Virus record (IMG/VR): IMGVR_UViG_3300018466_000001
Coordinates: 1-51,598 of that record
Length of the DNA stretch: 51,598 nucleotides
Source of the DNA: a virus
Reading direction: 5' to 3' (one strand)
How positions within the stretch are numbered: position 1 is the stretch's first letter; each line of letters begins with the position of its first letter. A program made the position numbers and the translations under genes. The notes under the pieces were generated by a model that was not told the origin of the DNA, searched no databases, and saw only the letters and a list, made by a program, of their open reading frames with translations. Shown here one piece after another: positions 1-51,598 of this stretch.

Positions 1-123
1 CCCTAATCCTGTACGCTTGCATCTTCTCGCCGGCCAAGGGGTCCCCAATCCACTCCAACACCATAGCGTTCAAAGCGATGTCGCACTTGGCGCAGATGCC
101 CCGGTAGACGTTGCCGTCCGCGC
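1..123. repeat. Terminal direct repeat copy 1 (identical to 51476-51598); circular assembly overlap or terminal redundancy
   Basis: Bases 1-123 recur exactly at 51476-51598. A minus-strand ORF reads in frame across the join. Confidence 0.95.
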
Positions 124-223
124 TTATCTGCCACTGGAAGCGCGACGGTGCTCCGCAGCGGGCGCACGGTACCCTTCGTATGCCGGACGCGGTGTAGGGC
201 CGCCTGCGTACCTTACTCGTCAT
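1..223 (-). CDS. Small zinc-ribbon protein (78 aa after circularisation); its 3' end lies at 51462-51475
   Basis: ATG at 223. MTSKVRRRPYTASGIRRVPCARCG...CAKCD...AYRIR continues through the repeat to VDNG-stop at 51462-51464. Has CxxC...CxxC. Confidence 0.55.
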   Translation of the reverse strand, partial: MTSKVRRRPYTASGIRRVPCARCGAPSRFQWQISADGNVYRGICAKCDIALNAMVLEWIGDPLAGEKMQAYRIR

Positions 224-419
224 GCACGATGTTGCGCGTAGCCTCAATCAGCATCTCTTGAACCATGCCGTCCAGCGTGGGCCTGTCCAGCACCGCCAGC
301 GCGAACGGGCTATAGCCTGCTTCGTCCACTTGAACGACCATTAGCTTGTGCCTTTCGCACAGTTCGCGGTAGTCTGTCAGGAAGTGCGCCTTGGCTTTCT
401 CCTCTGCCTTAGACGCCAT
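213..419 (-). CDS. Hypothetical protein (68 aa)
   Basis: Internal ATG at 419 (MASKAEEKAKAHF...) lies 3 nt after the portal stop. The upstream part of ORF 213-500 overlaps the portal gene. Confidence 0.5.
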   Translation of the reverse strand: MASKAEEKAKAHFLTDYRELCERHKLMVVQVDEAGYSPFALAVLDRPTLDGMVQEMLIEATRNIVHDE

Positions 420-421
420 CC

Positions 422-2137
422 CTACTGCTCCACAAAGGGTGCACCGTCGCTGCGTGCGAAGGCTTCCGCGTCTCCCTTTGGGATGCCTGCCGCGATCCAC
501 GCCGCCGTCCTATCCGCCTGCTGGTCAATGAGCGCCTGAACGGATGCCGCCTTCTCGCCCGGCGTGCGCTCTGCCGCGATTCGGTCACGCTCGCCCTGCA
601 CGTCCTGAATGCCCACGCGCGCGGTGCCTTCGCTCTTGGAAATCAACTCCGCCGCCGAGAGAGCAATGGCCGAAGCCTGCGCTTCGCTGGACACGGGACC
701 TGCGTTGGGGTGGGACTTGGCAACAACGGTCCAATCGTTGAGGAACGCCGGTGCGGAGCCGCCGGAGCGCCACTCCGCCGCAGCCATAACCCACGCGATC
801 AGCTTGGCAAGCGCGGTATCGATGGCCTCTCCCACGGATTCTATATCCGATAGGAACATCGCCCGCGCCTGTTCGTACGCCACGCCCGACGCCTCCGCCG
901 TGCTGCCCGAGAGTCCGTTCATGCGGTGTCCCTGGTGGCACGCGTCACGTAGAGCGAGGCGCTCGCAGTCCAGCGCCTCGATCAGGGTGGAAGGCGGCGA
1001 CGGTTCGTGGTAGTGCACGAACGGCGTCGTGATGCCCACCTTCTCGCCTGTTTCGTCGGTAGACGCGGTGTACTCGAACCCTCGGATCTTGCGGATGACG
1101 TAGTTGCCCAGCGTGGGAACAACGGGCTTGAAATACTCCGTCTCGCCGTTGCTGTTAACTCGGGTGCGGGGCGCTTCTATGCCGGCCGGAGCCGTCTTCT
1201 GCCACACCCCGTCGTCTTCCGTGTTTCCCTCAGTACGAGCTGCCAGGCCGTGCGCACCGCACAGGTTCATCAGCAGCGTGTTGATCGTGTCCACTGCGCC
1301 CTGTAGCCGCAGCACAGGCTCAGTCAGCAGCGTCCCGATCTTGACGTGCACGATGGGCAGCAGTCCGCCCGTGGGGATGATGGTCGGCTTTTCCTCCGCC
1401 TGCCCTGCGACGAGCATGCGCCAGACCGTCACCTCTTCGCCGCTCTTGCGCTCCTCTGAGTACCAGACTTCCGCGCACTCCCTGTCCTGCGTGTCGGTGA
1501 AGCGGAACCATCCCACCTCGCGGAGCGTGTCGGGGTCCGTGTAGATGCCGCATCGGTCCGGCGGAAGGGCTACTACCTTTATCCTGCGGAGCGCCGTGCG
1601 CCTGTTGGCCGCAAGGTTCGAGTTCGACCAGAACGCGCGCAGGCACGCGCGGCCCTGCAGCCACGAAGAGGCCATGGCGACTGCGCCGCGCACGCCCGTT
1701 GGGTCGCTCACGTCCATCCCGCCCCACAGGTCGTTATCGTCCCACCAGCGGGATGCGTCTCGCTTCAGTTGCTTGGCGGCGGCGATCTGTGTAGCGGACG
1801 GCGTGTCGTCCGGCCCTTCCGGCTCGGCGGGTTGGAAGTCCAGATCCGCTTCGTTCCCGCACGCACCGTTGACGCGCTCCTTGACGCACCCCAGCGCTTC
1901 GGGGATGGGCGCCAGCATGTTGCGGATGCGAGTCTGGTTATCCGCCGAGATGGAGCCGTCCGCCTCGCGCCCCGGCCCCTGCCAAGGCCGCCCCTCCTGC
2001 ACGTGATCCCCGGCGAGGTACGCGGGACCCTCTCCCACGCCGAGAACGGCCGCACGCCGGGTGGTCAGCCCGGCGGCGGCCTTGACGTGGTCCAGTGTCC
2101 ACTCTGCGGGGTCCTGCGGGATCGTGTCGAGGCTCAC
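422..2137 (-). CDS. Portal protein (by size and position)
   Basis: 571-aa ORF in the terminase-to-head module. Its GTG start overlaps the preceding stop (GTGA). Confidence 0.6.
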   Translation of the reverse strand: MSLDTIPQDPAEWTLDHVKAAAGLTTRRAAVLGVGEGPAYLAGDHVQEGRPWQGPGREADGSISADNQTRIRNMLAPIPEALGCVKERVNGACGNEADLDFQPAEPEGPDDTPSATQIAAAKQLKRDASRWWDDNDLWGGMDVSDPTGVRGAVAMASSWLQGRACLRAFWSNSNLAANRRTALRRIKVVALPPDRCGIYTDPDTLREVGWFRFTDTQDRECAEVWYSEERKSGEEVTVWRMLVAGQAEEKPTIIPTGGLLPIVHVKIGTLLTEPVLRLQGAVDTINTLLMNLCGAHGLAARTEGNTEDDGVWQKTAPAGIEAPRTRVNSNGETEYFKPVVPTLGNYVIRKIRGFEYTASTDETGEKVGITTPFVHYHEPSPPSTLIEALDCERLALRDACHQGHRMNGLSGSTAEASGVAYEQARAMFLSDIESVGEAIDTALAKLIAWVMAAAEWRSGGSAPAFLNDWTVVAKSHPNAGPVSSEAQASAIALSAAELISKSEGTARVGIQDVQGERDRIAAERTPGEKAASVQALIDQQADRTAAWIAAGIPKGDAEAFARSDGAPFVEQ

Positions 2138-2316
2138 TGCGCGGGGCCTTTGCCGAAGAGCGAATCGAAGAAGGCCACCAACAGCCTGTGCGTCTCTTGG
2201 GGGGTCGCCCCCGCCTCCACGGCGCCGCGATATACGGCCAGCGCCATTCCCGTGCTGGCGGATAGCGCCGCTAGCGCTTGGTCCATCTGGTGAGTCGAAA
2301 GCGGATCGGTTTTCAT
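2134..2316 (-). CDS. Small protein (60 aa), translationally coupled to peptide A2 and to the portal gene
   Basis: ATG at 2316 shares one base with the A2 stop (TGATG). Its own stop overlaps the portal GTG. Sequence begins MKTDPLSTHQMDQALAAL... Confidence 0.5.
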   Translation of the reverse strand: MKTDPLSTHQMDQALAALSASTGMALAVYRGAVEAGATPQETHRLLVAFFDSLFGKGPAQ

Positions 2317-2636
2317 CAGCAGGCGCCGCCGCACGACAGGTAGCACGCGTTGGTCATGCACTGAGTGGCGGCACAGGTATCCCAGTAGTAGGAGTTGTTG
2401 TAGCATGGGTTGTTGTTCGCCCAGCAGGTCCAGTTGCACGTGGCTTCCCCCGTGGGCGCGTTGGGGTCGTTAGGTTCCTGCGGGAAGCAGAGGCCGCGCG
2501 GGTCGCAGGACATGTTGACCGATCCGCACTGCGGGTCGTCAGTGTGCCCGCGTACCGTGCCGACCGTGGACGGCGGCCGGGCGGTGGCGAACGACTCCAC
2601 CTCGATTGCGTCAAGGTCCAGCTTCAGCTTGCGCAT
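2316..2636 (-). CDS. Cys-rich peptide A2 (106 aa, 11 Cys) with leader-like N-terminus MRKLKLDLDAIEVESF; RiPP-precursor-like
   Basis: Internal ATG at 2636 of ORF 2316-2921, preceded by AAAGGG. Paralogous to 2684-3001 in both the leader and the Cys pattern. Confidence 0.6.
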   Translation of the reverse strand: MRKLKLDLDAIEVESFATARPPSTVGTVRGHTDDPQCGSVNMSCDPRGLCFPQEPNDPNAPTGEATCNWTCWANNNPCYNNSYYWDTCAATQCMTNACYLSCGGAC

Positions 2637-2683
2637 CTGTACACCCTTTCGAATTATACGCCACCAACACCATGGGAACAAGG

Positions 2684-3001
2684 CTAGCAATCGTACGCGC
2701 ACGTCCCGTAGTAGCACGTGAACGAGCACGTGTCCATCCCGTTGGCGCAGGTCGCGTGTCCGGCGCAGGTCTCGCACGTCATGTTGCATGTGGCCGCGCA
2801 GGTCTCCCCACCCTCGGTCCAGCAGGTGCCGCCGCTCGGATCTTCCGTTCCGGTCTCGGGAAGGCATAGACCTCCGCCCGTTCCCGGCTGGCACGTGCTG
2901 TTCAGCAGGGTATGCCGGCATTGGCCCGCGTGTACGCCGCCGTCTCCGGTCGAGAACGAGTCCACCGCCAGATCGTCCAGTGCCAGCGTCAACTTACGCA
3001 T
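2684..3001 (-). CDS. Cys-rich peptide A1 (105 aa, 13 Cys) with leader-like N-terminus MRKLTLALDDLAVDSF; RiPP-precursor-like
   Basis: ATG at 3001 with GAGG 8 nt upstream. The C-terminal half is dominated by TC/SC dipeptides (CAATCNMTCETCAGHATC...). Confidence 0.6.
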   Translation of the reverse strand: MRKLTLALDDLAVDSFSTGDGGVHAGQCRHTLLNSTCQPGTGGGLCLPETGTEDPSGGTCWTEGGETCAATCNMTCETCAGHATCANGMDTCSFTCYYGTCAYDC

Positions 3002-3087
3002 CGTCGCCTCGCGTTTGTCGAAGGTTGCCCCGAAAGGAACGACGGAAGATACGATTGGCGCGATTTAGTCACAAGTACGCCGTGTGT

Positions 3088-3285
3088 TTATACCTCTTCT
3101 TCTGCCACCCGCCTCGCGTCAAAGGAGTAGAGCAGGGAGCCATCTTCCTGTGGAACCGGCGGAATGGTCGCTTGTCCCCTCCACACGTGCCCGTGCGCTG
3201 TCACCTCGAACCACGGCATGTCGGATTCCGGCATCTGGTGTTCGGGGACGGCGATGTCCACGTGTATGTACTGCGTCTCGCTCAT
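3088..3285 (-). CDS. Hypothetical protein (65 aa)
   Basis: ATG at 3285 overlaps the terminase stop (ATGA). Sequence begins MSETQYIHVDIAVPEHQ... Confidence 0.5.
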   Translation of the reverse strand: MSETQYIHVDIAVPEHQMPESDMPWFEVTAHGHVWRGQATIPPVPQEDGSLLYSFDARRVAEEEV

Positions 3286-4808
3286 TTGTAGGACACGTTT
3301 CCAGAGGTGGGAAGAGAACGGCGCGGCTTCGGTTCGTGGGTCAGCAGCAACTCGGTAATCAGCCACACCAGGGCGTCCAGACGGTTGGGCGACGGGTCTC
3401 CGGGCTCCCATGTGCAGAGTTCCTTCTCCAGCGCCACGAAGGTGCCCACGTGGTGCACGCGTCCGTCTTCGTAGAGCTTCTGGACGGGCTCGGCTCGGGT
3501 GCGCTTGCCCCGGCTGGCGTGGATCAGCTTCACCTTGGGCGCGTCAGGCACGGTGCCGATGGTGATCGCCACCATTTCGCCGCCGTTGTTGCTCTCGGCT
3601 ACCATGCGGTCCGCGTCCCAGCGCTTGAACGCCGCTACGGCTTCCTTGGCCCATGTCGCCGGCCCTCCTGCCGTGCTCGCGTCCTCAAGCACAAAGGCGT
3701 GCAGAATGCCCTTGATTCGCGCTACACCGCCCACGGCAATGCCGGCCTCGTCTCCACCCTCGGTAGCGTTCGGATCGATCCCCACGACGATGCGGAACAG
3801 GTCTGGCACGTTGACGGGCTTCTCGCGGAACGGATCAAGATCGCGCTCCCGGTTCCACAGTCCATCCTCTGACTCGTCTGTCTCGTGCTGCGCTTCGCGA
3901 AGGAACGCGGCCCTTCCCCACGTGTTCATTTGCGCTTCGCACGTTTCTATGCTCTGACCCGCCCACGTAGGCACGGCGTCGGTTATCTTGTACTGAGTGG
4001 GGACCGTGCCTGGAATGGCGTGATACCAATCTTTCGACAGGGGCGTTAGCGCGGGCTCGCAGAACACCTCTCTGCGCAACAGGAAATCCGCCGTGTTGTT
4101 GAGCAGCTTCGCGGCGATGCTGCCAGAGTGAATGACGTTCTGTACGAAAAGAACCGCTGCGTCGGTAGACTCTGCCGGGAGCACGCTCTGGGTTATGGTG
4201 GATATCTTCTTGTTGACCGTATCCTCCGTATCGTCCCTGTCGTCTACGTCGTCAAACACGAAAAGGTCTGGGCGATCACCCTCGATTTTTAGGCCGCGAG
4301 CCGCAGAGTCAAGCCCAAGAGCCAGCACGTTGAATCCGTTGTCGCACCGCAGCATGTCCACTCGCCAACCGAGGCTGCTTCCGTAGGGCCCGATCGCTCG
4401 CCCAATGCCCAGGTTCGTAAAGTGCGGAGCGATGTCCTGTAGGTGCTTGTTCGCCTGTGCCTGCGTTTTGGATATGTACAAGCAAAATTTGCGGGCCTGC
4501 CGCGCTCCCGTTCTCGTTGTCGCCAACTCAACAGTGGAGCTTTTGCCGCCTCCGCGAGGCCAGAGTTCCACCCGAGCATTTACGGGCCGCACACCACGAT
4601 TGAGCATCTCGAACCATTCCCACAAACGGACGTGCCTGTCCGCGAATGGGGATGATGTGGCGTGGGGGAAGTGCTTGGCAACCCACGTCCGCCAGTCTCC
4701 GGACGCACGCGGGCCGATCCGCTTGCCTTGCCCGGCGAAGTGGAACGGCCCTGTGCTTACCTGCGCCCAGTGCTTTAGGTTGGGCGGCGTGGTGTCCGGC
4801 CTGCTCAC
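3282..4808 (-). CDS. terL: Terminase large subunit
   Basis: 508 aa. Walker A-like LWPRGGGKSS and Walker B-like DLFVFDDVDD. The C-terminal half looks nuclease-like (VVGIDPN...). Sits upstream of the portal gene. Confidence 0.85.
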   Translation of the reverse strand: MSRPDTTPPNLKHWAQVSTGPFHFAGQGKRIGPRASGDWRTWVAKHFPHATSSPFADRHVRLWEWFEMLNRGVRPVNARVELWPRGGGKSSTVELATTRTGARQARKFCLYISKTQAQANKHLQDIAPHFTNLGIGRAIGPYGSSLGWRVDMLRCDNGFNVLALGLDSAARGLKIEGDRPDLFVFDDVDDRDDTEDTVNKKISTITQSVLPAESTDAAVLFVQNVIHSGSIAAKLLNNTADFLLRREVFCEPALTPLSKDWYHAIPGTVPTQYKITDAVPTWAGQSIETCEAQMNTWGRAAFLREAQHETDESEDGLWNRERDLDPFREKPVNVPDLFRIVVGIDPNATEGGDEAGIAVGGVARIKGILHAFVLEDASTAGGPATWAKEAVAAFKRWDADRMVAESNNGGEMVAITIGTVPDAPKVKLIHASRGKRTRAEPVQKLYEDGRVHHVGTFVALEKELCTWEPGDPSPNRLDALVWLITELLLTHEPKPRRSLPTSGNVSYK

Positions 4809-4832
4809 GATATCAGCTTACGCATGGGTTAG

Positions 4833-5057
4833 TTAGTGCAGATTGAGCACGGCTGCATATGCGGACACCTTCACGCGGAAGCCTTTTAGGGTTGAGCAAA
4901 GGAAATCATCCGCGCCGGGCACGGCAACCCACCGTCCGTCGCTTTCTTCGCCTTCGTAGCGGAAAAGACCAGGAACACCGCGTTCGCATCGGTATGAGTT
5001 GAGCGGTGCATCCCAGTAGAGAAAACGTTCTGTTTGAAACGTACCTGTAGCGGTCAC
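4833..5057 (-). CDS. Hypothetical protein (74 aa)
   Basis: ATG at 5057 overlaps the upstream stop (ATGA). Confidence 0.5.
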   Translation of the reverse strand: MTATGTFQTERFLYWDAPLNSYRCERGVPGLFRYEGEESDGRWVAVPGADDFLCSTLKGFRVKVSAYAAVLNLH

Positions 5058-5608
5058 GTCCCACCCCTCTTCTTCTTGCGGAGTTGCTGTTCTTTGGTCA
5101 CGGGAGCGCGGGGAGCAAGCCCAACTCCACCCATAGATTGCGGTAACTGCGCCACGCAGCCTCCGACGCCCGCCGCTGGCGCATCCTCGCGCTCTTGCGC
5201 ATCCGCCGGGTCAGGATTCGAGGGGCGGCGATTATGAGTACGTCCGGAGCCAGCAAACCCGTTTCCCGCATCCGCACTCGCATCCTCGCGTGTCTCTTGC
5301 TCATCGGCTACCGAGTGTGCGGAGGCGGCGAAATCGTGACCTTCCCATCGGGGTCCACGGCGATGTTCAGGCTGCACGTCAGGCTCAGGTCTGCGCACTG
5401 GCGCATGAACATGCTCAGGCCCGTGCGATTGAGCGCCACCGTCTCTCCGGACCTCACCTTCGCGATGATCTCTTGCGCCGTTGCCACTGTACGCCTCCAC
5501 GGCTCTTCGGATGTACTCTGAGCGACTTACGCGGTCTGCGTAGGCCCTGTCGTCCCAGCGCTGCCACATATCCTCTGGCACAACGATGGTGCGGCGGTTG
5601 TCAGCCAT
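5054..5608 (-). CDS. Ribbon-helix-helix (CopG/Arc-like) domain protein with a long charged tail; small-terminase or regulator candidate
   Basis: Internal ATG at 5608. MADNRRTIVVPEDMWQRWDDRAYADRVSRSEYIRRAVEAY fits the RHH pattern. Confidence 0.5.
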   Translation of the reverse strand: MADNRRTIVVPEDMWQRWDDRAYADRVSRSEYIRRAVEAYSGNGARDHREGEVRRDGGAQSHGPEHVHAPVRRPEPDVQPEHRRGPRWEGHDFAASAHSVADEQETREDASADAGNGFAGSGRTHNRRPSNPDPADAQEREDAPAAGVGGCVAQLPQSMGGVGLAPRAPVTKEQQLRKKKRGGT

Positions 5609-5948
5609 TCCACCACTCCATCGCCTGCCCCTGTGGACCGAACGGCGGCTCTGTATCAGCGGGTGCCCAATGCGTGACGTAGTCGCTCTGAAGCTCGGCG
5701 GGCTTCCCGTTGTGGAGGTGCGTCCAGCGCCCATCGTAATCGCGCCAGCAGTCCCGTACGGCGAACGAGTCACCATAGATGTCGAGCCAGAGGATTACGC
5801 GGTCAGTGCTGGCGCCCTTGTAGCGGTTGGCGCTTCGCCACGGCTTGTTCGCTCTCATGTCCCTATCTGTCCCTGATGGGGTAGGTGATTGCGTTTGCGT
5901 TACTGATGCAGTATACACCATTGACCCACCGTGCGCAAGGTGCTGCAT
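5601..5948 (-). CDS. Hypothetical protein (start uncertain)
   Basis: 115-aa ORF. Its 3' end overlaps the next start by 8 nt (AATGGCTGA). Confidence 0.45.
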   Translation of the reverse strand: MQHLAHGGSMVYTASVTQTQSPTPSGTDRDMRANKPWRSANRYKGASTDRVILWLDIYGDSFAVRDCWRDYDGRWTHLHNGKPAELQSDYVTHWAPADTEPPFGPQGQAMEWWNG

Positions 5949-5995
5949 TTTTGCTGCGTGTGGTGCGACTACCGCTTGTGCGTCATCCTGTAAAA

Positions 5996-6124
5996 TCAGT
6001 CCTCCAGTCGATCAACGGTGTCTTCCATGGTATAAACGACGTTGGCGGCCACGGGCAGAATCACCCCGAATAGTAGCGCTGTCGCGAGCAGCCCCAGCAC
6101 ACCGCCGATGAGCGCGGCAACCAC
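5996..6124 (-). CDS. Possible 42-aa single-pass membrane peptide
   Basis: Hand translation from GTG 6124: VVAALIGGVLGLLATALLFGVILPVAANVVYTMEDTVDRLED. Below the ORF-track length cutoff. Confidence 0.3.
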   Translation of the reverse strand: MVAALIGGVLGLLATALLFGVILPVAANVVYTMEDTVDRLED

Positions 6125-6136
6125 TTCTCTCGTTGC

Positions 6137-6361
6137 TCACCCCTCACCGCCGAGGTACCCGGTGGATGTGCCAAACGCGCTCGGTAGCCGGTCCCACTTG
6201 TCATCTACAACCGCGCGTAGGGCCTCCGCCGGCAGCGTGCTCAGGAACCGAGATGCGGTCTGGTTGCGCACCAGCGTTTGCGGCGTGATTGCCGGCGCAT
6301 GCGCCATGAAGTGTCCTGTCACCATGCCCGCAACCCAATCTGCACCGTTGTAATCGCTCAT
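6137..6361 (-). CDS. Hypothetical protein (74 aa)
   Basis: ATG at 6361 overlaps the upstream stop (ATGA). Sequence begins MSDYNGADWVAGMV... Confidence 0.5.
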   Translation of the reverse strand: MSDYNGADWVAGMVTGHFMAHAPAITPQTLVRNQTASRFLSTLPAEALRAVVDDKWDRLPSAFGTSTGYLGGEG

Positions 6362-6738
6362 GATTCGCCTCCCGCGCTGAGTGCTTCCAGCAGCCGCACG
6401 GCCTTGTCCGTCATGATCCCGTGCAGGACTGCGATCTGCTGGGCGTCTTGCTCGCGAATCCACGTTTCGTCAGCGAACACTCTGGCGTGAGCGTCGAGCG
6501 CGCGCAGGTTGCTCTCCAGGTATTTGGTGAGCAGTTCGCCTATCTTGTCTGCCGCTGCTCGCTTTTGGGTCGCGGGGTCCACCTTCCCAGCGCGCGCGAA
6601 TGCTCGCTTTTTCCATGCAGACGCCGTTCCCTTGGGGATGCTGTACGCTTTGGCTACTTGAGTGACACTCTGGCCGGCCAGCAGCGCCGCAGTCGCCGCA
6701 GCGCGTTCCGCCGGGTCATACTGTCTCTGTTCCTTCAT
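6358..6738 (-). CDS. HTH protein, terminase small subunit candidate
   Basis: ATG at 6738 (ATGA coupling). The N-terminal LLAGQSVTQVAKAYSIPKGTASAWKKR resembles a transposase/TerS-type HTH. Lies upstream of terL. Confidence 0.4.
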   Translation of the reverse strand: MKEQRQYDPAERAAATAALLAGQSVTQVAKAYSIPKGTASAWKKRAFARAGKVDPATQKRAAADKIGELLTKYLESNLRALDAHARVFADETWIREQDAQQIAVLHGIMTDKAVRLLEALSAGGES

Positions 6739-6941
6739 TGGCTTGTCTGTGCTCGCTTCCAAATGCAACGCTGAACATCGTGTTCATCTCCGTAGGAAAT
6801 GTCGCAGAAGAAACAGTACAGCTCGTCGGCTGCAACACTGTATCGCCACGGCTCATGCTCTCTGAGCCACTCCAGCACGTCCGTCGCGAGATCGGCTTTT
6901 TCTCGGCTGGATTCAAAGGTTGCGCAATCCTCGGTTGTCAT
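6735..6941 (-). CDS. Hypothetical Cys-containing protein (68 aa)
   Basis: Internal ATG at 6941 directly after the upstream stop. Sequence begins MTTEDCATFESSREKADL... Confidence 0.45.
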   Translation of the reverse strand: MTTEDCATFESSREKADLATDVLEWLREHEPWRYSVAADELYCFFCDISYGDEHDVQRCIWKRAQTSQ

Positions 6942-6942
6942 C

Positions 6943-7239
6943 TCAGCACCCGATGTTCGGTAGGCCTGCCCGCAGGCTATCACTATCGCCCCGTGCGGCG
7001 CAGAAGAGAAGCTTGGCCCTCTCCACGTCCGCGAGGCGCGTCTTGAGCGTGGATATCTCCTGCTCTGCCGCGACGATGCGGAACGAGTTGCTACGCACGT
7101 CCTGACGTACCTGTAGGAAGAAGATGATGAGCCCCACCAGAGGACCCATGGCGGCGACGAACATCAGGAAACTCCGGATGGAGAACGTGACGGTGTACGG
7201 TCCGCCCTCCTGCGGCTCCAGCGTCACCGCCTGAACCAT
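6943..7239 (-). CDS. Membrane protein with one TM segment plus a coiled coil; holin or spanin candidate
   Basis: Hydrophobic FLMFVAAMGPLVGLIIFFLQV followed by a heptad-like segment. Immediately downstream of the endolysin gene. Confidence 0.45.
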   Translation of the reverse strand: MVQAVTLEPQEGGPYTVTFSIRSFLMFVAAMGPLVGLIIFFLQVRQDVRSNSFRIVAAEQEISTLKTRLADVERAKLLFCAARGDSDSLRAGLPNIGC

Positions 7240-7294
7240 CGCGTCACCGCGTCCAGAGCGTTTGTGGCTTGGTCCAGCGCGAGGGCGGGTTCGT

Positions 7295-7867
7295 TCATGG
7301 GTGAACCTTTTTGATGGCTTTCAGGTGGTCGCTTACGCGCATCAGGAAGAAGAGCCACGGGAAGTTCGGGCCGGGGTCCGTGTGGTCGCTCTTCTTGTAC
7401 ACCGCCGAGACTTGGGAGTGTCCAACGATGCCCTTGAGGCCGGCCTTCAACTGCACGTCGTCAAGCCGGCGGGCGGGGATGTCGTACTTCCGGCAGTACT
7501 GGGCGCACGCCTTGGCCGCGAGGTTGAGCATACGCATGCTGTACTCATCTGCCCACTGGGCCGCTGTCTGGCGAGCGTAGCCAGTCAGTTCGATCTGGAT
7601 TCCGTCGCTGTTGCAGCCCGGCGCCGCCCACGCAACGTCGCTGTCCTTGACGCACTGGATGATCTCCCGGTGGTCTATACAGACGTGGGCACTTGCCTTC
7701 GTGTTCGTGGTGGAGAAGTAGCGGGCCACGTCACGGGCGGCGGTCATCTTCTCGGGGAACTCCATCGTGTGCACGACGAGAACGCGCACGCGGCGCTTTG
7801 GCTCCCTTTTGAGCGAAGTGAAGTGCTTCGCGGGGACGAAGGGCCAGTTGTCGGTATCGTAAGGCAT
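7295..7867 (-). CDS. N-acetylmuramoyl-L-alanine amidase endolysin (Amidase_2/PGRP type)
   Basis: ATG at 7867 with AAGGGAGA upstream. Contains VVHTMEFPE...ASAHVCID...GCNSDGIQIELTG...GHSQV...HTDPG, typical of T7-lysozyme-like amidases. Confidence 0.8.
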   Translation of the reverse strand: MPYDTDNWPFVPAKHFTSLKREPKRRVRVLVVHTMEFPEKMTAARDVARYFSTTNTKASAHVCIDHREIIQCVKDSDVAWAAPGCNSDGIQIELTGYARQTAAQWADEYSMRMLNLAAKACAQYCRKYDIPARRLDDVQLKAGLKGIVGHSQVSAVYKKSDHTDPGPNFPWLFFLMRVSDHLKAIKKVHP

Positions 7868-8100
7868 CAGGATGAATTTCTCCCTTGGTAGGGCCGCAGG
7901 TTGGGCGCTTCTCTCCACCCGTAACGGGTGCCGCTGGTCTTTGGGTAAGGGACGTGGGCCGCGCGGAGTGCGCCAACAACGGTTTGTCGCGGCACTCCGG
8001 TTATCTGACAGGTCGAGTCTACATCCCACCCCAAACAACGGAGCGCTACAGCAGCCTTCGTGCGCAAGGACCATGTTCCAAACCGTGCCCCGCCACTCAC
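7867..8100 (-). CDS. Small HTH protein
   Basis: GTG start in a GTGA overlap. CQITGVPRQTVVGAL looks like a resolvase/sigma-type HTH. Confidence 0.45.
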   Translation of the reverse strand: MSGGARFGTWSLRTKAAVALRCLGWDVDSTCQITGVPRQTVVGALRAAHVPYPKTSGTRYGWREAPNLRPYQGRNSS

Positions 8101-8339
8101 GAAGCGCTCTCAGGTGCTAGGTGGCAGTGGTGTTCGTGCGTGCCGATGGCGTGGCACTCCGGACAGGCGTGTACATTGAATCCCTGCACCTCGCGAGGGT
8201 TGACGAGGGTGAGCAGGAACGAGCCGAGCCGGAACGCCTCGCCTGCCGATAGGTCGGACGGCAGGACCAACTGCGCCTCAAAGTCTCTGAGCGGCACGGT
8301 GTAGACCAGTCCTCGACGCGTTGCGGTTTCGTTCGTCAC
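8097..8339 (-). CDS. Hypothetical protein (80 aa) with a CxxC/His cluster
   Basis: GTG start in a GTGA overlap. Ends ...HACPECHAIGTHEHHCH... Confidence 0.45.
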   Translation of the reverse strand: MTNETATRRGLVYTVPLRDFEAQLVLPSDLSAGEAFRLGSFLLTLVNPREVQGFNVHACPECHAIGTHEHHCHLAPESAS

Positions 8340-8545
8340 GTACGCTGCTCTTCAAGGTTGACGGCTGACTGCAACATCTCCCAGCCGTGTCTCCGCAAGG
8401 CTTCCGCGATCTTCTGCCGGTGCTCCGGGTTGGCCGGTCTGTTCCCTGCCGAAAGCTGCTTGAGCACGGACACGGATACGCCGCTCTCCCTGGAGAGAAC
8501 GCGCAGGTCCATCCGTACCGAGGCGAGCAGGTCATCGATCATCAT
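8336..8545 (-). CDS. HTH (XRE-like) transcriptional regulator
   Basis: MMIDDLLASVRMDLRVLSRESGVSVSVLKQLSAGNRPANPEH. First gene of the minus-strand late block, divergent from a plus-strand promoter. Confidence 0.6.
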   Translation of the reverse strand: MMIDDLLASVRMDLRVLSRESGVSVSVLKQLSAGNRPANPEHRQKIAEALRRHGWEMLQSAVNLEEQRT

Positions 8546-8551
8546 GCTACC

Positions 8552-8580
8552 AATCTATCCGTATCCGTCTGGTTGCACAA
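8552..8580 (-). promoter_or_regulatory. Promoter TTGTGC-17-TAGATT lying 6 nt from the ATG (leaderless-type) for 8336-8545
   Basis: Read on the minus strand: -35 at 8580-8575 and -10 at 8557-8552. Confidence 0.45.
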
Positions 8581-8585
8581 GGGTG

Positions 8586-8614
8586 TTGACACGCTGTCAC
8601 CGGATGGTTATACT
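8586..8614 (+). promoter_or_regulatory. Near-consensus promoter TTGACA-17-TATACT driving the plus cassette 8662-10366
   Basis: GGTGTTGACA motif shared with the promoters at 23854 and 30504. TGACAcgcTGTCA inverted repeat overlaps the -35. Confidence 0.6.
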
Positions 8615-8661
8615 TGTTGAGAGAGACGGAGCAGCCTACCCGAGACTGGAGCCTGAGAAGG

Positions 8662-8871
8662 ATGAGCAGCAACCTGCCGATGGAGCGCCCCACCTGCGGA
8701 TCGAACGCGGAGCACGGGTACATGACCCTCCGCCCGCTGCTCCACCAGTCGCGCGAGCAGAAGTTCTGCGGAGTGTGGTACGACTGCGGCAAAGAGGGTT
8801 GTCGCGCATCGGTTCTGTTCCCGTCTCAGGGCCTTCGTTCGCAGTGGGCCGAAATGGGCGCCACGCTGTGA
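8662..8871 (+). CDS. Small Cys/His protein (69 aa)
   Basis: ATG at 8662 preceded by CCTGAGAAGG. Sequence begins MSSNLPMERPTCGSNAEHGY... Confidence 0.45.
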   Translation: MSSNLPMERPTCGSNAEHGYMTLRPLLHQSREQKFCGVWYDCGKEGCRASVLFPSQGLRSQWAEMGATL

Positions 8872-8906
8872 GCCCTCACCACCTACCCTCTACCGGAGAA
8901 CGACCG

Positions 8907-9104
8907 ATGGATGTAACAATGTCTCAACTGCGCGAGGGGTTGCAACTGCTTGCTGATGTCGGTGGGTCGGCGTACCTCACGGTTACCGACGGACTTCCTT
9001 ACTTGGTGGTTGCTGCTATCAACACACCTCCGTCTTACGACCAAGGTCGCCTGCATGAACTCGGTTGGTCTGGCTCAGATACCGACTGGAAGATCAACTT
9101 CTGA
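8907..9104 (+). CDS. Hypothetical protein (65 aa)
   Basis: ATG at 8907 with GGAG 9-12 nt upstream. The rest of ORF 8358-9104 is antisense to the regulator gene. Confidence 0.5.
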   Translation: MDVTMSQLREGLQLLADVGGSAYLTVTDGLPYLVVAAINTPPSYDQGRLHELGWSGSDTDWKINF

Positions 9105-9135
9105 CGCTCACACTCAACTGCCGGGAGATGGGAAC

Positions 9136-9588
9136 ATGGGCAAGATGAACACCACTACCGTCACCTCCTGCCCCCTCTGCGGCGGCAACCTCTCCCCGGC
9201 CGATGCCGGAACCCGTTCGCAGTGCGACAACTGCGGGGCCAAGGTCAACGTCGTGACCGTCGAGCCCGGCGACCCCGATCCCATGACGGCCGAAGCCGTG
9301 ATCCGCTCCGCCCTGACGGCGCTCCTGCGCGTCCCGCTCACCTTTGACGCGAGCGAACGCTACCGGTACGAAGCGGACGCCACCATCCAAGAAGTCCGGA
9401 TCGGCTTGGGCAAGTGGTTGGATGGCCACGCAGATGCGGAGGAGGAGATGCGCTTTGACGCCTTCGCCCGCGACGTGAAGCGCCGCGCCCCCTTCGGCCG
9501 TGCGTGGACACCTTCCAACCTGCGTCCCCTGTTCGATGCAGGGCGTACGGTAGATGAGGTGCTGACCATGAAGCCCGAGGGTCGCTGA
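9136..9588 (+). CDS. Zinc-ribbon protein (150 aa) ending in MKPEGR
   Basis: ATG at 9136 with GGGAG upstream. Has CPLCGG...CDNCG. Its C-terminus is encoded by the conserved junction repeat. Confidence 0.55.
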   Translation: MGKMNTTTVTSCPLCGGNLSPADAGTRSQCDNCGAKVNVVTVEPGDPDPMTAEAVIRSALTALLRVPLTFDASERYRYEADATIQEVRIGLGKWLDGHADAEEEMRFDAFARDVKRRAPFGRAWTPSNLRPLFDAGRTVDEVLTMKPEGR

Positions 9589-9836
9589 TGCCTTCCATTC
9601 ACGAGAACCCGTCCCGCTGGTACGAAGAAGAGGCTATCGCCAAAGGCATCACACGTGAGCAGGCGATTAAGGAGAACGATGTAGACTTCGCCTCTCTTCA
9701 AGCCTACGGACTGGCGCTAGCGGCTGGAGAGACGCTTAACGCCTACAGCCAGAACAAGGTGAACGAGTTGGTGGCGCGCATATCCCTGCGCAGATCGTGC
9801 CTACACCGACTAGCCATGAAGCCGGAGGGCAGATGA
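9588..9836 (+). CDS. Hypothetical protein (82 aa) ending in MKPEGR
   Basis: ATG overlaps the upstream TGA. Its 3' end carries junction repeat CCATGAAGCCGGAGGG. Confidence 0.55.
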   Translation: MPSIHENPSRWYEEEAIAKGITREQAIKENDVDFASLQAYGLALAAGETLNAYSQNKVNELVARISLRRSCLHRLAMKPEGR

Positions 9837-10042
9837 GCCGCGCGATCCTGTACCGGAACGGCGGTTGCTACGTAACGGCGGCGGCTGGTGTCGGGCACTA
9901 CGTCGTGTACAGGCCATGGGGCACCGCGTCTGCCGCATGTGGCACGTTCCACTTCCCGAACGACAGCGACTACGCATACCGGCGAGCAGTAGCGGAGTGC
10001 GACCGCCGCGCTGGACTGCCCATGAAGCCGGAAGGGAGGTGA
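9833..10042 (+). CDS. Hypothetical protein (69 aa) ending in MKPEGR
   Basis: ATG at 9833 (ATGA overlap) with GGAGGG 5 nt upstream, inside the junction repeat. Confidence 0.5.
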   Translation: MSRAILYRNGGCYVTAAAGVGHYVVYRPWGTASAACGTFHFPNDSDYAYRRAVAECDRRAGLPMKPEGR

Positions 10043-10045
10043 GCG

Positions 10046-10366
10046 GTGGGAACCGTGGCCGATGCAATCGACCTGCGTAGACGGGCTAACGCTGCACTCG
10101 TTGCTTCTGTTCGTGTGCAAACGGACCGGCTCAAGGAGGGATTGACCCACAGGAGCGTTTGCTACCCTGTGGTTTCTGCCCTCCTTATGGAAGCAAGTGG
10201 CATTCTGAAAAGGCACCAAAATGGCGCCCTCAGCGATGATGCCTTTTCGATGCTTCACCTTATGAGATTGGAAGAGGCGCTTCGCCGCACTTCGAATACC
10301 TCGGCTCCAGTCCGGCATTCCGATCTTTACAGCCAGGCTGCGTTCGACTGGGCAACGGAAAGATAG
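10046..10366 (+). CDS. Hypothetical protein (106 aa); last gene of the cassette
   Basis: GTG start 3 nt after the preceding stop, with GGGAGG upstream. Confidence 0.5.
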   Translation: MGTVADAIDLRRRANAALVASVRVQTDRLKEGLTHRSVCYPVVSALLMEASGILKRHQNGALSDDAFSMLHLMRLEEALRRTSNTSAPVRHSDLYSQAAFDWATER

Positions 10367-10406
10367 GGACAGCAGCGAGGCGTGCCCAGTGGTGCTCTTC
10401 TGCATT

Positions 10407-10928
10407 TCACCCATCCGCCTTCGGAGCGAAAAGCGCGGTCTGTGCGTCTGCGTCCTGCCGGGGAGCTAGCGGCTGCGGGAGGGCGTGCGGTAAGATCTGG
10501 AGGGCGATCAAGCCACCCTTTGTTGCCCCAACCTCTTCGAATCCCGCCCGCCTGTAGCACCTCCCGAAGTCGCGCTTGCGGCGAACCTTCGTCGGGTCAA
10601 CGAAAGTAATCATCCCCAACTCCGGAGGCTCCCACCGCCATAGCGTGCAAGCAAGAGCCTGTCTTATCAACTCGCTCGACAACAGGTCCTTGTTCTCGTT
10701 CCGAAACGCGCTGCACACCCATGCTCCTGCCCAATCGTGTTTGACGAATTCCGCGTAGGGATAGGACGTGACCCAAAAGGCGGTAGCTGGGCGGGTAACG
10801 AGCACGAGGCATCGACCCGGCGGCACGAAACCTACAGCGCCGATCTTCTGCCGGTTGTAGTGGCGGTCCGCCAGTTCTCTCGCCTTCGGATCGGTTCTCC
10901 ACGACAGCCACCACTCCATGCTACCCAT
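10407..10928 (-). CDS. Hypothetical protein (about 173 aa; start 10928 or 10919)
   Basis: MGSMEWWLSWRTDPKARELADRHYNRQK...FRNENKDLLSSELIRQA... The long N-terminal extension of ORF 10407-11201 looks non-coding. Confidence 0.5.
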   Translation of the reverse strand: MGSMEWWLSWRTDPKARELADRHYNRQKIGAVGFVPPGRCLVLVTRPATAFWVTSYPYAEFVKHDWAGAWVCSAFRNENKDLLSSELIRQALACTLWRWEPPELGMITFVDPTKVRRKRDFGRCYRRAGFEEVGATKGGLIALQILPHALPQPLAPRQDADAQTALFAPKADG

Positions 10929-11065
10929 CCGCCGTCGTGGGTGCCAGCGTGGCGGGCGCTCTTGCCGGACCGGATGCGCTCCCACGGACCGGCCCCGCGC
11001 TCTCTGAGATGCGCATACAGTCCTGTAGCGTTGCCCTGCGTGGCCCACCAAACAAGGGCGCTGAT

Positions 11066-11569
11066 TCACGCACGGGGCGCCTGCCAAAGCTTGAGTGTCG
11101 TCCGCCAAACCCAATCTCCACCCGCCTCCTCGGGCACCACATGGACCACCTGAGCACGCATCCGAGAATACTTCTTCGGCATCGTTGCGGCGCTGCGCCA
11201 TGCCACGTCGGTTGAGTCAGAGGCGCGGTAGTAGACCACGTCATCCTCTACAGGCTCGCGGAACCACGCCTCACGCACGTACAGGATGACCGGCTCGGCT
11301 CCATCCACCGCGAAGAATGACCACGGGTTGTACAGGCGCTCGGTTACTAGCCCGTCTCGTTCGCTTACAGTATCCCCGCCTGCGTAACGCGCTACTGGCA
11401 CGTGCAATCCAGGCGACACGCCCCACAACTTGTCTGCGCGAGCTCGCGACAGGTCCGGCCCCTGCGCCATCAGGCTCTTGGGGCATGCGACAGTCACCGA
11501 TACCTCGCACGTCCCTTCCGCCAGAAGGGCGCGCACCTGTTCCACGGATAGCATGATGCTGCTAGGCAT
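11066..11569 (-). CDS. Hypothetical protein (167 aa)
   Basis: ATG at 11569 overlaps the upstream stop region. Confidence 0.5.
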   Translation of the reverse strand: MPSSIMLSVEQVRALLAEGTCEVSVTVACPKSLMAQGPDLSRARADKLWGVSPGLHVPVARYAGGDTVSERDGLVTERLYNPWSFFAVDGAEPVILYVREAWFREPVEDDVVYYRASDSTDVAWRSAATMPKKYSRMRAQVVHVVPEEAGGDWVWRTTLKLWQAPRA

Positions 11570-11786
11570 CGTCGTCCCTCCCTTCCGTGATCTCTCGTTC
11601 GCACTTCACGCATACCCAGCCTAGAACTGGATCGTGGCTGGCCTTTGCTTGATAGCAGTATTCGCATGGCACCTCTTCGGCACCACCCCCGAAGCCATGC
11701 CGCGCTCTTGCCGCAGCCGTGGCGGCGTTGCGGCGCATGCGCTCTGAGAACGCGTCCCACTTCGCCTGCTTCAGATCTCTGATCAT
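11562..11786 (-). CDS. Small zinc-ribbon protein (74 aa)
   Basis: Internal ATG at 11786. Has CEYC...CVKC. Confidence 0.45.
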   Translation of the reverse strand: MIRDLKQAKWDAFSERMRRNAATAAARARHGFGGGAEEVPCEYCYQAKASHDPVLGWVCVKCEREITEGRDDDA

Positions 11787-11829
11787 GGTTCCTCGTGAGA
11801 GTGAAGGCCCATCCAACCAGAGCCGTGCA

Positions 11830-12033
11830 TCACGGGCTCCTCCTCGCAGCAGAGCGGGCACCATCAGCGTCCGTTCTCGAAACGCCAACCTCTATCATTT
11901 CCACCACCGCCACGCCTTCCTGCCAGCAGCCCACGGGAGCGGTGTAGACGGGTGCGGCGCAGCCGCAGCACTCCACCTCGAACGGAGCAGGGCCGGTGTC
12001 TGCGAACGTGGCAACGATGTCCTCTTGTTTCAT
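11830..12033 (-). CDS. Hypothetical protein (67 aa)
   Basis: ATG at 12033. Sequence begins MKQEDIVATFADTGPAPFEVECCGC... Confidence 0.4.
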   Translation of the reverse strand: MKQEDIVATFADTGPAPFEVECCGCAAPVYTAPVGCWQEGVAVVEMIEVGVSRTDADGARSAARRSP

Positions 12034-12039
12034 GCTCCC

Positions 12040-12375
12040 TCACTTGTTTGGGTTCCGTCCGTCTTCTGCCCATCCCCAAATCAGAACCATGTCCATCCCT
12101 ACAGCGTACCGCTCCGCTTCTTCTGGCGTGGCTGTGCCGGACTTTACCAGCCTCTCCAGCCTATCCACCTCGGCACTCGCACGCTTGGCCTGAGACGCGT
12201 TCCTAAGCCCCTTGAACGCCTCCTCTGGCTCCCTGATGGTGCGTGGGAACTCATTGTGCCATGGTCTCCCCTGGCAGACGGTGCAGAGCGGCGCAGGGTG
12301 GTGCGGGAAGATCTCCGCCAGCGCCGTGTTGTCCACCGTGCGGCAGGCTTGGTTTGAGCAAACGAAGAGCGTCAT
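12040..12375 (-). CDS. Zinc-ribbon protein (111 aa)
   Basis: ATG at 12375 overlaps the DnaC-like stop (ATGA). Has CSNQAC...CTVC. Confidence 0.5.
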   Translation of the reverse strand: MTLFVCSNQACRTVDNTALAEIFPHHPAPLCTVCQGRPWHNEFPRTIREPEEAFKGLRNASQAKRASAEVDRLERLVKSGTATPEEAERYAVGMDMVLIWGWAEDGRNPNK

Positions 12376-13037
12376 TTCCACCTCTCCCATGCGTCAACGC
12401 CCTTGGCAGGGGCGCGCCGGTCGGGCCCGGTCAGCAGCGCACCCTTCAAGTTGGCACGCATGCGGCTAACGAGCTTGGCCCACTCGGGGCTACGGGTGCG
12501 AAGTTTCTCGGTCGAGTAGTTCGACGTGAAGAAGGTCGGGCGCCCAATCCGCGTATCAATCAACTTGAACAGGTGCGCCGTCGCGTCGTCTCCGCTGGGC
12601 TCAGTGCCCACGTCGTCCAGCACCAGCACGTCCGCCCATGCATACCGCCCAACCACCGCATCCGCCGTCACATCCGAATTGCGGTTGTACGTGGCCCGCA
12701 CCGCCGAGATCAGGTTCGCGCTGGACACCCACATAAGGGAGGGCCATTCGTCCTTGCCCTGCTCAAACGAGTAGATCCTGCCGGCACCTCTCCGGGCTAG
12801 CTCCATCATACTTGCGGCGGCTAGGAACGACTTTCCGCACCCTGGGGCAATCTCCTCACCGGTGCGCTCGCTGGTCAGCATGATCCCCGGCCCTCCCAAC
12901 GGTCGCCCTTCGTTGAACCACCGCTCTACCGCGTCCGTCCACTGAGAGGCGAGAGCCAACGCCTTCCGGTCCGGGTCCGGGTCGAACGTCGCGAACGTGG
13001 CGCGATGCAGGTGCGAAGGGATCTGCGTGCGTACCAT
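12372..13037 (-). CDS. DnaC/IstB-like AAA+ helicase loader
   Basis: Walker A IAPGCGKSFLA and Walker B VLVLDDVG, plus PTFFTSN. Start chosen at ATG 13037 to avoid a 113-nt overlap. Confidence 0.75.
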   Translation of the reverse strand: MVRTQIPSHLHRATFATFDPDPDRKALALASQWTDAVERWFNEGRPLGGPGIMLTSERTGEEIAPGCGKSFLAAASMMELARRGAGRIYSFEQGKDEWPSLMWVSSANLISAVRATYNRNSDVTADAVVGRYAWADVLVLDDVGTEPSGDDATAHLFKLIDTRIGRPTFFTSNYSTEKLRTRSPEWAKLVSRMRANLKGALLTGPDRRAPAKGVDAWERWK

Positions 13038-13080
13038 GAGAAAGAGCCTCTCGCGCCGCGCCGCTTCTTCGCGAGCAAAG

Positions 13081-13776
13081 TCAGCACTCGTCAACGTCTG
13101 CGAAGATCGGATCGTCGCGGGCAGACTCGCCTTCCCTGCGATATCGCCAATCGCGTGCGTCTTGCCGCGCCGCACCGTTGCGTCCGTTTCCATTTGTCTG
13201 CGCGTTCCGGTTAGCGTGAAACTCGGCAGCTTGCTCCAGCCACTTGTCGAACGAACGATCCGGATCTGTGTGCACCTTGTCGAAGTCGTGCGCCTTGTAC
13301 TTTCTCACCTGACGGTCAAGGTCCAGTTTAAGTTCTGCCGCCCTCGCTTTGTGGCGGTCTTTCGGTTCCCACCCCGCCGGTACCTGCTTCCACCCGTCCC
13401 CCTCTGTTTTTGTCTGTCTCTTACTCTCTCTCTGTCTCTCTCTCTTAGGGGCAGGTTGCTGGCTATTTGCTAGCGCCTCGATAGCGTCCTGCTCCGCAAC
13501 TATAAATCCTATGGTAATAAGGGGTTGCAGGTCCACGTCGTTTGTGCAACCGAGCCTCTGAGCGATCCATGCAGGGTCAGCCGGCACCTTGTTTTGCATC
13601 CTGCTCGCAAGGAGCATGATGCCAACCGCCAGCCACTTGCTAGCATCCTGCAAGCGAGTAAACTCGTAACTGTCCAACAGGTCGTTGTACAGTTTTATCC
13701 ACGGCGGGTTGCGGTCCTTGTAGTGCTGAAGGCGGTCGAAGTCCGCTACTGAAATGTACGGTGGCACGGCGGTCAC
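13081..13776 (-). CDS. Replication organiser/initiator-like protein (start 13776 or 13767)
   Basis: Sits immediately upstream of the helicase loader. Conserved-looking N-terminus FDRLQHYKDRNPPWIKLYNDLL, then a basic Arg/Lys/Glu-rich middle. Confidence 0.5.
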   Translation of the reverse strand: MTAVPPYISVADFDRLQHYKDRNPPWIKLYNDLLDSYEFTRLQDASKWLAVGIMLLASRMQNKVPADPAWIAQRLGCTNDVDLQPLITIGFIVAEQDAIEALANSQQPAPKRERQRESKRQTKTEGDGWKQVPAGWEPKDRHKARAAELKLDLDRQVRKYKAHDFDKVHTDPDRSFDKWLEQAAEFHANRNAQTNGNGRNGAARQDARDWRYRREGESARDDPIFADVDEC

Positions 13777-13807
13777 TCCGGAGTTTCAGGAAATGGCAGG
13801 TCGCCAA

Positions 13808-13966
13808 TCAACCCGGAGTCAACCAAAGCCAGAGCGCTCGCGACCATTCGTACAGGTCAATGATTTCTTCGCTCATGTTACATCGTTGGTTATGGGGTCC
13901 CATACCAGCACGCCCTTCGTGCGGTTGCTCTAGCCGCTCTATCTCGGCTTCCAACTCTTCTACCAT
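13808..13966 (-). CDS. Possible 52-aa coiled-coil protein
   Basis: Hand translation: MVEELEAEIERLEQPHEG...EEIIDLYEWSRALWLWLTPG. Below the ORF-track cutoff. Confidence 0.3.
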   Translation of the reverse strand: MVEELEAEIERLEQPHEGRAGMGPHNQRCNMSEEIIDLYEWSRALWLWLTPG

Positions 13967-13989
13967 GTGTCCGGTGGCCGCTCATGGTC

Positions 13990-14205
13990 TCAATCTCCTT
14001 CTGAGTACGCATGAAGACGGGGATGGCGCAGGCCCTCCATGCCGCCCTCCTCCATGCCGAAGCCGGTATCGCGGTCGAGGTGGGCGCGCAAACTCCCGGC
14101 CTTGTACATGTCCACGTAGCCACTGCCGCGAACCACGAGTTCCACGCTGTCCGGCATCTTCCGCATGATCGCGCGGAACTGCTTCCACCACTGTTCGCGG
14201 GTCAC
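13990..14205 (-). CDS. Hypothetical protein P2 (71 aa), paralog of 32386-32601
   Basis: GTG at 14205 (GTGA overlap) gives the same length as the paralog. Both share FR.IMRKMP.SVELVVRG.G.VDMYKAGSLRAHLDRDTGFGMEEGG. Confidence 0.6.
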   Translation of the reverse strand: MTREQWWKQFRAIMRKMPDSVELVVRGSGYVDMYKAGSLRAHLDRDTGFGMEEGGMEGLRHPRLHAYSEGD

Positions 14206-14405
14206 GGCTTCGGCTCCTTGCATAGTTCTGCCACGTCCACCCCGAGACGGGCGGCGAATTCATCCACGCGAGAGAGAGACAGGCCCCGCTTGCCCCGTAC
14301 CACGTCGCACACGTAGTTGTAGGGCCATCCCAAGTCGCCGTAGGTGTAGCCGCGTGCTTCAAGCAGGGTGGCGATGTTGGCGCGGATGCGGTCGTGGAGG
14401 TTCAC
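14202..14405 (-). CDS. HTH (XRE-like) protein (67 aa)
   Basis: GTG start in a GTGA overlap. Contains ...RGKRGLSLSRVDEFAARLGVDVAEL. Confidence 0.5.
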   Translation of the reverse strand: MNLHDRIRANIATLLEARGYTYGDLGWPYNYVCDVVRGKRGLSLSRVDEFAARLGVDVAELCKEPKP

Positions 14406-14725
14406 GGCTTCACCAACTTCAACACCGCTTCCAGCGTTTCAAGCGACAGGGAGGACCACACTACGTCACGGGCCAGCACCCCCGCGACGTGCTCCTTGCG
14501 AATGGCAGCGAGGCGTTCGGGCGTAGGCTCCACAGACGCCATGCTGCGACCTCTTCCGATCATGCCGCCGTCCTCCCGGCGGTAGCGCTCGCCGTGCGGA
14601 AGAACGATCTGCGTGGGCGTGACTCGCTCGACAGTGGCTAGCGACAGGGTGCGCACCCCGTACCCATAGGAACGTACCACCTGATCTCCGGCTTTCAAAT
14701 TCGCCAGCCACGCGTATTCGCTCAT
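14402..14725 (-). CDS. Hypothetical protein P1 (107 aa), paralog of 31326-31675
   Basis: ATG at 14725 preceded by CCTGAGAGA. Shares WLA.LKAGD.VVR, ERYR..DG, VEPTPERL.AIR and LETL.A with the plus-strand copy. Confidence 0.6.
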   Translation of the reverse strand: MSEYAWLANLKAGDQVVRSYGYGVRTLSLATVERVTPTQIVLPHGERYRREDGGMIGRGRSMASVEPTPERLAAIRKEHVAGVLARDVVWSSLSLETLEAVLKLVKP

Positions 14726-14768
14726 GACCAAGTCTCTCAGGGTTCGTCTGCCTGCCGCCGTGAGAGAC

Positions 14769-14797
14769 AGTATAGCGACCCGCTAGCACCCGCGCAA
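14769..14797 (-). promoter_or_regulatory. Candidate promoter TTGCGC-17-TATACT
   Basis: Read on the minus strand between the RusA-like gene and P1. Confidence 0.4.
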
Positions 14798-14809
14798 GGG
14801 GTGTAGGAC

Positions 14810-15397
14810 TCATCCCGTTCGCCGCACCTCCACCTCCACCCTTGGCCTCTCCCTGTCCACCTCCATGCGCACGGGGAGGAAGGAGAAGCCGGAGTCGTTG
14901 GCGATGATCCCTGCTCCGATCCCGCGAGGTACCGGAGCGGCCAGCCCATCGATTCCCGCTTTCATCGAGGCCAGAGCCGAATCCGCGTCCCTGCGGCGAC
15001 GGTCCGGAAAGTAGAACGTGAGTTGCACCTCTGCGGTCTCCCACATGGGGCCGAATACCCCCGCCGGCCTGCCGTGATCGAGTCGCGGCGGCAAGGCCAC
15101 CTCGCGTACCTCCTCCCAGGCAGCGAAGTAGGCGGTGTGCCGGTACGCCCTCGTGGCCTTCTGCCGCACCGCCCAGTGCACGCGGGAGTTGGGGTGTAGC
15201 TCGCGAGGCGGTAGCGGCAGCACGACGCGGATGGTGCCTGCGGCGCCCGTGGACGCGTTCTGAGCCACTTTCGCTGGCGCGGGGGTGTTCCGGGTGCTCC
15301 CCTGTCTCGCCATGCGCTCTAGCGTCTTCCTCGCGTGCGCGTTCTCGGTGAGAGAGGCGGCGGCAAGCAGGCGCTCGCGGGGAATGCCGTTCACCAT
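14810..15397 (-). CDS. rusA: RusA-like Holliday junction resolvase (start uncertain)
   Basis: LPLPPRELHPNSRVHWAVR...FPDRRRRDADSALASMKAGIDGL matches the RusA pattern of hW plus acidic D..D..K..D. Confidence 0.65.
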   Translation of the reverse strand: MVNGIPRERLLAAASLTENAHARKTLERMARQGSTRNTPAPAKVAQNASTGAAGTIRVVLPLPPRELHPNSRVHWAVRQKATRAYRHTAYFAAWEEVREVALPPRLDHGRPAGVFGPMWETAEVQLTFYFPDRRRRDADSALASMKAGIDGLAAPVPRGIGAGIIANDSGFSFLPVRMEVDRERPRVEVEVRRTG

Positions 15398-15741
15398 TCC
15401 GAGCACGTAAGCACCTGTGGGAACTTGCATGACGCGGCCCATGTGGCGCAGGCAGCGGAGACGGTAGGCATAATCCCGCTCAAGTCCACAGTGAAACCAT
15501 CCCGTCCAATCCATTCCGCAACGTCGGGGTCTTCGGGATCGCATGGGGAATCGACCAGCGTCATCGTGAAAATCCTGTCATCCGGCAGTTGAACGGCCTC
15601 GAACTCGGTGCCCTCTGAGTCCGCGAGGACCGTTTCTACCGACTCCTGCTCGGTTGTGGCGGCTACGTGGTGCGTCACGAAATCGTCTTCCAGCACGCGG
15701 AACACGTGCATGGCGCTTGTGCCTTCCGCTGCATCGCTCAT
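15391..15741 (-). CDS. Acidic hypothetical protein (116 aa)
   Basis: ATG at 15741 in an ATGA overlap. Confidence 0.5.
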   Translation of the reverse strand: MSDAAEGTSAMHVFRVLEDDFVTHHVAATTEQESVETVLADSEGTEFEAVQLPDDRIFTMTLVDSPCDPEDPDVAEWIGRDGFTVDLSGIMPTVSAACATWAASCKFPQVLTCSEW

Positions 15742-15947
15742 CCCGCCCTCGCTTCCGCTCTGAGTCTCGCCGCTTCCTGCTCATAGAACTCAGCTTGAAG
15801 CAGGTTGTAGGTTGCGGACACCCTACGCGGGCGGCGTCTGCGCTCCCATGCTTCAAGGAGGTTGCAGGCCACATCCAGCAGGTAGGAGGTGATCGGGTGC
15901 GGGTTGCGGCGGTAGCCGTTGTCTCTCAGGATTCGCATCAGGTCCAC
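15738..15947 (-). CDS. Hypothetical protein (69 aa; alternative ATG at 15938)
   Basis: GTG at 15947, or ATG at 15938 sharing one base with the upstream stop. Confidence 0.45.
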   Translation of the reverse strand: MDLMRILRDNGYRRNPHPITSYLLDVACNLLEAWERRRRPRRVSATYNLLQAEFYEQEAARLRAEARAG

Positions 15948-16324
15948 ACCTCCGCATTTTTAAGCATGGCCTCAAGGCGCCGGGCCAGCACCAAGAGTTG
16001 TCGCCGAGACGCGCAGTTGTCACACATCATCCACCCGTCGGACGTTTCGCATGGGTCGCGAGGGTACTCACATGCGATATCACCAATGGTTGAGCGCAAA
16101 CTGGTGACAATCTCTTTGCCGGTCATTCTAGCCTGCGCTTCCTTGGCGGTGAGGTTGGAAACAGTTTCCATCAGTTCCACGATACGGGCGACACGTCCGG
16201 GTACGGTTCTCTTCCCCTTGCGCCAGCGGTTCACCTCGTTGCGGCGAGCGGCAAGTAGATCTGCGGCGGCCTGATCGCTCAGGCCGCGCGCTTCGATCCA
16301 TGCGGAGAACTCGGTAGCGGTCAC
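15938..16324 (-). CDS. HTH protein (128 aa) with a Cys-rich C-terminal half
   Basis: GTG start (GTGA). N-terminus LSDQAAADLLAARRNEVNRWRKGKRTVP. Carries palindrome copy 1 in frame (METVS). Confidence 0.5.
   Translation of the reverse strand: MTATEFSAWIEARGLSDQAAADLLAARRNEVNRWRKGKRTVPGRVARIVELMETVSNLTAKEAQARMTGKEIVTSLRSTIGDIACEYPRDPCETSDGWMMCDNCASRRQLLVLARRLEAMLKNAEVWT
16157..16169. repeat. Palindrome copy 1, GGAAACAGTTTCC
   Basis: Inside CDS 15938-16324. Read on the minus strand as ATG GAA ACT GTT TCC (METVS). Confidence 0.9.
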
Positions 16325-16719
16325 TGCGTGAGCCCCGTCGCAATCGCGTACTCTGCCTGCGCCGCAGCCACGCGAGTGGGGTAGGTGAAGTCCCCTTCCC
16401 GCTTGTCACATACGATGCGCCATTTGCGGTCCGGATAGTTCCGGCTCACGCAGCCAACGGCGCCCGAAGGATAGACGCAATTGTTGACGTACCATCCTCC
16501 GTGCCGCCACGTGGAGAACGTGGGGGTCCATTTAACGATGCAGGGTATACCGAAGCGCATGGAACGAACGTGCCCCCCAAGGGCCACCAGTTCATCCGCC
16601 GCCGCATCCAGCTCTGGCGTAGACTCCGCCATGTATACCGGCCGCCCGTCCTTCAACCATCCACGCATGCGGTCAACGAGCGGGGCGTAGCGGTCATCAG
16701 AAGAATCGCGATCTCTCAT
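16321..16719 (-). CDS. Hypothetical protein (132 aa)
   Basis: ATG at 16719. Its stop overlaps the next GTG. Confidence 0.5.
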   Translation of the reverse strand: MRDRDSSDDRYAPLVDRMRGWLKDGRPVYMAESTPELDAAADELVALGGHVRSMRFGIPCIVKWTPTFSTWRHGGWYVNNCVYPSGAVGCVSRNYPDRKWRIVCDKREGDFTYPTRVAAAQAEYAIATGLTQ

Positions 16720-16811
16720 GGCGGTTCCGGCTCCGGCGTTGGGTGTGGCGTGCTCCGTCTCTCTGTACCAGTGGTAACACCACGCCGCCGGTCGCGCAAG
16801 GGTCTTGTTGC

Positions 16812-17084
16812 TCAGAAGTCGAATGGATCATCGTCCAGCTCCGGAGCGACGAACGAGCCGTAGCCCGTGGCGTCCGGCATCTGGCGCAGCAACTCTACTT
16901 CGTGCAGCAACTTGTTGCCTTCCACGTCCAGCCATGCCGTGTTCGCCTCGGGGTGGGAAATGGTTTCCTCTGCCGCATCCACGGCGGACGGCTTCGTGAG
17001 GTCGTGTTGCTTGGACAGGCGCAGGTCTTGTAGCTCGCGGGCCAGTTCTCGGAAGCGTCTCACGTAGTCGTCGTGGGTTTTCAT
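16812..17084 (-). CDS. Small acidic protein (90 aa) with an SSB-like C-terminal tip DDDPFDF
   Basis: ATG at 17084 (ATGA overlap with the Rad52-like gene). Ends ...FVAPELDDDPFDF. Confidence 0.5.
   Translation of the reverse strand: MKTHDDYVRRFRELARELQDLRLSKQHDLTKPSAVDAAEETISHPEANTAWLDVEGNKLLHEVELLRQMPDATGYGSFVAPELDDDPFDF
16956..16968. repeat. Palindrome copy 2, GGAAATGGTTTCC
   Basis: Inside CDS 16812-17084. Read as GAA ACC ATT TCC (ETIS). Confidence 0.9.
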
Positions 17085-17695
17085 GCGAAGGTCTGACCGG
17101 TGGATTTCTCCACTGCGGTAACGACGCGGCGGGTTTTTTCTGCGCTGTTCTTGAGCGCCTGCCAGTTGTCGCGCACCCACTGCTTAAGCGGGAAGGACTC
17201 ACCCTCCATGTTCAGCGCTACGTCGTCCTCACAGCGGGAGCCTACGTCTTTCAGGAAAGCCATCATCTTGGCGTGCTGCTCGTCCGCCTTGGCGCGGGCG
17301 CGCTGTTCTTCCTCCCTGCCTGCGGCGCCGGTTTTGTCGTACATATCCAAACCCAAACCAAAAAGAGAGCACGTTCGCTTAAACGCCTGAGCAAACGAAT
17401 TGGTCGCGGCATCCCCGAAGTCCACGCCCTCCTCTTCCTCGCTCCCGAAGTTGACGCGTGTAGTGCCGAGGATCGTTATGGGGAGAGCGGTCACGAGTTT
17501 ACCGCCCACGTCGCGCATGACAGGCTCCCCCATGCTCCATCCTGGGCCGACAAGGCGGTTGAGGCGGCGTGCGTAGTGGTGCCAGGAAACAAAGGAGATA
17601 GTCCCTCCCTTCTTCTTCTGCTGGACTAATGCGGGTGGGAAGGGCTCCGCCAGCGCCTTTTCCAGCTCCTCGCACCATTGCGTGTACTCTGCCAT
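17081..17695 (-). CDS. Rad52/Sak-like single-strand annealing protein
   Basis: ISFVSWHHYARRLNRLVGPGWSMGEPV...NSFAQAFKRTCSLFGLGLDMY resembles Rad52-family (DUF1071-type) annealases. Confidence 0.65.
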   Translation of the reverse strand: MAEYTQWCEELEKALAEPFPPALVQQKKKGGTISFVSWHHYARRLNRLVGPGWSMGEPVMRDVGGKLVTALPITILGTTRVNFGSEEEEGVDFGDAATNSFAQAFKRTCSLFGLGLDMYDKTGAAGREEEQRARAKADEQHAKMMAFLKDVGSRCEDDVALNMEGESFPLKQWVRDNWQALKNSAEKTRRVVTAVEKSTGQTFA

Positions 17696-17717
17696 CTGGC
17701 GTCTCTTGGTTCAGCGT

Positions 17718-17730
17718 GGAAACAATTTCC
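17718..17730. repeat. Palindrome copy 3, GGAAACAATTTCC
   Basis: Intergenic, 23 nt upstream of the Rad52-like start. Confidence 0.9.
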
Positions 17731-17882
17731 ATAGAGGGGGAGCGTACCCACGTGACAGGAGAGAGACTGGCGAGCGGCCGGCAGGCCGTTCCTCGCGCGC
17801 TGCCATCTCCTTCTTCCCGGCGAGTCGGGCGCTGCAACCGAGGGGCAGCTACCGGGAGGCTACGCGCCACGTGGGTACGCTG

Positions 17883-18425
17883 TTACTCGGTCTTCACCGT
17901 CACTTTCAGGGCGGCAGAGATCTCGGCAAGCTTCACCTTTAACGCCTTCTCCAGCCCGTCAACGATAGTGGAATTCGCAGACGACAACGCTTGCTTCATG
18001 GCCCGCTCTACCTCGTAATGCAGGTGCTGGTTCACCATGTGCATGACGCGCGTTTGCGTGCCCTTCCACGAGTAGGCGTCGGAACCCTTGGGTTTCCCCT
18101 CGTGGTTCACTGTCTCGGTGAGGTAGGCTTCCGCGCGCTGCACCAGATACTCCCTAAAGGTGAGCGAACCGCCCTTGGCCTCTCCCCACTCGTTCGTCTT
18201 CTGGAGGGTGATAGACTCCACGCCACCTTCCACAAGCGGGCGGATGGCGGTGTCCATCCGCTCCCGCGCCACCGCTTCCACCGTTTTGCGAACGAGGTAT
18301 CGGATGTCCGATTGGTATTCGTTTAGCATGGCTTCCGCCACCTGTCCGGCCGCGCGCTCTATAACGAGGTCTCTAATCTCGTCGCTCGAAACGCTAAGGC
18401 CGATCATCTCCGCTGGCTTGCTCAT
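17883..18425 (-). CDS. Hypothetical protein (180 aa)
   Basis: Internal ATG at 18425 overlaps the upstream stop (ATGA). Confidence 0.5.
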   Translation of the reverse strand: MSKPAEMIGLSVSSDEIRDLVIERAAGQVAEAMLNEYQSDIRYLVRKTVEAVARERMDTAIRPLVEGGVESITLQKTNEWGEAKGGSLTFREYLVQRAEAYLTETVNHEGKPKGSDAYSWKGTQTRVMHMVNQHLHYEVERAMKQALSSANSTIVDGLEKALKVKLAEISAALKVTVKTE

Positions 18426-18595
18426 CCCTGCTCCACTTCGTCGCTGGTGTACGTGCCCGTGGGGGGAAGTATCCCGGCAAGCGCAGCCGCCACCCCGTCG
18501 CTGTCCAGCCACCGCAAAATTAGCACGGCCTGCGATTCAGTTAACGGGAGCCCGACGCGCCGGCCGTTGATCTCAAGCTGCGTCTTGTCGCTCAT
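18422..18595 (-). CDS. Hypothetical protein (57 aa)
   Basis: Hand translation MSDKTQLEINGRRVGLPLTESQAVLILRWLDSDG... ATGA overlaps at both ends. Below the ORF-track cutoff. Confidence 0.45.
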   Translation of the reverse strand: MSDKTQLEINGRRVGLPLTESQAVLILRWLDSDGVAAALAGILPPTGTYTSDEVEQG

Positions 18596-18861
18596 GCTTC
18601 CTCGTTCGTGTAGAAGTCTGCACCGCTGGTGTGGGGCTTACCTGCTTCCACGTCCTCCTCAGTACGTTCGTCGTGGTCCATGCACGTGCAGTCGTCCATC
18701 CACTCGCCGCATCCGGAGCACAGTTCATCATTGGCGCACGTGCACTCGAACCACGCGTTCCCACAGTGGTTGCAGTTGGCGCTCACGCTCTTCTCTCCCT
18801 CTGACGGTGGGTAGATGTGCAGGGCCTGTAGTCTGTGAAGCGAGAGTTGATCGGGAGTCAT
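18592..18861 (-). CDS. Cys-rich acidic protein (89 aa)
   Basis: NCNHCGNAWFECTCANDELCSGCGEWMDDCTCMDH. ATGA coupling. Confidence 0.5.
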   Translation of the reverse strand: MTPDQLSLHRLQALHIYPPSEGEKSVSANCNHCGNAWFECTCANDELCSGCGEWMDDCTCMDHDERTEEDVEAGKPHTSGADFYTNEEA

Positions 18862-19469
18862 GGGAACGCGTCGGCCATGGAAATCCCATCACCCATCCTG
18901 CCTCCACCAATGACGAACGAAGGTGCCCAGCCGTGTTCCACGAACGCCATGGCGGCGCGCTGCGTATAGCCTTCGCCAGTCAGCCACATAGTGAGTTCAC
19001 CGGGAGACGCGAACACGGGCGATACGGGCGAGCCTTCGGAAACAGTTTCCCATACCTGCCAACCCTCGCCCGCCGGAGGCTCAGTTGCCTCCCATGCTTC
19101 GTACGCATCACGCACTGCGGGGTCCATCCCCTCGCCTTCGCAGACTGAGCAGGTTTTCCACTCGGAGGGAAGTCCTGCCAGTTCGCCCAACTTCTTAACC
19201 GCCGCCCACGCGTCAGTGCTGTCGTGGCCGAAGAGCCCGACGGCACGCCCGGCCAGATAGGAAGTGATCTTAGCGTACTCTGGTGTTCTTAACGCAGAGG
19301 TGTCCCACATCAAACTGTTCACGTGCGCCGCGACCAGTTCATACGCGGGAGAGTAACCGCCACGACATCCGGCAGGGCACTCGCGGTAATGCGGGTTGAT
19401 GAAGCCTCCCCACACCTTGTTGAGCGGCCACGAGAAGTCCAGCGGCACCCTCTTGATTTCGCGTCCCAT
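18858..19469 (-). CDS. Hypothetical protein (203 aa)
   Basis: ATG at 19469. Contains palindrome copy 4 in frame (WETVSE). Confidence 0.5.
   Translation of the reverse strand: MGREIKRVPLDFSWPLNKVWGGFINPHYRECPAGCRGGYSPAYELVAAHVNSLMWDTSALRTPEYAKITSYLAGRAVGLFGHDSTDAWAAVKKLGELAGLPSEWKTCSVCEGEGMDPAVRDAYEAWEATEPPAGEGWQVWETVSEGSPVSPVFASPGELTMWLTGEGYTQRAAMAFVEHGWAPSFVIGGGRMGDGISMADAFP
19038..19050. repeat. Palindrome copy 4, GGAAACAGTTTCC
   Basis: Inside CDS 18858-19469 (WETVSE). Confidence 0.9.
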
Positions 19470-19472
19470 CTC

Positions 19473-19682
19473 TCACCTCAACAGAGAAAGCGGTGCGCAG
19501 TTGAGCGCCTTTGCAAAGCGCTGGAGGCTCTTCAAGGTCACGTTGTCCAACCCGTTCTCCATCATGCTTACGCGGGCGCCGGAGACGGGAGGGTCCATCC
19601 GCTTGCCCAGTTCCCTAACGGAGAGCCCAAGGGCCTCCCTGCGCGCTCTGGCATTGGCTGCGAATCGCTCGTTCAGTTCCAT
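19473..19682 (-). CDS. XRE-family HTH regulator (69 aa)
   Basis: MELNERFAANARARREALGLSVRELGKRM...TLKSLQRFAKAL. Start ATG at 19682. Confidence 0.65.
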   Translation of the reverse strand: MELNERFAANARARREALGLSVRELGKRMDPPVSGARVSMMENGLDNVTLKSLQRFAKALNCAPLSLLR

Positions 19683-19689
19683 GCCTGTA

Positions 19690-19717
19690 AATATACACGT
19701 GAACACCACGGGCGCAA
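19690..19717 (-). promoter_or_regulatory. Promoter TTGCGC-16-TATATT lying 7 nt from the ATG (leaderless-type)
   Basis: Read on the minus strand directly upstream of 19682. Confidence 0.45.
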
Positions 19718-19725
19718 GAGCGGCG

Positions 19726-19932
19726 TTATACGGCCAGTGGCGTGAAGACTTCCACCAGACGGCAGTTGTGGCGGCGATGCTTGCTGCTTTCCCATTCCTC
19801 TACTGTCTCGTACATGTAGATGTCCATCGCCTCGTTGTGGACTAGCGCCTGAGCGATGCCGGTTCGAGCCGCCTTGGCCTTGGCCCAACGCGACACGAAC
19901 TCTCTCGTTCTGTGATCCATTTCGTCTCTCAT
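19726..19932 (-). CDS. Hypothetical protein (68 aa)
   Basis: ATG at 19932 (ATGA overlap). Sequence begins MRDEMDHRTREFVSRWAKAKA... Confidence 0.45.
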   Translation of the reverse strand: MRDEMDHRTREFVSRWAKAKAARTGIAQALVHNEAMDIYMYETVEEWESSKHRRHNCRLVEVFTPLAV

Positions 19933-20390
19933 CCGTAACAGGTGATTCCTGCTTGCTCGCGCGTATGCTGCTTGGCTAGTTCCGGCGTGCTCCCGATCCG
20001 TGCCCAAAACGTATCGCAGCCTTCGTTGTGCACCCGCTGGTGGCATCCGGGGGCGCCGTGCATCCGCGTCAAGTCGCAAAGTGGCATCGAGTCGCGATCT
20101 TCCCCGCCGTTCTTCTGCGACGGATCGTGGTGCGGAACGCTGGCCCCTTCTCTCCCGCATGCGTAACACGGCAGTTGATAGCAGGCCTCCGCTTGAACAT
20201 CGAAGTTCTTGGCCCTCGTCTCCGCCGCCCGCTTCTTGTTGACCTTGGGCAGCGTGGCGTACGTCCTGAGCGTCGATCCGGGGGCGGTCCGTCCCTTTGC
20301 CCTGTCTCGCTTGCCGCGTGGCTTCTGGAGTGCTCCTGGGGCTTCTTCCAGTGCGTTCCAGTCGATAGAGCCAGAGGGCGGATCGGTCAC
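19929..20390 (-). CDS. Cys/His-rich protein, possible HNH-type nuclease
   Basis: CYACGREGASVPHHDPSQKNGGEDRDSMPLCDLTRMHGAPGCHQRVH fits CxxC..HH..PLC..H..H spacing. GTG start (GTGA). Confidence 0.4.
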   Translation of the reverse strand: MTDPPSGSIDWNALEEAPGALQKPRGKRDRAKGRTAPGSTLRTYATLPKVNKKRAAETRAKNFDVQAEACYQLPCYACGREGASVPHHDPSQKNGGEDRDSMPLCDLTRMHGAPGCHQRVHNEGCDTFWARIGSTPELAKQHTREQAGITCYG

Positions 20391-20599
20391 GGACGGTATC
20401 CCAGCATGCGAGCGTAGGAGTCGCGGAAGTTGTCACGCTCCCGGCGTGCGCTCTCCAGTTCATCCAGAAGCGACCGGACGACGTCTGCGCGCATGGTCAG
20501 TTCGCCCGTGTACACGTCTACCGACTGCTGGCACCTCTCTCTGAGAGCCGCGATGCGTCCTGCATCCCATGCGGGCGGCTGGTTGGCGTCTGTGCTCAT
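20387..20599 (-). CDS. Hypothetical protein (70 aa)
   Basis: ATG at 20599 in an ATGA overlap. Confidence 0.5.
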   Translation of the reverse strand: MSTDANQPPAWDAGRIAALRERCQQSVDVYTGELTMRADVVRSLLDELESARRERDNFRDSYARMLGYRP

Positions 20600-20814
20600 G
20601 CGTCTGCACTGACTTCTGCGGGGCCCGGCGTTACGGTGATCGTAAATGGGACGTAGCACGCTTCCGAACTGCTCATGTCCACCGTGAATGTTCCGGTGGC
20701 GGCGTCTCGGAAGTATTCGCCTACGTTACGGTTGTCGACGTCCAACGCACCCTCGATCAGCGCCAGCAGGCGGTCGTGGGCCTCTCGCACGATGCGCTCG
20801 TCTCGCTTGCTCAT
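20596..20814 (-). CDS. Hypothetical protein (72 aa)
   Basis: ATG at 20814 in an ATGA overlap. Sequence begins MSKRDERIVREAHDRLLAL... Confidence 0.5.
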   Translation of the reverse strand: MSKRDERIVREAHDRLLALIEGALDVDNRNVGEYFRDAATGTFTVDMSSSEACYVPFTITVTPGPAEVSADA

Positions 20815-21152
20815 CCCTCGTTCTCCTTGCCGATGGGTAGTGGGCCGGGGTCCAGACGCTCCCGTACCTTGTAGGCGCCTTCCTCCATGCGGTCTCGTAT
20901 CAGGTGGCGTGCTCCGTCCAGCACACGGCGTGAGAGACGCGGGGAGTTGCGGAGTAGTTCTAGGATCACCTGCTCCGCCGTCTTGTCGGGGAGCCGCAGG
21001 AGCAAGTCCGGGCTGTCTGGCGTGCTGCCGAAAGCCAGCGTGGCGCCCGTTGGATCTTCTTCGGTGCCGTCTGCGGTGTGGTCGTCCTCCACGTAGACCG
21101 GTGCGTTGGGCGCCACCAGCAGTGCGGCGTAGTAGATGGTGACGGCGTTCAC
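20811..21152 (-). CDS. Hypothetical protein (113 aa)
   Basis: GTG start in a GTGA overlap. Confidence 0.5.
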   Translation of the reverse strand: MNAVTIYYAALLVAPNAPVYVEDDHTADGTEEDPTGATLAFGSTPDSPDLLLRLPDKTAEQVILELLRNSPRLSRRVLDGARHLIRDRMEEGAYKVRERLDPGPLPIGKENEG

Positions 21153-21367
21153 GGTACCCCCTTGATTGATGGCGACTGCGCGTTGAGGATTTTACAGCAC
21201 CGCAGGCAAGCGAACGGGGAGAAAGCGAACATTCGGCGCCCCTCTTCCACCATGGCACCGCACAGGCTCTTGCCTGTGCCAAACGGCACGGCGTGCTGCT
21301 TGGGCGGCTTCGGACTGCGCACCGTGGCACCCTGTGACGTACCGACACGGAGAACGGTCCCCTTCAC
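21149..21367 (-). CDS. Hypothetical protein (72 aa)
   Basis: GTG start in a GTGA overlap. Confidence 0.45.
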   Translation of the reverse strand: MKGTVLRVGTSQGATVRSPKPPKQHAVPFGTGKSLCGAMVEEGRRMFAFSPFACLRCCKILNAQSPSIKGVP

Positions 21368-21576
21368 GGTGCACCCTCCCTCTCATGCTCCTCGTCAACC
21401 CACGAGCCAGCGTTTAGCACGGCAGCAAGGCGAACCGCAAGCGCCTCGTTCTCTTGGGCCGTGCCCCTTCGGCACTGGACGCCGGGAAAGACGCGCTGTT
21501 CACCGTACACGGCCCAGACCTTGGTGCGGCCGCTCGTGGTCGTGGAGCGCTTTACCTTGAACCTTGGCGTGCTCAT
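21364..21576 (-). CDS. Hypothetical protein (70 aa)
   Basis: ATG at 21576 in an ATGA overlap. Confidence 0.5.
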   Translation of the reverse strand: MSTPRFKVKRSTTTSGRTKVWAVYGEQRVFPGVQCRRGTAQENEALAVRLAAVLNAGSWVDEEHEREGAP

Positions 21577-21785
21577 GCGTTCTCCTGAAACTCACGGGTG
21601 GTTGCGTCGAACAGTCGGTCCCTCACCACGTCTCGCACCCATTCGGCGGGCGTGAGCCCCACGCGCTCGGCTTCTCTCTCTATCTGTGCGTGCTCTCCAT
21701 CGTGCAGAGAAATTTTCATCCTGCGGGAAAAGCGCTTGCCTTCCTTCGGCTTGAAGGAGGTCTTCGTGGCGTGGCGTGGACTCAT
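21573..21785 (-). CDS. Ribbon-helix-helix protein (70 aa)
   Basis: RRMKISLHDGEHAQIEREAERVGLTPAEWVRDVV fits the RHH (CopG/MobC-like) pattern. Confidence 0.55.
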   Translation of the reverse strand: MSPRHATKTSFKPKEGKRFSRRMKISLHDGEHAQIEREAERVGLTPAEWVRDVVRDRLFDATTREFQENA

Positions 21786-22075
21786 CCGGGGAACTCCTGA
21801 CCGCCCGTGCGCTCGTTGCAGTGCGTTTCTAGCGTGGAAACCAGACCCGCTTCTAGGCAGCGAATGAGGTGCAGCGCTGCTGTCTCCTCGTCAAACGGCT
21901 CTACCTCATCGACCTGCGCCTGTCGCAGGTGATCCTCTCGGATCTCATCGAACGTCATCCCGTTGGGCGCGTGGCGAACGCTCATCACGGAATGCGCGAT
22001 GTAGGCCCAATCCTCGTTGCGCTCCGGCTTCGCCAGCGACGGCGTTCGGATGAACGTCACGCTCTCAACAGACAC
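21782..22075 (-). CDS. Hypothetical protein (97 aa)
   Basis: GTG start with GAGAGAGGCGG upstream. Confidence 0.5.
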   Translation of the reverse strand: MSVESVTFIRTPSLAKPERNEDWAYIAHSVMSVRHAPNGMTFDEIREDHLRQAQVDEVEPFDEETAALHLIRCLEAGLVSTLETHCNERTGGQEFPG

Positions 22076-22119
22076 GGTTCCGCCTCTCTCGGAGAATGCC
22101 TTGGTTCCTCTGCCACCTT

Positions 22120-22148
22120 AAGGTATGCTCCCGTAGTCACCCGCGCAA
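22120..22148 (-). promoter_or_regulatory. Candidate promoter TTGCGC-17-TACCTT
   Basis: Read on the minus strand upstream of 22075. Confidence 0.35.
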
Positions 22149-22248
22149 CTGCGTCTTTTTAACACGCCTGCATCTTCCCCCGGTCCGTCCGTTGCGATAC
22201 CATTTACGCCATGAACGAGACTCGCCCGGTGAACCCACGCCGCTGCTC

Positions 22249-22578
22249 CTATACCCGCCAGAAGAGGCAGGCACGTGCTGCCATGGCTAGGCGGTGGGAA
22301 CTGGCGTCTCGCAACGTCGAACGAGAAGCAGGGCGTTGGCTGCTGGGGACGGATCTCGCATGGAGGCGGTGGGAGGCCGACGATGGGTTGTGGCCGCGCG
22401 AGATCAACTCCAGAGACACAGCCCCGGAACCACAGCACAGGTCGTAGAATTCCTGTTCCGGATGCAGGTACATGTGCCTGACGATCTCCGGTGCCTGTCG
22501 CCGCTTTCCACCCTGGTATGATACAGGAGGTAGTAGGTGCACCCGGCGCGGACGCATCTGGCTGGAAACTGTTTCCAT
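22249..22578 (-). pseudogene. N-terminal fragment of a D12-class (Dam-like) DNA adenine methyltransferase; apparently truncated
   Basis: PPVSYQGGKRRQAPEIV...FYDLCCGSGAVSLEL matches the Y.GGK and motif I parts. No DPPY/NPPY appears in any frame before the next gene. Confidence 0.4.
22564..22576. repeat. Palindrome copy 5, GGAAACTGTTTCC
   Basis: Abuts the ATG of the methyltransferase fragment (METVSS). Confidence 0.9.
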
Positions 22579-22582
22579 GGCC

Positions 22583-22792
22583 CTAGTTCACCTCAACCAC
22601 TTCGCTAACCACCTTCACTAGGCGGAACGTTCCCGGCGGCCAGCGGCTGCGGTTTTCCTTGAACGCCCGGCGAGCGGATGCCTCGTCGGTAAAGCCGTCG
22701 CCGCCCGTAAGCGCGGTCCAGTATCCGTTCCTGCCGATGGCATGCTCGGCGTCTATCCACCCCTCCAATCTCCACGTCGCTTCTTCGCTCAT
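22583..22792 (-). CDS. Hypothetical protein (69 aa)
   Basis: ATG at 22792 in an ATGA overlap. Confidence 0.5.
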   Translation of the reverse strand: MSEEATWRLEGWIDAEHAIGRNGYWTALTGGDGFTDEASARRAFKENRSRWPPGTFRLVKVVSEVVEVN

Positions 22793-23043
22793 CCCTCGGT
22801 CCTTTCCTTGGCGCATCCTGCGAAGAGAGTAAGCACCCTGTCCGCTACCCACGACGTGAAGTCACCAGCGCCGGTGTAACGCTCTTTCTCGCGCCACATG
22901 GAATCAGGCTGTGGCTCCCACTCCCAACGCACGTAGCCGCTTTCCGGGGACGATACGAAACTGACGTGACGGGGAGACGGGGTGCGGCGCTCTATGCGCT
23001 TCCACGGTTCGGAGCGATCGATGCGTTGCCATGGGATGCTCAT
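22789..23043 (-). CDS. Hypothetical protein (84 aa)
   Basis: ATG at 23043 overlaps the stop of ORF 23040-23258. Confidence 0.5.
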   Translation of the reverse strand: MSIPWQRIDRSEPWKRIERRTPSPRHVSFVSSPESGYVRWEWEPQPDSMWREKERYTGAGDFTSWVADRVLTLFAGCAKERTEG

Positions 23044-23112
23044 TCGCGTTCCTCGCGAGCCGGGCCGGAGTGCGTCACCTTCGCGCCGAAGGGACCGAAC
23101 AGTTCCGGATGC

Positions 23113-23364
23113 TTAGCCATGATACCGTCCAGCGTGCGTGCGTTCATGACTACGCGATGTTCCTTGGGGCGCTTGGGCGGCTGCTCCCTGTGTCTCAACC
23201 CATTTACCATCCATCCACCTATCCCACTCCATCGCCTGAGACGTGGCGGTGTAGTCAAAAACCAGATCGTCCGGCATGGCCTCGCTTACCTGAATAACCA
23301 GCGGCGGAGGGAGGCGCTGTATCTGCTCCACCATCTTCCGAAGTTCCGCCATGAAGTCGCTCAT
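23113..23364 (-). CDS. Hypothetical protein (83 aa); its 3' end conflicts with ORF 23040-23258
   Basis: ATG at 23364 (ATGA overlap). The C-terminal 30 aa look low-complexity, and the other frame ends in a plausible MNARTLDGIMAKHPELFGPFG... Confidence 0.4.
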   Translation of the reverse strand: MSDFMAELRKMVEQIQRLPPPLVIQVSEAMPDDLVFDYTATSQAMEWDRWMDGKWVETQGAAAQAPQGTSRSHERTHAGRYHG

Positions 23365-23561
23365 TCGATCTCCACTGCTACGATGCACCGCGCGACCTGC
23401 ACGCCGTACCTGCGCCGGTCGTTGTGGTAGATATTGAACCCGCCTCCGTAGGCACCGTTATACGAGGCGATGGCGTCCTTCCGGCGCTTGTCCACGGTGC
23501 AGGGGAGCGGCCAGCCTCCAGCGTTCACCACGCACCACATACGTACCGTTCTGGCGGTCAC
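23361..23561 (-). CDS. Hypothetical protein (66 aa)
   Basis: GTG/ATG start overlapping the XRE stop. Confidence 0.5.
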   Translation of the reverse strand: MTARTVRMWCVVNAGGWPLPCTVDKRRKDAIASYNGAYGGGFNIYHNDRRRYGVQVARCIVAVEIE

Positions 23562-23812
23562 GATCTCACCTCGCCTTCAAGCACTTCTAGGGGGTTGTCA
23601 GAGAGCAGGGAGGATGCCTTGACGCCCAAGTTAAGCGCTGTACGTTCCAGCGTCGTCAGGGTGGCGTTCCTCTTGCCCGTGCGCCAGAGGGAGGCGAGCT
23701 GCGGAGACACCCCGCTCTCCTTGGCGAACGACTCCGCGTCCAGCTTCCGCGATTCGCGGATCAGATCCAGGTTGCGCACTAGGCGCTGCCCCAGTGTCTC
23801 GGTAGTTTTCAT
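23558..23812 (-). CDS. XRE-family HTH regulator, paralog of 30193-30441
   Basis: MKTTETLGQRLVRNLDLIRESRKLDAESFAKESGVSPQLASLWRTGKRN. Shares a 22-nt identical stretch (gcggatcagatccaggttgcgc) with the paralog. Confidence 0.7.
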   Translation of the reverse strand: MKTTETLGQRLVRNLDLIRESRKLDAESFAKESGVSPQLASLWRTGKRNATLTTLERTALNLGVKASSLLSDNPLEVLEGEVRS

Positions 23813-23819
23813 GGCCTGA

Positions 23820-23848
23820 ATCATACAATCGTCGCAGCCGATGCACAA
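23820..23848 (-). promoter_or_regulatory. Promoter TTGTGC-17-TATGAT lying 7 nt from the ATG (leaderless-type)
   Basis: Minus strand, back-to-back with the plus-strand promoter at 23854. Confidence 0.45.
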
Positions 23849-23853
23849 GAGTG

Positions 23854-23882
23854 TTGACAAGACCGACGAGAGGCGCTAGACT
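23854..23882 (+). promoter_or_regulatory. Near-consensus promoter TTGACA-17-TAGACT driving the RNA island
   Basis: GAGTGTTGACA is shared with the promoter at 30504. Spacer is 17 nt. Confidence 0.6.
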
Positions 23883-23888
23883 GGTATT

Positions 23889-24353
23889 CAGCAAGCGGGG
23901 CAGGGTGGGGCTGTCGACAGCCCAATGGCGTGAATCCCTTCGCCTATCCACGTGGACTTTGAATCGGGTGCCACGGTACCGCCAGATTAAGTTGCACGGT
24001 CCGGCCGCCAAGAGGGGCCGCCCTGTCCCGCGTCTTTGTTGGTGGAGGGGAGAGTAGTACCGAAGCGCACGCGCTAGGTGAGACGTGGCAGGTCCGGCCC
24101 GAGAGGGTGACAATGCGGCCTCCGTCGCGCCGCTCTGCTGGAAAGCCGCCGTTTTGTTCGGTGGGCCGAGAGCGCCAGATTCCCGCGTGTGATGGAGCCG
24201 GGTAAATCGGGCATGGCGTACGTTGATCCGGCCTCTTCGTGCCGGGGAGTAGAAGCGTGTTCGGGGCCGGCGAAAGTGCAGCTAGGGACATGCGCAAGCA
24301 CCATGCGGCGGATTTGCTGCGTCGCACCCCCTTCACCTGAGCGGAGAACGACG
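23889..24353 (+). ncRNA. Candidate structured non-coding leader/ncRNA (about 465 nt)
   Basis: No credible ORF follows the strong promoter. GC-rich with many local inverted repeats, including the perfect 16-nt palindrome GGGCTGTCGACAGCCC at 23908-23923. Confidence 0.35.
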
Positions 24354-24584
24354 ATGGGCGACGTGCGGCAGGACATAACGGAGGAACAGGCCGAGTGGCG
24401 CATACGCAACGACGAGCCTACCTTCGCTGAGGTCTACGGCAAGCGGGTGCGCATCGTGGAGATGGGACCGCCGCCCAAGCGGACCGGCGAAATGCGACTC
24501 GTAACGGCGTGGCACGGCGGCAAGTTCCACACTCCGCGATTCTTCGCCCACAACTTTGGCAAAGAGGACGCACGGATAGGTTAG
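24354..24584 (+). CDS. Hypothetical protein (76 aa)
   Basis: ATG at 24354 with GGAG 9-12 nt upstream. Sequence begins MGDVRQDITEEQAEWRIRNDEPTFAEVYGKRVRIVEMG... Confidence 0.45.
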   Translation: MGDVRQDITEEQAEWRIRNDEPTFAEVYGKRVRIVEMGPPPKRTGEMRLVTAWHGGKFHTPRFFAHNFGKEDARIG

Positions 24585-24894
24585 CATCGGTTGCCCACGG
24601 GCCGTTAGGCGCAGGCGCCATCGTGGGACAAATGATTTGCGGTGCAGAACGCCGGCAACACAGGGCTCAGTGCAGGATGGAGCGCCAGTCCTGCCTGCAC
24701 GCAACCTTTGGGGTGGGGCTTCACCTGAGCGAAGGCGACCGTGCGGTGTTTAGTCAAGTACATAATTCCGAAAGGATTCAGGGTCCGGTGGGAATCAGCC
24801 GTGCGACCGTGGGATTAGAAGACCACAGCAAAGGGCAAGTGACCGCAGGCCGGGAGGCGACAGGAGCGCGCGACCGCTCCACCCGGCACCACAT

Positions 24895-25012
24895 GGAGGG
24901 CGTGGGCAAACTGGTAAAGCCGACGCGCAGAGCGGATGATTCTGGACGCGGAGCGCCGCTAGGCCAGCGGTAAGCACGATCCGGATGCGGGTTCGACCCC
25001 CGCCGCCCTCCC
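24895..25012 (+). ncRNA. Aberrant 118-nt tRNA-like element (8-bp acceptor stacked on a 5-bp T-arm)
   Basis: GGAGGGCG pairs with CGCCCTCC. T-arm is GCGGG-TTCGACC-CCCGC. D-like arm is GGC-AAACTGGTAAA-GCC. An 84-nt non-canonical insert contains the hairpin CCGCT-AGGCC-AGCGG. Confidence 0.4.
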
Positions 25013-25118
25013 TTCACCCGGTGTTCCCGTACGTCGCCCGGTCAAGGCCGATCCTCGCACCTAAGCGGGGCGGAAATGCAAAGTGGACGGCTCGCGTGCG
25101 GGGCATCGGGGATCTCTT

Positions 25119-25131
25119 GGAAACAGTTTCC
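25119..25131. repeat. Palindrome copy 6, GGAAACAGTTTCC
   Basis: In the ORF-poor RNA island. Extended match TGGAAACAGTTTCCGG is shared with copy 7. Confidence 0.9.
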
Positions 25132-25291
25132 GGAGCAGACGGTACCAAGCGAGAGGGGCGCGGCGGCGTCCGGTACGAGAGAACATGGGAGCCTGCCGGC
25201 GGAAAAGCCTCGCAAGAGGCGCAACCCCATAGACTGAGGCTGGTAGCGGGGTGGGGAATCCCGTCTCTCGTTTGGTGTGTCGCTCATCTGT

Positions 25292-25304
25292 GGAAACAGT
25301 TTCC
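25292..25304. repeat. Palindrome copy 7, GGAAACAGTTTCC
   Basis: In the RNA island, 97 nt upstream of tRNA-Gln. Confidence 0.9.
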
Positions 25305-25400
25305 GGCGGGCGGTCTACCGGTACGGTGCCGGGAGCCGAAAGGCCACGGAGCGCAGCGCTGCGTTGATCACGCCTAACCCCGTAGGCCGTCCGCCACGTT

Positions 25401-25472
25401 CGCCCTGTAGCACAACGGTTGTGCGCCCGCCTTTGGAGCGGGAGGTTCTCGGTTCGAATCCGAGCAGGGCAG
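25401..25472 (+). tRNA. tRNA-Gln (anticodon UUG)
   Basis: Hand-folded cloverleaf. D stem GCAC/GTGC, anticodon stem CCCGC/GCGGG, loop CTTTGGA, T arm CTCGG-TTCGAAT-CCGAG. Has a C1/A72 mismatch and G73. No CCA encoded. Confidence 0.85.
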
Positions 25473-25831
25473 TTGGGTGTTGGCGGTAAATAGACCGCCT
25501 GTCGTTTGGAGCTACTGGGAACCGCGCGTTCTGTTCACGGCCCGGACGCTGGTAGCCTGCGGAGGAAGTCCGGATAACACGGCGAAGCGGATGCGCCAGC
25601 CGCCGGGAATCTCCAGAGTCGATACCAGACGGCACCGCCAGCACCCTTTGTCCGCCCGCTCTGTCGCGACAGTGCCTAGCATGCGGGGCTAGGCGAAACC
25701 TGATGGAGTGGGCCACGGTGAAATCGGCTGGAGTGCGGCGTAGGAGCCTTGCGCAAGCGCCGTCGCCAGCCTCCCAAAAGGGCGCCGTGGCTCACAGGTT
25801 TCCACCTCACCAAAACACTCAAGAAATCCCA

Positions 25832-26752
25832 ATGAGCGACGGCCGGCTACACTCCTACCCGAAGGTCTGGAACCTGGGGCATCCTAACCTTGCCGAACTG
25901 TTTTCCGGAGAGGTGGTGGTGCAGGAGAAGGTGGATGGTTCGCAGTTCTCCTTCGGCGTGGTTGGCGGGGTCCTCCTGCTCCGGTCGAAGGGTGCCACGC
26001 TCTACCCGGAGACGAACGACAAACTGTTTCGGGGTGCGATTAACACCGCCGTGCGGCTCTTCAACGAAGGATTGCTGCCGGAGGGTCTGACGTACCGAGG
26101 CGAAGCGTTCATGAGCCACAAGCACAACGCGCTCGCATACGAACGGTGCCCAGCGGGGAACTTCGTGCTCTTCGACGTGGACGATGGCCTAGAGAGCCGA
26201 TTCGACGCAGCGCGCCTGCGTGACGAGGCCGCGCGGCTGGGGCTGGAGGTGGTGCCTACGTACTTCGTGGGGGAGGTCGAGTCTCTGGAGGGCCTGCAAC
26301 CCTTCCTCGCGACTCCTAGCGTGCTGGGCGGGCGCACAGAGGGCATGGTGGTGAAGAACTACGCCCGACGGGGTCGCGATGGCAAGATGCTGATGGGGAA
26401 GTTGGTGGCGGACGATTTCCGCGAGATCAACGGCAAGGAGTGGAAGAAGAGCAACCCCACCCGCGCCGACGTGATTGAAACGTTGATCGAACGTTTCCGC
26501 ACCGAAGCGCGGTGGGCCAAGGCGGTGCAGCACCTTCGCGAGCGTGGGGAGATCACAGGCGATCTGCGCGACATCGGCAAGTTGATCCGCGAGGCTCCGC
26601 AGGACGTACGCGAGGAGTGCGAAGACGAGATCAAGCAGGCGCTCTTTGACGCGTTCTGGAAGGACATCTCCCGTGGCGTGACTCGCGGGCTTCCGGAATG
26701 GTACAAGGCGCAGGTTGCGGGTGAGCAGGTGTTCGCGGGCCCGGAGCCTTAA
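25832..26752 (+). CDS. ATP-dependent RNA ligase-like nucleotidyltransferase
   Basis: Motif I QEKVDGSQ (KxDG), YRGEAF, FVLFDV, motif IV/V-like TEGMVVKN and GKLV. Start placed at ATG 25832 (MSDGRLHSYPKVWNLG) and is uncertain. Confidence 0.75.
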   Translation: MSDGRLHSYPKVWNLGHPNLAELFSGEVVVQEKVDGSQFSFGVVGGVLLLRSKGATLYPETNDKLFRGAINTAVRLFNEGLLPEGLTYRGEAFMSHKHNALAYERCPAGNFVLFDVDDGLESRFDAARLRDEAARLGLEVVPTYFVGEVESLEGLQPFLATPSVLGGRTEGMVVKNYARRGRDGKMLMGKLVADDFREINGKEWKKSNPTRADVIETLIERFRTEARWAKAVQHLRERGEITGDLRDIGKLIREAPQDVREECEDEIKQALFDAFWKDISRGVTRGLPEWYKAQVAGEQVFAGPEP

Positions 26753-26902
26753 TTACGGCGTCACCATGCGTGCCGACCGTCACGGAACCGTCTCGGTAGC
26801 GACCATGCTGCCGGGGCGGTTGCGTTTGCGCGCTAGACGCATCAGATTGCCGCCTGCGTACGTCGCCAGCAGGCCCACAAGCCACGAAGGGAGGACTGCA
26901 CC

Positions 26903-27079
26903 ATGCCAGGAGCCACGGCAGAGCAGCGCGAGCGTCTGAGGCGCGTTATCGAGAGCGAACCGTTCCTTACAATGCAGACAGGTCCGGGGACCGGGGGCGG
27001 TGGCGGCAAGGGCGATCCGGAAGAGCCACCTCCTCCCCCGCCCACGCCGCCCGAGGGTGGGAGCGACGGAGAAGGCTGA
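26903..27079 (+). CDS. Pro/Gly-rich small protein (58 aa)
   Basis: ATG at 26903 with GGGAGG 8 nt upstream, followed by a terminator hairpin. Below the ORF-track cutoff. Confidence 0.45.
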   Translation: MPGATAEQRERLRRVIESEPFLTMQTGPGTGGGGGKGDPEEPPPPPPTPPEGGSDGEG

Positions 27080-27084
27080 CGCGT

Positions 27085-27114
27085 AGAGGGCCGGCGATCA
27101 CTCGCCGGCCCTCT
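27085..27114. terminator. Perfect 12-bp GC-rich hairpin between convergent genes
   Basis: AGAGGGCCGGCG-atcact-CGCCGGCCCTCT. Overlaps the last codons of 27098-27304. Confidence 0.5.
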
Positions 27115-27304
27115 GGTCTTCCAGTAGGCCATCTTCCCTGCACCATCGGCAGGGCTTGCCGCTGTTGACGTTCGACAGCCTGCGCTTGTGCCGGAAGCGC
27201 TCGCACCATACCCACGGGTCCTGTTCCTCCCTGCGCAGGATCTTCCGAGCCATGGCCCGCTCCCAGCGGTAGGGGCTGTCCTGTAGGTCTCGGAGGGTCA
27301 TCAT
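27098..27304 (-). CDS. Small basic protein (68 aa) with Cys pairs
   Basis: MMTLRDLQDSPYRWERAM...CERFRH...CRWC. Starts 5 nt after the PP-loop gene stop. Confidence 0.5.
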   Translation of the reverse strand: MMTLRDLQDSPYRWERAMARKILRREEQDPWVWCERFRHKRRLSNVNSGKPCRWCREDGLLEDQRAGE

Positions 27305-27308
27305 GGCG

Positions 27309-28082
27309 TCACCCCTCCACGAAGCAGCCGCAGCCGCCAATATCGTATTCGTCCACGTCGCCGCAGGACACGCGGGAGCGGAGTACCGAGAGCGGCAGGG
27401 GCTTCGTGGTGCCGCCGCGCCTGTCGCGCAGGATAGCGACGTTGCCGATTTGGGCACGTAGCATGTTCTCGTTTCTCTCCCACTCCGCAAACACGTCCGG
27501 CAGAGTGCGCAGTAGATGGGCGAAGTGGCCCTGCCCCGCCTTTACGCAGCCGCCGCCGCAGTTGTTGTGCGCGAACCCGAGTTTGTAGAGGCGCGGAACC
27601 TCGATACCACAGGCGGCAAGGTCTTCCAGAATATCCTCTTTCATCCTGTACGGCGCATCGCACAGGGGGGCCTCACAACGCCATCCGGGGCGGTTCTTCC
27701 GCACGCCTTCAAGGCGGTGCTCTTCGGTCCAGTCGATGCCGTAGTAGAGCACCGTGTCTGCCGGATCGCAGTTGGCCTCCGCCCACGCGTTTGACACGTT
27801 TTGTTTAAGCTTTATCGAGCAGTGGGCCACTCTGGAGTTACCCAAAAACCCCTTTTTGCCGTGAGTACGAAACACCTCCCACGGCGTGCGGCCATCGGCC
27901 AGGATCAGTAATTCGGCCCCCACATCGCGCGCTGCTTCTCCCAAGAATCGGTACAGGTCTGCGTCCTCAATGAGGGTGTCGGTGAAGAGCAGCACCATAT
28001 CCGCCGTCCCGAATCTCTCCGCAACGCGCTTGGCGGCGGCCCAAGACCCTACTCCGCCGGAGAACATGACAACGTGTCTCAC
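27309..28082 (-). CDS. PP-loop ATPase, PAPS-reductase-like family
   Basis: GTG at 28082 (GTGA overlap). Has VVMFSGGVGSWAAAKRV (SGGxxS PP-loop), LLFTDTLIEDADLYRF, and Cys clusters NNCGGGC and GGCGCF. Confidence 0.7.
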   Translation of the reverse strand: MRHVVMFSGGVGSWAAAKRVAERFGTADMVLLFTDTLIEDADLYRFLGEAARDVGAELLILADGRTPWEVFRTHGKKGFLGNSRVAHCSIKLKQNVSNAWAEANCDPADTVLYYGIDWTEEHRLEGVRKNRPGWRCEAPLCDAPYRMKEDILEDLAACGIEVPRLYKLGFAHNNCGGGCVKAGQGHFAHLLRTLPDVFAEWERNENMLRAQIGNVAILRDRRGGTTKPLPLSVLRSRVSCGDVDEYDIGGCGCFVEG

Positions 28083-28879
28083 AAGAGCACCGCCGTCCTC
28101 TCCGCGCGTGCTGCGCTCAGCACTTCCTCGCCCCACTCGCATACGTTGGTCTCTGAGCGCCGCTTTGCCACCGTCAGGGCACGTTCGGCCAGTTCCGCCG
28201 CTCTCGGGTAGTCTCGCATGATCGTGGCGGCCACAGACGCGTGCACGAGGTTCCTTGCCGCGTGTTCGTGGTGGGGGAGTCCAGCGAAGATGAAATCCAG
28301 GGCCACACCCGCGCTGCGGTACTTGTTGGGCGACGACATCAGGGCTGCCGCGTACATGGCGTTCGCGGCAGCGGCCATGTGGAACCTGGGGTGATCCATG
28401 CTGACCGGAACGACTCGCCATGCGTGGAAGGCGTGCGAGGCGCTGTCCCTGCACTGCGGATGGGCGTACATCGTCTCCTCTGCGAAGTCGGCAAGCAGGC
28501 CGGTGATCTGCGGGGCCTTCCTGTTCCGCTCGGAGTACAGTTGGAACGCCTTCGCTCCCCACTCCCTGCGTGCCTTGGGAATCCGCGCCTCCTTGCCTGT
28601 CACGTACAGATCGTGAAGGCTCGGCCCTATCCAGTGCGAGAGGCCATGCCCCACGGCCACGGCCATCGCTTCCTGAAAGCAGGACAATGCCTGCTTGGGC
28701 TCTGCCCTGGACAGGTACACGCGGCCCAAGCAGGCGAAGGCGTGATACGCCACTTCCGGCACCTTCTCGGCGTCCGCTTCCGACAGCGCGGCAGCAACGG
28801 CCATCTCGCATGCGGGCAGGTCTCCGTCTCGGCGTTCTTGCCGGGCGGATGCGAGGAGGATTTCTGCGTTGGAAATCAT
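28079..28879 (-). CDS. All-helical, TPR-like repeat protein (266 aa)
   Basis: ATG at 28879 (ATGA overlap, inside palindrome copy 8). Ala/Leu-rich helical repeats. Confidence 0.45.
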   Translation of the reverse strand: MISNAEILLASARQERRDGDLPACEMAVAAALSEADAEKVPEVAYHAFACLGRVYLSRAEPKQALSCFQEAMAVAVGHGLSHWIGPSLHDLYVTGKEARIPKARREWGAKAFQLYSERNRKAPQITGLLADFAEETMYAHPQCRDSASHAFHAWRVVPVSMDHPRFHMAAAANAMYAAALMSSPNKYRSAGVALDFIFAGLPHHEHAARNLVHASVAATIMRDYPRAAELAERALTVAKRRSETNVCEWGEEVLSAARAERTAVLL

Positions 28880-28883
28880 TTCC
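28871..28883. repeat. Palindrome copy 8, GGAAATCATTTCC
   Basis: Contains the ATG of the TPR-like gene (GGAA ATG ATT TCC = MIS). Confidence 0.9.
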
Positions 28884-29133
28884 GATGAAAGCGAATGGAT
28901 TCGCCTGCCACGTAGCGGTCCTGCACTGCGGAAACACCGAAGCCGGGAACGCCGAGAGTGGCGCAGCGCATGTTGCAGGCGGACGAGTGATTCATCTGCG
29001 TGCCGTTTGGGTTGGCCCAGCAGCCCGCACAGCAGTAGGCGAGCGCGGCGGCCTTCGGGCGGCCACAGCCGCAGGTGTCCGTGGCGACCTCGTTGCCTGC
29101 CGCGTCCAGCAGAGGCGGATACGGCTTGCTCAC
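28876..29133 (-). CDS. Cys-rich small protein (85 aa)
   Basis: TDTCGCGRPKAAALAYCCAGCWANPNGTQMNHSSACNMRC. ATGA coupling at both ends. Confidence 0.5.
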   Translation of the reverse strand: MSKPYPPLLDAAGNEVATDTCGCGRPKAAALAYCCAGCWANPNGTQMNHSSACNMRCATLGVPGFGVSAVQDRYVAGESIRFHRK

Positions 29134-29327
29134 TTGGCCCTCCGTTGCTCTTCACGCTCGCGGAAGTCGGACAGCATGGATTCAAGCGCATCGTCCGTCT
29201 CCGCGCCGAACTCGGGAGCTCCGTAGGCGTATGGGTCTACGCTTGCTAGGTACTCCAGCGCTCGCAAAAGGCACGTCTCTTGGTGCGTGTTTAGCACGTA
29301 CCCGGACGTGTGGCGGGGAGCGGTCAT
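29130..29327 (-). CDS. Hypothetical acidic protein (65 aa)
   Basis: Internal ATG at 29327 in an ATGA overlap. Confidence 0.45.
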   Translation of the reverse strand: MTAPRHTSGYVLNTHQETCLLRALEYLASVDPYAYGAPEFGAETDDALESMLSDFREREEQRRAK

Positions 29328-29542
29328 GGGGAAACCCTGCGCACGGGTGGGATCTCCGGACCTTGCCGCCATACCCATACGTTGACCCGCCCTGAAGACT
29401 CTAGCCTAACCTCTCCAAACATGCCGCCGTCGTTGCAAAGCACCGTCGCACGCTCGCCATTGCGGCGCTCTACCCGCTCTCCCGGCTGGAACGGTGCATC
29501 GTCGTTCGTGGTGCCCGGAGCGGCTTGCGTTTCGTTGCTCAT
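29324..29542 (-). CDS. Hypothetical protein (72 aa)
   Basis: ATG at 29542 in an ATGA overlap. Sequence begins MSNETQAAPGTTNDDAPFQPGERV... Confidence 0.5.
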   Translation of the reverse strand: MSNETQAAPGTTNDDAPFQPGERVERRNGERATVLCNDGGMFGEVRLESSGRVNVWVWRQGPEIPPVRRVSP

Positions 29543-29694
29543 AGGATTTCGTCCTCCCATCCACCAGCGTGTACGTCGTCGCTGCCACAGTAGGGGCAGA
29601 ACTGCGGCCCATCGCCTTCGCGACCGTTTCGCAGCGATATTTCGTAGTTGTTGGCGCACTTTCCGCACGTGTACTCTTCGTCGTTGGGGATCAT
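29539..29694 (-). CDS. Zinc-ribbon protein (51 aa)
   Basis: ATG at 29694 (ATGA). Has CGKC...CPYC. Confidence 0.5.
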   Translation of the reverse strand: MIPNDEEYTCGKCANNYEISLRNGREGDGPQFCPYCGSDDVHAGGWEDEIL

Positions 29695-29921
29695 CTCGGC
29701 ACGATCTCTCCTTTCCCGTCTCCGGGGTACCTGAAAGGTCCCTCTTTGATCTCGTGAAGCGGCACTAACTTGTGCTCCACGCCAAGAAAAGCGTGGTACG
29801 CCGGGTAGCGCTTGCCGAGCAGTTCGTGCAGCAAGCCGATGGCCTTGGCGAAGTCGCCATTTTCGTCCATCAGGGCGTCGATGCACCATTCGACCGTAGC
29901 GCGCTCGCGTTTGTTCAGCAT
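29691..29921 (-). CDS. Hypothetical protein (76 aa)
   Basis: ATG at 29921, with palindrome copy 9 three nt upstream. Confidence 0.5.
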   Translation of the reverse strand: MLNKRERATVEWCIDALMDENGDFAKAIGLLHELLGKRYPAYHAFLGVEHKLVPLHEIKEGPFRYPGDGKGEIVPR

Positions 29922-29923
29922 CT

Positions 29924-29936
29924 GGAAATCATTTCC
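29924..29936. repeat. Palindrome copy 9, GGAAATCATTTCC
   Basis: Intergenic, ending 3 nt upstream of ATG 29921. Confidence 0.9.
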
Positions 29937-30053
29937 ACGCTTACGCGCTAAGGATGTCGGACAGTTGTCGCGCGAACTCTCGATCCATCGCCGCTTGAGC
30001 GCGGTACGCCGACTTCGTCCACGCCTCCATTTCAGGGTCTTCCTCCCGCACGC

Positions 30054-30206
30054 CTACAAGGTCCACCTCGGCTGCATCAGCGTAGGCCAAAGCGCGGCGA
30101 TACGCTCCATCCTGCGGAGACGGGCGCGCAGTTCCGCGTTCTCAAGCGCACGATCGGTCGGGCCTACGCAGGCGTCTGGCGAGCGCAGCGCTTCAGTCCT
30201 GTCCAC
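30054..30206 (-). CDS. Possible 50-aa leucine-zipper-like protein
   Basis: GTG at 30206. Contains RALENAELRARLRRMERIAAL. Start uncertain. Confidence 0.3.
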   Translation of the reverse strand: MDRTEALRSPDACVGPTDRALENAELRARLRRMERIAALWPTLMQPRWTL

Positions 30207-30441
30207 GTAGCACCTCCGCAGGCTCTTTAGCCAGTAGTAAGCCGGGGTCAACTCCGATATTCTCTGACACCTGTCCGACGCGGTGTAGGGACGGTGCGTG
30301 CTTTCCGGTTCTCCAGAGAGAGAGCAGCCGGCGACTCACCCCCGACTCGCGGCAGAACGCTTCGGTGTCGAGCTGTCGGGCGTGGCGGATCAGATCCAGG
30401 TTGCGCGCGAAGCGCTGCGCTAGCGGCGTGGTCTTGTTCAT
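30193..30441 (-). CDS. XRE-family HTH regulator, paralog of 23558-23812
   Basis: MNKTTPLAQRFARNLDLIRHARQLDTEAFCRESGVSRRLLSLWRTGKH. Confidence 0.7.
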   Translation of the reverse strand: MNKTTPLAQRFARNLDLIRHARQLDTEAFCRESGVSRRLLSLWRTGKHAPSLHRVGQVSENIGVDPGLLLAKEPAEVLRGQD

Positions 30442-30448
30442 GGAAGAC

Positions 30449-30477
30449 ACTATAACCGGTGACGCCATCCTGCGCAA
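30449..30477 (-). promoter_or_regulatory. Promoter TTGCGC-17-TATAGT lying 7 nt from the ATG (leaderless-type)
   Basis: Read on the minus strand upstream of 30441. Confidence 0.45.
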
Positions 30478-30503
30478 GCCTGCTCCTAATGTTGCCGAGA
30501 GTG

Positions 30504-30532
30504 TTGACAGATGGGATGTGGTGTGATATTAT
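30504..30532 (+). promoter_or_regulatory. Near-consensus promoter TTGACA-17-TATTAT driving the cassette 30577-33788
   Basis: GAGTGTTGACA motif. Inverted repeat GGATGT-N14-ACATCC spans the spacer and -10. Confidence 0.6.
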
Positions 30533-30576
30533 ACATCCACGGCAGGCGAGACGAACCCGAACCGAGAGCCCCGACG

Positions 30577-30771
30577 ATGCGTTACGAAGAATACCGCGCG
30601 ACCACCGAGAGCAGCGAAGCCAAGCAAGCGGAGGCGCGCGTCAGCGGGGTGCTTCGCGGCGGATATGTCGTCGCAGACTCATTCTACTACTGCGGCGGGC
30701 ACGGCTTCGCCCATGTCCGCATGGCGGAGGTTTCGGAACTTCGCTACTGGCCGTATGAGGCGAACGGCTGA
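30577..30771 (+). CDS. Hypothetical protein (64 aa)
   Basis: ATG at 30577. Sequence begins MRYEEYRATTESSEAKQAEARV... Confidence 0.45.
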   Translation: MRYEEYRATTESSEAKQAEARVSGVLRGGYVVADSFYYCGGHGFAHVRMAEVSELRYWPYEANG

Positions 30772-31049
30772 TGCCCACGTTCAAGGAACAGATCCTCGCG
30801 GAGTTGAAGGCGGAGGGCATCTACAAGCGCGGCCAGACGTACGACGCCGTGCTGAACCCGCCGCCGGACGAAGAGGAAGGGGTGGACCTCTTCGACAATC
30901 CCGAAGAGGGCATCAACATTCGCCCTCTGGACGAAGTGCTCGCGGTGGCCCAGCGTGGCGATGTGGTTGACGTGTACGTCTTCGCGAAGCCCGAGGCCGA
31001 GGGCTGGGATGCATCGCTCGTGAACAACCTGCTTGTCACCCTTACCTAA
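30771..31049 (+). CDS. Acidic hypothetical protein (92 aa) ending in VTLT
   Basis: ATG shares one base with the upstream TGA. Its 3' end carries junction motif CTTACCTAA. Confidence 0.5.
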   Translation: MPTFKEQILAELKAEGIYKRGQTYDAVLNPPPDEEEGVDLFDNPEEGINIRPLDEVLAVAQRGDVVDVYVFAKPEAEGWDASLVNNLLVTLT

Positions 31050-31063
31050 AACGAGATCCGACG

Positions 31064-31288
31064 ATGATGCGTACTGAGTACGGGGCCAAGAGTTACATCC
31101 AGAGCGACCCAGTTCACCAGACGCCAGAGAGCGATGACGATTGCTCCCTCTGCAACCGCCCGCCGGAATTGCTGGTCGGGTTACGTCGGATTGAGGCGAG
31201 CCGCAATGGCTTCCAGACTACGCTCCACATCTTCATCTGCGCCGCGTGCCGTAGGGATCTGGTTCATCATCTGGAAACGGATTCGTAA
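31064..31288 (+). CDS. Zinc-ribbon protein (74 aa)
   Basis: Has CSLC...CAAC. Starts at ATG 31064. Confidence 0.5.
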   Translation: MMRTEYGAKSYIQSDPVHQTPESDDDCSLCNRPPELLVGLRRIEASRNGFQTTLHIFICAACRRDLVHHLETDS

Positions 31289-31325
31289 ACGTGCGCGTAT
31301 CGCTACCCTTACCTGAGAACCGAAG

Positions 31326-31675
31326 ATGAATGAGCGCGCGGAGTGGCTAGCGTCGCTGAAAGCAGGAGACGAGGTGGTTCGGACCAGCGCGCTTGGTGGT
31401 GGCGGAGAGAGCGGAGCGCAGGTGCGCAAAGTGAAGCGTGCAACCTCCACGCTGGTCATCGTCGGGGATGGGGACCAAGAAGAGCGCTACCGGCTCGCCG
31501 ATGGCCGTCTCTCTGGTCAGACCGGATACTACTACACAACCATCGTGGAGCCTACCCCGAGCGGCTGGACGCCATCCGGCGCTCTCGTCTGGCGGGCCGT
31601 CTTGAAAGGGTTAAGTGGGCGGATCTCCCGCTTGAAACACTCCGCGCGATTGCTGCGCTTGTCCCTACTACCTGA
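31326..31675 (+). CDS. P1-prime, paralog of 14402-14725, interrupted by a -1 frame change at C4 run 31555-31558
   Basis: The N-terminal half is in the frame of ORF 31326. The C-terminal half (ERLDAIRRSRLAGRLERVKWADLPLETLRAIAALVPTT) is in the frame of ORF 31343. Both halves align to the minus-strand paralog. Confidence 0.5.
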
Positions 31676-31686
31676 GAAACCCGAAG

Positions 31687-31875
31687 ATGCCCAAGAACGA
31701 GTTCAGCGCCACTGAGCGCTTCGTGGACGTGCTGGAAACGGCGTGCGGTGCCAAGTTCAACGACGAACTGCGCGTGCGTTTGGAAGACGCCTTCAACGAT
31801 GCAGTAGACGCCAGAGTAGAGAAGGCGCTTGCCGAAGCCAACCAAAACAGGGGAGTACTGAGCCATGATGATTAA
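31687..31875 (+). CDS. Hypothetical protein (62 aa)
   Basis: ATG at 31687, lying 10 nt after junction motif TACCTGAGA. Confidence 0.5.
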   Translation: MPKNEFSATERFVDVLETACGAKFNDELRVRLEDAFNDAVDARVEKALAEANQNRGVLSHDD

Positions 31876-32374
31876 TACAACCAAACGCCACACGCCCGGA
31901 CCGTGGACGCCGCGAGCGGACCGCACGGTGGTGGCGGACGGCGTGCCCATCCTTCGCTTCTACGCGAACCGCAATGAGCACGCGAACGCTCGCCTCGTCT
32001 CCATGGCGCCAGAGCTTTTGGACGTGTGCGCAGAGGCCGCCAACCTGCTAGCCGACTACCTGAACGATCCTGCGGCTTTCACGCGGGAGACCGTAACGGA
32101 GACGGCGCTGGAGTTGGACCGCGTCCTATCGCTGGCGTACGGCTACGTGCACCGGGACAACTACACCGTTGGGGTTGCCGTGGAGCAGGACCACGAGCAC
32201 CCGGTGATCTGGCGCGCCACCAGCGTAACCGGCCCCGGTTTCGCTCAAGGGTACACTCTGTGGCACACTGACGCTGAGCATGCGGCGGAAGCGGTGGAGC
32301 GGTGCATTCGTGCGGTATTCCCCGAGCACGCCTTCGACTTCACACGCACCGGTCTGCCGGTCACGCTTACCTGA
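31865..32374 (+). CDS. PGPW-motif protein (169 aa; Ead/Ea22-like C-terminal motif)
   Basis: HTPGPWTP...ANARLVSMAPELL resembles the common phage PGPW...APELL module. Ends in VTLT. Confidence 0.45.
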   Translation: MMINTTKRHTPGPWTPRADRTVVADGVPILRFYANRNEHANARLVSMAPELLDVCAEAANLLADYLNDPAAFTRETVTETALELDRVLSLAYGYVHRDNYTVGVAVEQDHEHPVIWRATSVTGPGFAQGYTLWHTDAEHAAEAVERCIRAVFPEHAFDFTRTGLPVTLT

Positions 32375-32385
32375 GAGGCAACACG

Positions 32386-32601
32386 ATGACGCGCGACATG
32401 TGGTTCAAGCGCTTCCGCGAGATCATGCGAAAGATGCCGGAGAGTGTGGAACTAGTAGTGCGCGGCGGCGGCAACGTGGATATGTACAAAGCCGGTAGCC
32501 TCCGCGCACACTTGGACCGGGATACCGGGTTCGGCATGGAAGAGGGCGGAATCGACTCCCTGCGTCACGCGCGTCTGTACGCCTATCCAGAGGGCGACTG
32601 A
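32386..32601 (+). CDS. P2-prime (71 aa), paralog of 13990-14205
   Basis: ATG at 32386 with GAGAGG upstream. About 80 percent identity by eye to the minus-strand copy. Confidence 0.6.
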   Translation: MTRDMWFKRFREIMRKMPESVELVVRGGGNVDMYKAGSLRAHLDRDTGFGMEEGGIDSLRHARLYAYPEGD

Positions 32602-32762
32602 TGGCCGGCTGCACTCCAGACCACCACGTAGGCCCCTTCAAGTCCTGTCCCTCATGGGATGGATGGATAGGATACGATTGGGTAACGTGCAAAGCATGCA
32701 AGTCCAGCGTGACTACGCTGACTGCTGCAATGGCACCGGAGATTCCCCGCTGCCGAGGTTGA
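32601..32762 (+). CDS. Possible Cys/His-rich 53-aa protein
   Basis: Hand translation MAGCTPDHHVGPFKSCPSWDGWIGYDWVTCKACKSS... ATG shares one base with the upstream TGA. Confidence 0.35.
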   Translation: MAGCTPDHHVGPFKSCPSWDGWIGYDWVTCKACKSSVTTLTAAMAPEIPRCRG

Positions 32763-32805
32763 CGGCAGGCGGGGTTCACCATCCACGTACGAGAGGAGTA
32801 GGGAG

Positions 32806-33225
32806 ATGAACGAACGAGTGCGCGCGCACCTCGCGGCACTACAAGAGGCGCGGGCCAGTCGGCGCCCCCAAGACCCCTTCAGCGGCGTTCTGGAAGCGGT
32901 GGAGGCCATCTGCGGTGCCGCAACGGCGCTGGAGTCCTGCGGTGGCGGGTGGGGCGCTGAATCCCTAGCTGGGCTGCGGCGCGCGGCCGACTTGCTGCTT
33001 GAGACCGACTTGGCGCGCGTCGAGGCGGATACAAGAAACCGCGCCATCGTTCTGGCCCCGCTGGCTGCTGCTGGGAACCGACCGCTAGCGCTTGCTCGGC
33101 TGGTTTGCCGTGGCATCGGGCTGGAATTGAGGGACAGTAGCCCTGACGTGGCGGACAGGTACGCGACGGCGGCCGGGGCTGTCGCCGTCGCGATGTCTCA
33201 CCCCTCGGCGGTGGTGCCCTCGTGA
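32806..33225 (+). CDS. Ala-rich hypothetical protein (139 aa)
   Basis: ATG at 32806 with GGAGTAGGGAG upstream. Confidence 0.5.
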   Translation: MNERVRAHLAALQEARASRRPQDPFSGVLEAVEAICGAATALESCGGGWGAESLAGLRRAADLLLETDLARVEADTRNRAIVLAPLAAAGNRPLALARLVCRGIGLELRDSSPDVADRYATAAGAVAVAMSHPSAVVPS

Positions 33226-33788
33226 GCGCCCCCATCACCACCTGCCCCACCTGCGGAACCCAGCGCCTCAACGGCCTCGTGGTGGAGAGCGGGACAGGGG
33301 AGCGCGTCACGCGCGAGGCGCAGGAGGCGAGCGGCGGGGTGACGGCGGACGAGATCGCCAGCGGGGCCCTCGCGTGGCTGGAGAGCGTCGTGTCGCAGTT
33401 GCGCGACAGGGCCAGCACCGCCGGTGCCTTCAAGACGCCCGCCGGGATGAAGCATGCGGCGGCGCTGCGTGCTGAGCTTGACCTCGGCTACGCCTGCCTC
33501 GCCGCCCTGCGTGCTGGCGCTCCCGCCGCCCCCGTGGTGGACGGCCTGCGCCAGCCAGCGACGGACGCCGCCGTGCCTCCCACGTTGCCAGTCGAGATCA
33601 AAGATGTAGACGACTACGTCCTGTGGGTGGGCGACGGGTGGCGGGGGTACCTGCGACTGGACGTGAAGCACCGCCACTGCAGCATGGTGGACCTGGACGA
33701 GTGCGGCGCCCGCCGGCTACGCGACGCGATCGACACGTGGCTGGTTGACGAACCTATCGCCGCCCCTGACGCGGGCGGTGCGCAGTGA
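33222..33788 (+). CDS. Hypothetical protein (188 aa) with N-terminal CPTCG
   Basis: GTG start in a GTGA overlap. Confidence 0.5.
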   Translation: MSAPITTCPTCGTQRLNGLVVESGTGERVTREAQEASGGVTADEIASGALAWLESVVSQLRDRASTAGAFKTPAGMKHAAALRAELDLGYACLAALRAGAPAAPVVDGLRQPATDAAVPPTLPVEIKDVDDYVLWVGDGWRGYLRLDVKHRHCSMVDLDECGARRLRDAIDTWLVDEPIAAPDAGGAQ

Positions 33789-33794
33789 GCGGCC

Positions 33795-34244
33795 CTACCT
33801 GACCCCGTTCTCGCGCTGGCTGCGCATCTCTTCACGCTTCTTCAGCATGTCGATATCTGCGGCCTGATGTGCGGCTGTTTGCAGGTATTGTGACATCATG
33901 CCCTCGATGCGCGCCAATGGGGTAGTGACCTGTTCAGTCATGCGCGCTGACATAGCCTCGTGTGCAGCCTCGGTGCGCGTGACCCTGTCGCGGGTTTCGT
34001 CAAGGTCTGCGCGGGCCATGAGGAATTGCCGGGAAAGCGATTCGACTTCCTTTGCGGCGACGTCCTGACGTTCGCGCAGGCTCTTGCCCAGCCCGTCCAA
34101 GGAGGGCTCCTTGACATAGCCCGCCTTCATCAGGCGGGCTTCCAGCAGGGTCCACGCTACGCCGAGGGCGATAGCCACCGTGGCCCATGGAATTTCCGCA
34201 AGGTCGATGACCGTGGAAGACGGGGCAAGAAGCAGGGTGGGCAT
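33795..34244 (-). CDS. Membrane-anchored coiled-coil protein (149 aa)
   Basis: TM-like IPWATVAIALGVAWTLL followed by a charged helical region. Last gene of the late block. Confidence 0.45.
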   Translation of the reverse strand: MPTLLLAPSSTVIDLAEIPWATVAIALGVAWTLLEARLMKAGYVKEPSLDGLGKSLRERQDVAAKEVESLSRQFLMARADLDETRDRVTRTEAAHEAMSARMTEQVTTPLARIEGMMSQYLQTAAHQAADIDMLKKREEMRSQRENGVR

Positions 34245-34291
34245 GAAGTGACTTGGTCCATGATGGGATGTGTACCTGCGCGAGGGTTTTC

Positions 34292-34552
34292 CTAGCCTGC
34301 GACGGCGTCCTTATAGAGAGCCGCTTTCACTTGTTCCATGGACGCGATCTGTACGTCAACGTCCCTGCTCTGCGCCGTCAGGGATTCACGCTGCTTGTAC
34401 AACTCGGCCAGCGCGGCGCTTGCCCCGCCGAGCGTGATCTCCATCAGCGGCCACCCACCGCCCGCCCCCGCCACCTCGCTTTCCACCACCTGCCAGAGCC
34501 ACCAGCGGCCCGTTTCCTCGTCCTTGCGCGGCTCTTTCCGTTCGTTGTGCAT
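34292..34552 (-). CDS. Hypothetical protein (86 aa)
   Basis: Internal ATG at 34552. Sequence begins MHNERKEPRKDEETGRWWLW... Confidence 0.45.
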   Translation of the reverse strand: MHNERKEPRKDEETGRWWLWQVVESEVAGAGGGWPLMEITLGGASAALAELYKQRESLTAQSRDVDVQIASMEQVKAALYKDAVAG

Positions 34553-34572
34553 CTGTTGTCTCCGCTTGGGGT

Positions 34573-34950
34573 TCAGGATTGCTCTACGGTTCGGCCGCCG
34601 CAGTTCCACGTGATCGTGGCGCCCGAGACGCCCGTCACCTGAACGTTGACGGTGTCCGGATTCGAGCCGACCGCGAGAACGCTGCATCCGTTGATGGAGC
34701 CCTCTCCAGCGCCGGACGATCCCTGCAACACGGCGGGGACGTTGACATTTCCTCCCACCGCGCGGCGGGCGCCACCCTCGAAGGACAGCACCGCGATTTC
34801 GTCAGTCGCCGCGCACCAGCCAATCAGTACACCCGTGAACTGCAACCGCACCCCCTCCGCGACGGTGAAACTCGCGATGGTCGTGGGTGTCGCGTTGGTC
34901 GTATCCACGCTAGCCACGGCTCCGAACTGGCCGTAAGTCGGTAGTGCCAT
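34573..34950 (-). CDS. Tail-associated hypothetical protein (125 aa)
   Basis: Position directly after the fibre gene. Composition is beta-rich. Confidence 0.45.
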   Translation of the reverse strand: MALPTYGQFGAVASVDTTNATPTTIASFTVAEGVRLQFTGVLIGWCAATDEIAVLSFEGGARRAVGGNVNVPAVLQGSSGAGEGSINGCSVLAVGSNPDTVNVQVTGVSGATITWNCGGRTVEQS

Positions 34951-34962
34951 GCGTTCTCTCCG

Positions 34963-36258
34963 TCAGGCCGCGAGGATGGTTGTTGCGCCGGCGCTGTTCT
35001 TGGTCTTCAACACCCCGCCGATCGATGCCAGCCACACCTTACCAGCGGCCGGGTTGCCGGCGGGGAACGCGGTGATATTCGGGATCTCCAGCGGCCCGTT
35101 ACCGCGCACCCGCAGCCTTTCCAGCGGGCCCGCGCCGGCAACCGCCTGCGCTTCAAGCACGAGGTCGCCCACGTTGGACGCGAGTTGCACGGCGTAGATG
35201 CGCGCGATGTTCTGCACCCCTGCGGTGCCCGCGTGGAAGTTGAGGCTTGAGCCAGAGCCCGCCGTGTTGCTGTTGTTCGCCAGCCGGAGCGCTTCCACCA
35301 TGACTCCAGCGCTGGTGTTCAGCGCATGCACGGTGGCGCTGGGAACCACGCCCGTGCCGAGGTTCACGCCCAGGGCGGTCCCGAACGCCGCCTTGCCCGC
35401 GTCCGCTCCGGCAAACAGGGTGAGCGCCCGTGTAGAGGTGCCCCCCGCGCTGGCCGTGGAGAAGTAGTAGGGCAGGCGGTTCCCGTCCCGGTCGCTGAAC
35501 GCGTCGATACCGATATTGCGCAAGCCGGAGGCGGCGTTGAAGTTGCCCACCATGGAAAACGCCGAAGCGGCTCCGTCGAACATGGTGATACCCGCAAACC
35601 CGCCCGCACCGCCAACGGTGTTCTGCGGCCTGAGCGTCAGCGTAATGTTGGCGTTCGTCCCGCTGCGCAGCCGGAGCATTCCCGCGCCCTGCCGGTTCAC
35701 CAGCACGTCGGCGGCCGAAGAGCCGTTGCCCCACTCGTCGGTTCCGTCGTCCAGCATGCGCCGGCGTGGTGCGCTATCGCCCGTGCGGCGCATCTGGAAA
35801 GCCACGGCTCCCGCCGCGCGTTCGACCGTCTGCGTGTCCGTGAACACGTTCGCCGCGTCAACGTAGGCCGTGCTGGCGTGCTGCTGAGCCTTCGCGAGAG
35901 CCGCCACCCATGCCGGCATACCTCCCGTGCCAGAGTGGGTCAGCACGGACGCTACTGCCGGCGCGGTCAGTGCGGCGTACAGGTCCAGCGCCGAGCCGTA
36001 TAGCAGAGCGCCGGCAGGGAAAGTGGTGAGGTGCGTGCCACCGTTCGCTACGGGCAGGTTGCCGGTCACGGAGGACACAGAAATGGGATCGTCGCCCACT
36101 ACGTGCGTTGCCCCGTGGGTGGACGGCGCTCCACCCGACGAGCCCGCTGCGGCTCCCATCAGAAAGCCAGAGCCGGGCGTAGGCACAACCCGCATGCTCG
36201 CATCCAGCGTAACCGTCGCCCCATCCGGAACGATGGTAGAGCCCTGCACGATGGGCAT
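34963..36258 (-). CDS. Tail fibre protein
   Basis: 431 aa, Gly/Ala/Thr/Asn-rich. N-terminal HGATHVVGDDPI resembles the H..H..G.D motif common in tail fibres. Confidence 0.65.
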   Translation of the reverse strand: MPIVQGSTIVPDGATVTLDASMRVVPTPGSGFLMGAAAGSSGGAPSTHGATHVVGDDPISVSSVTGNLPVANGGTHLTTFPAGALLYGSALDLYAALTAPAVASVLTHSGTGGMPAWVAALAKAQQHASTAYVDAANVFTDTQTVERAAGAVAFQMRRTGDSAPRRRMLDDGTDEWGNGSSAADVLVNRQGAGMLRLRSGTNANITLTLRPQNTVGGAGGFAGITMFDGAASAFSMVGNFNAASGLRNIGIDAFSDRDGNRLPYYFSTASAGGTSTRALTLFAGADAGKAAFGTALGVNLGTGVVPSATVHALNTSAGVMVEALRLANNSNTAGSGSSLNFHAGTAGVQNIARIYAVQLASNVGDLVLEAQAVAGAGPLERLRVRGNGPLEIPNITAFPAGNPAAGKVWLASIGGVLKTKNSAGATTILAA

Positions 36259-39134
36259 TACAGTTCCTCCCCCAAAACGATCTCCGCCGAATAGGACCTT
36301 GGGCCTTCCACCGCCCCGGCGTAGTAGCTCAGGCCAACTTTTACACGGCTTCCATCCGGCGCGTGGTAGCTACCGATATCGTCCGTGGCGCCGGGTGACA
36401 GGTTGACCGTCAGGTCCGCTACGCCGTCCATGTAGTAGACCGCACGAACGTCCAGCGTATCGCTGGTGTTGGTCCAATCCGCCTCAAGTGTCGGCTCGTC
36501 TGGCAAAAAGTCGGGGCCTGGACGCAGAAAGGGCGTGCCGGGTGACAGCGTGATACCCCCCCCACCTCCCCCCTCACCCGGCACGCCCGTAATCACGATG
36601 CTGTCCCTCGCTTCCACGTAGGTGCCCCTGTCGCTGAACCCCTGCACCAGCACGTGGTGGGTGCCGTTTCCGACCGACCACGAGGCCGTTCTTACAGTCC
36701 TGAGATATTCACCCTGATAATATAATGCATCTACGTCCGGAGCGCCCCCTATTTTGTCGTAAACCCTCCATCGCACCGTGTCCGCGCCGGGGATGATGGT
36801 CGCGTTCAGCACGCCAAGCGGCGAGTGCGTGAGGTTGAGATTGAAGATGGCGGGGCGCCTGCCGATCCCTCGCACCTCTACGCCGAGGTTTCTGTAGCCC
36901 GCATAGGCGCCCTTCGGCTTGCCGCCGCACTTCCACCGCGTGCGCCCAACTCCAGCGCTCGGGAACGTGTGCGTGAGCAGGAGCACAGCCGAATCCTGGT
37001 CTTCATCGAAGAGGAGGGCGTTCGCCTTCCATCTCACCAGATCCCCCACTTTCGCGAAGGGGCAATACTTGGTCTCGGGCTCCATCGGGAGAGGTGGGTT
37101 GGATACGTCGGGGTAGATGCCGCCAACCATAGCGTCAAGCTGAGCCTGCGTGTTGACGCCCTTCGCCGCCTCTTCGCTGAAGATCAACGGCCGCTCTCCA
37201 TACAGCAGAATGAGCGGGTCCGTGGCTACGTCTTCCTCTGCCGGCAACTGTGAGGTGAGGATCTTTCCGGTCTCATCTTCGGCGTGCCCTATAACGAGCG
37301 TACGCAGGTTGCGGTTATCGGTGCGCAGGGTGTGCACGTCAAGGTACGTCTCGGGCGAGATGGAATAGTCGGGCTCCGTCTTCTCCCGGTCCGGCTCGAT
37401 AACGGCTACCTGCCACTCTTCGTCCACCGGGTTCCACTCCTGCCGGATGGACTTTCCACCCCACTGCTGGGCAAGGTTCTCGATGGCTTCCAGCGCGGAG
37501 ATGTCGCGGACCGGGTATTTGCGCACCGCGAACCCTGCCCCTACCGTAAGATCGTACACTGTGTACTGGCCGTCCCCCATGCGGTCGTCAAGAATGGCCT
37601 GCATCGCAACCAGCGCGTCGGGAGGGGTGTCTTCGTCGCCGTACTCCGTTTCGTTGCGAATGATCGCGTCCGACAGCGGCCCGAGGTAGTCTCTGGCGCT
37701 CAACTGCACGTCGCCGGACTTGCCCGGCCACTCAGGATCATCAGCGACCCCGGCGAACTTCCATTCCCAGTCCCCGCTTTCCGGTTCCACGCCCGGCGGC
37801 AGGATGCAGGTGTAGATCTCGAATTCGCGACCGAAGTCCAGTGCCGGCGCGTATGTCTCCCCGTCTTGGTTCAAGGCGCTACCAGTCATCAGGGGTGCAA
37901 GCGAGAGCGCCCCCACCTGCCGATGCAACGACACTCGCGCGGTCCCGATGGTCTGATCCACTCCGGATGCGGAGACGGTGGCGTCTTTGATCCAGTTGTG
38001 GCCGAAGAAATCACGCAGGGATTGCATGACCCCCGTGCCCTCGGAAATGATTTCCACGCGCACGTCCACGTGCGTCACGTACTCCCCTGATTCCCACAGG
38101 TTGAGCGTCTGGAAGGGCTCAGACGCCCCCCATGCGCTCCATAGCCCATCTCCGTCCTGATGCCGCGCCTCGGCAATCAGGTCCGCATCGTCAACGGGCT
38201 GTCCCTGCGGACCGGTGGGACCTTCGGGTAACCCCGTGGCGATGATCGAGGCAGACCCCAAGGGCAGCGATACAGGGCCGTATTCGATGCCTGACGTCGA
38301 TACGCGCCTGACGCGTACCTGCGTGGCCGCGTGAACCGCAGAGCCGCCAGAGGCCGCCACAAACGCTCCTGCGCCTATTCGAGAGGTCGTGCGCCGGATC
38401 TCCGAGACGGTTACCAACGGGGAGGGCGGAAGGAACCCCCAATCCAGGGGGGCCGTGTCTCCGGCCGTGCCCACGCCCACGCGGTCGTATTCTACCCAGT
38501 GATACGGGTTGGCAAACGGATTGTCGGCGCTGTATGGGGTCGCGCCGTTGAAGCCCACGCCTGCATACCCTGCGGCCAGCGGGGCGCCGTCCGTGGCGTC
38601 GTAAGTGGCGGCGGTGCTCTCCCCGTAATCCGCCTCTCCATCATCCCACGTCCAGAGCTTGAACTCCACCATCCCGCCGGCATCAACCGACAGTCGATAA
38701 CCGTACGGCGTGTCCACGGAAAGCCCGCCGGCCCCCGAATCCAAGACCGTGTGCGCGAGGTTGCCGGTGTGGCGCCGCAGTTGCCGGGTGCCGAAGCCGT
38801 CGATCCCGCACTGGTAGCTACTGCCGTTCGCTGAATTTTGAGCACGGACGAGGCCGAACGTCTGACCATCGTACGCCCACACGTGGACCTTGATGCGCCC
38901 GGCTTCCTGCGTGGGTCCGCTGATGCTGCCAATACCCGTCCAGACGAGCGAATACTTAATTGCGTCGCTGCCACCGATGTAGTTGCGCGGCTCAAGCCGG
39001 AGCACTTGACCGGACAGGCCCCACGCGTCGGCGCGAACCGTTGCCTTGGCAAACGCGGCGTCCTGCGCCTCCGTCCAACCCACCGGTGCGGAGCCGGCCG
39101 TATCCGTGCCGAAGTCGGTCAGGTGGCGAGCCAC
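36258..39134 (-). CDS. Large tail/baseplate host-recognition protein (958 aa)
   Basis: Size and position (tape measure, then a 115-aa protein, then this gene). Has a poly-Gly linker GEGGGGGGI near the C-terminal domain. Confidence 0.6.
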   Translation of the reverse strand: MARHLTDFGTDTAGSAPVGWTEAQDAAFAKATVRADAWGLSGQVLRLEPRNYIGGSDAIKYSLVWTGIGSISGPTQEAGRIKVHVWAYDGQTFGLVRAQNSANGSSYQCGIDGFGTRQLRRHTGNLAHTVLDSGAGGLSVDTPYGYRLSVDAGGMVEFKLWTWDDGEADYGESTAATYDATDGAPLAAGYAGVGFNGATPYSADNPFANPYHWVEYDRVGVGTAGDTAPLDWGFLPPSPLVTVSEIRRTTSRIGAGAFVAASGGSAVHAATQVRVRRVSTSGIEYGPVSLPLGSASIIATGLPEGPTGPQGQPVDDADLIAEARHQDGDGLWSAWGASEPFQTLNLWESGEYVTHVDVRVEIISEGTGVMQSLRDFFGHNWIKDATVSASGVDQTIGTARVSLHRQVGALSLAPLMTGSALNQDGETYAPALDFGREFEIYTCILPPGVEPESGDWEWKFAGVADDPEWPGKSGDVQLSARDYLGPLSDAIIRNETEYGDEDTPPDALVAMQAILDDRMGDGQYTVYDLTVGAGFAVRKYPVRDISALEAIENLAQQWGGKSIRQEWNPVDEEWQVAVIEPDREKTEPDYSISPETYLDVHTLRTDNRNLRTLVIGHAEDETGKILTSQLPAEEDVATDPLILLYGERPLIFSEEAAKGVNTQAQLDAMVGGIYPDVSNPPLPMEPETKYCPFAKVGDLVRWKANALLFDEDQDSAVLLLTHTFPSAGVGRTRWKCGGKPKGAYAGYRNLGVEVRGIGRRPAIFNLNLTHSPLGVLNATIIPGADTVRWRVYDKIGGAPDVDALYYQGEYLRTVRTASWSVGNGTHHVLVQGFSDRGTYVEARDSIVITGVPGEGGGGGGITLSPGTPFLRPGPDFLPDEPTLEADWTNTSDTLDVRAVYYMDGVADLTVNLSPGATDDIGSYHAPDGSRVKVGLSYYAGAVEGPRSYSAEIVLGEEL
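38043..38055. repeat. Palindrome copy 10, GGAAATGATTTCC
   Basis: Inside tail gene 36258-39134 (VEIISE). Confidence 0.9.
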
Positions 39135-39481
39135 TAGACCTCCCGAAGCAGCAGGTTGAGCGTGTCGTTGAATTCGCTCCAGTCGGCCACGTTTCCGGAT
39201 ACGTCAGGACCCACCTCGGCGCTCTCCGCCGTCACCTTGCAAAGAACCTCTTCCTCGCGAATCACGCAGACCACCGGGCCGTCCGCGATGGCTGATTCAA
39301 GGGTGGCAACATCCTCCGGCAGCATCGGCAGGCTTTCGCCTTCCCACGCGCGCGCTGTCGCAGAAGTCCCGTCCAGCAGCGTGTTGGCGAGAGAGCGCAC
39401 CGCCTCCCCGATCACGCCGTCCATCCGCTTTTTGAAGCGGACCATGCGGACTTCCTGACCCGCAATTGTGAGCAGGATCAC
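39134..39481 (-). CDS. Tail protein (115 aa; distal-tail position)
   Basis: GTG start overlaps the tape-measure stop (GTGA). Confidence 0.45.
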   Translation of the reverse strand: MILLTIAGQEVRMVRFKKRMDGVIGEAVRSLANTLLDGTSATARAWEGESLPMLPEDVATLESAIADGPVVCVIREEEVLCKVTAESAEVGPDVSGNVADWSEFNDTLNLLLREV

Positions 39482-42400
39482 CGGGGCTCCGGGTAGGATG
39501 CGAGTTGCACGTTAAGCGCCGGGTTTCCTCGCGCGAGGTCGCGCAGCCCGTAATACCACTTCCTGTACATGTCCTGAAACGTGTTGTCCTCCGAGCCATT
39601 GAACACGATTGTAGGTGCGATGCTCACACTCTGCTGGACGGGCGCAACGGTTTGTGCGGCGCGGGACTGGCTCACCTCCGGCACGGTGCGAGGCGCAGAA
39701 GGAAGCGCGGCGAAGCGGTAAGGCTCGATCTTGAAGCCGTCGACCGCGTTGATGAGCGACTCCGTTAGTTTGTCGGCGGCCTCGGATGTCTTCTTCAACG
39801 CATCCTCGAAGGACATCCCCTGTAATTCCTTGCGCTTCTCCGCCATCTCCTTGGCGGCGTCCTTGAAGCCGTTGCCAAGGTCGATCATCGCCTGCCCTGC
39901 CTTCACCAACGGGTCTCCGGGAGAGCCGGGAAGCTTGTTGACCAGCCGCCCGATACCCCGAACCAGCGAGCCGATTGCTGTCGCGATTGCACCTGCTACC
40001 TTGGCGAGGATTTCACCCAGGTAGGACGCGACCACCGCGACAACCTTGAACACCGGGAACAGCAGCCGCAGCACGGGGATCATCAGCAGGGACAGAATCT
40101 CGCCCAGCATGCGCAGGGGTAGCGTGAGCGCGTCCAGTGCTGGTTGTAGCGCCTGAAAGAAACCCGTGGTGACTTCCATGACGGCGGCGAAGGGCACGGC
40201 CTTGGAAAGGGCCGTGGCGAGTCCGGCGCCACCCTTCACCGCCTCGGCCGCGTAGGACGATATGTTGGACGCGAACTGCCCGCCGGCAGAAGCCGCCTGC
40301 TCCACCGCCCGGACCAGCACCCGGCCAGCCTGCAACGCGCTCTCGCGAAGGGTGAGCAGGGCGGTGCTCACCAGCCCAAGGTTCTCCCCGAAGCCGTCTC
40401 CGAACATGCTGCCGCGCGCCGCGTTGCCCCCGCTGGGATTCAGCGCACGGTTGGCGTTGGGATTGAACATCCCCGTCATGTTGTTGACCGGCACCGCACC
40501 CATGTTCGGCGCCCTGCTGGCGAGGCCGTTCCACTGGGCCGCCATCTCCTGCAACTCGCGGTTCGCGATCTGTAGTTGCAGGTTCAGTCGCGCGAACGCC
40601 TGCACCGCTCCGTCCGGAGCCGCCGCGCCCATCTTGCCCAGCGCGGCGCCAGCCTGCGTGATCCTGTCCGTCAGGCTGTCAACGAGCGTAAGCTGCTGCT
40701 GGATGTTCTGCGGCAGGTCGTTCTTGAAGGTCGCCCCGGAGAACATGAAGAGCGCCTTCATATCCGCCGTGAGATCCTGTAGCGCACGCCGCTGGGCGGC
40801 CATCTTGTCCGCGCCTCCCGTCAGGTCCAGCACGGGCGTGCGAGGCTCCAGCGCCCGCGCCTGTCGAGCGTGGAGCTCGTTGGTGATCTCACCCAGTTCA
40901 CGGGCGCGATCATTAATCATCCCTTCGACCGTCGCCAACTGCTGGCGCTTGGAATCGATCAGGGGATCTTCCAGCGGTACGTTGATCGTGGGAACGCCCA
41001 AGGCGCGGTCAAGGGCCGTAGCAGCGCGCGCGTACCGACGAAGCGGACCCGGCTTGGGGGCCTCCTGCGGCGCGCCCAGCAACTTCAGATCGTCCGCCAG
41101 CGCGTTGCGCGTGCGGATCAAAGCATCCGTCGCGCGCGACTTCGCCATCAGGCTGGACTGTAGTACCGCATCGTCCATGGACAGCAAAGACGAACGGAAC
41201 TTCGACGCCGCCGCCTCGGCATCGGCCGCAGCCGCGAGCGCTTCCATCCCCACCATGACGAAGGATGCCGCGATGATGCCCAGTCCGATCACGATGGGTC
41301 CGCTCGCCAGCAGCAACGGCAGGAGTCCGATGGAGAGAGCCGTTGCCAGCGTGCTTACCGCCGAGATCACCCCACCGATAAACAGCACCAGCGGTCCGGC
41401 GGCGGCGGCCACGGCGGCGAAGGAGATGGCCGTACGCAGCGTGTACGGGTTCACCTCGCGCACCTGAGAGAGCAGGTTCGCCAGCCCATTCACCAGCGGG
41501 ATGACGGCCGGCAGGAGTTGTTCCCCGATGGCGGCGCGCGTGCGAAAGAGCGCATCGTTCATGTTCTCGAACGCGTTCCCCACGCCACCCGTCACGGCCG
41601 GCAGTTTCAGCAGTTGCTCCGTCAGCCCCTCCACGAAGGCGGTGGCCGAAAGCCCGGACTTCTGCAACTTCTCCGTATCCGCCGTCCCGAACGCCGCCTG
41701 CATTGCCTTGCGGACCTGCGGCACCCGCTCGGAAAGCTGGTTGATCTCCTCCGCGCTGATCTTGCCCTTGCTGGCAATCTGCGTGAGCGCCAGCGTCACC
41801 CCGTCCAGGTCAGCCTTGCCCTTGCCCACGGTCGCCAGCGCGTTGCCGAAGGCCATCAGGGACCGCTCGGCACCCTTGGCGCTGAAGCCGGCCGCCTGTA
41901 GCGAGACGGAGCCGCGAATGGCCTCCTGAAAGCCAAGGCCGGGCAACTTCGCCACGTCCTGCAACCGGGCCAGTTGCCGCTCCGCCTCTTCCGCGCTCCC
42001 CGCTACGGCGATCAACCCGCGCTTCAGGCTGTCCATCTCGGCGGCGGCCTTGACTACCGATCCGGCCGCAAAGGCGATGGGGAGCGTGACGCCGAGGGTA
42101 AGCTTTAGCCCTGTCGCCATGAAGCGGTCCGCGATCTCCTTGGCGGCCTTTTGCGCGGGCGTGAAGCCTTCCGACAGCGCTTTCTGCGCCTCGTTCACCC
42201 GCACCACGAAGCGGCCAAAGGCCCCGCCTGCCTTGTCTACCTTGCTGGCGAGCGCGGTTACTTCGTCGCCGGCCTGCTTGCCTGCCCCCACGAAGCGCCC
42301 CAGCGCGTCTCTACCGCTGTTCGTGGACCGGGTGAGGGTGTCTACCGCTGTGGAGGCCGTACGCGCCGCAGGAGCGATGCGGGTAAGCGCGGGAGCCACC

Positions 42401-42684
42401 CGCTCCGCAGGCTGCGCCAACTGCCGGAAGCGCTCACTGGTGCGGCCTACCCCTTCGCCTACGTTGGCTATGGCGCGGGCGGCTGCGTTGGACGGCTGCA
42501 CCACGCGCGAAAGCCCCGCCTCCGCCTTTGCGGTGGCAGAGGTGAGGTTGCTGGAGAACATGCCGGACAGGCGTTCCAGATGGCCCGCCAGTTCCAGCGT
42601 CCCGCGCTGCACGGCGGCGAAGGCGGCCAGCATGTCGCTGGGGTCCGCCTCCATCGTCGTAACCACTCGGGCAATCTGTACCAT
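39478..42684 (-). CDS. Tape measure protein
   Basis: 1068 aa, Ala/Gly/Leu-rich, with central hydrophobic segments. Lies immediately downstream of the G/G-T chaperone pair. Confidence 0.85.
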   Translation of the reverse strand: MVQIARVVTTMEADPSDMLAAFAAVQRGTLELAGHLERLSGMFSSNLTSATAKAEAGLSRVVQPSNAAARAIANVGEGVGRTSERFRQLAQPAERVAPALTRIAPAARTASTAVDTLTRSTNSGRDALGRFVGAGKQAGDEVTALASKVDKAGGAFGRFVVRVNEAQKALSEGFTPAQKAAKEIADRFMATGLKLTLGVTLPIAFAAGSVVKAAAEMDSLKRGLIAVAGSAEEAERQLARLQDVAKLPGLGFQEAIRGSVSLQAAGFSAKGAERSLMAFGNALATVGKGKADLDGVTLALTQIASKGKISAEEINQLSERVPQVRKAMQAAFGTADTEKLQKSGLSATAFVEGLTEQLLKLPAVTGGVGNAFENMNDALFRTRAAIGEQLLPAVIPLVNGLANLLSQVREVNPYTLRTAISFAAVAAAAGPLVLFIGGVISAVSTLATALSIGLLPLLLASGPIVIGLGIIAASFVMVGMEALAAAADAEAAASKFRSSLLSMDDAVLQSSLMAKSRATDALIRTRNALADDLKLLGAPQEAPKPGPLRRYARAATALDRALGVPTINVPLEDPLIDSKRQQLATVEGMINDRARELGEITNELHARQARALEPRTPVLDLTGGADKMAAQRRALQDLTADMKALFMFSGATFKNDLPQNIQQQLTLVDSLTDRITQAGAALGKMGAAAPDGAVQAFARLNLQLQIANRELQEMAAQWNGLASRAPNMGAVPVNNMTGMFNPNANRALNPSGGNAARGSMFGDGFGENLGLVSTALLTLRESALQAGRVLVRAVEQAASAGGQFASNISSYAAEAVKGGAGLATALSKAVPFAAVMEVTTGFFQALQPALDALTLPLRMLGEILSLLMIPVLRLLFPVFKVVAVVASYLGEILAKVAGAIATAIGSLVRGIGRLVNKLPGSPGDPLVKAGQAMIDLGNGFKDAAKEMAEKRKELQGMSFEDALKKTSEAADKLTESLINAVDGFKIEPYRFAALPSAPRTVPEVSQSRAAQTVAPVQQSVSIAPTIVFNGSEDNTFQDMYRKWYYGLRDLARGNPALNVQLASYPEPR

Positions 42685-42708
42685 TCGTGTCTTGCCCGGA
42701 GCAGGTTT

Positions 42709-43199
42709 TTACAGGGTTGTGCCCACGAAAAGATGTGGGTACTTCTTGGACAGCAGGTAGTACTTGACGTACTCCTCTCGGGTTACCGTCTCCCACATCT
42801 CGGAGACGGTGCGGTTCAAGAAGCCGCTCAGGAGATAGTCGAACTCTTCTCCTCCGTGGAAGAGTTCTCTTTTCCCAGCGCTTCGGCCTCTTCGCCGATG
42901 TAGGAAAGGCGGTTGACCACGGCCAGAATCGCTAGGCTGTCGTTGACGTGCAGGCCCTCAATTGCGTCCCGGTCCTCCTGGGAGTTCACGTTCCAGATCA
43001 GTTTACCCGTGCTCGGGTCCTCCGTCGCGAGCGCGATTGCAATCGTGTTCTGCTTTTCCTTCGCGGCGTTCGCCATACGCTGCACGGGGCCTGACATCAG
43101 GCTTCGCACCTGCACGGACGCACCGGCCACGGGCAGGGTCACGAGTTCGCGCTTGATGGCCGACTGAGAGGCGGACTGGATCGAGTCTTTGAGGCTCAC
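42709..43199 (-). CDS. Tail assembly chaperone G-T fusion, made by a -1 frameshift
   Basis: The -1 frame stays open from the slippery site to TAA 42709-42711. It encodes ...FDYLLSGFLNRTVSEMWETVTREEYVKYYLLSKKYPHLFVGTTL. Confidence 0.55.
42828..43199 (-). CDS. Tail assembly chaperone (gpG-like)
   Basis: 123 aa, between the major tail and tape-measure genes. Slippery heptamer lies near its 3' end. Confidence 0.65.
   Translation of the reverse strand: MSLKDSIQSASQSAIKRELVTLPVAGASVQVRSLMSGPVQRMANAAKEKQNTIAIALATEDPSTGKLIWNVNSQEDRDAIEGLHVNDSLAILAVVNRLSYIGEEAEALGKENSSTEEKSSTIS
42870..42876 (-). promoter_or_regulatory. -1 frameshift slippery heptamer G GGA AAA
   Basis: Zero frame reads CTG GGA AAA GAG, close to the lambda G GGA AAG site. 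Confidence 0.55.
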
Positions 43200-43235
43200 G
43201 AGTGGTGTGCTTGCGTTGTGGGGAGGGCGTTAGGA

Positions 43236-43664
43236 TCAAGCGAGCGTGATCGTGGTGGGCGCGTCGTCAACGCCTTCCCAATCGAAGGTGCGCGGGATGA
43301 TCTCTTCGTCTGCGTTCAGGCCGTAGGTCAGGCGGGTAATGTTTGCCTCGAACTGGTCAACTTTCAGGCCCGTGGTTGTGCCGAAGGGGCAGTATTGGAG
43401 GAATACCGAAGTACCGTTGCGCTTGGCGGTCTTCAGGATCTCTTGCCCCGTGGTGTCTCCATCATCGAACAGGCACTCTACCGAACCCGAGAGCGTGTTG
43501 TCGCCCGGCCGGATGGTCTGCCCGCCCAGGTACTTCGTCTTGGTGCGGTTCTCCTGTCCCTCGTCAATCGAGGCGTTGCGCACCTTGCCCACGACGGTGT
43601 AGGTGCCGGCAAGCGTGGTGGAGACGCGCACGCGGGCATTGGTGGGATCGTACGGAAACGGCAT
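43236..43664 (-). CDS. Major tail protein
   Basis: 142 aa, directly upstream of the chaperone pair. Confidence 0.6.
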   Translation of the reverse strand: MPFPYDPTNARVRVSTTLAGTYTVVGKVRNASIDEGQENRTKTKYLGGQTIRPGDNTLSGSVECLFDDGDTTGQEILKTAKRNGTSVFLQYCPFGTTTGLKVDQFEANITRLTYGLNADEEIIPRTFDWEGVDDAPTTITLA

Positions 43665-43692
43665 CGCGGTATCCTCGCTTCAGGTGTTGGTT

Positions 43693-43914
43693 TCAGGTGC
43701 CGCGCAGGTCCCGCACGCGCTCCACGATCTCTTCCTTGTTGGCGCCGATGGTGTCCACTCCGACCGCCGCCGCCCGCTCCGCCAGTTCCTTCATCGGCAG
43801 TTCTGCGGCCTCGCGCGCCAGTCGCCCGCGTTCGTTGTGCATGTTCGGTACGCGGATCACCTCGAACGTCGGCTCTTCGGCCGTCGCGTTACTCGGCTTC
43901 TGCTTGCTCGGCAT
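43693..43914 (-). CDS. Small protein (73 aa) with a SAP/HeH-like C-terminus
   Basis: ATG at 43914 with GGGAGAG upstream. Contains LPMKELAERAAAVGVDTIGANKEEIVERV. Confidence 0.45.
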   Translation of the reverse strand: MPSKQKPSNATAEEPTFEVIRVPNMHNERGRLAREAAELPMKELAERAAAVGVDTIGANKEEIVERVRDLRGT

Positions 43915-44062
43915 CGGTCTCTCCCGCTGGGCGTGTGTCACCAAGGAAGCGCGGCCTCCACTCCTCTTCCTGAACCCGCTTCGGCGCGGCGCCTTCCTCC
44001 GTCAGCAGCCGCAGCGCAGCAGTCAGCAGATGGATGAGGGCCGCTCGCGTGGATTCGGTCAT
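43889..44062 (-). CDS. Hypothetical protein (57 aa)
   Basis: ATG at 44062 in an ATGA overlap. Sequence begins MTESTRAALIHLLTAALRLL... Confidence 0.4.
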   Translation of the reverse strand: MTESTRAALIHLLTAALRLLTEEGAAPKRVQEEEWRPRFLGDTRPAGETDAEQAEAE

Positions 44063-44277
44063 GCGGGGAAGGACGCGGCGACTTCGCCCTTCTCTTTGTC
44101 CCAAATCCTGAAAGGGAAAATCCTTACATCCACTCCATCAAAGTTGTCTGCCCATATACCCACTTCGCCTGTTTCGGAGTCGGCCCACCTCACGCGGCGT
44201 ACCTCTTCCCCCGCCTCACTCAGAACGCGGTAGCGCCACATGTGGCCCTCTACCTCTGCATCTACTCGCATCCTCAT
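44059..44277 (-). CDS. Hypothetical protein (72 aa)
   Basis: ATG at 44277 in an ATGA overlap. Confidence 0.45.
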   Translation of the reverse strand: MRMRVDAEVEGHMWRYRVLSEAGEEVRRVRWADSETGEVGIWADNFDGVDVRIFPFRIWDKEKGEVAASFPA

Positions 44278-44681
44278 CCTGTCGGGTACGTGGTGATTCG
44301 GTAGCGCAGGTTGCCGTGCCTCAGAAGCCCGTCCTCTTCTTCCAGCGTCACGAGAAGATCCGGCTTAAGCACCGCCGTCCCGTAGCCTTCCAACGTCAGG
44401 GGCTCCACGACCGCCGCATTCATCTGCTCCGCTATCGCCGCGATTTCGCTGTCTTCTAGGACGCGGCTGAAGATGTGTCCGTTCAGGGTGTTCGCCCAGC
44501 CGTTTCCGCCGAGGTGGAGCAAGGCCGGCATCTCCGTCTTCTGGCCGATGCGCAGGTAAGGATGCATGGTGCCCTTCGGCGCGATCCCGTCCAGCACCCG
44601 CCCCCCGATGATGGCGGTCAGAGGACCGTATCCCTTCCAGCGTGCGACCGCCGCCTTTTGCACCGCAGCGAAGGAAATCAT
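44274..44681 (-). CDS. Tail completion/terminator-like protein (DUF3168-like)
   Basis: 135 aa in the head-tail joining cluster. Its start codon lies inside palindrome copy 11 (MIS...). Confidence 0.5.
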   Translation of the reverse strand: MISFAAVQKAAVARWKGYGPLTAIIGGRVLDGIAPKGTMHPYLRIGQKTEMPALLHLGGNGWANTLNGHIFSRVLEDSEIAAIAEQMNAAVVEPLTLEGYGTAVLKPDLLVTLEEEDGLLRHGNLRYRITTYPTG

Positions 44682-44685
44682 TTCC
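44673..44685. repeat. Palindrome copy 11, GGAAATCATTTCC
   Basis: Contains the ATG of 44274-44681 (MIS). Confidence 0.9.
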
Positions 44686-45064
44686 GGAGCGATCCCAAGG
44701 CCCTGCGCACTGCGTCGCCAACGGCCTTCGTGCTCCGCGCCTTCCGCCCCTGGTGCACCTGAAAGAGGAAGTCGTTCGCGGCCATGCGCGAGGTGCCGAG
44801 AATCACAAACCAGAAGTACGGCACGTCGGGGAAGTCTTCTTCCCAGTATCCGACATCGTACGTAAGACCTTCGGCCGAGAAATCAACGCGCGTCTTGCTC
44901 GCCATGTAGCCCGTATCCCGAGGGCACGCCGCCTCTGCTTCCTCGCGCTGCGCGATCCCATTGGCCCTCACGGCCTTCCGCACCTCGCGTGGCACGGCAC
45001 GGCGGGCGGCGTGGATGTTGGCAACCAGACCGGAGAGCCCGGTCACCTTGAGCCCGCCTCTCAT
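44678..45064 (-). CDS. HK97 gp10-like head-tail component
   Basis: 128 aa. MRGGLKVTGLSGLVANI...TGYMASKT pattern and position. Confidence 0.5.
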   Translation of the reverse strand: MRGGLKVTGLSGLVANIHAARRAVPREVRKAVRANGIAQREEAEAACPRDTGYMASKTRVDFSAEGLTYDVGYWEEDFPDVPYFWFVILGTSRMAANDFLFQVHQGRKARSTKAVGDAVRRALGSLRK

Positions 45065-45405
45065 GCTGCGCCCTTGGGCGTGATCTCAAATTGCTGGTGG
45101 ACGCTGAACGAATGCAGGTCGAGCGATTCGACAACGTAGGTGCCAGAGAAGCCAGTCCGGGGAGACTCTACCGCGATCTCGCTGGTTTCCTCCACCTCCA
45201 CGCCCAGCGGCAGAGACAGCAACAGCGCGTCCCCCTTCCTCTGCACTCTGCCCATCGTCACTACTACATCAGCCGCGCCCTTGATGCGCCCGCCCAACTC
45301 CCCTTCCGCGATTGCGTACGTCGTGATCGCCACGGTGTCCGGCATCTCTGACTCGGATATCCGCACGAATTCGGCTATGGTGCCGGCGTCGAAGAGGAGT
45401 CCCAT
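45061..45405 (-). CDS. Head-tail adaptor/head closure protein (by position)
   Basis: 114 aa. ATGA-type coupling on both sides. Confidence 0.45.
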   Translation of the reverse strand: MGLLFDAGTIAEFVRISESEMPDTVAITTYAIAEGELGGRIKGAADVVVTMGRVQRKGDALLLSLPLGVEVEETSEIAVESPRTGFSGTYVVESLDLHSFSVHQQFEITPKGAA

Positions 45406-45812
45406 CAGAACACCACCGTCACGGGGACGGATTCGGACGGCATAAAGGAGCCAGACGCGGAAACTGTTTCCACCACTCCGGCGTTGCCTAGCGCCACCTC
45501 GAACTCAGCCCTGTACTTCGCGGCTTCCTTGCTGAACCAGCCGCGTTGATCCTTGATGGACCGGCCGCCCACGCCTTCAAGGTTGGCAGTGTCCGGGGAG
45601 CCGGCCAGCGCCCAAAACTTCGCGTCGAATGCGCGGTAATATCCGTACGGTAGCGCGATGGCGTCACCCTGTGCCTCCGTCGCTCCGTCCGGCGTGAGCG
45701 CCGCCGCCTGCTCCAGCCACAGGGTGAGATTCGCGGGCAGGTCTTCACCCGGAAACCATGATTCGTACACGCGCCCCGTAGGCTGGATGAAGTCGGCGGC
45801 AGTCACGGCCAT
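45405..45812 (-). CDS. Head-tail connector protein (by position)
   Basis: 135 aa, downstream of the capsid gene. Contains palindrome copy 12 in frame (VETVSA). Confidence 0.45.
   Translation of the reverse strand: MAVTAADFIQPTGRVYESWFPGEDLPANLTLWLEQAAALTPDGATEAQGDAIALPYGYYRAFDAKFWALAGSPDTANLEGVGGRSIKDQRGWFSKEAAKYRAEFEVALGNAGVVETVSASGSFMPSESVPVTVVF
45459..45471. repeat. Palindrome copy 12, GGAAACTGTTTCC
   Basis: Inside CDS 45405-45812 (VETVSA). Confidence 0.9.
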
Positions 45813-45815
45813 GCG

Positions 45816-46073
45816 TCAGCCCTCAAAAGCACGGATCTCGCGCAGACGGGCCTTGCCGATACCGTCCAGCCCGAGTAGCTCCTCGTCGCTGGCGTTCTGC
45901 ACGGCTTCCCAAGTGCCATACCCGCCATCCGCCAGAATGCCGGCGTAGGGGTACGCCTCGGGAGTGCCCTCTTTCTCCTGCTCGGGCTGTTCCTCCTGCT
46001 CCGCTTCCTTGCCCTCCGCGTTCACGAGCTTGTCGCCGACGCGGTACAGGCCGCCAGCCTGAATCTCAGCCAT
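45816..46073 (-). CDS. Small acidic protein with a C-terminal helix-hairpin-helix-like motif
   Basis: Contains LLGLDGIGKARLREIRAFEG. Confidence 0.45.
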   Translation of the reverse strand: MAEIQAGGLYRVGDKLVNAEGKEAEQEEQPEQEKEGTPEAYPYAGILADGGYGTWEAVQNASDEELLGLDGIGKARLREIRAFEG

Positions 46074-46091
46074 ATCGTTTCACTCCCCCGA

Positions 46092-47189
46092 TCAGGTGAA
46101 GGTGGGCGCCGTGTAGACTCCGCCGCTCCCAGCGTTCGCCCACAGGATCGCCCCGTTGGTGCGCGTCCACGCGCCGAAGCCGAACAGGGACGCCATGTGC
46201 CGGGCGTGCAGAAGGAACAGCTCCGTCTCCGCGTCGATGTAAAGGCCCTGCAACTGGCGCTCGGGCGGGATGCGCATGCGGAGAGGCTTGCGCGCATCGC
46301 TCGCGTCGAAGGCGAAGTAGTACTCGGCAGGCATCCACGGCTTCGTCCAGACTTCCGCGCCGTGGAAACGGCCGATGGCGCGGTTGTCCAGCCGGGACAT
46401 GTCAAGCACGCCGTCCGCCCGGTTGTTGGCGGTGCCGGGGATGATGCCGGCCTCCACGTACGGCGCGAAGTCCGTCAGCGTCTTTACGACCGCTTCCTGC
46501 GCCCTGTTGATGTAGATGCGCAGCGCGCCGCCGTGATCGTGCTCCACCACGTTGTCCACGAGCGCGATCAGGGCCGTGTTGAGCCCGGCGCCGGACGTGC
46601 TCGCCGTGGCGACGTAGTGCGTGTGCGTTGCCCCGTTGAACGAGAGGGCGTTGCGGTTGATCGGAATGGGGTCGCCGTCCGCGTTGAGCAGGCGCTTGAC
46701 CGCCAGCGTCTCGCCCACGGCTTCGGTGGCGAAGCGCTCGACTGCGGTAAAGTTGGTGGGACCAAAGAGGGTGTCGCGGATGCCGCGCCGCAGGGCGTTG
46801 ACATGACCGCGCTGCATCAGCAGTTGCTTTTCGATCATGTCCGAGACGGTGGAGCGGATGAAGTAGTCCCGCGTCCAGCCGGTGGCGATCTGGCGCTTGC
46901 GCATCGGCCATGCGACCTTGCCGCGAGCCTGTGCCTTCTGCGTCCGCACCTCGCCAAACTCATCCACTTCTTCCATGTTGGCGTCCTGCTCGACCCCATA
47001 CGTCCCCGTGCGCTCCGTGGTAGGGGCAACCAGATCGCCAAGCATGTTCTGAACCTGCGCGTTGTGCGCAGCCAGGGCATCCGTGAGCGGCTGGACGAGG
47101 TTTTCTACGCCGTAGTCGATGATGCGGCTTTCGGCCGCGTCGCGGTTGCTGAGCAGATCCGCGATTGTGTAGGTGCCAGTTACGGCCAT
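46092..47189 (-). CDS. Major capsid protein
   Basis: 365 aa, directly after the scaffold and decoration-like genes. The long plus-strand ORF 46197-47606 is its antisense shadow. Confidence 0.7.
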   Translation of the reverse strand: MAVTGTYTIADLLSNRDAAESRIIDYGVENLVQPLTDALAAHNAQVQNMLGDLVAPTTERTGTYGVEQDANMEEVDEFGEVRTQKAQARGKVAWPMRKRQIATGWTRDYFIRSTVSDMIEKQLLMQRGHVNALRRGIRDTLFGPTNFTAVERFATEAVGETLAVKRLLNADGDPIPINRNALSFNGATHTHYVATASTSGAGLNTALIALVDNVVEHDHGGALRIYINRAQEAVVKTLTDFAPYVEAGIIPGTANNRADGVLDMSRLDNRAIGRFHGAEVWTKPWMPAEYYFAFDASDARKPLRMRIPPERQLQGLYIDAETELFLLHARHMASLFGFGAWTRTNGAILWANAGSGGVYTAPTFT

Positions 47190-47201
47190 GTGCGGATCTC
47201 C

Positions 47202-47612
47202 TTAAGCGACGAGTGCACGGACGACGATATCCGTGGGGGAGATGATCTTGGCGATTGCGACGGTGCCGCCAGTGGTCGCGGCATCGGCCAGCCTACCAGC
47301 CGTAGCGCCCAGGTAGAGGGGGCCGGGAGCGGCGAAGTCGCCGTACCCGAACCGGGTGCCGGGGCCGAACAGCTTCACCGGCTCGCCAGCCGCGTAGGCC
47401 ACGGGCGTAAACCCGTCCACCTTGGCGGCGGCGTCGGCTGCGGTGCCGTTGCTCATGTACACCATCATCCGTCCGCCGACAAACTCCTTGATGTAGCAGG
47501 GCGCAACGGCGTCCAGCGCCTCACCCGCAATGTAGTCGCCGGACAGTTGCGCGGCCTTCATGCCGGTGGTCGTATCCACATGCGCCGTAGCGGCGCGAGT
47601 AACTAGAGCCAT
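47202..47612 (-). CDS. DUF2190-like head decoration/cement protein
   Basis: 136 aa. The pattern ...AGEALDAVAPCYIKE...DGFTPVAYAAGEPVKLFGPGTRF... is typical of DUF2190 proteins next to capsid genes. Confidence 0.5.
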   Translation of the reverse strand: MALVTRAATAHVDTTTGMKAAQLSGDYIAGEALDAVAPCYIKEFVGGRMMVYMSNGTAADAAAKVDGFTPVAYAAGEPVKLFGPGTRFGYGDFAAPGPLYLGATAGRLADAATTGGTVAIAKIISPTDIVVRALVA

Positions 47613-47636
47613 GTTGAACCCTTGTGTCAGTGTGCG

Positions 47637-48302
47637 TCAGACGGAATAGTCTACCCGCGCCGTCACCGCCTTCTTGTGGTCTTCTGCCGTGCGCGCGCCA
47701 TCCGAAGAGGCGCCGCGCCCGCCGCGCTGTGCTGGCAGCGTGGGGTCCCCGCTACCAGCCTTGGCCGCGAACATGGTGTCGGGCAGGCTCTTGGCCTTCG
47801 CCCACTCGGAAAGACGCATCGCCTTACCGTCCACGGTCACGTAGCCCACCGCCAGCGTCTTTTTCACCTTCGCACCACCCTCGGACACTTCAACCTCTTC
47901 GTCCTTGGTCTCGAAGGGCGCATCTCCGAGGATCATGTCCAGCACGTTCGCGCTCTCCGGGACCCATCCCTCGGTAACCACGGCCTTCGCAAGCCCGTCC
48001 TGCCGCTCTCGGGTTGCGACTTTGCTCTTCAGGTCGCCGTGTTCCGTGACGATCTTCTTGACCTCGGCGGCGGGCAGTGCGAGGGCCTGTAGCGCCTCCC
48101 ATTCCTTCGCTTCCTCCGCAGTCAGCACCTTCGATCCTTCGGCGGGGACGGCCTTTAGCTTCTCGTCGCGCTCGCGGATCTCGTCACGCTGCTTCTGGTT
48201 GTCCTTCTCCAGCTTCGCCACCTTGGACGTGATGTCCGTGGGGCTCATCTGAAGGGCCAGGAACGACAGGTATTCGCGGTGCTGTGCTTCGGTGATTTCC
48301 AT
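47637..48302 (-). CDS. Scaffolding protein
   Basis: 221 aa, charged and coiled-coil (KVAKLEKDNQKQRDEIRERDEKLK), immediately upstream of the capsid genes. Confidence 0.65.
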   Translation of the reverse strand: MEITEAQHREYLSFLALQMSPTDITSKVAKLEKDNQKQRDEIRERDEKLKAVPAEGSKVLTAEEAKEWEALQALALPAAEVKKIVTEHGDLKSKVATRERQDGLAKAVVTEGWVPESANVLDMILGDAPFETKDEEVEVSEGGAKVKKTLAVGYVTVDGKAMRLSEWAKAKSLPDTMFAAKAGSGDPTLPAQRGGRGASSDGARTAEDHKKAVTARVDYSV

Positions 48303-48427
48303 CAGTGCTTCCGCATCGGAAGGTGGCGCTACGGCATCCGTAGCGAGGTGGGATCTGGTGCGTCCTGGCGCATCGCTGGACGCGTTTACTGCGGGGGTGC
48401 TGAGACCCTGGGTTGGTGCCTAACGAC

Positions 48428-48469
48428 AAAAAGCCCCGCCCTCCGCGCATCGCGAAGGAAGGAGCCTTT
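48428..48469 (-). terminator. Intrinsic terminator (long GC hairpin plus U5) for the tRNA-like RNA unit
   Basis: Minus-strand RNA: AAAGGCUCCUUCCUUCGCG-AUG-CGCGGAGGGCGGGGCUUUUU. Confidence 0.55.
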
Positions 48470-48555
48470 CCCGTGGCCCTGTGTCCCGTGTCTCCCTACA
48501 TGGTCTCAGGCGCCGGGACAGCGCTCTTCAGGAGCTACCCTAGAGACCATTTAAG

Positions 48556-48627
48556 GCGCGGCGGAGGGATTCGAACCCGCCCGGCGGTAGCAACCTAGCG
48601 CTACCGCTTCCCACTTCTCTCGCCGCA
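48556..48627 (-). ncRNA. 72-nt tRNA-like element lacking a canonical D-arm and anticodon loop
   Basis: Acceptor UGCGGCG/CGCCGCG, T-arm GCGGG-UUCGAAU-CCCUC (one mismatch), and a central 8-bp hairpin GCGGUAGC-GCUAGGUU-GCUACCGC. Confidence 0.45.
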
Positions 48628-48649
48628 CCGGTCTTTACTTCATACCTGC

Positions 48650-48678
48650 ACTATACGCTCCGGACGCCCTGTCGTCAA
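48650..48678 (-). promoter_or_regulatory. Promoter TTGACG-17-TATAGT for the tRNA-like RNA unit
   Basis: Read on the minus strand, back-to-back with the plus-strand promoter at 48697. Confidence 0.5.
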
Positions 48679-48696
48679 GAGACGATATCAAGACCC

Positions 48697-48725
48697 TTGC
48701 GCTCCTGCTCAGAGGGTGTTACCAT
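48697..48725 (+). promoter_or_regulatory. Candidate promoter TTGCGC-17-TACCAT for the cassette 48765-49297
   Basis: Spacing and hexamers read from the sequence. Confidence 0.4.
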
Positions 48726-48764
48726 TGGTACAGAGAGACTGCCGCCCTAGCCAGAGAGCCACCG

Positions 48765-48989
48765 ATGATCGACCTGACGATGACCCCGACTCGGATCAAG
48801 CGCGCGGAGCAAGAGTGGACCCGGTGTGCAGGTGGCCTGCCGATCCGCGTAGAGGGCACGGAGATCGGCGCTCCGATCTACGGCTTCGGTGATGAACTAG
48901 CGATCCGCCGCCTTGCGGACAAGATGAAGTGCGGAACGTTCGGCTATAGCAAGAATCTCGGCACGTGGTACTTCTGCAACCAGAAGTGA
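48765..48989 (+). CDS. Hypothetical protein (74 aa); plus-strand moron inside the head module
   Basis: ATG at 48765 with GAGAG upstream. Confidence 0.5.
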   Translation: MIDLTMTPTRIKRAEQEWTRCAGGLPIRVEGTEIGAPIYGFGDELAIRRLADKMKCGTFGYSKNLGTWYFCNQK

Positions 48990-49297
48990 GCAACTCCGAT
49001 TTAGGCGCGCTGCTCGCGTGGGCGCGCCCGCAGATGGCCAGTTTCTTCGCCAACCCACCCGAGGGCCTGTGCAGCGGGGCTAACTATCACGCCTCCGCAC
49101 TCGCCTGCTTGGACCAAGTCATTCGAGAAGGCGCTGGCGCACCCGACAAGATCCGGCTTGAAGCGGTGCATCAGGCCCGACAGTGGATGGGCAAGATCAT
49201 CGCTGACATGCCCGAGGGGAAATGCGAGGTCGGGGTTGCGGCATACGCCAAATGGGAGGCATGCATCCGAAAGTTACCGACTGCTTGGAGGCCGTGA
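48986..49297 (+). CDS. Hypothetical protein (103 aa)
   Basis: GTG at 48986 in a GTGA overlap. Confidence 0.45.
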   Translation: MSNSDLGALLAWARPQMASFFANPPEGLCSGANYHASALACLDQVIREGAGAPDKIRLEAVHQARQWMGKIIADMPEGKCEVGVAAYAKWEACIRKLPTAWRP

Positions 49298-49335
49298 CCG
49301 CCACCGAGTTTCTCCGCATGCCCCTTATCGACAGA

Positions 49336-49950
49336 TCACCTGAATTCCCATTCGCACTTGCATCGCGTACGGCAATCGCGTGCCCCAATCTCGGGTACTT
49401 CCCTGCTCTTGATCGGGTGCCAACCCGCCGCCGTGGCCGCCACGCACCCCGCGCACGAATCCCCACGGTGCCGCTTGTTGCGCTTCTCGGTAGATCCGCG
49501 CAAGTCCTGCTCGGCTATCTCTATGCGGTGGTAGAGAGGGCGTCCGGCTTGGGTGTATAGGTGCGCGCGGGCGTTCAGCCTGCCGTCCAGCAGTTGTCGG
49601 CCCGCCTGCACGTCCTGGGCGAAACCGCGTAGGTACTGGTACTGGCCTCGTACGTACTGCCCCACCCGCCCGTAATCCGCATCGCTCATCTGCGCCCAAC
49701 CACCCTTAGCAGCCGCAGCGCTGTAGAGGGAGACGTTCTTGATCTCGCGGCGCATGGCGACTTCCCAGGAGATCAGGTCTATGTTGCCGGTCCGCAGGGC
49801 TGTTGCGAGGCCGTCAATACGTTTCGTGGCGGTGTCTAGAGCTACGTCCAGCCACGCGCGGACCTGTGCAGGCTGAACAAATCGGCCGCCGGGTCCGCGA
49901 TACCTGCCTGCCACGCGGTCGTAAGTGTACTCAGGACGTTTGCGCGGCAT
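49336..49950 (-). CDS. Head morphogenesis/minor capsid protein (MuF/SPP1 gp7-like)
   Basis: 204 aa. C-terminal Cys cluster ...CAGC...DCRTRCKCEW resembles the CRC-type ending of gp7-family proteins. Position is between the portal and scaffold genes. Confidence 0.4.
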   Translation of the reverse strand: MPRKRPEYTYDRVAGRYRGPGGRFVQPAQVRAWLDVALDTATKRIDGLATALRTGNIDLISWEVAMRREIKNVSLYSAAAAKGGWAQMSDADYGRVGQYVRGQYQYLRGFAQDVQAGRQLLDGRLNARAHLYTQAGRPLYHRIEIAEQDLRGSTEKRNKRHRGDSCAGCVAATAAGWHPIKSREVPEIGARDCRTRCKCEWEFR

Positions 49951-50122
49951 CGCGCGCCTTTTCTAGGACGTTGAGTACCTGTTCAAGTTCTGAAGCGTCT
50001 ACATGTACCTGCGACGGACCAACCCGCATCCCGCCTCGCGTGCGCGCCTCTTCAATGGCTCGCCGCATGCGCTTGACGACGTGCGCGAGCAAGCCGCTAC
50101 GCAACTCTTGCACGTCGCTCAT
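49931..50122 (-). CDS. Hypothetical protein (63 aa)
   Basis: Internal ATG at 50122. Sequence begins MSDVQELRSGLLAHVVKRMRRAIEEA... Confidence 0.45.
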   Translation of the reverse strand: MSDVQELRSGLLAHVVKRMRRAIEEARTRGGMRVGPSQVHVDASELEQVLNVLEKARDAAQTS

Positions 50123-50166
50123 TTGCTGGTCCAGTTGCAACGCACGAACGCGTTCCGATCTTCTCG

Positions 50167-50634
50167 TTAGCGTCCATGCGACAACCCGCTTCGCTTCTGG
50201 AACCGGCGGTTTCGTCCCCGCCCGCGAGTCTGCCCAGTTGCGTGGTATGCAGGCGCGAACAGGGTCATCGTGGCGCTTGCCTTCTCGGCGCTCTCTCCTG
50301 CACGTGCAAGAGCGTCGGCGCTCGGGATAATGCTGTGCGCGTACGGGTTCGCACCCTGCGCCGCCTCCTCGGGACTCTTGCCATGGACAAGCAGGTCTCC
50401 CACCCGTTCCAGTGCCTTCTGCCGGGCAGGAGTGCCGTCGAACAGGGGGCATCGAGACACGGCGGTCTCGTATTCCTCCTGAGTTCGACAGACCGCGCGC
50501 ACGCGGTGCTGGGCCGCCTGCATGTCCAGCATCGCGTGTAGGGCAAGGTTCCACTGGAGCAGGCGCGCGCGTAGCGTACCAATGCCGACCCCAACACCAT
50601 CCGCGACCACGCGAGAAAGTTCTTTAGCGTCCAT
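50167..50634 (-). CDS. Hypothetical protein (155 aa)
   Basis: ATG at 50634 with GGAGGTG upstream. Palindrome copy 13 lies 20 nt upstream. Confidence 0.5.
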   Translation of the reverse strand: MDAKELSRVVADGVGVGIGTLRARLLQWNLALHAMLDMQAAQHRVRAVCRTQEEYETAVSRCPLFDGTPARQKALERVGDLLVHGKSPEEAAQGANPYAHSIIPSADALARAGESAEKASATMTLFAPAYHATGQTRGRGRNRRFQKRSGLSHGR

Positions 50635-50869
50635 CCGCCACCTCCGCCCTGTTGGAAATTGTTTCCACGTCGATACCAGCGGCTTCGATCTTGGACACCG
50701 GCATAACGAAGCGCCTCGTGACCCAGCCTTGCGCGATGGGGATCAGCACCGTCAGGAAGGTGCCCCAAAGCGTTGCCTTCTCGCCGCTCAGGATGCCGTA
50801 GGAGACAAGCAGGGCCATGCCGGCACCGATCACGCCCACGGCCATGGCTGGCTCTCGTGAGACCTTCAT
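50624..50869 (-). CDS. Two-TM membrane protein (81 aa), holin-like
   Basis: ATG at 50869 (ATGA). Hydrophobic segments AMAVGVIGAGMALLVSYGIL and LWGTFLTVLIPIAQGWV. Confidence 0.4.
   Translation of the reverse strand: MKVSREPAMAVGVIGAGMALLVSYGILSGEKATLWGTFLTVLIPIAQGWVTRRFVMPVSKIEAAGIDVETISNRAEVADGR
50654..50666. repeat. Palindrome copy 13, GGAAATTGTTTCC
   Basis: In the 3' end of CDS 50624-50869 (VETISN), 20 nt upstream of ATG 50634. Confidence 0.9.
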
Positions 50870-51126
50870 AGCGGCGCTTCCTCGCGCGGTGCGTGAATTA
50901 TGATCGTGCGTCCGTCGTGCAGAAGTATCCACCCCGGCGCCTTGCCGTGCCCGCAAAAACTCTTCGCGGTCAGGATGCCGTGCGCGTTGAGGGCGTTAAC
51001 CAGCGGGGCTATGCAGGCATCCACCCCCTTGACGTCCGGATGCGTCTTGCCGTTGTGCGCTAGATTAGCGGGCACAATCACCGGCAGCAGCACATCCGTT
51101 CCCCACTCGCACATTATGGCCTCCAC
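50866..51126 (-). CDS. Cys/His-containing protein (86 aa; alternative ATG at 51114)
   Basis: MCEWGTD...HPDVKGVDACIAPLV...SFCGHGKAPGW. Confidence 0.45.
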   Translation of the reverse strand: MEAIMCEWGTDVLLPVIVPANLAHNGKTHPDVKGVDACIAPLVNALNAHGILTAKSFCGHGKAPGWILLHDGRTIIIHAPREEAPL

Positions 51127-51314
51127 CCTTGGTGCAGTGCGCGGATAACGGCGGCCAACCCGAGTATGTCATCGTCCGTGAAGTCGGGCACGTTCCCGCC
51201 CTTGCCGCGCAGGTACCAGTACCCTCGCGGAGTGCGGGTCGCGAGGCCGCCGCTTGGCAGTGCGTAGTCCTGCTCGCCGTGCTGGTTGGAGGTTATCACC
51301 TTATGGTCGCTCAT
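51114..51314 (-). CDS. Hypothetical protein (66 aa)
   Basis: ATG at 51314 in an ATGA overlap. Confidence 0.5.
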   Translation of the reverse strand: MSDHKVITSNQHGEQDYALPSGGLATRTPRGYWYLRGKGGNVPDFTDDDILGLAAVIRALHQGWRP

Positions 51315-51469
51315 GCGTCCCCCGCGTATTCAGTTGCTTCCAGAAGGTTGACGGCCACTGGCTCCGTGTCGGCGCGCCACGCGGCCACGGCGCTGGCACG
51401 GTCGCTTAGCGAAATCGCGGAGAAGCCGTCCAACTCCGCATCGGTGAGGTCGGGGAGCGGCTCAGCCAT
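51311..51469 (-). CDS. Hypothetical acidic protein (52 aa)
   Basis: Internal ATG at 51469 (MAEPLPDLTDAELDGF...). Overlaps the stop of the junction-spanning gene by 8 nt. Confidence 0.45.
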   Translation of the reverse strand: MAEPLPDLTDAELDGFSAISLSDRASAVAAWRADTEPVAVNLLEATEYAGDA

Positions 51470-51475
51470 TGTCCA

Positions 51476-51598
51476 CCCTAATCCTGTACGCTTGCATCTT
51501 CTCGCCGGCCAAGGGGTCCCCAATCCACTCCAACACCATAGCGTTCAAAGCGATGTCGCACTTGGCGCAGATGCCCCGGTAGACGTTGCCGTCCGCGC
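51476..51598. repeat. Terminal direct repeat copy 2 (identical to 1-123)
   Basis: Exact 123-nt identity with the window start. Confidence 0.95.

Follow-up and report, generated by a model that had tools for sequence, protein, structure and literature searches.

Ribosomally made peptides have been described on phages as complete pathways. Prophage-borne elements of the SPbeta type (sublancin, in Bacillus) bring the precursor together with its modifying enzyme, export and immunity, and a study entitled [quoted passage not shown] reportedly found complete bacteriocin/RiPP clusters on prophages. Phages also carry AMGs, host-derived genes that usually encode enzymes and that boost the metabolism of the host during infection.

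Among lanthipeptides, the pinensins of Chitinophaga pinensis (Bacteroidota) combine a leader described by the model NF038180 with a split LanB, and the mature peptides bind Zn(II) tightly (PMC13532221). The prochlorosins of marine cyanobacteria (ProcA/ProcM), which are class II LanM products with Nif11-type leaders, show one conserved leader in front of many hypervariable cores; most of their precursor genes lie far from the gene for the LanM synthetase (PMC7268733), with modification presumed to occur in trans. We found no literature record of prochlorosin precursors on phages. Finally, the lanthiphages are anti-phage class I lanthipeptides of Actinobacteria, encoded by complete host-side LphB/C/D/E/F clusters of which some are located on prophages or plasmids; they act inside the cell and target phage transcription (bioRxiv 10.1101/2024.06.26.600839).

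The locus described here lies in a window of 51,598 nucleotides (the whole stretch of DNA that was analysed, IMG/VR record IMGVR_UViG_3300018466_000001) and comprises two genes, A1 and A2, encoding putative class I lanthipeptide precursors. Like the SPbeta-type elements, it places ribosomal peptide genes on a phage, but this phage carries the precursors only, within a late packaging module, so that any maturation must use the host. It shares with the lanthiphages the presence of class I lanthipeptides at the interface between phage and bacterium, while being a precursor-only cassette, in a lytic-type phage genome and in a different phylum. The likeness to AMGs is that a single host-derived gene is plugged into a host pathway, except that here the phage would supply the substrate or template instead of an enzyme. 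The likeness to prochlorosins is a functional analogy only, since the system considered here is of class I, with a split LanB, LanC and an unrelated leader. Compared with the pinensins, the leader family to which A1 and A2 belong comes from Longimicrobiaceae (Gemmatimonadota), its cores are much longer and hypervariable, and its bacterial clusters encode 13 precursors and two LanC-like proteins, each about 700 aa long; a split LanB is common to the pinensins and to these bacterial clusters, whereas the phage copies come without enzymes. Our literature searches for enzyme-less phage RiPP precursors or for this Gemmatimonadota leader family returned nothing relevant.

Two precursor-like genes in a phage packaging module

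The window starts and ends with an exact direct repeat of 123 nt (1-123 and 51476-51598, 100% identity) and therefore corresponds to a complete soil-phage genome of 51,475 bp that is circular or terminally redundant. No related phage genome was found in GenBank, where the sole match was a 172-nt terminase stretch of an Arthrobacter phage.

All the genes and sites of this phage described below are on the minus strand. The two adjacent ORFs that the earlier note had singled out were found to be A1 (2684-3001, 105 aa, starting with MRKLTLALDDLAVDSF) and A2 (2316-2636, 106 aa, starting with MRKLKLDLDAIEVESF), both LanA-like, with 13 and 11 Cys, respectively. They had been proposed to be paralogs, and this is beyond chance as judged from a BLASTP comparison of the two proteins (E 2e-10) and from a repeat search that detected their leader DNA as a direct repeat (family D3). 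Both display the two-part layout of a precursor: the leaders (about residues 1-26 in A1, nt 2924-3001, and about residues 1-31 in A2, nt 2544-2636) contain no Cys at all, while the A1 core spans about 79 aa, among which are 13 Cys and 18 Ser/Thr, and the A2 core about 75 aa, among which are 11 Cys and as many Ser/Thr. The leaders end with GGVHAG in A1 and with GTVRGH in A2, which are two versions of the motif G-[GT]-V-[HRK]-[AG] that is conserved where the leader ends; the GDGG of A1, previously taken for a Gly/Pro linker, turned out to be part of this motif. Closer to the N-terminus, a [KT]-L-x-L-D motif (TLALD in A1, KLDLD in A2) resembles in sequence the F-x-L-D motif (PMC7268733) of the FNLD-type box by which LanB recognises leaders.

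The cassette was said to sit between the terminase and portal genes. The first half of this statement holds, since the gene located 5' of the cassette (3282-4808) encodes a TerL (Pfam Terminase_6C, 2.8e-13), while the second half is a matter of position: the gene located 3' of the cassette (422-2137, 571 aa, GTG start) gave no match in Pfam, PHROG, a PDB profile search or GenBank phages (tblastn), so that it is presumed to encode the portal from its place, its size and its conservation next to TerL. Two small ORFs complete the neighbourhood. One, of 65 aa (3088-3285), overlaps the stop codon of TerL and lies between TerL and A1; it has no family match and no homolog in the other loci. The other, of 60 aa (2134-2316), has no Pfam, NCBIfam or PHROG match of note and is unique to this phage among the loci that we fetched. 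The stop/start chaining that had been noticed there was confirmed: the stop of A2 overlaps the start of the 60-aa ORF in a TGATG, and the end of this ORF overlaps the start of the 571-aa gene in a GTGA.

Upstream of A1, a GAGG Shine-Dalgarno (3007-3010) can be read 5 nt 5' of the ATG. A consensus scan found no promoter-like or terminator-like site separating the cassette from TerL or from the downstream gene, and this gene arrangement leads us to infer that A1 and A2 are expressed late, together with the packaging genes. The 47-nt spacer between A1 and A2 (2637-2683) contains a ribosome-binding site, AAGGG (2644-2648), as well as a candidate promoter made of TTGTTC (2676-2681) and TATAAT (2653-2658) separated by 17 nt. 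The TATAAT hexamer occurs three times in the whole 51.6-kb genome. This site was not called by the consensus scan because its -35 hexamer matches at 3/6 positions; it is no more than suggestive of an internal promoter, which could provide separate expression.

As the earlier note had stated, the genome is devoid of maturation enzymes. Among the 86 plausible ORFs of the complete genome, Pfam detected neither RiPP enzymes nor a leader peptidase or an exporter, and phmmer searches with LanB, LanC, ABC and HlyD queries gave no match in it either, showing that the phage does not encode LanB and LanC together with its precursors. The natural reading is then that maturation depends on enzymes of the host.

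A leader family of Longimicrobiaceae and its enzyme-linked clusters

Searches with A1 or A2 as single sequences each matched the query itself and one relative. A nine-sequence profile then revealed that their N-termini belong to a family with the pattern M-[RK]-K-L-x-L-D-L-D-x-L-x-V-[ED]-S-F...G-T-V-R-G, counting 6,835 cluster representatives. All 17 matches of this family in reference genomes (17/17) were to Longimicrobium, Longimicrobiaceae or Gemmatimonadetes MAGs, and three lanthipeptide clusters have been predicted for Longimicrobium terrae (PMC7291104). The A2 leader is almost identical to that of one bacterial peptide (P0002), and the A1 leader is shortened relative to the family. Only from this distribution of the leader family do we infer that the host of the phage belongs to the Longimicrobiaceae; no CRISPR spacer, prophage or tRNA matched.

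The only curated model that matched the leader family was NF038180 (leader_pinensin), which recognised 33 of 118 members at E <= 0.01 (best 2.2e-6). It matched A2 at 16.8 bits (E 0.0046), with a curated cutoff of 24 bits, and did not match A1, while Nif11 and NHLP models matched neither A1, A2 nor any of the 118 members. By these profile scores, the family is a related sister group of the pinensin family and not a part of it.

The bacterial peptides share the composition of A1 and A2. Across the family, Cys accounts for 14.6% of bacterial core residues and for 0.2% of leader residues, Ser and Thr together are at least as frequent as Cys in 99% of the bacterial cores, and the residue in front of a Cys is in most cases Thr or Ser, a pattern also seen in A1 and A2. 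The bacterial cores have a median of 54.5 aa and 8 Cys, versus 76-83 aa and 11-14 Cys for the phage cores. No bacterial orthologs of the phage cores were found, and A1-type cores were seen in phage contexts only. The GC content of the phage is 63%, compared to 67-73% for the bacterial loci.

Homologous peptides were then found next to LanB and LanC genes in the predicted host group, as had been suggested as a check. Two such enzyme-linked clusters were identified (L023 and L079), on Longimicrobiaceae contigs from related organisms. The first encodes a LanB that is split into two separate ORFs, with Lant_dehydr_N (2e-44) at 2-2632 and Lant_dehydr_C (2e-42) at 2616-3812 of that cluster, together with two LANC_like proteins (4e-52 and 5e-49), 13 tandem leader-bearing precursors and an ABC/HlyD exporter. 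The second has the same layout, also with 13 precursors, and is 76-85% identical to the first at the nucleotide level; in each cluster the two LanC-like proteins are about 700 aa long. When a leader model trained solely on the 13 precursors of L023 was run on the 1,336 ORFs of the window, A2 scored 46.0 bits (E 2e-13) and A1 32.6 bits (E 3e-9), and the runner-up scored 7.4 bits.

The leaders of A1 and A2 are thus homologous to those of precursors encoded beside LanB and LanC, which supports their assignment as RiPP-precursor-like peptides and more specifically as putative class I lanthipeptide-type precursors. The likeness to leaders of class I lanthipeptides and thiopeptides that had been put forward is consequently retained for its lanthipeptide part and dropped for its thiopeptide part, as the stretches retrieved show these peptides linked to neither a YcaO nor a [4+2] enzyme: such genes were absent from the window and from the 18 kb of L023 that were retrieved. 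Readings based on YcaO/thiopeptide or radical SAM chemistry were rejected, since neither the window nor the linked clusters contained such an enzyme.

Most bacterial members of the family are located elsewhere. Family-wide, the precursors form arrays of 1-13 genes, and of the 28 bacterial loci that extend over 10 kb or more, 27 (about 96%) have no LanB or LanC within reach. Neither an all-against-all BLAST of 148 neighbour proteins nor a Pfam search with 107 of them revealed any conserved neighbour, no family being present in more than two loci, and these arrays can therefore be considered as orphans. Since about 96% of the arrays are far from the enzymes, the system appears to act in trans. 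A search of metagenome contigs with the L023 LanC as a query gave nothing, such a single-protein query reaching close relatives only.

Related phages and selection on A1

Leader-bearing genes were also found in other phages. In the same slot between TerL and the 571-aa gene, one related locus (L003) has two leader-bearing copies and another (L027) has one; the TerL of the window is 61-72% identical to those of L027 and L003, and the 571-aa gene is kept beside TerL and the peptide genes with 57% identity in L003 and 42% in L027. A third locus (L030) carries an A1 ortholog elsewhere in the head module, while in a different, probable phage lineage (L028/L029) three leader peptides are encoded among replication-type genes. 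No LanB or LanC was found in any of the other phage loci fetched. Scans of viral collections with the portal-like protein and with A1 gave nothing, and scans with the leader returned one IMG/VR contig only.

The A1 orthologs of other phages (P0004 and P0005) are 60-63% identical to A1. Comparing A1 with a related-phage ortholog gave a pS of 0.73 and a pN of 0.21, corresponding to a dN/dS of about 0.09-0.13, compared to 0.17 for TerL and 0.27 for the 571-aa gene. The core of A1 taken separately has a dN/dS of 0.125, and 12 of its 13 Cys do not vary among the three orthologs, nor do the Thr/Ser beside them. As judged from these substitution patterns, A1 is a real gene under strong purifying selection. 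An absence of coding conservation in related phages, which the earlier note had named as a potential refutation, was accordingly not what we saw: the leader genes are kept in three phages. The leader is present in every phage copy and is the most conserved part of these peptides across phages, while the core in the A2 slot has been swapped between phages.

Probable host maturation and alternative readings

Altogether, we consider it fairly probable that A1 and A2 are phage LanA-type precursors of a Longimicrobiaceae class I lanthipeptide system that are matured by host enzymes. In such a model, each gene joins a leader of the host type to a core that is specific to the phage and rich in Cys, Thr and Ser. 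Both genes would be transcribed and translated alongside the late packaging genes, and the leader would be recognised by the split LanB dehydratase and the LanC cyclase(s) of the infected cell, which would already act in trans on scattered orphan precursors. Ser and Thr residues of the core would be dehydrated and then cross-linked to Cys, and the products would leave the cell at lysis or through a host exporter. Processing of A1 and A2 by the host would in this way allow the phage to extend the lanthipeptide repertoire of its host without bringing enzymes. The benefit for the phage would most likely be an antagonistic peptide acting against competing bacteria or phages. For the broader proposal that a clade of Longimicrobiaceae soil phages, together with one or more probable phage lineages unrelated to it, carry swappable orphan precursors, matured during infection by promiscuous host LanB/LanC acting in trans, we see about even chances.

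A different proposal is that the peptides are never modified and function as Cys-rich, disulfide- or metal-bound virion or decoration peptides, toxins or chelators, with a leader that serves in export or another role or that is a leftover. The genes lie inside the head/packaging module with translational coupling to the presumed portal gene, their cores exceed those of the bacterial members in length and Cys density to an unusual degree, no enzymes are encoded by the phage and metal binding is found in the same chemical neighbourhood, as shown by the Zn(II) bound by pinensins, all of which would fit. Against it, the leader is found in all the phage copies and scores like genuine enzyme-linked leaders; a leftover is unlikely, since it would have decayed at a pS of 0.73, which represents synonymous saturation. 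Furthermore, the other slot used in L030 and the replication-type context in L028/L029 are more in keeping with a mobile accessory gene than with a structural one, and we found no similarity of A1 or A2 to known structural families. We therefore regard this proposal as unlikely, and the new disulfide- or metal-rich virion or toxin family that had initially been considered has become a less likely reading. Another view is that the cassette is functionless passenger DNA recently captured from the host: small accessory genes do often sit between phage structural genes and the A2 leader nearly matches that of the bacterial P0002, but the cassette is kept in conserved synteny across phages with portal-like proteins only 42-57% identical, purifying selection on A1 is strong, with a dN/dS of about 0.1, and A1-type cores were found in phage contexts only. 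This view is largely refuted and very improbable.

The leader itself, being the most conserved phage part and matching enzyme-linked leaders, might also be the functional element. Produced late and in excess, leader peptides could saturate the host LanB/LanC and thereby block host lanthipeptides with a possible anti-phage activity, while the product of the phage genes would have no role. That anti-phage intracellular class I lanthipeptides exist in Actinobacteria (bioRxiv 10.1101/2024.06.26.600839) is compatible with such a decoy, as are the exchange of the A2-slot core between phages and the lack of an enzyme, an immunity gene and an exporter on the phage. Yet the constraint on the A1 core and its invariant Cys and Thr/Ser would not be required of a pure decoy, and clusters of the L023/L079 type carry exporters, which indicates extracellular products. 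We thus find a decoy function quite unlikely and favour host maturation of A1 and A2.

If A1 and A2 are matured by the host, a template of about 300 bp would suffice for a phage to reprogram the natural-product output of a cell. This would provide a cheap route to new antagonistic or signalling molecules, with RiPP core diversity moving between genomes, and viruses would make RiPP chemistry more diverse and spread it while the enzymes stay in place; a virus contributing nothing but the RiPP template would also be a first. Such precursor-only cassettes would escape cluster-based genome mining because no enzyme is nearby. In addition, phages infecting the Longimicrobiaceae, a poorly cultured group, could be assigned to their host by sequence, with the leader as a marker.

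Setting the phage aside, the leader family represents a very large uncharacterised class I precursor family of the Gemmatimonadota, with its thousands of representatives mostly found in orphan arrays, and it behaves as a class I counterpart of the prochlorosins. It implies that the split LanB/LanC pair is highly tolerant of its substrates, and such a pair could serve peptide engineering.

A1 and A2 in the packaging module of a complete phage genome

The window ends as it begins: its first and last 123 nt (1-123 and 51476-51598) form an exact direct repeat. It therefore represents an entire genome, either circular or terminally redundant, with a length of 51,475 bp and a GC content of 63%. Reading the sequence, we recovered the two minus-strand ORFs of the earlier note, A1 (2684-3001, 105 aa, starting MRKLTLALDDLAVDSF) and A2 (2316-2636, 106 aa, starting MRKLKLDLDAIEVESF), whose C-terminal cores contain 13 and 11 Cys, respectively, as it had counted. 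Judged by their sequences, A1 and A2 are paralogs: they matched each other in BLASTP (E 2e-10), and the DNA encoding their leaders, the conserved N-terminal parts, was picked up as a direct repeat in a repeat search of the window. The GDGG of A1, previously taken for a linker, is in fact part of the motif that ends the leader (GGVHAG).

Each gene is preceded by a ribosome-binding site (GAGG, 5 nt before the ATG of A1; AAGGG, 7 nt before the ATG of A2). The large terminase gene (TerL, 3282-4808; Pfam Terminase_6C, 2.8e-13) lies upstream of this cassette, and the described chain of overlaps is seen downstream of it, where the A2 stop codon overlaps the start of a 60-aa ORF (TGATG), whose own stop codon overlaps the GTG start of a 571-aa gene (GTGA). 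A site scan found no promoter-like or terminator-like site separating TerL, the cassette and the 571-aa gene, which, together with the overlapping stop and start codons, makes it likely that the cassette is co-expressed late with both neighbors. The 47-nt spacer between A1 and A2 contains a perfect TATAAT on the coding (minus) strand (2653-2658, 16 nt before the A2 ATG), which is one of only three such hexamers in the whole genome, with a weak -35 element (TTGTTC, 2676-2681) 17 nt upstream. This may be an internal promoter from which A2 and the downstream genes are also transcribed separately from the late operon.

The 571-aa gene (422-2137, minus strand) had been labeled as the portal gene; its size, its position and its conservation next to TerL in two related phages (L003 and L027) fit this label, but its product had no detectable similarity in Pfam, PHROGs, a PDB profile search or GenBank phages, and it may represent a very divergent portal family.

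The leader family and its link to class I lanthipeptide enzymes

When A1 and A2 were used as single queries against 5.8 billion proteins, they appeared as near-orphans with few matches. One of these, P0002, has a leader almost identical to that of A2 and is encoded on a bacterial contig carrying five tandem leader-bearing small ORFs. A profile built from nine sequences retrieved 252 proteins, and 1.84 billion cluster representatives (clustered at 50%), searched exhaustively with HMMER, then yielded 6,835 at E <= 0.001, including 717 at E <= 1e-10. The best 150 of these 6,835 are 66-186 aa long and nearly all align from their first residues, with few exceptions. The family signature consists of a leader, M-[RK]-K-L-x-L-D-L-D-x-L-x-V-[ED]-[ST]-F-x-T-(6-9 residues)-G-T-V-[RH]-[GA], followed by a hypervariable core. 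In a scan of reference genomes (one per species), all 17 matches were in Longimicrobium, Longimicrobiaceae or Gemmatimonadetes MAGs, a taxonomic range that may be wider given the narrow patterns used. Cys makes up 14.6% of core residues compared to 0.2% in the leaders, Thr and Ser account for 13.5% and 6.6% of the cores and Lys is almost absent; Ser plus Thr equal or exceed Cys in 99% of the members' cores, and the residue preceding a Cys is most often Thr or Ser. By composition, these cores look like lanthipeptide substrates.

A five-precursor array (L004, 10001-11189) has Thr/Ile/Val-rich cores (e.g. SDPISIAITITIATTTITTITDATER) that lack Cys or have just one or two at the C-terminal end; from their sequences, these cores could only be dehydrated and not extensively cyclised. 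The core of four other precursors (L005, 9110-9397; L007, 1662-1946; L010, 1929-2213; L011, 5563-5841) is made of three tandem ~20-aa repeats (GG-x-T-x-C-G-G-x-Q-T-C-G-x-G-C-Q), so that one precursor may give three similar modules. P0071 (172 aa) and P0121 (186 aa) contain two tandem leader-plus-core units per ORF, which reflects either a fusion of precursors or read-through in the gene call.

The link to enzymes came from P0009, which belongs to an array of 13 different tandem precursors (9717-13628) on the bacterial contig L023. Immediately upstream of this array lie the genes for the N-terminal part of a split LanB (Lant_dehydr_N, 2e-44), for its C-terminal part, a separate ORF (Lant_dehydr_C, 2e-42), and for two LanC-like proteins of ~700 aa (LANC_like, 4e-52 and 5e-49), while an ABC transporter and an HlyD-type protein come after the array. 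The same layout, again with 13 different tandem precursors, is found on contig L079, whose nucleotide identity to L023 amounts to only 76-85%, so that the two contigs come from different organisms. The LanC-like proteins of both contigs have an unannotated C-terminal extension of ~270 aa each. In a Longimicrobiaceae MAG (L006), this ABC/HlyD pair again comes after a precursor, which assigns the L023-type cluster to this bacterial family.

To check this link independently, a leader model built exclusively from the 13 L023 precursors was searched against 1,336 six-frame ORFs from the window and two phage fragments. It recovered A2 (46.0 bits, E 2e-13), the L027 peptide (44.3 bits, E 7e-13), A1 (32.6 bits, E 3e-9) and the two L003 peptides (26.6 bits, E 2.5e-7; 15.0 bits, E 0.001), compared to 7.4 bits (E 0.24) for the best other ORF. 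The sole curated model matched by the family was that of the pinensin lanthipeptide leader (NF038180), which hit 33 of 118 members (best E 2e-6); A2 scored 16.8 bits against a cutoff of 24 bits, and A1 gave no match. A split LanB is found in pinensin biosynthesis (PMC7268733) as well as in the L023 cluster. Leader similarity thus places the family as a sister group of pinensin-type class I precursors, of which it is not a member by the curated threshold. The likeness to thiopeptide leaders suggested earlier found no support, as Pfam detected no YcaO among the 86 ORFs of the window and the enzymes linked to the family on L023 are LanB and LanC.

Of the 28 metagenome loci that span 10 kb or more, only one (L079) has LanB/LanC genes within 10 kb of its array, so ~96% of the bacterial arrays are orphans; their neighbors are ordinary genes that do not recur between loci. 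Gene arrangement suggests that this bacterial system works in trans. It resembles the prochlorosins, where one conserved leader precedes many variable cores encoded far from the synthetase, whereas the enzymes of the Longimicrobiaceae-type system are class I. Altogether, the family (P0001-P0259) is apparently a very large and undescribed one of prochlorosin-like class I precursors, mostly in orphan arrays. Enzymes that already serve scattered precursors are just what the processing of a phage-borne precursor would need.

Conservation in other phages and possible maturation by host enzymes

The earlier note had proposed checking conservation in related phages, and leader-bearing genes are indeed present in three of them. 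Between TerL and the portal-like gene, L003 has small ORFs, then an ortholog of A1 with 63% identity, and lastly another leader peptide, whose 58-aa core is different; in L027/L032 (IMG/VR UViG_3300037511_000194), the interval between these two genes holds small ORFs and a single leader peptide of 107 aa. A third A1 ortholog (L030, 901-1227) occupies another slot of the head module, flanked by homologs of window genes 50630-50872 and 49471-49950; compared across these genomes, the cassette appears to move within the head module. These phages are substantially diverged (TerL 61-72% identical, portal-like protein 42-57%). Between A1 and its L003 ortholog, pS is 0.73 (synonymous sites saturated) and pN 0.21, giving a dN/dS of ~0.09 for the whole of A1 and 0.125 for its core; the corresponding values are 0.17 (TerL) and 0.27 (portal-like gene). 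Moreover, all three A1 orthologs retain 12 of its 13 Cys, mostly together with the Thr or Ser in front of each. Such constraint argues that the leader and the core of A1 are both functional.

Three leader-bearing peptides (83, 110 and 66 aa) are also encoded on L028 (2269-3380) and L029 (738-1849), which have a lower GC content (54%), a Sak4-like ATPase, an HNH_3 endonuclease and an N6_N4 DNA methyltransferase and probably represent a phage of a different lineage, so phages may have acquired precursor-only cassettes more than once. Viral copies are rare, with one contig among 2.9 million IMG/VR contigs and no phage-borne copy among 79 metagenome loci.

No Lan enzyme was found on any retrieved phage locus. 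That the window lacks maturation enzymes, as noticed earlier, holds for the whole genome: Pfam detected no dehydratase, cyclase, LanM/KC/L, YcaO, radical SAM enzyme, leader peptidase or exporter among all 86 plausible ORFs, and phmmer with genuine LanB-N, LanB-C, LanC, ABC and HlyD queries matched none of the six-frame ORFs. We favor, with moderate confidence, that A1 and A2 are phage-encoded LanA-type precursors relying on a split LanB/LanC of the host in trans; the homology part of this reading, which rests on sequence comparison, is strong. We infer that the host LanB/LanC would process A1 and A2, so that the infected cell would yield the phage's own lanthipeptides, that the host probably belongs to the Longimicrobiaceae, and that the phage would benefit.

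That the peptides are instead unmodified and stabilised by disulfides or metal, possibly as virion components, is unlikely in view of the conserved leader and the variable genomic position of the cassette. A leader acting as a decoy that blocks lanthipeptide synthesis by the host is quite improbable, because the core of A1 is constrained as well, and selection together with synteny largely refutes the idea that the cassette is passenger DNA, to which we give very little credence.

Precursors matured by host LanB/LanC in trans would belong to a chemistry class and follow a logic that are already known. Complete RiPP or bacteriocin clusters are known on prophages, such as sublancin on SPbeta. 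From Actinobacteria, class I lanthipeptides that are encoded by the host and act against phages have been described (bioRxiv 10.1101/2024.06.26.600839), and lanthipeptide clusters have been predicted in Longimicrobium terrae (PMC7291104). The literature that we searched, whose incomplete coverage leaves room for earlier descriptions, mentioned neither lanthipeptide or RiPP precursors that are conserved in phage genomes without their enzymes nor the Gemmatimonadota precursor family. Within that coverage, what is new is a virus that carries the precursor only, in the form of an exchangeable cassette among its packaging genes.

Other features of the phage genome

Besides TerL, the window encodes a major head protein (phrog_3990, 5e-29), a tape measure protein, a tail completion protein, an Amidase_2 endolysin, a DnaC/IstB-like loader and three HTH_3 regulators. 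It also carries one tRNA gene, for tRNA-Gln(UUG) (25400-25473, plus strand), which is closely followed by a gene for an RNA ligase (25703-26752, plus strand; Pfam RNA_ligase, 1.3e-10); the two could form a tRNA-repair or replacement module directed against host anticodon nucleases. Finally, a 41-nt repeat (core CCATGAAGCCGGAGGG) occurs in three copies at 9560-10054, with spacings of 248 and 206 nt, and may correspond to the gene starts of small paralogous ORFs or to regulatory sites.

Follow-up and report, generated by a model that had tools for sequence, protein, structure and literature searches.

An invariant 13-nt palindrome dispersed through an uncultivated 51-kb phage genome: candidate operators for a dimeric regulator

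Introduction

The uncultivated 51-kb phage genome of IMG/VR record IMGVR_UViG_3300018466_000001 (51,598 nt, analysed over its whole length and referred to here as the window) carries dispersed copies of a short palindrome, GGAAAYNRTTTCC. At which level do these copies act, and what might they bind? Since the element is palindromic, every copy is also present in RNA, and sequence alone cannot separate a DNA-level from an RNA-level role. Here we consider the copy number and invariance of the element, its placement relative to genes and the selection acting on it.

Results

The 13 copies of GGAAAYNRTTTCC compare with 0.01 expected from dinucleotide shuffles of the genome, an enrichment in the window of more than 1000-fold, and a re-scan returned exactly the coordinates and sequences that a sequence-only reading of this DNA had listed (Table 1). 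All 13 match GGAAAY.RTTTCC letter for letter; the central triplet is YNR in every copy, its Y and R never varying, and is without orientation bias. Counting of one-mismatch variants, as proposed in that reading, gave zero across the genome, hence no wobble or compensatory forms; two-mismatch matches are at chance level (three versus 3.4 expected), and isolated half-sites are not enriched (37 seen, 36.6 expected). The two-fold symmetry reaches the flanks, with Y at -1 and R at +13 each in 11/13 copies, giving the consensus YGGAAAY-N-RTTTCCR, and no conserved sequence beyond the motif was found in the flanks of the 13 copies. The extension to TTTCCA(C/T) reported earlier is present in seven copies, and the 16-nt sequence TGGAAACAGTTTCCGG is indeed common to the RNA-island copies at 25119 and 25292. 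The smallest site-to-site spacing is 173 nt, and no tandem repeat occurs at the sites within the window. Elsewhere in metagenomes, tandem G-N-x-F coding repeats yield an identical 13-mer.

Conservation in related phages had been suggested as a check, and the motif proved to be absent from the five closest relatives. It is also absent from 31 prophage-like loci, and scans of sequence collections returned no other multi-copy carrier. For TerL, the closest homologues share 55-57% identity and come from Thermomicrobiales, Chloroflexia and other MAGs.

Table 1. The 13 palindrome copies in the window and their gene context
Site	Position	Sequence	Location	Adjoining features
1	16157..16169	GGAAACAGTTTCC	In ORF 15938-16324, codons 52-56 (M-E-T-V-S)	End of the protein's N-terminal HTH part; possibly an internal start
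2	16956..16968	GGAAATGGTTTCC	In gene 16812-17084, codon 39/90 (E-E-T-I-S)	
3	17718..17730	GGAAACAATTTCC	Non-coding, within a 187-nt gap	ATG of single-strand annealing protein gene 17081-17695 lies 22 nt past the site's end
4	19038..19050	GGAAACAGTTTCC	In gene 18858-19469, family-conserved W-E-T-V-S peptide	
5	22564..22576	GGAAACTGTTTCC	Begins 6 nt past the stop of gene 22583-22816; probably non-coding, as the ORF needed for coding status scores negative	Heads ~500 nt without a convincing ORF
6	25119..25131	Inside 16-mer TGGAAACAGTTTCCGG	Non-coding, plus-strand RNA island	
7	25292..25304	Inside 16-mer TGGAAACAGTTTCCGG	RNA island	c4-2-like RNA hit (25312-25390) and tRNA-Gln, respectively 8 and 96 nt downstream of the site's end
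8	28871..28883	GGAAATCATTTCC	Centred on ATGA overlap	Stop of 28876-29133 and start (M-I-S) of TPR-like gene 28079-28879
9	29924..29936	TGGAAATGATTTCCA (minus strand)	Intergenic	Preceding stop codon 4 nt away; ATG of 29691-29921 follows after 2 nt
10	38043..38055	GGAAATGATTTCC	In 958-aa tail protein gene, codon 360 (E-I-I-S)	
11	44673..44685	GGAAATCATTTCC	Centred on ATGA overlap	Stop of 44678-45064 and start (M-I-S) of tail-completion gene 44274-44681
12	45459..45471	GGAAACTGTTTCC	Variable C-terminal tail of gene 45405-45812 (V-E-T-V-S)	Next start codon 53 nt downstream
13	50654..50666	GGAAATTGTTTCC	Near C-terminus of membrane-protein gene 50624-50845 (V-E-T-I-S)	Next start codon 19 nt downstream

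Gene junctions inside operons are the main location of the sites, which are spread over early, RNA-island and late transcription units. Probable non-coding positions account for five copies and stop/start overlaps for two; of the remaining six, three are close to a protein terminus or domain junction and three deep within genes. Site centres fall between -10 and +65 nt from a start codon in 7/13 cases versus 1.9 expected (P ~0.001), and a position count bore out the earlier statement that six copies are no more than 35 nt from a start codon. The offset of the site centre to the nearest start runs from -8 to +60 nt, with six sites more than 100 nt from any start. Both of the strong sigma-70-like promoters of the phage are without the motif.

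That a codon-aware null might yield similar counts and frame bias had been raised in the sequence-only reading. The frame bias is reproduced (69-79%) but the copy count is not, codon usage predicting 0.006 copies and synonymous shuffles 0.07, versus 7-9 observed. Peptides of the compatible form x-E-[TIM]-[VI]-S occur six times in the proteome, with 0.54 expected, and all six carry the motif. The W-E-T-V-S peptide at 19038 is conserved across its protein family, and 12 homologous genes encode it using other codons, without forming the motif; at site 4 the motif is created by synonymous codon choice. At 38043, the L002 orthologue has E-R-P-E where the window has E-I-I-S, with no indel; judged by this comparison, the motif there arose by substitution. 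Selection acts on the nucleotides of the motif, not on the peptides.

Nine minus-strand coding copies had been described as sharing one register, G-GAA-AYN-RTT-TCC. The six copies inside genes are so read, whereas the others need qualification; at the ATGA-overlap copies 28871 and 44673, the upstream gene additionally reads GGA-AAT-GA. Codon usage leads one to expect 69% of coding copies in this register and amino-acid opportunity 79%; for all copies to fall in it, the probability is 0.11-0.24 with six copies and 0.035-0.12 with nine. The shared codon register is nothing special, protein-coding constraints alone explaining it, and register-keeping is no valid argument against an operator; since the register is mostly expected from the codon-usage and amino-acid nulls, an operator cannot be dismissed on these grounds. 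What stands of the earlier choice between a translation or RNA-level role and joint DNA and protein constraints is the enrichment, which is real and not reproduced by codon-aware nulls, and the second of its options, which the peptide/codon and orthologue comparisons support. A role in translation or at the RNA level may still apply, its one positive support being the association with start codons. DNA uptake sequences in Haemophilus and Neisseria genes are likewise DNA-selected motifs that strongly favor certain reading frames, the peptides encoded in the others not being tolerable; unlike the window sites they are asymmetric, number thousands of copies per bacterial chromosome and serve an unrelated role in transformation. 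A caution for genome scans follows, in that a shared register in a DNA-level motif is expected from coding constraints and is not evidence for a translational role.

Discussion

From the enrichment, invariance, nucleotide-level selection and boundary placement of the 13 copies we infer, with modest confidence, that they are high-affinity double-stranded DNA sites for one symmetric dimeric regulator, acting as dispersed operators. Such a sequence-specific regulator would recognize two copies of the half-site YGGAAAY arranged 7-1-7. Because the sites are at operon-internal junctions and not at recognisable sigma-70 promoters, the bound protein would constitute an operon-internal operator or roadblock, silencing or timing many transcription units together, with a logic as in dispersed phage operators, e.g. 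L5 stoperators and P1 C1 operators. The binder may be one of the phage's own small HTH or RHH proteins, several genes for which are present as candidate regulators, or a host IclR-family regulator, for which the published box has the same sequence; a Pfam search of all called phage genes (E <= 0.01) gave no hit to an IclR-family protein, ParB or another fitting regulator. Counted against a binding site are the total invariance, which is unusual for a transcription-factor regulon, site-to-start distances from 0 to >1000 nt, which amount to no fixed regulatory geometry, the lack of a sigma-70 promoter prediction adjoining any of the 13 sites, and the lack of an equivalent motif in place of this one in the relatives of the phage.

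The match to the IclR box supplies a concrete candidate class of binder. The E. coli box, TGGAAATNATTTCCA (Pan et al., 1996, tabulated in PMC8222616 Table 1; also PMC13273656), has a TGGAAAT half-site and palindromic 7-1-7 geometry identical to those in the window. Its exact 13-bp core, GGAAATNATTTCC, is present in four window sites, and one site, 29924 (minus strand), matches the full box at 15/15 positions; unlike the box, the window also takes C/G at positions 6 and 8. The sites might be consensus-strength boxes for a host IclR-family metabolic regulator, coupling phage expression to host carbon status or titrating the regulator off host operons during phage replication, which we consider unlikely. 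The identical half-site and geometry favor such a capture of a host factor, as do the accumulation of host-regulator sites by phages, e.g. for CtrA (PMC9437464), and the phage's own gene content, no cognate regulator with HTH_IclR and effector domains being found among its called genes (Pfam, E <= 0.01). However, the box comes from work on E. coli, a bacterium not related to the Thermomicrobiales, Chloroflexia and other-MAG candidates suggested by TerL; the motif is absent from related phages; and, in contrast to the E. coli operator, the phage sites are dispersed, often intragenic and mostly outside promoter regions. IclR-family sites are found across promoters or 20-80 nt before gene starts, and many orthologous groups have tandem pairs 18-22 nt apart (PMC8222616); in the window, 3/13 sites precede a start codon by 26-60 nt and there are no tandem pairs at 18-22 nt spacing. 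Were the phage to have evolved its 13 boxes to be bound by an IclR-type regulator of the host, or by a phage protein of like specificity that escaped recognition, which seems improbable to us, genome-wide roadblocks would tie phage development to host carbon status, or a replicating sponge would strip repressor from host operons.

RNA-level repression at start codons is exemplified by the T4 RegA and MS2 coat-protein operators, and the palindrome might similarly act as a GGAAAYNRUUUCC hairpin bound by a phage protein, with repression of translation or cleavage of polycistronic or non-coding RNA as the outcome, although we doubt this. Four sites touch or overlap a start codon, another three precede one by 19-53 nt, two flank RNA genes of the non-coding island adjoining the RNA ligase gene, each copy is transcribed irrespective of the strand used, and the flanks could lengthen the stem in 9/13 copies when G-U pairs are counted. 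Against this, the hairpin is weak (-1.6 to -3.2 kcal/mol, no better than shuffled sequence), wobble and compensatory variants are lacking, the symmetric Y...R at positions 6 and 8 is unable to pair across a 3-nt loop, three copies are deep within genes, and no RNA-binding protein was recognised in the called genes (Pfam). In one RNA-level variant, an operator at start codons would control translation or RNA processing and be tied to the island of c4-like RNA, tRNA and RNA ligase. Plasmid-prophage partition or centromere sites (N15 and RK2 KorB being examples), linkers for recombination between modules, placed at their boundaries, or targets recognised by modification or nicking enzymes are a quite improbable further set of DNA-level roles. 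Invariant, dispersed sites at gene junctions would suit them, an extrachromosomal lifestyle is possible with no integrase found, and the phage has a c4-like RNA, c4 RNA being known from the plasmid-prophage P1; the repeats of Cluster O mycobacteriophages, moreover, recombine between copies (PMC4351075). A Pfam domain search of the called genes detected no ParA, ParB, KorB, recombinase, methyltransferase, nickase or integrase, and homology with the L002 orthologue is unbroken through site 38043. Avoidance would be expected of a restriction target, whereas the motif is enriched, and a restriction-modification or methylation target is disfavored by this enrichment and the lack of a methyltransferase domain in the called genes. 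That the copies mark a very small mobile palindrome, or result from repeated peptides or codon usage, has the metagenomic G-N-x-F repeats in its favor but is scarcely credible: it is contradicted by the absence of an indel at 38043 and by the W-E-T-V-S site on an ancestral peptide, and the unconserved flanks, the 0.006-0.07 copies from codon-aware nulls and the lack of tandem repeats at the window sites also speak against it.

Dispersed operators as favored here have counterparts in several known systems. The dispersed operators or centromeres of plasmid replicons (P1 C1 operators, N15 sop sites and RK2 KorB OB, TTTAGCSGCTAAA) comprise about a dozen near-identical sites over 50-100 kb, some of them intragenic or far from promoters, as in the window, and KorB OB is likewise a 13-bp palindrome. 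These replicons encode the cognate C1, SopB or KorB, in contrast to the phage window, where no such gene was detected. The start-associated sequences of Cluster K (PMC3203893) are also a conserved 13-bp motif at translation starts in a high-GC phage, but they are asymmetric and occupy a constant position a few bases before the start, where they substitute for the ribosome-binding site, whereas the window sites are variable in geometry and six are not near any start. The Cluster A stoperators (L5 gp71; PMC9283540, PMC6550527), at which the bound repressor blocks elongation, share many 13-bp copies across early and late operons, often at gene junctions. They are asymmetric, transcription-oriented, monomer-bound and naturally variable, in contrast to the palindromic and invariant window sites. 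The several small HTH/RHH genes of the phage may include a stoperator-type immunity repressor, although none could be linked to the motif.

The Cluster O repeats are the closest analogue of the window motif, and not a homologue. Cluster O mycobacteriophages carry 34 invariant 17-bp palindromes, 5'-TGTTCGGNNNCCGAACA, arranged 7-N3-7, for which a dimeric binding protein was proposed (Cresawn et al., 2015; PMC4351075). Both sets have invariant inverted half-sites, a short free spacer and almost no one-mismatch variants; both number tens of copies in intergenic, 5'-proximal and mid-gene positions, denser in non-structural genes. The Cluster O repeats are absent from other phages, and the window motif may be similarly lineage-specific, given the relatives, prophage-like loci and collections scanned. 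They differ in sequence, in architecture (7-N3-7 there versus a 5-N3-5 core, or 7-1-7 with flanks, here), in copy number (34 versus 13) and in distribution, the Cluster O repeats being conserved through a cluster of isolated phages whereas the window motif is known from a single metagenomic genome. The function of the dispersed, letter-perfect Cluster O palindromes has been open since 2015; the window provides a second, independent example from an unrelated uncultivated phage and adds direct evidence of nucleotide-level selection, sites having been created in one case by the codons chosen for a conserved peptide and in another by replacement of amino acids.

Count, Shape, and Selection of the Motif

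The motif GGAAA-N3-TTTCC (GGAAAYNRTTTCC; intact site sequence TGGAAATGATTTCCA) is present in exactly 13 copies, each named here by its start coordinate (16157 to 50654), compared with 0.01 in dinucleotide-preserving shuffles. These are the 13 copies located in the sequence-only reading, whose further observations that seven copies extend to TTTCCA(C/T), that copies 25119 and 25292 have a 16-mer in common, and that six copies lie no more than 35 nt from a start codon were likewise reproduced. No one-mismatch variants were added in the window, two-mismatch variants gave three matches versus 3.4 expected, and isolated half-sites are at expectation (37 observed versus 36.6); no other GGAAA/TTTCC spacing, palindrome, or k-mer is enriched in the window. 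Alignment of the 13 copies in the direction of transcription revealed a pyrimidine before the motif in 11/13 and a purine after it in 11/13, with no conservation beyond them, and the full element is therefore a 15-bp palindrome, YGGAAAY-N-RTTTCCR.

Gene calls employed a codon-usage model trained on long ORFs. Nine coding copies had been claimed to be in one register, G-GAA-AYN-RTT-TCC; six copies within genes are all in this register (6/6), and two on ATGA stop/start overlaps are read in it by the downstream gene (the upstream gene reading GGA-AAT-GA), but copy 22564 is probably non-coding, because the ORF that would make it coding has a negative coding score. The register is explained by coding constraints. 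Phage codon frequencies predict 0.006 motif copies over the coding sequence as a whole; of coding occurrences, 69% (codon frequencies) or 79% (amino-acid composition alone) would be in this register, since either of the other registers calls for a less common peptide made of less common codons (K-x-F-P or G-N-x-F). The probability of all copies being in one register is therefore 0.11–0.24 for six copies and 0.035–0.12 for nine. Synonymous-codon shuffles keeping all proteins gave 0.07 copies per genome, every one in this register; thus, against the codon-aware null proposed as a refutation, the count is far in excess but the frame bias is not.

The motif is real and strongly selected. It is present in 6/6 x-E-[TIM]-[VI]-S peptides in the proteome, where the expected number of such peptides is 0.54. 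At copy 19038, the protein family has kept W-E-T-V-S almost without variation; on other viral contigs, 12 homologous genes use different codons for it (motif in 0/12), some being only one base from the motif, and the chance of motif-forming codons at 19038 from phage codon usage is about 1.3%. At copy 38043, in the gene for a 958-aa tail protein, the phage has E-I-I-S where the orthologue in a relative (L002) has E-R-P-E, with no indel and with homology on either side. The codon choice at 19038 and the substitution without an indel at 38043 indicate that sites arise in place, by synonymous choice where the peptide fits or by amino-acid change. Origin from an insertion element was rejected, given the lack of an indel at 38043, the family-wide W-E-T-V-S at 19038, and the lack of wider flank conservation.

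The gene at 18858–19469 (minus strand) encodes a member of a large, uncharacterised phage protein family (1,542 representatives, E <= 0.001) with four invariant cysteines and a conserved block, GWQ-x-WETVSEGSP-x-SPVF.

Genome Context and Placement of the Sites

The window, 51,598 bases long, comprises an entire JGI metagenome contig; its ends (1–123 and 51476–51598) are identical over 123 nt, and it is therefore a circular assembly of ~51,475 bp. The phage is siphovirus-like, with 63% G+C and most genes on the minus strand. The genome carries two repressor-like XRE modules and a c4-like RNA, yet Pfam gave no integrase, partition-protein, or methyltransferase hit anywhere in it. A RiPP precursor peptide-like leader, MRKL(K/T)L(D/A)LD..(E/D)SF(A/S)T, is common to two small cysteine-rich ORFs that stand in tandem between the genes for the large terminase and the putative portal protein.

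Recognisable genes and features of the window
Feature	Coordinates	Strand	Detail
Large terminase, major head protein, tape measure protein, endolysin			
DnaC-like helicase loader			
Single-strand annealing protein, PAPS-reductase-like protein			
Tail-completion protein			
RNA ligase			PF09414; adjoins tRNA-Gln
Small HTH and RHH genes	19473–19709, 21573–21785, 14202–14405, 8336–8545, 15938–16324, 29691–29921		
Paralogous XRE HTH genes	23558–23860, 30193–30442	minus	
Sigma-70-like promoter	23854–23882	+	GAGTGTTGACA-17-TAGACT
Sigma-70-like promoter	30504–30532	+	GAGTGTTGACA-17-TATTAT
c4-2 antisense RNA-like match	25312–25390	+	RF02944; sub-threshold, 34.4 bits versus gathering score 41; E = 6e-5
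tRNA-Gln	25401–25472		
tRNA-like 3' half with T-arm	about 24953–25005	+	GGGTTCGACCCC; called by neither ARAGORN nor Rfam
Cysteine-rich ORFs	2316–2636, 2684–3001	minus	
ORF-poor stretch	22076–22582		~500 nt in early minus-strand operon; no ORF with positive coding score
11-nt inverted repeat	17868–17878, 17744–17754	minus	GTACCCACGTG / CACGTGGGTAC; 113 nt between arms

Seven of the 13 site centres lie −10 to +65 nt from a start codon, versus 1.9 at random (P about 0.001, for a range chosen post hoc), and five copies are probably non-coding versus 2.2 expected (P = 0.055). Once protein termini and one domain junction are set apart, only 16956, 19038, and 38043 lie deep within genes. The distance from site to start codon is not fixed, and a 17-kb site-free arc is not significant as a signal (P = 0.1). 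A promoter element was rejected, there being no extended conservation and both strong sigma-70-like promoters lacking the motif; these two promoters are near-identical, and each is divergent from one of the two paralogous XRE genes.

The promoters bracket an island of RNA genes, the RNA ligase, and PAPS-reductase-like and TPR-like genes, in which the whole stretch 24585–25830, up to the RNA ligase gene, is non-coding; the c4-2-like match begins 8 nt past copy 25292 and stops 10 nt short of tRNA-Gln. Copy 22564 is at the upstream edge of the ORF-poor stretch, and the inverted repeat, located in the gap that precedes the annealing-protein gene, ends 13 nt before copy 17718.

Distribution in Relatives and Sequence Collections

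Neither megablast nor tblastn identified close relatives in INPHARED, and among 5.8 billion proteins the most similar TerL shows 70% identity. The motif and any other enriched palindrome are absent from IMG/VR relatives (84% identical capsid protein) and from contigs with 65–70% identical TerL. Neither occurs in the five closest relatives or in 31 prophage-like loci. Prophage-like TerL loci, considered as a route to the host, are from mixed phyla, at <=57% identity, with zero motif copies.

A scan of IMG/VR with TGGAAACNGTTTCCA returned, among the matches listed, only single chance matches. The matches to a two-copy pattern in IMG/VR and metagenomes were not homologous to the window; they were tandem G-N-x-F coding repeats, repeats of unrelated kinds, and a single operator-like bacterial array. 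Among the matches listed in these collections, no other genome has dispersed copies. The array, on a 68% G+C metagenome contig (L223, Ga0302283_1000074; 3960–4230), comprises three exact GGGAAAC(C/G)GTTTCCC sites and two near-copies immediately upstream of an XRE-type HTH gene for a 183-aa protein (3408–3959, minus). It is operator-like with the same core and is unrelated to the window, and its HTH protein has no significant similarity to window proteins.

Possible Roles and Comparison with Known Systems

Being palindromic, the motif also appears in the transcript at each copy, where it might serve as a protein-dependent RNA operator. However, the hairpin is weak (−1.6 to −3.2 kcal/mol), wobble and compensatory variants are both absent from the window, and the symmetric Y/R at positions 6 and 8 would be unpaired if the hairpin loop had 3 nt. 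Recognition of double-stranded DNA, probably by a symmetric dimer, is favoured. The best-supported reading of the sites, to which we lean slightly, is that they may be dispersed operators for a dimeric DNA-binding regulator, which would bind the palindromes and act inside operons. Their placement is compatible with such a regulatory role at gene junctions; it is also compatible with a function for which dispersed copies alone suffice, the copies having settled where proteins tolerate them best. Other DNA-level roles are a further rival. The paralogous XRE regulators are improbable as binders, given that the motif is missing from their own shared promoter regions, and PDB sequence searches with four candidate proteins were uninformative.

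A rival to a phage regulator is a host IclR-type factor captured by phage sites; phages are observed to accumulate sites for host regulators, e.g. CtrA (PMC9437464). The motif equals the E. coli IclR operator TGGAAATNATTTCCA (PMC8222616 Table 1; PMC13273656) in half-site and 7-1-7 geometry, and site 29924 matches it at 15/15 positions. We take the match as a lead, not as membership, because Pfam detects no IclR-family domain in any called phage gene and the window sites are not arranged as promoter-proximal tandem pairs.

A literature search for the motif string found nothing; of described phenomena, the nearest is the 17-bp repeat of the Cluster O mycobacteriophages. Corndog has 34 copies (TGTTCGGNNNCCGAACA), whose half-sites are invariant, and just three variants with one mismatch (PMC4351075). 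The authors proposed a dimeric binding protein while leaving the function open; the Cluster O repeats are found in intergenic, 5'-proximal, and mid-gene positions and in no other phages (PMC4351075).

Follow-up and report, generated by a model that had tools for sequence, protein, structure and literature searches.

What occupies an almost gene-free stretch of about 1.9 to 1.95 kb in a phage that is otherwise tightly packed with genes? The window analyzed here is the whole 51,598-nucleotide record (51.6 kb) of an uncultured high-GC phage, in which this stretch lies downstream of a promoter and has a gene for an Rnl2-type RNA ligase at its end. We tentatively favor a reading in which small-RNA genes, a c4-family regulator among them, are transcribed together as a cassette from which tRNA-processing enzymes release the RNAs, with the ligase a loosely associated RNA-repair gene. 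The phage would be an uncultured high-GC siphovirus, and the cassette would open one of its early (immunity-side) operons, which reads rightward. No integrase gene was found.

Layout and coding content of the island

The region is composed of the following features.

23558-23812, minus strand: HTH_3 (XRE-type) regulator gene (Pfam HTH_3, E 1.1e-6; coding periodicity)
23854-23882, plus strand: sigma-70-type promoter, TTGACA-17-TAGACT
23893-24031, plus strand: 5' structured element of ~140 nt, conserved with phage contig L060 (1066-1222)
24014-24040, plus strand: terminator-like GUCUUUGUU, after the long hairpin of the 5' element
24042-24335, plus strand: segment without codon periodicity, ending in CACCUGAGCGGAG
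24354-24584, plus strand: small protein gene, 76 aa (codon periodicity 0.35)
24585-24895, plus strand: noncoding segment; no codon periodicity, no Rfam match
24896-25012, plus strand: tRNA-like RNA, 117 nt
25118-25133: palindrome TGGAAACAGTTTCCGG, copy 1 (exact repeat)
25134-25275, plus strand: noncoding "unit 1", between the two palindromes; no periodicity, no Rfam match
25291-25306: palindrome TGGAAACAGTTTCCGG, copy 2 (exact repeat)
25312-25390, plus strand: c4-2-like small RNA (Rfam RF02944, model positions 1-79 of 79)
25400-25473, plus strand: tRNA-Gln(UUG)
25482-25509, plus strand: hairpin GGCGGUAAAUAGACCGCC then UGUCGUUUGG, terminator-like
25510-25831, plus strand: noncoding ligase leader; no periodicity until ~25780, no Rfam match
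25832-26752, plus strand: ATP-dependent RNA ligase, Rnl2-like (PF09414, E 9e-11; phrog_548, E 2e-24)
27084-27115: 14-bp GC hairpin, between the rightward unit and a convergent leftward PAPS-reductase-like gene

The promoter matches the consensus at 10 of 12 positions and is the sole sigma-70-like match within 23000-27500 (shuffles gave 0.7 +/- 0.9); every identifiable element of the island is on the plus strand behind this only promoter-like site. GC content by codon position is strongly periodic in the ligase gene (25830-26750), the HTH gene (23560-23810) and ORF 24354-24584, and is flat (maximum minus minimum <= 0.2) across 23890-24340 and 24600-25800. Within the 1.95-kb island, periodicity is found only in ORF 24354-24584, with noncoding blocks of 470 nt and 1250 nt on either side, and none of the longer chance ORFs in the flat stretches has a Pfam match. 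The initial annotation had described a near-consensus promoter, an ORF-poor stretch with one credible ORF and an adjacent XRE-type regulator gene, all of which hold. Its several GC-rich stem-loops are no more than chance would give: 120-nt windows have a mean folding z-score of -0.05 within the island and of +0.14 in the flanks, and the island folds no more stably than shuffled sequence.

Four segments of the island, 24042-24335, 24585-24895, 25134-25275 and 25510-25831, together about 1.2 kb, are without a homolog, an Rfam match or excess fold stability. Searches of IMG/VR, JGI metagenomes and cultured phages returned no relatives of the island, and it has no Rfam match to any large RNA. Long-range complementarities (inverted repeats I1-I8) are present inside it, and three similar terminator-like sites, each a hairpin plus UCGUUUGG, subdivide it. 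The hairpin at 27084-27115 (z -2.8 on the plus strand and -4.0 on the minus strand in the 120-nt scan) is likely the end of the rightward transcript.

The segment at 24042-24335 contains repeat D6/D4 and may be closed by pairing of GGUGGAGGGG (24042-24051) with CCCCUUCACC (24326-24335), a helix that appears in the predicted MFE fold with a nonsignificant z of -0.8. The CACCUGAGCGGAG at its end contains the ribosome-binding site of the small ORF, where GGAGAA is read directly 7 nt before the ATG. A single homolog of the 76-aa protein, at 61% identity, lies in L062, a gene-dense contig; Pfam, PHROG and NCBIfam gave no match. Beyond this gene, the noncoding segment holds the second CACCUGAGCGAAGG copy (repeat D6, 24723-24735), the most AT-rich patch of the island (24748-24781) and a 98-aa ORF predicted by the gene caller that has no Pfam match. 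Unit 1 ends in a hairpin (25246-25264) followed by CUCUCGUUUGG, also terminator-like, and has repeat D9 in common with 25495-25509.

The HTH gene is divergent from the island promoter, also matches PHROG transcriptional regulator/repressor families, and has a paralog at 30193-30468 (minus strand, 69% nucleotide identity); its protein has no homolog besides itself among 5.8 billion proteins. The palindrome, of which two exact copies had been noted as part of the island, is indeed repeated there, but because its core (GGAAAY-N-RTTTCC) occurs at 13 sites in the 51.6-kb window, with 0 expected, it is not specific to the island. With up to 2 mismatches allowed, the 16-mer has 5 matches versus 0.00 expected. 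The family looks like a candidate protein-binding operator of DNA type: as with the C1 operators of P1 and the stoperators of L5, there are many near-identical sites, far above chance. The palindrome is absent from the island promoter itself, and the XRE-type protein is, from gene adjacency only, a putative regulator of the island.

Structured RNAs, tRNA-Gln and a related leader

The 5' element has a closing helix and short hairpins, together with one long hairpin that is conserved (CGUGGACUUUGAAUCGGGUGC / GUACCGCCAGAUUAAGUUGCACG). It aligns with L060 1066-1222 at 70% identity (blastn, E 4e-8), and RNAalifold of the two phages gives 34 pairs, 8 with compensatory changes, the covariation being drawn from these two sequences only; 100% of the pair cells are standard, versus ~41% in slid registers. 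It has no Rfam match and no further copy in 454 kb of compared loci. The ligase is the only protein that L060 and the window phage have in common, and the L060 counterpart likewise lies within a promoter-proximal noncoding leader, which begins with a similar promoter (TTGACG-17-TAGGTT, read directly) and also carries c4-2-like and tRNA-like modules. The two leaders share modules, compensatory changes included. The modules are arranged in another order in L060, and this speaks for small units that are independent of each other rather than for a single large fold. The tRNA-like elements of the two phages fail to align.

The 117-nt RNA had been annotated as an aberrant tRNA-like element, an apt description: the 7-bp acceptor stem (GAGGGCG/CGCCCUC, then U8), the D arm (GGCA-AACUGGUAA-AGCC, with GG) and the T arm (GCGGG-UUCGACC-CCCGC) are canonical, and a 64- to 65-nt insert replaces the anticodon arm. 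CCA is not encoded. ARAGORN calls it solely with the intron option (-i), as "tRNA-Pro(agg)" with a 31-nt intron and 2 anticodon-stem mismatches, and Rfam gives no tRNA or tmRNA match at E <= 10. The predicted energy of a cloverleaf-like constrained fold is -48.3 kcal/mol versus -51.1 kcal/mol for the MFE, and the fold z-score is -0.65. We rejected a genuine tRNA (RF00005), since the anticodon arm is missing and standard finders are silent, and also a tmRNA, there being no Rfam or default ARAGORN match; a low-threshold "permuted tmRNA" call is an artefact.

The Rfam covariance search recovered the tRNA-Gln and, as the only non-tRNA match in the 51.6-kb window, the c4-2-like RNA, which scores 34.4 bits against a cut-off of 41 and is thus sub-threshold (E 6.6e-5 for the island, 1.5e-3 for the whole window). 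The layout is a 10-bp closing helix, UAC, a 4-bp helix, a GAAA-capped hairpin, a second hairpin and CGCC-UAAC, and the consensus helices are kept with 2 nonstandard pairs. The L060 leader has a second c4-2 match (27.7 bits), plus a sequence-related copy; there is none in 116 kb of related phage DNA, and across the ~170 kb scanned the two leaders alone have c4-2 matches. The longest Watson-Crick complement to the c4-like RNA within 23883-27100 is 9 nt, which 1477 of 2000 shuffles reach; with G.U pairs allowed, there are matches of 12 to 13 bp within the ligase ORF. This structured RNA beside the tRNA resembles a regulatory antisense RNA (c4-2) and not a repair substrate.

It ends 10 nt before the tRNA, whose identity as tRNA-Gln(UUG), already assigned in the initial annotation, is certain (ARAGORN tRNA-Gln(ttg); Rfam RF00005, 63 bits versus a cut-off of 29). 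The tRNA has a C1.A72 mismatch and G73, and CCA is not encoded. Of 243 Gln codons in the phage, 45 are CAA, a minor share, so that simple supplementation of codons does not make a compelling explanation. The 3' half of the hairpin at 25482-25509 has an alternative 14-bp pairing with 25304-25317 (inverted repeat I8); this long-range helix, which is used in the MFE of 25300-25512 (z -1.9), would enclose both the c4-like RNA and tRNA-Gln.

The RNA ligase and its relatives

The ligase scores 42.6 bits against PF09414 (cut-off, 27) and has a nucleotidyltransferase domain and a helical C-terminal domain. The KVDGS (motif I, K33, ~25928) and EGMVVKN (motif IV, ~26339) sequences, from which it was initially recognized, lie on invariant columns of a 27-sequence alignment (K33, D35, G36, E170, G171, V173 and K175). 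No sequence-level PDB match was found; with the AlphaFold model (pLDDT 88.8), the best Foldseek match is full-length T4 Rnl2 (2hvr_A, E 1.2e-9, TM 0.47), followed by REL1, NgrRnl, Rnl3 and Trl1, and by predicted fold the ligase is Rnl2-like. The start at 25832 fits the length of the homologs (298 to 316 aa); no Shine-Dalgarno sequence precedes the ATG. With 3438 proteins at E < 1e-30, this is a large yet uncharacterized family.

The nearest relatives (L058, L059, L105, L109, L112 and L113; 59 to 76% identity) are all in gene-dense early regions, and the related RNA leader of L060 lies ~7 kb upstream of its ligase. The island is therefore separable from the ligase and not linked to it; of the earlier view of the stretch, it stands that the RNA block is promoter-proximal, almost free of ORFs and ends in the ligase. 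Of 25 IMG/VR loci with ligase relatives, 7 have tRNA genes <=3 kb away, and in L020 and L106 these are immediately adjacent, the latter with 7 tRNAs and a skipping-rope RNA directly downstream of the ligase. Such neighborhoods are consistent with a role in RNA repair. As noted initially, there is no kinase/phosphatase partner: Pnkp or similar families are not represented among the 78 ORFs scanned. The ORF scans also found no Ro60/TROVE domain. The host is probably not a proteobacterium; a Longimicrobiales MAG holds the one ligase relative that is genome-borne.

Candidate explanations and known systems

In the cassette reading, we infer that a transcript starting at 23854-23882 would run up to ~3.2 kb, to the hairpin at 27084-27115, and that its first 1.95 kb would be a series of end-to-end modules: the 140-nt 5' element, the 76-aa ORF, the 117-nt tRNA-like RNA, unit 1 and the c4-family RNA abutting tRNA-Gln(UUG). 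Host tRNA-processing enzymes would cleave this precursor into stable small RNAs, with RNase P cutting the 5' ends of the tRNA and tRNA-like RNA, and RNase Z or exonucleases trimming the 3' ends. In maturing tRNA-Gln, RNase P would at the same time release the c4-like RNA, a candidate product of this enzyme for which the support is a site 10 nt upstream of the tRNA 5' end. By analogy with P1/P7 c4, this RNA could be an antisense or structural regulator of phage genes. The three hairpin-plus-UCGUUUGG sites and the two putative operator palindromes could meter read-through into the ligase, which would be a separable RNA-repair gene often travelling with tRNA genes.

An unlikely alternative is that the locus is a tRNA-repair or anti-defense module. 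A host anticodon nuclease would cut tRNA, which the phage would replace with its own tRNA-Gln(UUG) or reseal with its ligase, and the tRNA-like RNA would be a decoy or further substrate. A ligase fold nearest to nick-sealing T4 Rnl2, the tRNA genes near 7 of the 25 ligase loci (adjacent in two), the minor use of CAA, and a tRNA-like element that retains acceptor, T and D arms without an anticodon loop count in its favor. However, Rnl2-type enzymes require 3'-OH/5'-P ends, and no end-healing enzyme is encoded in the 78 ORFs; about three-quarters of the ligase relatives are without a nearby tRNA, the closest being in gene-dense early regions, and the c4-like RNA, the 5' element and the other 1.2 kb would be left unaccounted for.

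Somewhat less probable still is a DNA-level or nonfunctional spacer, composed of regulatory or immunity DNA (operators, promoter, possibly an origin) and decayed gene remnants, in which function is limited to tRNA-Gln, the 76-aa ORF and the ligase, the resemblances to c4 and to tRNA being relics or due to chance. Although fold stability equals that of shuffles, the c4-2 match is under the curated cut-off, the palindromes are part of a DNA-type operator family of 13 sites, an HTH regulator adjoins the island and most of it has no homolog in any search, 1.7 kb of unused DNA would be unusual for such a tightly packed 51.6-kb phage. Moreover, the promoter-proximal noncoding leader of an unrelated phage likewise has the 5' element, conserved with compensatory changes, c4-2 matches are confined to the two leaders in ~170 kb, and all elements are on the strand of the promoter. 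We consider it very improbable that the modules are domains of one or more large novel "ornate" RNAs of 0.5 to 1 kb, of the GOLLD/ROOL kind, co-transcribed with the tRNA and with a nonregulatory, for example architectural, role. Such RNAs are often beside tRNAs and in prophages (PMC5737381), the small ORF is flanked by noncoding blocks of 470 nt and 1250 nt, and long-range complementarities are present, but there is neither an Rfam match to a large RNA nor a thermodynamic signal. The small-RNA cassette, although tentative, remains our preferred reading. A broader extension of it, possible but doubtful, is that the island and the L060 leader represent an undescribed phage "leader RNA cassette" outside Proteobacteria, with a new 140-nt RNA class (23893-24031), distant members of the c4 family, and tRNA-shaped modules for processing or as decoys. 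These would form an RNA-based, immunity-like regulatory circuit whose modules are shuffled among phages that are otherwise unrelated.

Several known systems resemble parts of this locus. T4 Rnl2 (PF09414) has the same motifs I and IV and two domains, including the helical C-terminal domain, although the island ligase is only ~16% identical to it, with a TM of ~0.47. In the T4 tRNA region, tRNA genes are mixed with the stable RNAs "species 1 and 2" in one processed transcript; like the island with its putative small RNAs, T4 combines tRNA and small RNAs with a phage-encoded RNA ligase, but unlike the T4 Rnl1/Pnkp system, the island has a single tRNA, an Rnl2-like ligase rather than Rnl1, and no Pnkp. 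YrlA and other bacterial Y RNAs of Rsr-RtcB operons are also tRNA-mimicking RNAs beside an RNA ligase, whereas the window has no Ro60/TROVE gene or YrlA match, and its ligase is ATP-dependent and Rnl2-like, not RtcB. The L060 leader has a weak YrlA match (30.3 bits versus a cut-off of 69), but because the YrlA model fires on tandem-tRNA junctions (as in L106), the cause is probably that tRNA-like modules abut each other there. GOLLD, ROOL and skipping-rope RNAs are said, from work by Weinberg et al. of 2010 and 2017, to lie beside tRNAs in prophages. They share with the island the setting of structured RNAs within a phage tRNA neighborhood, but the island modules are small, and searches of the window at E <= 1 and of the island at E <= 10 matched none of these families. 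As for size, GOLLD and ROOL are large, and they may be co-transcribed with the tRNAs beside which they are often found in prophages (PMC5737381).

A further parallel is with the c4 RNA of the P1/P7 immI operon and its distant Rfam relative c4-2 (RF02944, clan CL00128). The island RNA scores under the family cut-off, has no a/b-type complementary target boxes that we could find, and is followed by an RNA ligase gene and not by an icd/ant-like antirepressor, and its host is probably not a proteobacterium. P1 operators are dispersed over its genome, as are the 13 palindromic sites of the window. In P1, synthesis of Ant is repressed by c4, an antisense RNA that is processed and 77 nt long (PMC8546580 and references cited there); c4 is matured from a longer transcript, and the c4-like RNA of the island has a tRNA abutting it. 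In both systems, a phage RNA of ~80 nt, in which two hairpins are enclosed by a helix, lies in an untranslated leader behind a repressor-side promoter, co-transcribed, presumptively so in the island, with the genes downstream.

Genome setting and an ORF-poor rightward region

The window is a tailed-phage genome (51.6 kb, 63% G+C) whose matches to cultured phages are limited to low protein identity (30-50% across part of the terminase); no DNA-level match to cultured phages was found. Most genes run leftward, and the region analyzed here, the island, lies in a rightward block flanked by a leftward regulator (HTH) gene and a leftward PAPS-reductase-like gene that is convergent with the ligase unit.

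3282-4808, minus strand: large terminase
23558-23812, minus strand: HTH_3 (XRE-type) regulator
23854-23882: promoter TTGACA-17-TAGACT
23893-24031: structured 5' element
24354-24584: 76-aa ORF
24896-25012: tRNA-like RNA
25312-25390, transcribed strand: c4-like RNA
25400-25473: tRNA-Gln(UUG)
25832-26752, plus strand: RNA ligase gene
27084-27115: perfect 14-bp GC hairpin, AGAGGGCCGGCGAG / CUCGCCGGCCCUCU, between the convergent units (z -2.8 on the plus strand, -4.0 on the minus strand)
27309-28937, minus strand: PAPS-reductase-like gene (phrog_424)
39478-42684, minus strand: tape-measure protein
46092-47189, minus strand: major head protein

The initial annotation described a promoter firing into an ORF-poor stretch beside an XRE-type regulator, and all three elements are borne out. 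The promoter is the sole sigma-70-like site within 4.5 kb, and the HTH_3 gene is real, with no homolog of its protein found. Codon-position GC periodicity is clear for three genes, those of the ligase, the HTH protein, and the 76-aa ORF (which has one homolog, in gene-dense DNA). Because such periodicity is absent over 23890-24340 and 24600-25800, the chance ORFs in these stretches have no family matches, and the public gene call for the same contig is almost empty here too, we regard about 1.7 kb as non-coding. The contig has been detected in the dataset SRR7976078. The rightward unit probably ends at the very stable hairpin at 27084-27115, a likely bidirectional terminator. A second HTH_3 gene (30193-30468, minus strand), with 69% DNA identity to the island regulator (23672-23814), is likewise divergent from a rightward gene block, starting at 30511. 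Among the 78 ORFs scanned, one has a D12-class N6-adenine DNA methyltransferase domain, and none encodes an integrase.

The palindrome TGGAAACAGTTTCCA, initially listed as an island feature, does occur there in two exact 16-nt copies, but it is not specific to the island. The core GGAAAY-N-RTTTCC is present 13 times across the genome with none expected, and we therefore treat it as a genome-wide operator-like DNA motif.

Palindrome sites, (T)GGAAAY-N-RTTTCC(A): 16157, 16956, 17718, 19038, 22564, 25119, 25292, 28871, 29924, 38043, 44673, 45459, 50654

These sites look like operators of a dimeric DNA-binding protein, resembling the P1 C1 operators and the L5 stoperators. In three cases the site overlaps the ATG start of an ORF on the minus strand (16171, 17732, 22578); the 'METVS' ORFs that begin at palindromes were judged an artefact, because the TGG...CCA belongs to the palindrome. 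A pattern scan of IMG/VR gave 32 single matches, at chance level and with nothing real among them.

RNA modules and the ligase

The tRNA-Gln is canonical and its identification certain; it has a C1.A72 mismatch, G73, and G37, and CCA is not encoded. Codon supplementation was set aside as its reason: the phage seldom uses CAA (45 of 243 Gln codons, counted over 25 confident genes), a figure that is uninformative without the host. The aberrant tRNA-like element is also upheld, with a 7-bp acceptor stem, U8, a D arm with a GG loop, and a canonical T arm, the anticodon arm being replaced by a 64- to 65-nt insert. ARAGORN takes it solely under the label 'intron-containing' tRNA, the anticodon stem being poor, and neither the tRNA nor the tmRNA model of Rfam gives a match. 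Neither a tmRNA nor an attP remnant was retained as an identity, since the acceptor stem has both of its strands, no tmRNA model matches, and no integrase was detected.

The covariance-model scan proposed with the initial annotation gave one signal besides tRNA-Gln, a full-length match to c4-2 (RF02944) located 10 nt upstream of the tRNA; obtained with Rfam at a relaxed threshold, it scores 34.4 bits (E 6.6e-5 for the island, 1.5e-3 for the whole window) and falls short of the curated cut-off of 41 bits. The c4-2 family is distantly related to the c4 antisense RNA of P1/P7. No antisense target stands out, the longest Watson-Crick stretch being 9 nt and not significant; matches of 12-13 bp within the ligase ORF were dropped because they need G.U pairs. 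The 'GC-rich stem-loops' noted initially do not stand, as folding energies are not below those of dinucleotide shuffles (mean z -0.05 in the island, +0.14 in the flanks) and such structures are thus expected from base composition. Three terminator-like ends combine a hairpin with a similar weak U-tract of the UCGUUUGG type:

~24040: GUCUUUGUU
~25275: CUCGUUUGG
~25509: GUCGUUUGG

A 14-bp complementarity between 25304-25317 and 25491-25504 encloses the c4-like RNA and tRNA-Gln, and competes with the last of these hairpins.

The ligase gene is confirmed by PF09414 and phrog_548 matches, and its motifs KVDGS and EGMVVKN coincide with invariant columns when 27 sequences are aligned; the family numbers 3438 proteins at E < 1e-30. 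Sequence-only PDB searches gave nothing significant. An AlphaFold model (pLDDT 88.8) best matches full-length T4 Rnl2 (E 1.2e-9), followed by the trypanosome editing ligase, Naegleria Rnl5, archaeal Rnl3, and fungal Trl1 ligase domains; as modeled, the protein is an Rnl2-like enzyme with a nucleotidyltransferase domain and a helical C-terminal domain.

Relatives of the ligase and of the island

The surroundings of ligase relatives were compared at 25 loci from IMG/VR, 10 from Logan, and one from a genome. Early regions of the ordinary, gene-dense type hold the closest ligase relatives (59-76% identity), and the island is therefore not a conserved companion of the ligase. Searches by blastn and nhmmer over the 25 IMG/VR and 11 Logan/genome loci recovered one island relative only, L060, an IMG/VR or Logan/genome locus whose ligase is 73% identical and which has no other protein in common with the window. 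INPHARED phages gave no match, and 42 matches in a JGI metagenome scan have unrelated flanks and are all attributable to chance.

In L060, a TTGACG-17-TAGGTT promoter precedes a non-coding leader of 637 nt, which lies 7 kb upstream of the ligase. The first 140 nt of the island are common to this leader (23893-24031 with L060 1066-1222, E 4e-8), and the two copies have a shared fold of 34 pairs, 8 of them changed on both sides; pair cells are all standard, versus about 41% with partners slid, covariation that, for a set of only two sequences, is suggestive and short of proof. Also present in this leader are a separate c4-2 match (1231-1316, 27.7 bits) and tRNA-like T and D arms, and at 958-1058 there is another copy that resembles the window's c4-like RNA in sequence; the tRNA-like elements of the two phages are not alignable. 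As a control, c4-2 had no match in 116 kb of related high-GC phage DNA. Further copies of the 5' element or c4-like RNA were found in none of the collections scanned, with 0 matches in IMG/VR pattern scans using their cores and no more copies in 437-454 kb with our own covariance models (R1, c4-like; R2, 5' element). A motif, (CUU)CACCUGA(G/A)(C/G)G, directly follows RNA modules in both leaders, and its first window copy bears the ribosome-binding site of the 76-aa ORF:

Window: 24331-24346, 24719-24734, 25009-25018
L060: 948-957, 1058-1067

A second parallel to the island, a partial one, is L106. This locus, with a 64% identical ligase, has a non-periodic stretch (a 676-nt unannotated gap) before the ligase, and tRNAs and a bona fide skipping-rope RNA downstream of it:

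8145-8211, minus strand: type II hammerhead ribozyme, 43.3 bits
11218-12126: seven tRNAs
11828-11908: skipping-rope RNA, 56.8 bits

A Y RNA (YrlA) reading was rejected: the model has no match in the window, Ro60 is absent among the 78 ORFs, and the model fires on tandem-tRNA junctions. Its sub-threshold matches in L060 (820-931) and L106 (12080-12180) join the T arm of one element to the D arm of the next, and such junctions probably cause false Y-RNA assignments in arrays of phage tRNAs. Two other ligase-containing loci, L001 (2224-2307) and L008 (794-874), carry ~80-nt elements that match Rfam tmRNA over the tRNA-like domain only, with a CCA end directly followed by a Shine-Dalgarno sequence and start codon; they are possibly genes of a 'mini-tmRNA' or alanine-tRNA-like kind. 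Among species-representative genomes, just one has a close ligase relative (56% identity), a Longimicrobiales MAG (L111, contig CBDCVV010000007.1); this is a hint of an association between Gemmatimonadota and the ligase lineage, perhaps also the phage.

Interpretation and known systems

The best-supported reading, to which we would give slightly less than an even chance, is a co-transcribed small-RNA cassette that is split enzymatically, with the c4-family RNA as its most likely regulator. One promoter would yield a transcript of small-RNA genes that tRNA-processing enzymes then cut apart, the tRNA and tRNA-like element supplying RNase P and RNase Z sites, and the partial terminators and operator-like palindromes could meter the transcription reaching the ligase. 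A parallel for such processing is P1 c4, also a processed RNA (77 nt), as PMC8546580 and its cited references state. About 1.2 kb of the island is unaccounted for by this cassette.

The tRNA repair proposed initially, in which phage tRNA and ligase counter a host anticodon nuclease, fits the type of ligase and its loose association with tRNA genes (within 3 kb in seven of the 25 IMG/VR loci), but we consider it rather doubtful: it has no known nuclease to counter, the healing enzyme is missing (as first noted, no Pnkp-type kinase/phosphatase occurs among the 78 ORFs), and the regulatory-type RNA is left unexplained. That the island is a DNA-level regulatory region with relics seems to us improbable, and the different module order in L060 makes one large ornate RNA unlikely. 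Should the cassette reading fail, what is left is simply a tRNA, a ligase, and unusual spacer DNA between the two. If it is right, it provides a compact physical coupling of a c4-family RNA to a tRNA with a testable maturation route, a new, conserved RNA fold with which an early transcript opens, evidence for RNA modules moving between unrelated high-GC phages, and an RNA-rich genomic setting for an uncharacterised Rnl2-like ligase family of more than 3400 members.

Taken one by one, the components (tRNA, ligase family, c4-type RNA) belong to known kinds. To our knowledge, RNA-based phage immunity and regulation (P1 c4, P4 CI) are almost confined to enterobacterial phages, and we know of no function yet assigned to the small RNAs beside phage tRNAs (T4 species 1 and 2, GOLLD, ROOL, skipping-rope). 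With thin comparative support, what is new is the combination: a tRNA with a c4-family RNA fused to it, an RNA shaped like a tRNA but lacking the anticodon arm, and a new conserved 5' fold, all in a phage that is far from the enterobacterial models and shares these modules with an unrelated phage.

Follow-up and report, generated by a model that had tools for sequence, protein, structure and literature searches.

A leucine-type tRNA shape without a usable anticodon in an RNA-rich stretch of a soil phage genome

The tRNA genes of phages are commonly interpreted solely as aids to codon usage or as substitutes for tRNAs that host defenses have cut. Several RNAs are already known to imitate tRNA, namely the tRNA-like domain of tmRNA, YrlA, the t-elements of mitochondria and certain stable RNAs of phage T4, whose function is unexplained. 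YrlA has a closed acceptor, its free ends being located on the stem that binds Ro, and the mascRNA of MALAT1 is a tRNA-like module that is cut from a longer transcript by RNase P and RNase Z; we know of no catalogued bacterial or phage family of tRNA-like processing signals. The YrlA-type Y RNAs (RF02553) are reported as non-decoding tRNA mimics located in RNA-repair gene neighborhoods (10.1101/312249). The t-elements of plant mitochondria are described as non-decoding tRNA-shaped modules within longer transcripts that are cut by RNase P and RNase Z (PMC1920247).

Here we describe a 118-base element of a soil phage that keeps the upper half of a leucine tRNA whole and has no usable anticodon. 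The window, by which we mean the whole stretch of DNA that was analyzed, is a complete IMG/VR virus record of 51,598 bp with direct terminal repeats, and the phage is siphovirus-like, with genes for a large terminase, a major head protein and a tape measure. No catalogued family corresponds to a leucine-type tRNA shape with a disabled anticodon that lies in an RNA operon of a phage, next to an RNA ligase gene. A gene that is recognizable to tRNA-processing and tRNA-binding proteins and yet cannot decode would suggest that the tRNA shape has another role, that of a processing handle or of a protein-binding mimic.

Like the tRNA-like domain of tmRNA, including the two mini-tmRNAs described below, the element presents an upper half without decoding and is phage-encoded near an RNA ligase gene; however, it has a true D stem, G3-C70 instead of G3:U70, no CCA and no tag frame. 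A tmRNA identity was rejected given G3-C70, the lack of any Rfam tmRNA match on the element and the outcome of the ARAGORN tmRNA mode, which found nothing even at relaxed thresholds, in agreement with the sequence-only reading, which had seen no tmRNA-style tag. YrlA resembles the element in being a non-decoding tRNA mimic in an RNA-repair gene neighborhood, but the ends of the element form its acceptor and RF02553 does not match it. Moreover, Ro60 (TROVE), polynucleotide kinase (AAA_33) and CCA-adding enzyme were all missing from the phage genes, and we dropped for this reason both a Ro60/Y RNA system and partners of the kinase-phosphatase or CCA-enzyme type. The rnaC and rnaD RNAs of T4 (species 1 and 2; 119-139 nt) lie inside the phage tRNA cluster, and rnaC has a canonical T arm near its 3' end. 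They are comparable as stable RNAs of unexplained function encoded in a phage tRNA cluster, whereas a D arm or acceptor frame like that of the element is missing from both, and R1, a covariance model built from the element alone, gives rnaC 11.3 bits. Finally, a cut tRNA-shaped module that defines the ends of neighboring RNAs, as in the t-elements and mascRNA, would by analogy be the mode that we propose for the element, although those modules are eukaryotic or organellar and the processing of the phage element is proposed from sequence.

Table 1. Features of the element and of the surrounding stretch, in window coordinates
Feature	Position	Strand	Remarks
Predicted sigma-70-type promoter, TTGACA-17-TAGACT	23854-23882	+	would drive the RNA-rich stretch
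Small ORF, 76 aa, no family match	24354-24584	+	sole ORF with coding signal between promoter and ligase gene
G-1	24895	+	pairs with C73 (25011) as apparent eighth acceptor pair; 24894 is U
Acceptor 5' strand GAGGGCG, tRNA positions 1-7	24896-24902	+	Watson-Crick with 25004-25010 throughout
U8, G9, D arm GGC-AAACTGGTAAA-GCC (24905-24921), G26	24903-24922	+	A14, R15, G18, G19, A21 present
Anticodon-slot segment, positions 27-44 by register	24923-24940	+	near-normal length; predicted 3-bp hairpin only
Helix of the sequence-only reading, CGCG-CAGAG-(CGGATGA)-TTCTG-GA-CGCG	24924-24950	+	mutually exclusive with base of long variable arm
Over-long variable arm, 45 nt	24941-24985	+	pair probabilities 0.83-0.98 under frame constraint
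U48 and T arm GCGGG-TTCGACC-CCCGC	24986-25003	+	G53, T54, T55, C56, G57, A58, C61
Acceptor 3' strand CGCCCTC and discriminator C73	25004-25011	+	CCA not encoded; next bases CTT
c4-2-like small RNA, RF02944	25312-25390	+	34.4 bits, below gathering 41, E 4.6e-5; ends ~9 nt before tRNA-Gln
tRNA-Gln(UUG), canonical, CCA not encoded	25400-25473	+	ARAGORN, Rfam
Terminator-like hairpin after tRNA-Gln	25482-25499		sequence prediction
RNA ligase gene, PF09414, phrog_548	25703-26752	+	independent gene call starts at 25832

A complete tRNA frame of the leucine type

Perfect pairing joins GGAGGGCG (24895-24902) to CGCCCTCC (25004-25011), and the resulting stem directly abuts the T arm (24987-25003). All 16 frame base pairs of the element are Watson-Crick, and the set of conserved nucleotides U8, A14, R15, G18, G19, A21, G26, U48, G53, T54, T55, C56, R57, A58 and C61 is complete, with the elbow-forming G18 and G19 of the D arm among them; the element thus has the acceptor, D and T arms together with the conserved tertiary nucleotides that characterize canonical tRNA (RF00005). 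We searched with a frame descriptor that comprised an acceptor of 7-8 bp (at most one G-U pair), U8 and a D arm containing A14 and GG; next to the acceptor, with no gap, it required a T arm with a 5-bp stem that includes G53 and C61 and with a TTCRA loop. The window contains a single match (24895-25011), compared to none in 300 first-order-Markov randomizations, with both strands searched. Because of this difference, we conclude that the tRNA frame at 24895-25011 is real and beyond chance. The earlier claim of a genuine tRNA-like element is accordingly upheld, with the acceptor, D and T arms intact and every sequence block that the claim had named confirmed in place.

The same randomizations contradict the view that GC-rich complementary blocks came together by accident. 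The companion possibility, that the element is part of a protein-coding gene, is suggested by an ORF that overlaps it (24509-24973; called as 98 aa in a public assembly), but this ORF has a negative codon score and a flat GC3. Across 24585-25700, there is no coding signal: a codon model that was trained with genes of this phage scores all ORFs below zero. We consider the probability of a chance or coding origin to be negligible.

Standard tools do not recover the element. Default ARAGORN and Rfam at gathering thresholds call only the tRNA-Gln(UUG) located downstream and miss the element, on which the Rfam tRNA model has no match at E values up to 10. The folding stability of the whole element, compared to shuffled sequences, gives a z score of -1.57.

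The type of tRNA from which the frame derives was examined with R1. In the Rhodobacteraceae and Thermoleophilia genomes, the best matches of this model, apart from the element denoted L144 that is discussed below, are tRNA-Leu(UAA) genes at ~35 bits. In the tRNA cluster of phage T4, tRNA-Leu reaches 33.1 bits and tRNA-Ser 22.3 bits, compared to at most 11.6 bits for all class I tRNAs, and among true tRNA genes R1 ranks tRNA-Leu first in each set searched. Furthermore, a pattern scan for the D arm and T loop across the genomes of 185,579 species returned two loci, a Thermoleophilia tRNA-Leu(UAA) and L144. The D arm of the element is identical in 17 of 17 bases to that of the Thermoleophilia gene, in a scan that had selected on the D arm; a Rhodobacteraceae tRNA-Leu(UAA) matches the element in 16 of the 17 bases of the T arm and six of the seven of the acceptor. 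Because of the R1 rankings and this D-arm identity, we assign the upper half of the element, as judged from sequence, to the class II leucine tRNA type.

The likeness to class II tRNA-Leu extends to the 7-bp acceptor, U8, G9, the 3-bp D stem with its long, 11-nt loop, G26, and a long variable arm that is followed by one nucleotide and then the T arm, and tRNA-Leu genes are the closest matches. There are also differences. Bacterial LeuRS requires A73, whereas the element has C at 25011; its variable arm is 45 nt long instead of about 13-21; a canonical anticodon arm is lacking; and, as noted above, the Rfam tRNA model and default ARAGORN both miss it.

If the eighth acceptor pair is counted, the acceptor and T stems comprise 8+5 pairs, a geometry that the sequence-only reading had taken as that of bacterial tRNA-Sec. 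The eight pairs can indeed be drawn, and a 13-bp coaxial acceptor/T stack would be common to the element and tRNA-Sec (RF01852) if G-1:C73 were included; both have a long extra arm. However, when the acceptor is aligned with those of tRNA-Leu genes and L144, it consists of the 7-bp GAGGGCG/CGCCCTC, and the additional G-C pair falls at -1:73; since it is the outermost pair, leader base -1 facing discriminator 73 is an equally valid reading. Complementarity between -1 and 73 is present in 6 of the 21 ordinary tRNA-sized genes of the phage loci examined and, because ordinary phage tRNAs show it as well, the 8+5 geometry, although literally present, is not diagnostic.

The features that define tRNA-Sec contradict such an identity. 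The D arm has 3 bp and an 11-nt loop, as opposed to 6 bp and a 4-nt loop; the discriminator is C73 rather than G73; and inspection bears out the earlier statement that there is no UCA anticodon loop. A permissive Rfam search does yield tRNA-Sec as the only match of the clan on the element, but at 15.7 bits (gathering score 47, E 8.8) and in an alignment that uses another, mismatched 5' strand. Allo-tRNAs have 8/4 or 9/3 branches, 12 bp in total, with a shortened T stem (PMC5389517), and were rejected given that the T stem of the element has 5 bp and is not shortened. A relationship to tRNA-Sec, to Sec-like RNAs or to allo-tRNAs by way of a 13-bp acceptor branch is, therefore, extremely improbable.

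The anticodon slot and the fold of the core

All of the damage lies in the decoding part. The anticodon slot is close to normal in length (19 nt compared to 20 in a normal tRNA) but, when read in register, it forms two of the five stem pairs and has A33 and C37, with the triplet GAG at 34-36. The canonical 5-bp stem and 7-nt loop with U33 and R37 are thus missing, in line with the sequence-only reading, which had reported no standard anticodon arm.

In the variable arm, an imperfect helix is capped by the hairpin CCGCT-AGGCC-AGCGG (24956-24970), which had been singled out as variable-arm-like and is present. When the acceptor, D and T helices are imposed, the minimum-energy fold reaches -51.6 kcal/mol, compared to -45.5 kcal/mol for the hairpin arrangement proposed earlier, such that the fold with the long variable arm is better than that with the 24924-24950 helix by ~6 kcal/mol. 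The helix, which had been presented as the best of the core, does exist in the sequence, but its pair probability falls to near 0 once the tRNA frame is imposed, and its TTCTG pairs instead with an ATCCGGA segment in the long-arm fold. The favored fold is predicted to have a class II layout, with G26, a 19-nt anticodon slot and a variable arm of 45 nt, after which come U48 and the T arm.

The complementarity between CGGAT and ATCCG that had been pointed out as a potential pseudoknot is also present. Such a putative pseudoknot is possible; it would depend on the less stable of the two mutually exclusive core folds and compete with the more stable nested fold, in which the same ATCCGGA segment is used. 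The folding stability of the core is not above that of shuffled sequence (z -0.55), and the predicted core fold is ambiguous between the two mutually exclusive arrangements.

Could the element nevertheless serve as an unusual decoding tRNA, with an insert that is cut by nucleases and resealed by the neighboring RNA ligase, or with a non-standard anticodon loop? The RNA ligase gene starts 690 nt downstream of the element, and ARAGORN in intron mode does call a tRNA-Pro(AGG) with a 31-nt insert. However, the stem of this model consists of three pairs and two mismatches, and the model includes C37 and an unpaired 16-nt variable region. Furthermore, U33 is missing from either hairpin loop, CGGAUGA or UAGGCCA, the Rfam tRNA model is silent on the element as stated above, and an exhaustive single-deletion scan returned no product with a 5-bp anticodon stem, or one with four of five pairs, in combination with U33 and R37. 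Given that no single excision restores a canonical anticodon arm, we reject a simply interrupted tRNA; the RNA, as encoded, cannot decode. We regard a decoding tRNA of this kind as very unlikely.

Genomic setting, relatives and RNA ligase loci

The predicted promoter precedes a stretch of ~1.6 kb, mostly non-coding, that holds the small ORF, the element, the c4-2-like RNA, tRNA-Gln and the terminator-like hairpin (Table 1). CCAC-R-T occupies -7 to -2 in the leader of the element as well as in that of tRNA-Gln, and a 16-nt box with 14 of 16 positions matching is found in the segment upstream of the element and in the c4-2-like RNA that precedes tRNA-Gln. Because of this common leader and box, the sequence suggests two cassettes, each composed of a small RNA and a tRNA-shaped 3' handle. 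A second c4-2 copy upstream of the element was rejected, given that the segment there has the 16-nt box and a similar leader but no Rfam hit and a different fold. We also dropped the idea of an attP or integration-site remnant: the frame is complete, and no tyrosine or serine recombinase was found in the phage. The RNA ligase has no match in PDB or NCBIfam and, accordingly, was assigned no sub-type; its association with the element is by proximity only. A second RNA of tRNA shape, in which the D stem is missing, is encoded by the phage at ~48.55-48.63 kb.

Searches for homologs of the element gave nothing with blastn and nhmmer against 140 fetched loci, and nothing with blastn against the phage collection. 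Pattern scans of IMG/VR, both exact and degenerate and using the T arm with the acceptor, a relaxed 3' end, or the D arm with the T loop, returned chance or unrelated matches only. Among the proteins, the RNA ligase reaches 54% as its best identity in IMG/VR and metagenomes, and no relatives were found for the terminase or for the ORF at 27309-28937. An exact-protein look-up recovered one Logan contig, an independent assembly that is identical over 6.2 kb around the element and thus provides no variants. The collections searched contain no close relative of the phage, which precludes a covariation or conservation test for the core or the gene. R1, when run over 121 Rhodobacteraceae genomes and 151 genomes of the class to which the Thermoleophilia MAG (G002) belongs, gave tRNA-Leu-sized hits only, with the exception of L144.

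L144 is the closest relative that emerged. It is a 96-nt tRNA-like RNA (5338-5433 of its locus) in a Rhodobacteraceae MAG, directly upstream of tRNA-Met and in an ordinary chromosomal neighborhood (L28, MeaB, Sir2 and an SPFH protein). With R1, this RNA reaches 47.5 bits, which is the best match of the model and well above any true tRNA-Leu. Besides the D arm and the T loop, on which the pattern scan had selected, the two RNAs have in common the acceptor, U8, G9, G26 and the T stem; the acceptors are identical in six of seven bases, with one compensatory change from G5-C68 to A5-U68. The unconstrained minimum-energy fold of L144 is predicted to be a class II cloverleaf in which a stem of 7 bp with a GGAA tetraloop occupies the anticodon slot and GAGA lies at the end of the variable arm. 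The shared frame is combined, in both RNAs, with a class II layout and a disabled anticodon; L144 accordingly shows, as an independent case, that RNAs with this frame and no usable anticodon occur elsewhere.

L144 differs from the phage element in being chromosomal, in that both of its arms are short, with GNRA tetraloops, and in having G3:U70, A73 and an encoded CCA, an identity of the alanine or tmRNA type; the Rfam tmRNA model gives it 28.6 bits, below gathering. Among 401 genomes of the family that were sampled, the L144 element is present in one, and BLAST finds it in its own genome only; a further match of 32 nt lies inside a coding region and was set aside as chance. An apical GGAUG loop that L144 seemed to have in common with the phage element was likewise dropped, the bases concerned being paired in the L144 fold. 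The phage element and L144 are two sequences only, too few for covariation.

A survey of the surroundings of the ligase covered 111 non-redundant phage and metagenome loci around homologs of the ligase (651 kb), all of them ligase loci. With a looser descriptor, these loci yielded 26 tRNAs that ARAGORN calls and four tRNA-shaped elements that it does not call, compared to a mean of 0.45 uncalled elements in shuffled sets. Two of the four, L026 4265-4342 and L037 5666-5745, are mini-tmRNAs of ~80 nt that consist of the TLD only and exceed the gathering score of the Rfam tmRNA model although the mRNA-like domain is missing altogether; a third, in L030, is taken for a tRNA by Rfam (41.3 bits). 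R1 found, in L046, a 109-nt long-armed tRNA-like RNA that starts 4 nt after the ligase stop codon, and L038 has a 96-nt class II tRNA with an 8-nt anticodon loop, which Rfam accepts as a tRNA. None of the tRNA-shaped elements of the survey is a detectable homolog of the phage element. Within this set of ligase loci, non-decoding tRNA-like elements recur close to the RNA ligase genes of unrelated phages, and the results are suggestive of an enrichment of tRNA-shaped RNAs near ligases. Because standard finders and Rfam miss the phage element, and ARAGORN misses the others, such elements are under-counted in phage annotation.

Origin and possible function

Taken together, these results are best described by a gene for a non-decoding, tRNA-shaped RNA that derives from a class II leucine tRNA, a reading to which we assign a probability of roughly one half. 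Two histories fit the pattern of damage: either selection acts on the upper half only, or a tRNA-Leu that still worked was disabled very recently by a rearrangement. The confinement of the damage to the decoding part argues for the former, and it is the history that we favor, with about even confidence, because several independent canonical features of the anticodon slot are lost and none elsewhere, C73 departs from leucine identity, L144 is also anticodon-disabled, and other tRNA shapes that do not decode are present both in the phage and in its ligase-bearing counterparts.

Under the competing history, the element would be a recently disabled tRNA-Leu pseudogene, perhaps of GAG specificity, that has no function and arose when its anticodon and variable region were rearranged, once or a few times; its intact upper half would then reflect lack of time rather than selection. 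The near-normal length of the anticodon slot, with the leucine triplet GAG in register, fits this account, as do a core that is not more stable than shuffled sequence, a C73 that is incompatible with leucine identity, and the orphan status of the element, for which the searches run gave no conserved phage homolog. However, within 17 nt the element has lost no fewer than five canonical features (three stem pairs, U33 and R37), compared to none in ~44 constrained positions of the upper half, and because of this contrast the pattern is unlikely under uniform decay. Moreover, L144 is disabled in its anticodon as well, but in an orderly, tetraloop-capped manner, and the second tRNA-shaped RNA of the phage, together with the non-decoding tRNA-like RNAs of other ligase-bearing phages, also argues against a pseudogene. 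We therefore regard a pseudogene as unlikely, if still worthy of serious weight. A single recent rearrangement of a working tRNA-Leu would, for its part, equally leave an intact upper half without selection.

If the element is a gene for a non-decoding RNA, as we favor, its maturation can be outlined. The upper half of a tRNA is all that is read by RNase P, by the enzymes that process 3' tRNA ends and by the CCA-adding enzyme, and because of this the host would be able to cut the element out. Transcription from the promoter at 23854 would place it within a mostly non-coding RNA of ~1.6 kb, which host RNase P and 3' tRNA-end processing would cut at 24894/24895 or 24895/24896 and near 25011. Excision would punctuate the transcript, separating the small-ORF mRNA and the upstream RNA from the c4-2-like RNA and tRNA-Gln, and would release a stable RNA of ~117-121 nt that is unable to read codons. 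The released RNA might, speculatively, act in trans, as a mimic for a protein that recognizes the upper halves of tRNAs, in a conflict over tRNA damage and repair that is served by the ligase. Action in trans with the ligase, with a synthetase or with a host defense that targets tRNAs is conjectural. If such RNAs are aminoacylated or bind the ligase, they would connect tRNA mimicry to RNA repair in the conflict between phage and host in a way that can be tested.

A broader and quite improbable proposal is that the phage element and L144 represent an undescribed class of anticodon-disabled, tRNA-shaped RNAs of class II (Leu-type) in phages and occasionally in bacteria. Such RNAs would mature like tRNAs, would carry synthetase identities that ignore the anticodon (G-1:C73 of the histidine type here; G3:U70 and A73-CCA of the alanine type in L144) and would function off the ribosome as decoys, sensors or amino-acid carriers, along with phage RNA ligases, in the conflict over cleavage of host tRNAs. 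For the phage element, which has C73 and encodes no CCA, aminoacylation would be a possibility only. Acceptor features of the tRNA-His type are encoded in the element, with G-1 and C73 and a U that precedes G-1.

tRNA-shaped RNAs in other genomes

The acceptor GGAGGGC/GAGGGCG of the 118-nt anticodon-less tRNA-Leu-like element also occurs in two tRNA-shaped elements of very different length, both carried by a single low-GC phage contig (L140) and neither containing a canonical anticodon arm. A chromosomal gene in a Rhodobacteraceae genome, with tRNA-Met directly 3' of it, has GNRA tetraloops in place of both the anticodon and the variable loops, together with G3:U70 and A73-CCA; we found it in one of the 401 genomes sampled from this family.

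Among the loci collected around RNA ligase homologues, two unrelated phage contigs encode RNAs that match the Rfam tmRNA model above its gathering score of 47 bits (65.7 bits in L026 and 67.4 bits in L037) and consist of the tRNA-like domain only, with G3:U70, A73 and a UUCGAC D-loop analogue, and with an encoded CCA in L037. Both lie 250-800 nt 3' of the RNA ligase genes and adjoin ordinary tRNAs. At a third such locus, L046, a tRNA-like RNA begins 4 nt past the stop codon of the RNA ligase homologue. An Rfam search of this RNA returned no match; its unconstrained fold is a predicted cloverleaf with four arms, in which a bulged 7-bp arm bears the loop UUGAAAA, the variable arm measures 26 nt and the T loop reads UCCGAAU; the fold also includes a pair between leader base -1 and discriminator 73, the position of the apparent eighth acceptor pair in the element.

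Features identified in the window and in the comparison loci
Feature	Location	Strand	Rfam model
tRNA-shaped element, ~72 nt	L140 (IMGVR_UViG_3300017569_000116) 5035-5110	-	
tRNA-shaped element, ~137 nt	L140 2045-2181	-	
96-nt class II tRNA-shaped gene	L144 (Rhodobacteraceae MAG JAHQVS010000281.1) 5338-5433		
tRNA-like-domain RNA, ~80 nt	L026 4265-4342		tmRNA
tRNA-like-domain RNA, ~80 nt	L037 5666-5745		tmRNA
109-nt tRNA-like RNA	L046 4889-4997		
Second tRNA-shaped RNA	window about 48555-48628	-	
T-arm-like CCCTG-TTCGATG-CAGGG closed by 8-bp stem	window 9498-9552	+	
CTTCACC(TGAGCG) box, three occurrences	window 24326-24346, 24714-24734, 25008-25021	+	
16-nt palindromic box TGGAAACAGTTTCCGG, two exact copies	window 25118-25133, 25291-25306	+	
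c4-2-like antisense-type RNA	window 25312-25390	+	RF02944

Other candidate sites in the window

The second tRNA-shaped RNA of the window, which scored 15.2 bits against a covariance model made from the element alone, is closed by a long, GC-rich stem and carries the T loop GGTTCGAATCC, and is devoid of a D stem. The T-arm-like site sits within a coding gene and most likely arose by chance.

Sequences flanking the element

The first CTTCACC(TGAGCG) box is located at the ribosome-binding region of the small, 76-aa ORF, the second lies 390 nt beyond it, and the third is directly 3' of the end of the element. Furthermore, a 13-nt stretch located 15 nt 3' of the element (25027-25039) shows 92% complementarity to the opening codons of this ORF (24356-24368), and positions 24723-24735 are complementary to 24421-24433, within the same ORF. 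These complementarities may reflect cis-antisense control or, alternatively, chance in GC-rich sequence.

The two copies of TGGAAACAGTTTCCGG, 173 nt apart, both fall in the interval that separates the element from the c4-2-like RNA and may represent an operator or a processing site. The c4-2-like RNA itself was detected at 34.4 bits (E 4.6e-5), below the gathering score of 41. Because this RNA ends about 9 nt 5' of tRNA-Gln(UUG), RNase P cutting of the tRNA would set its 3' side.
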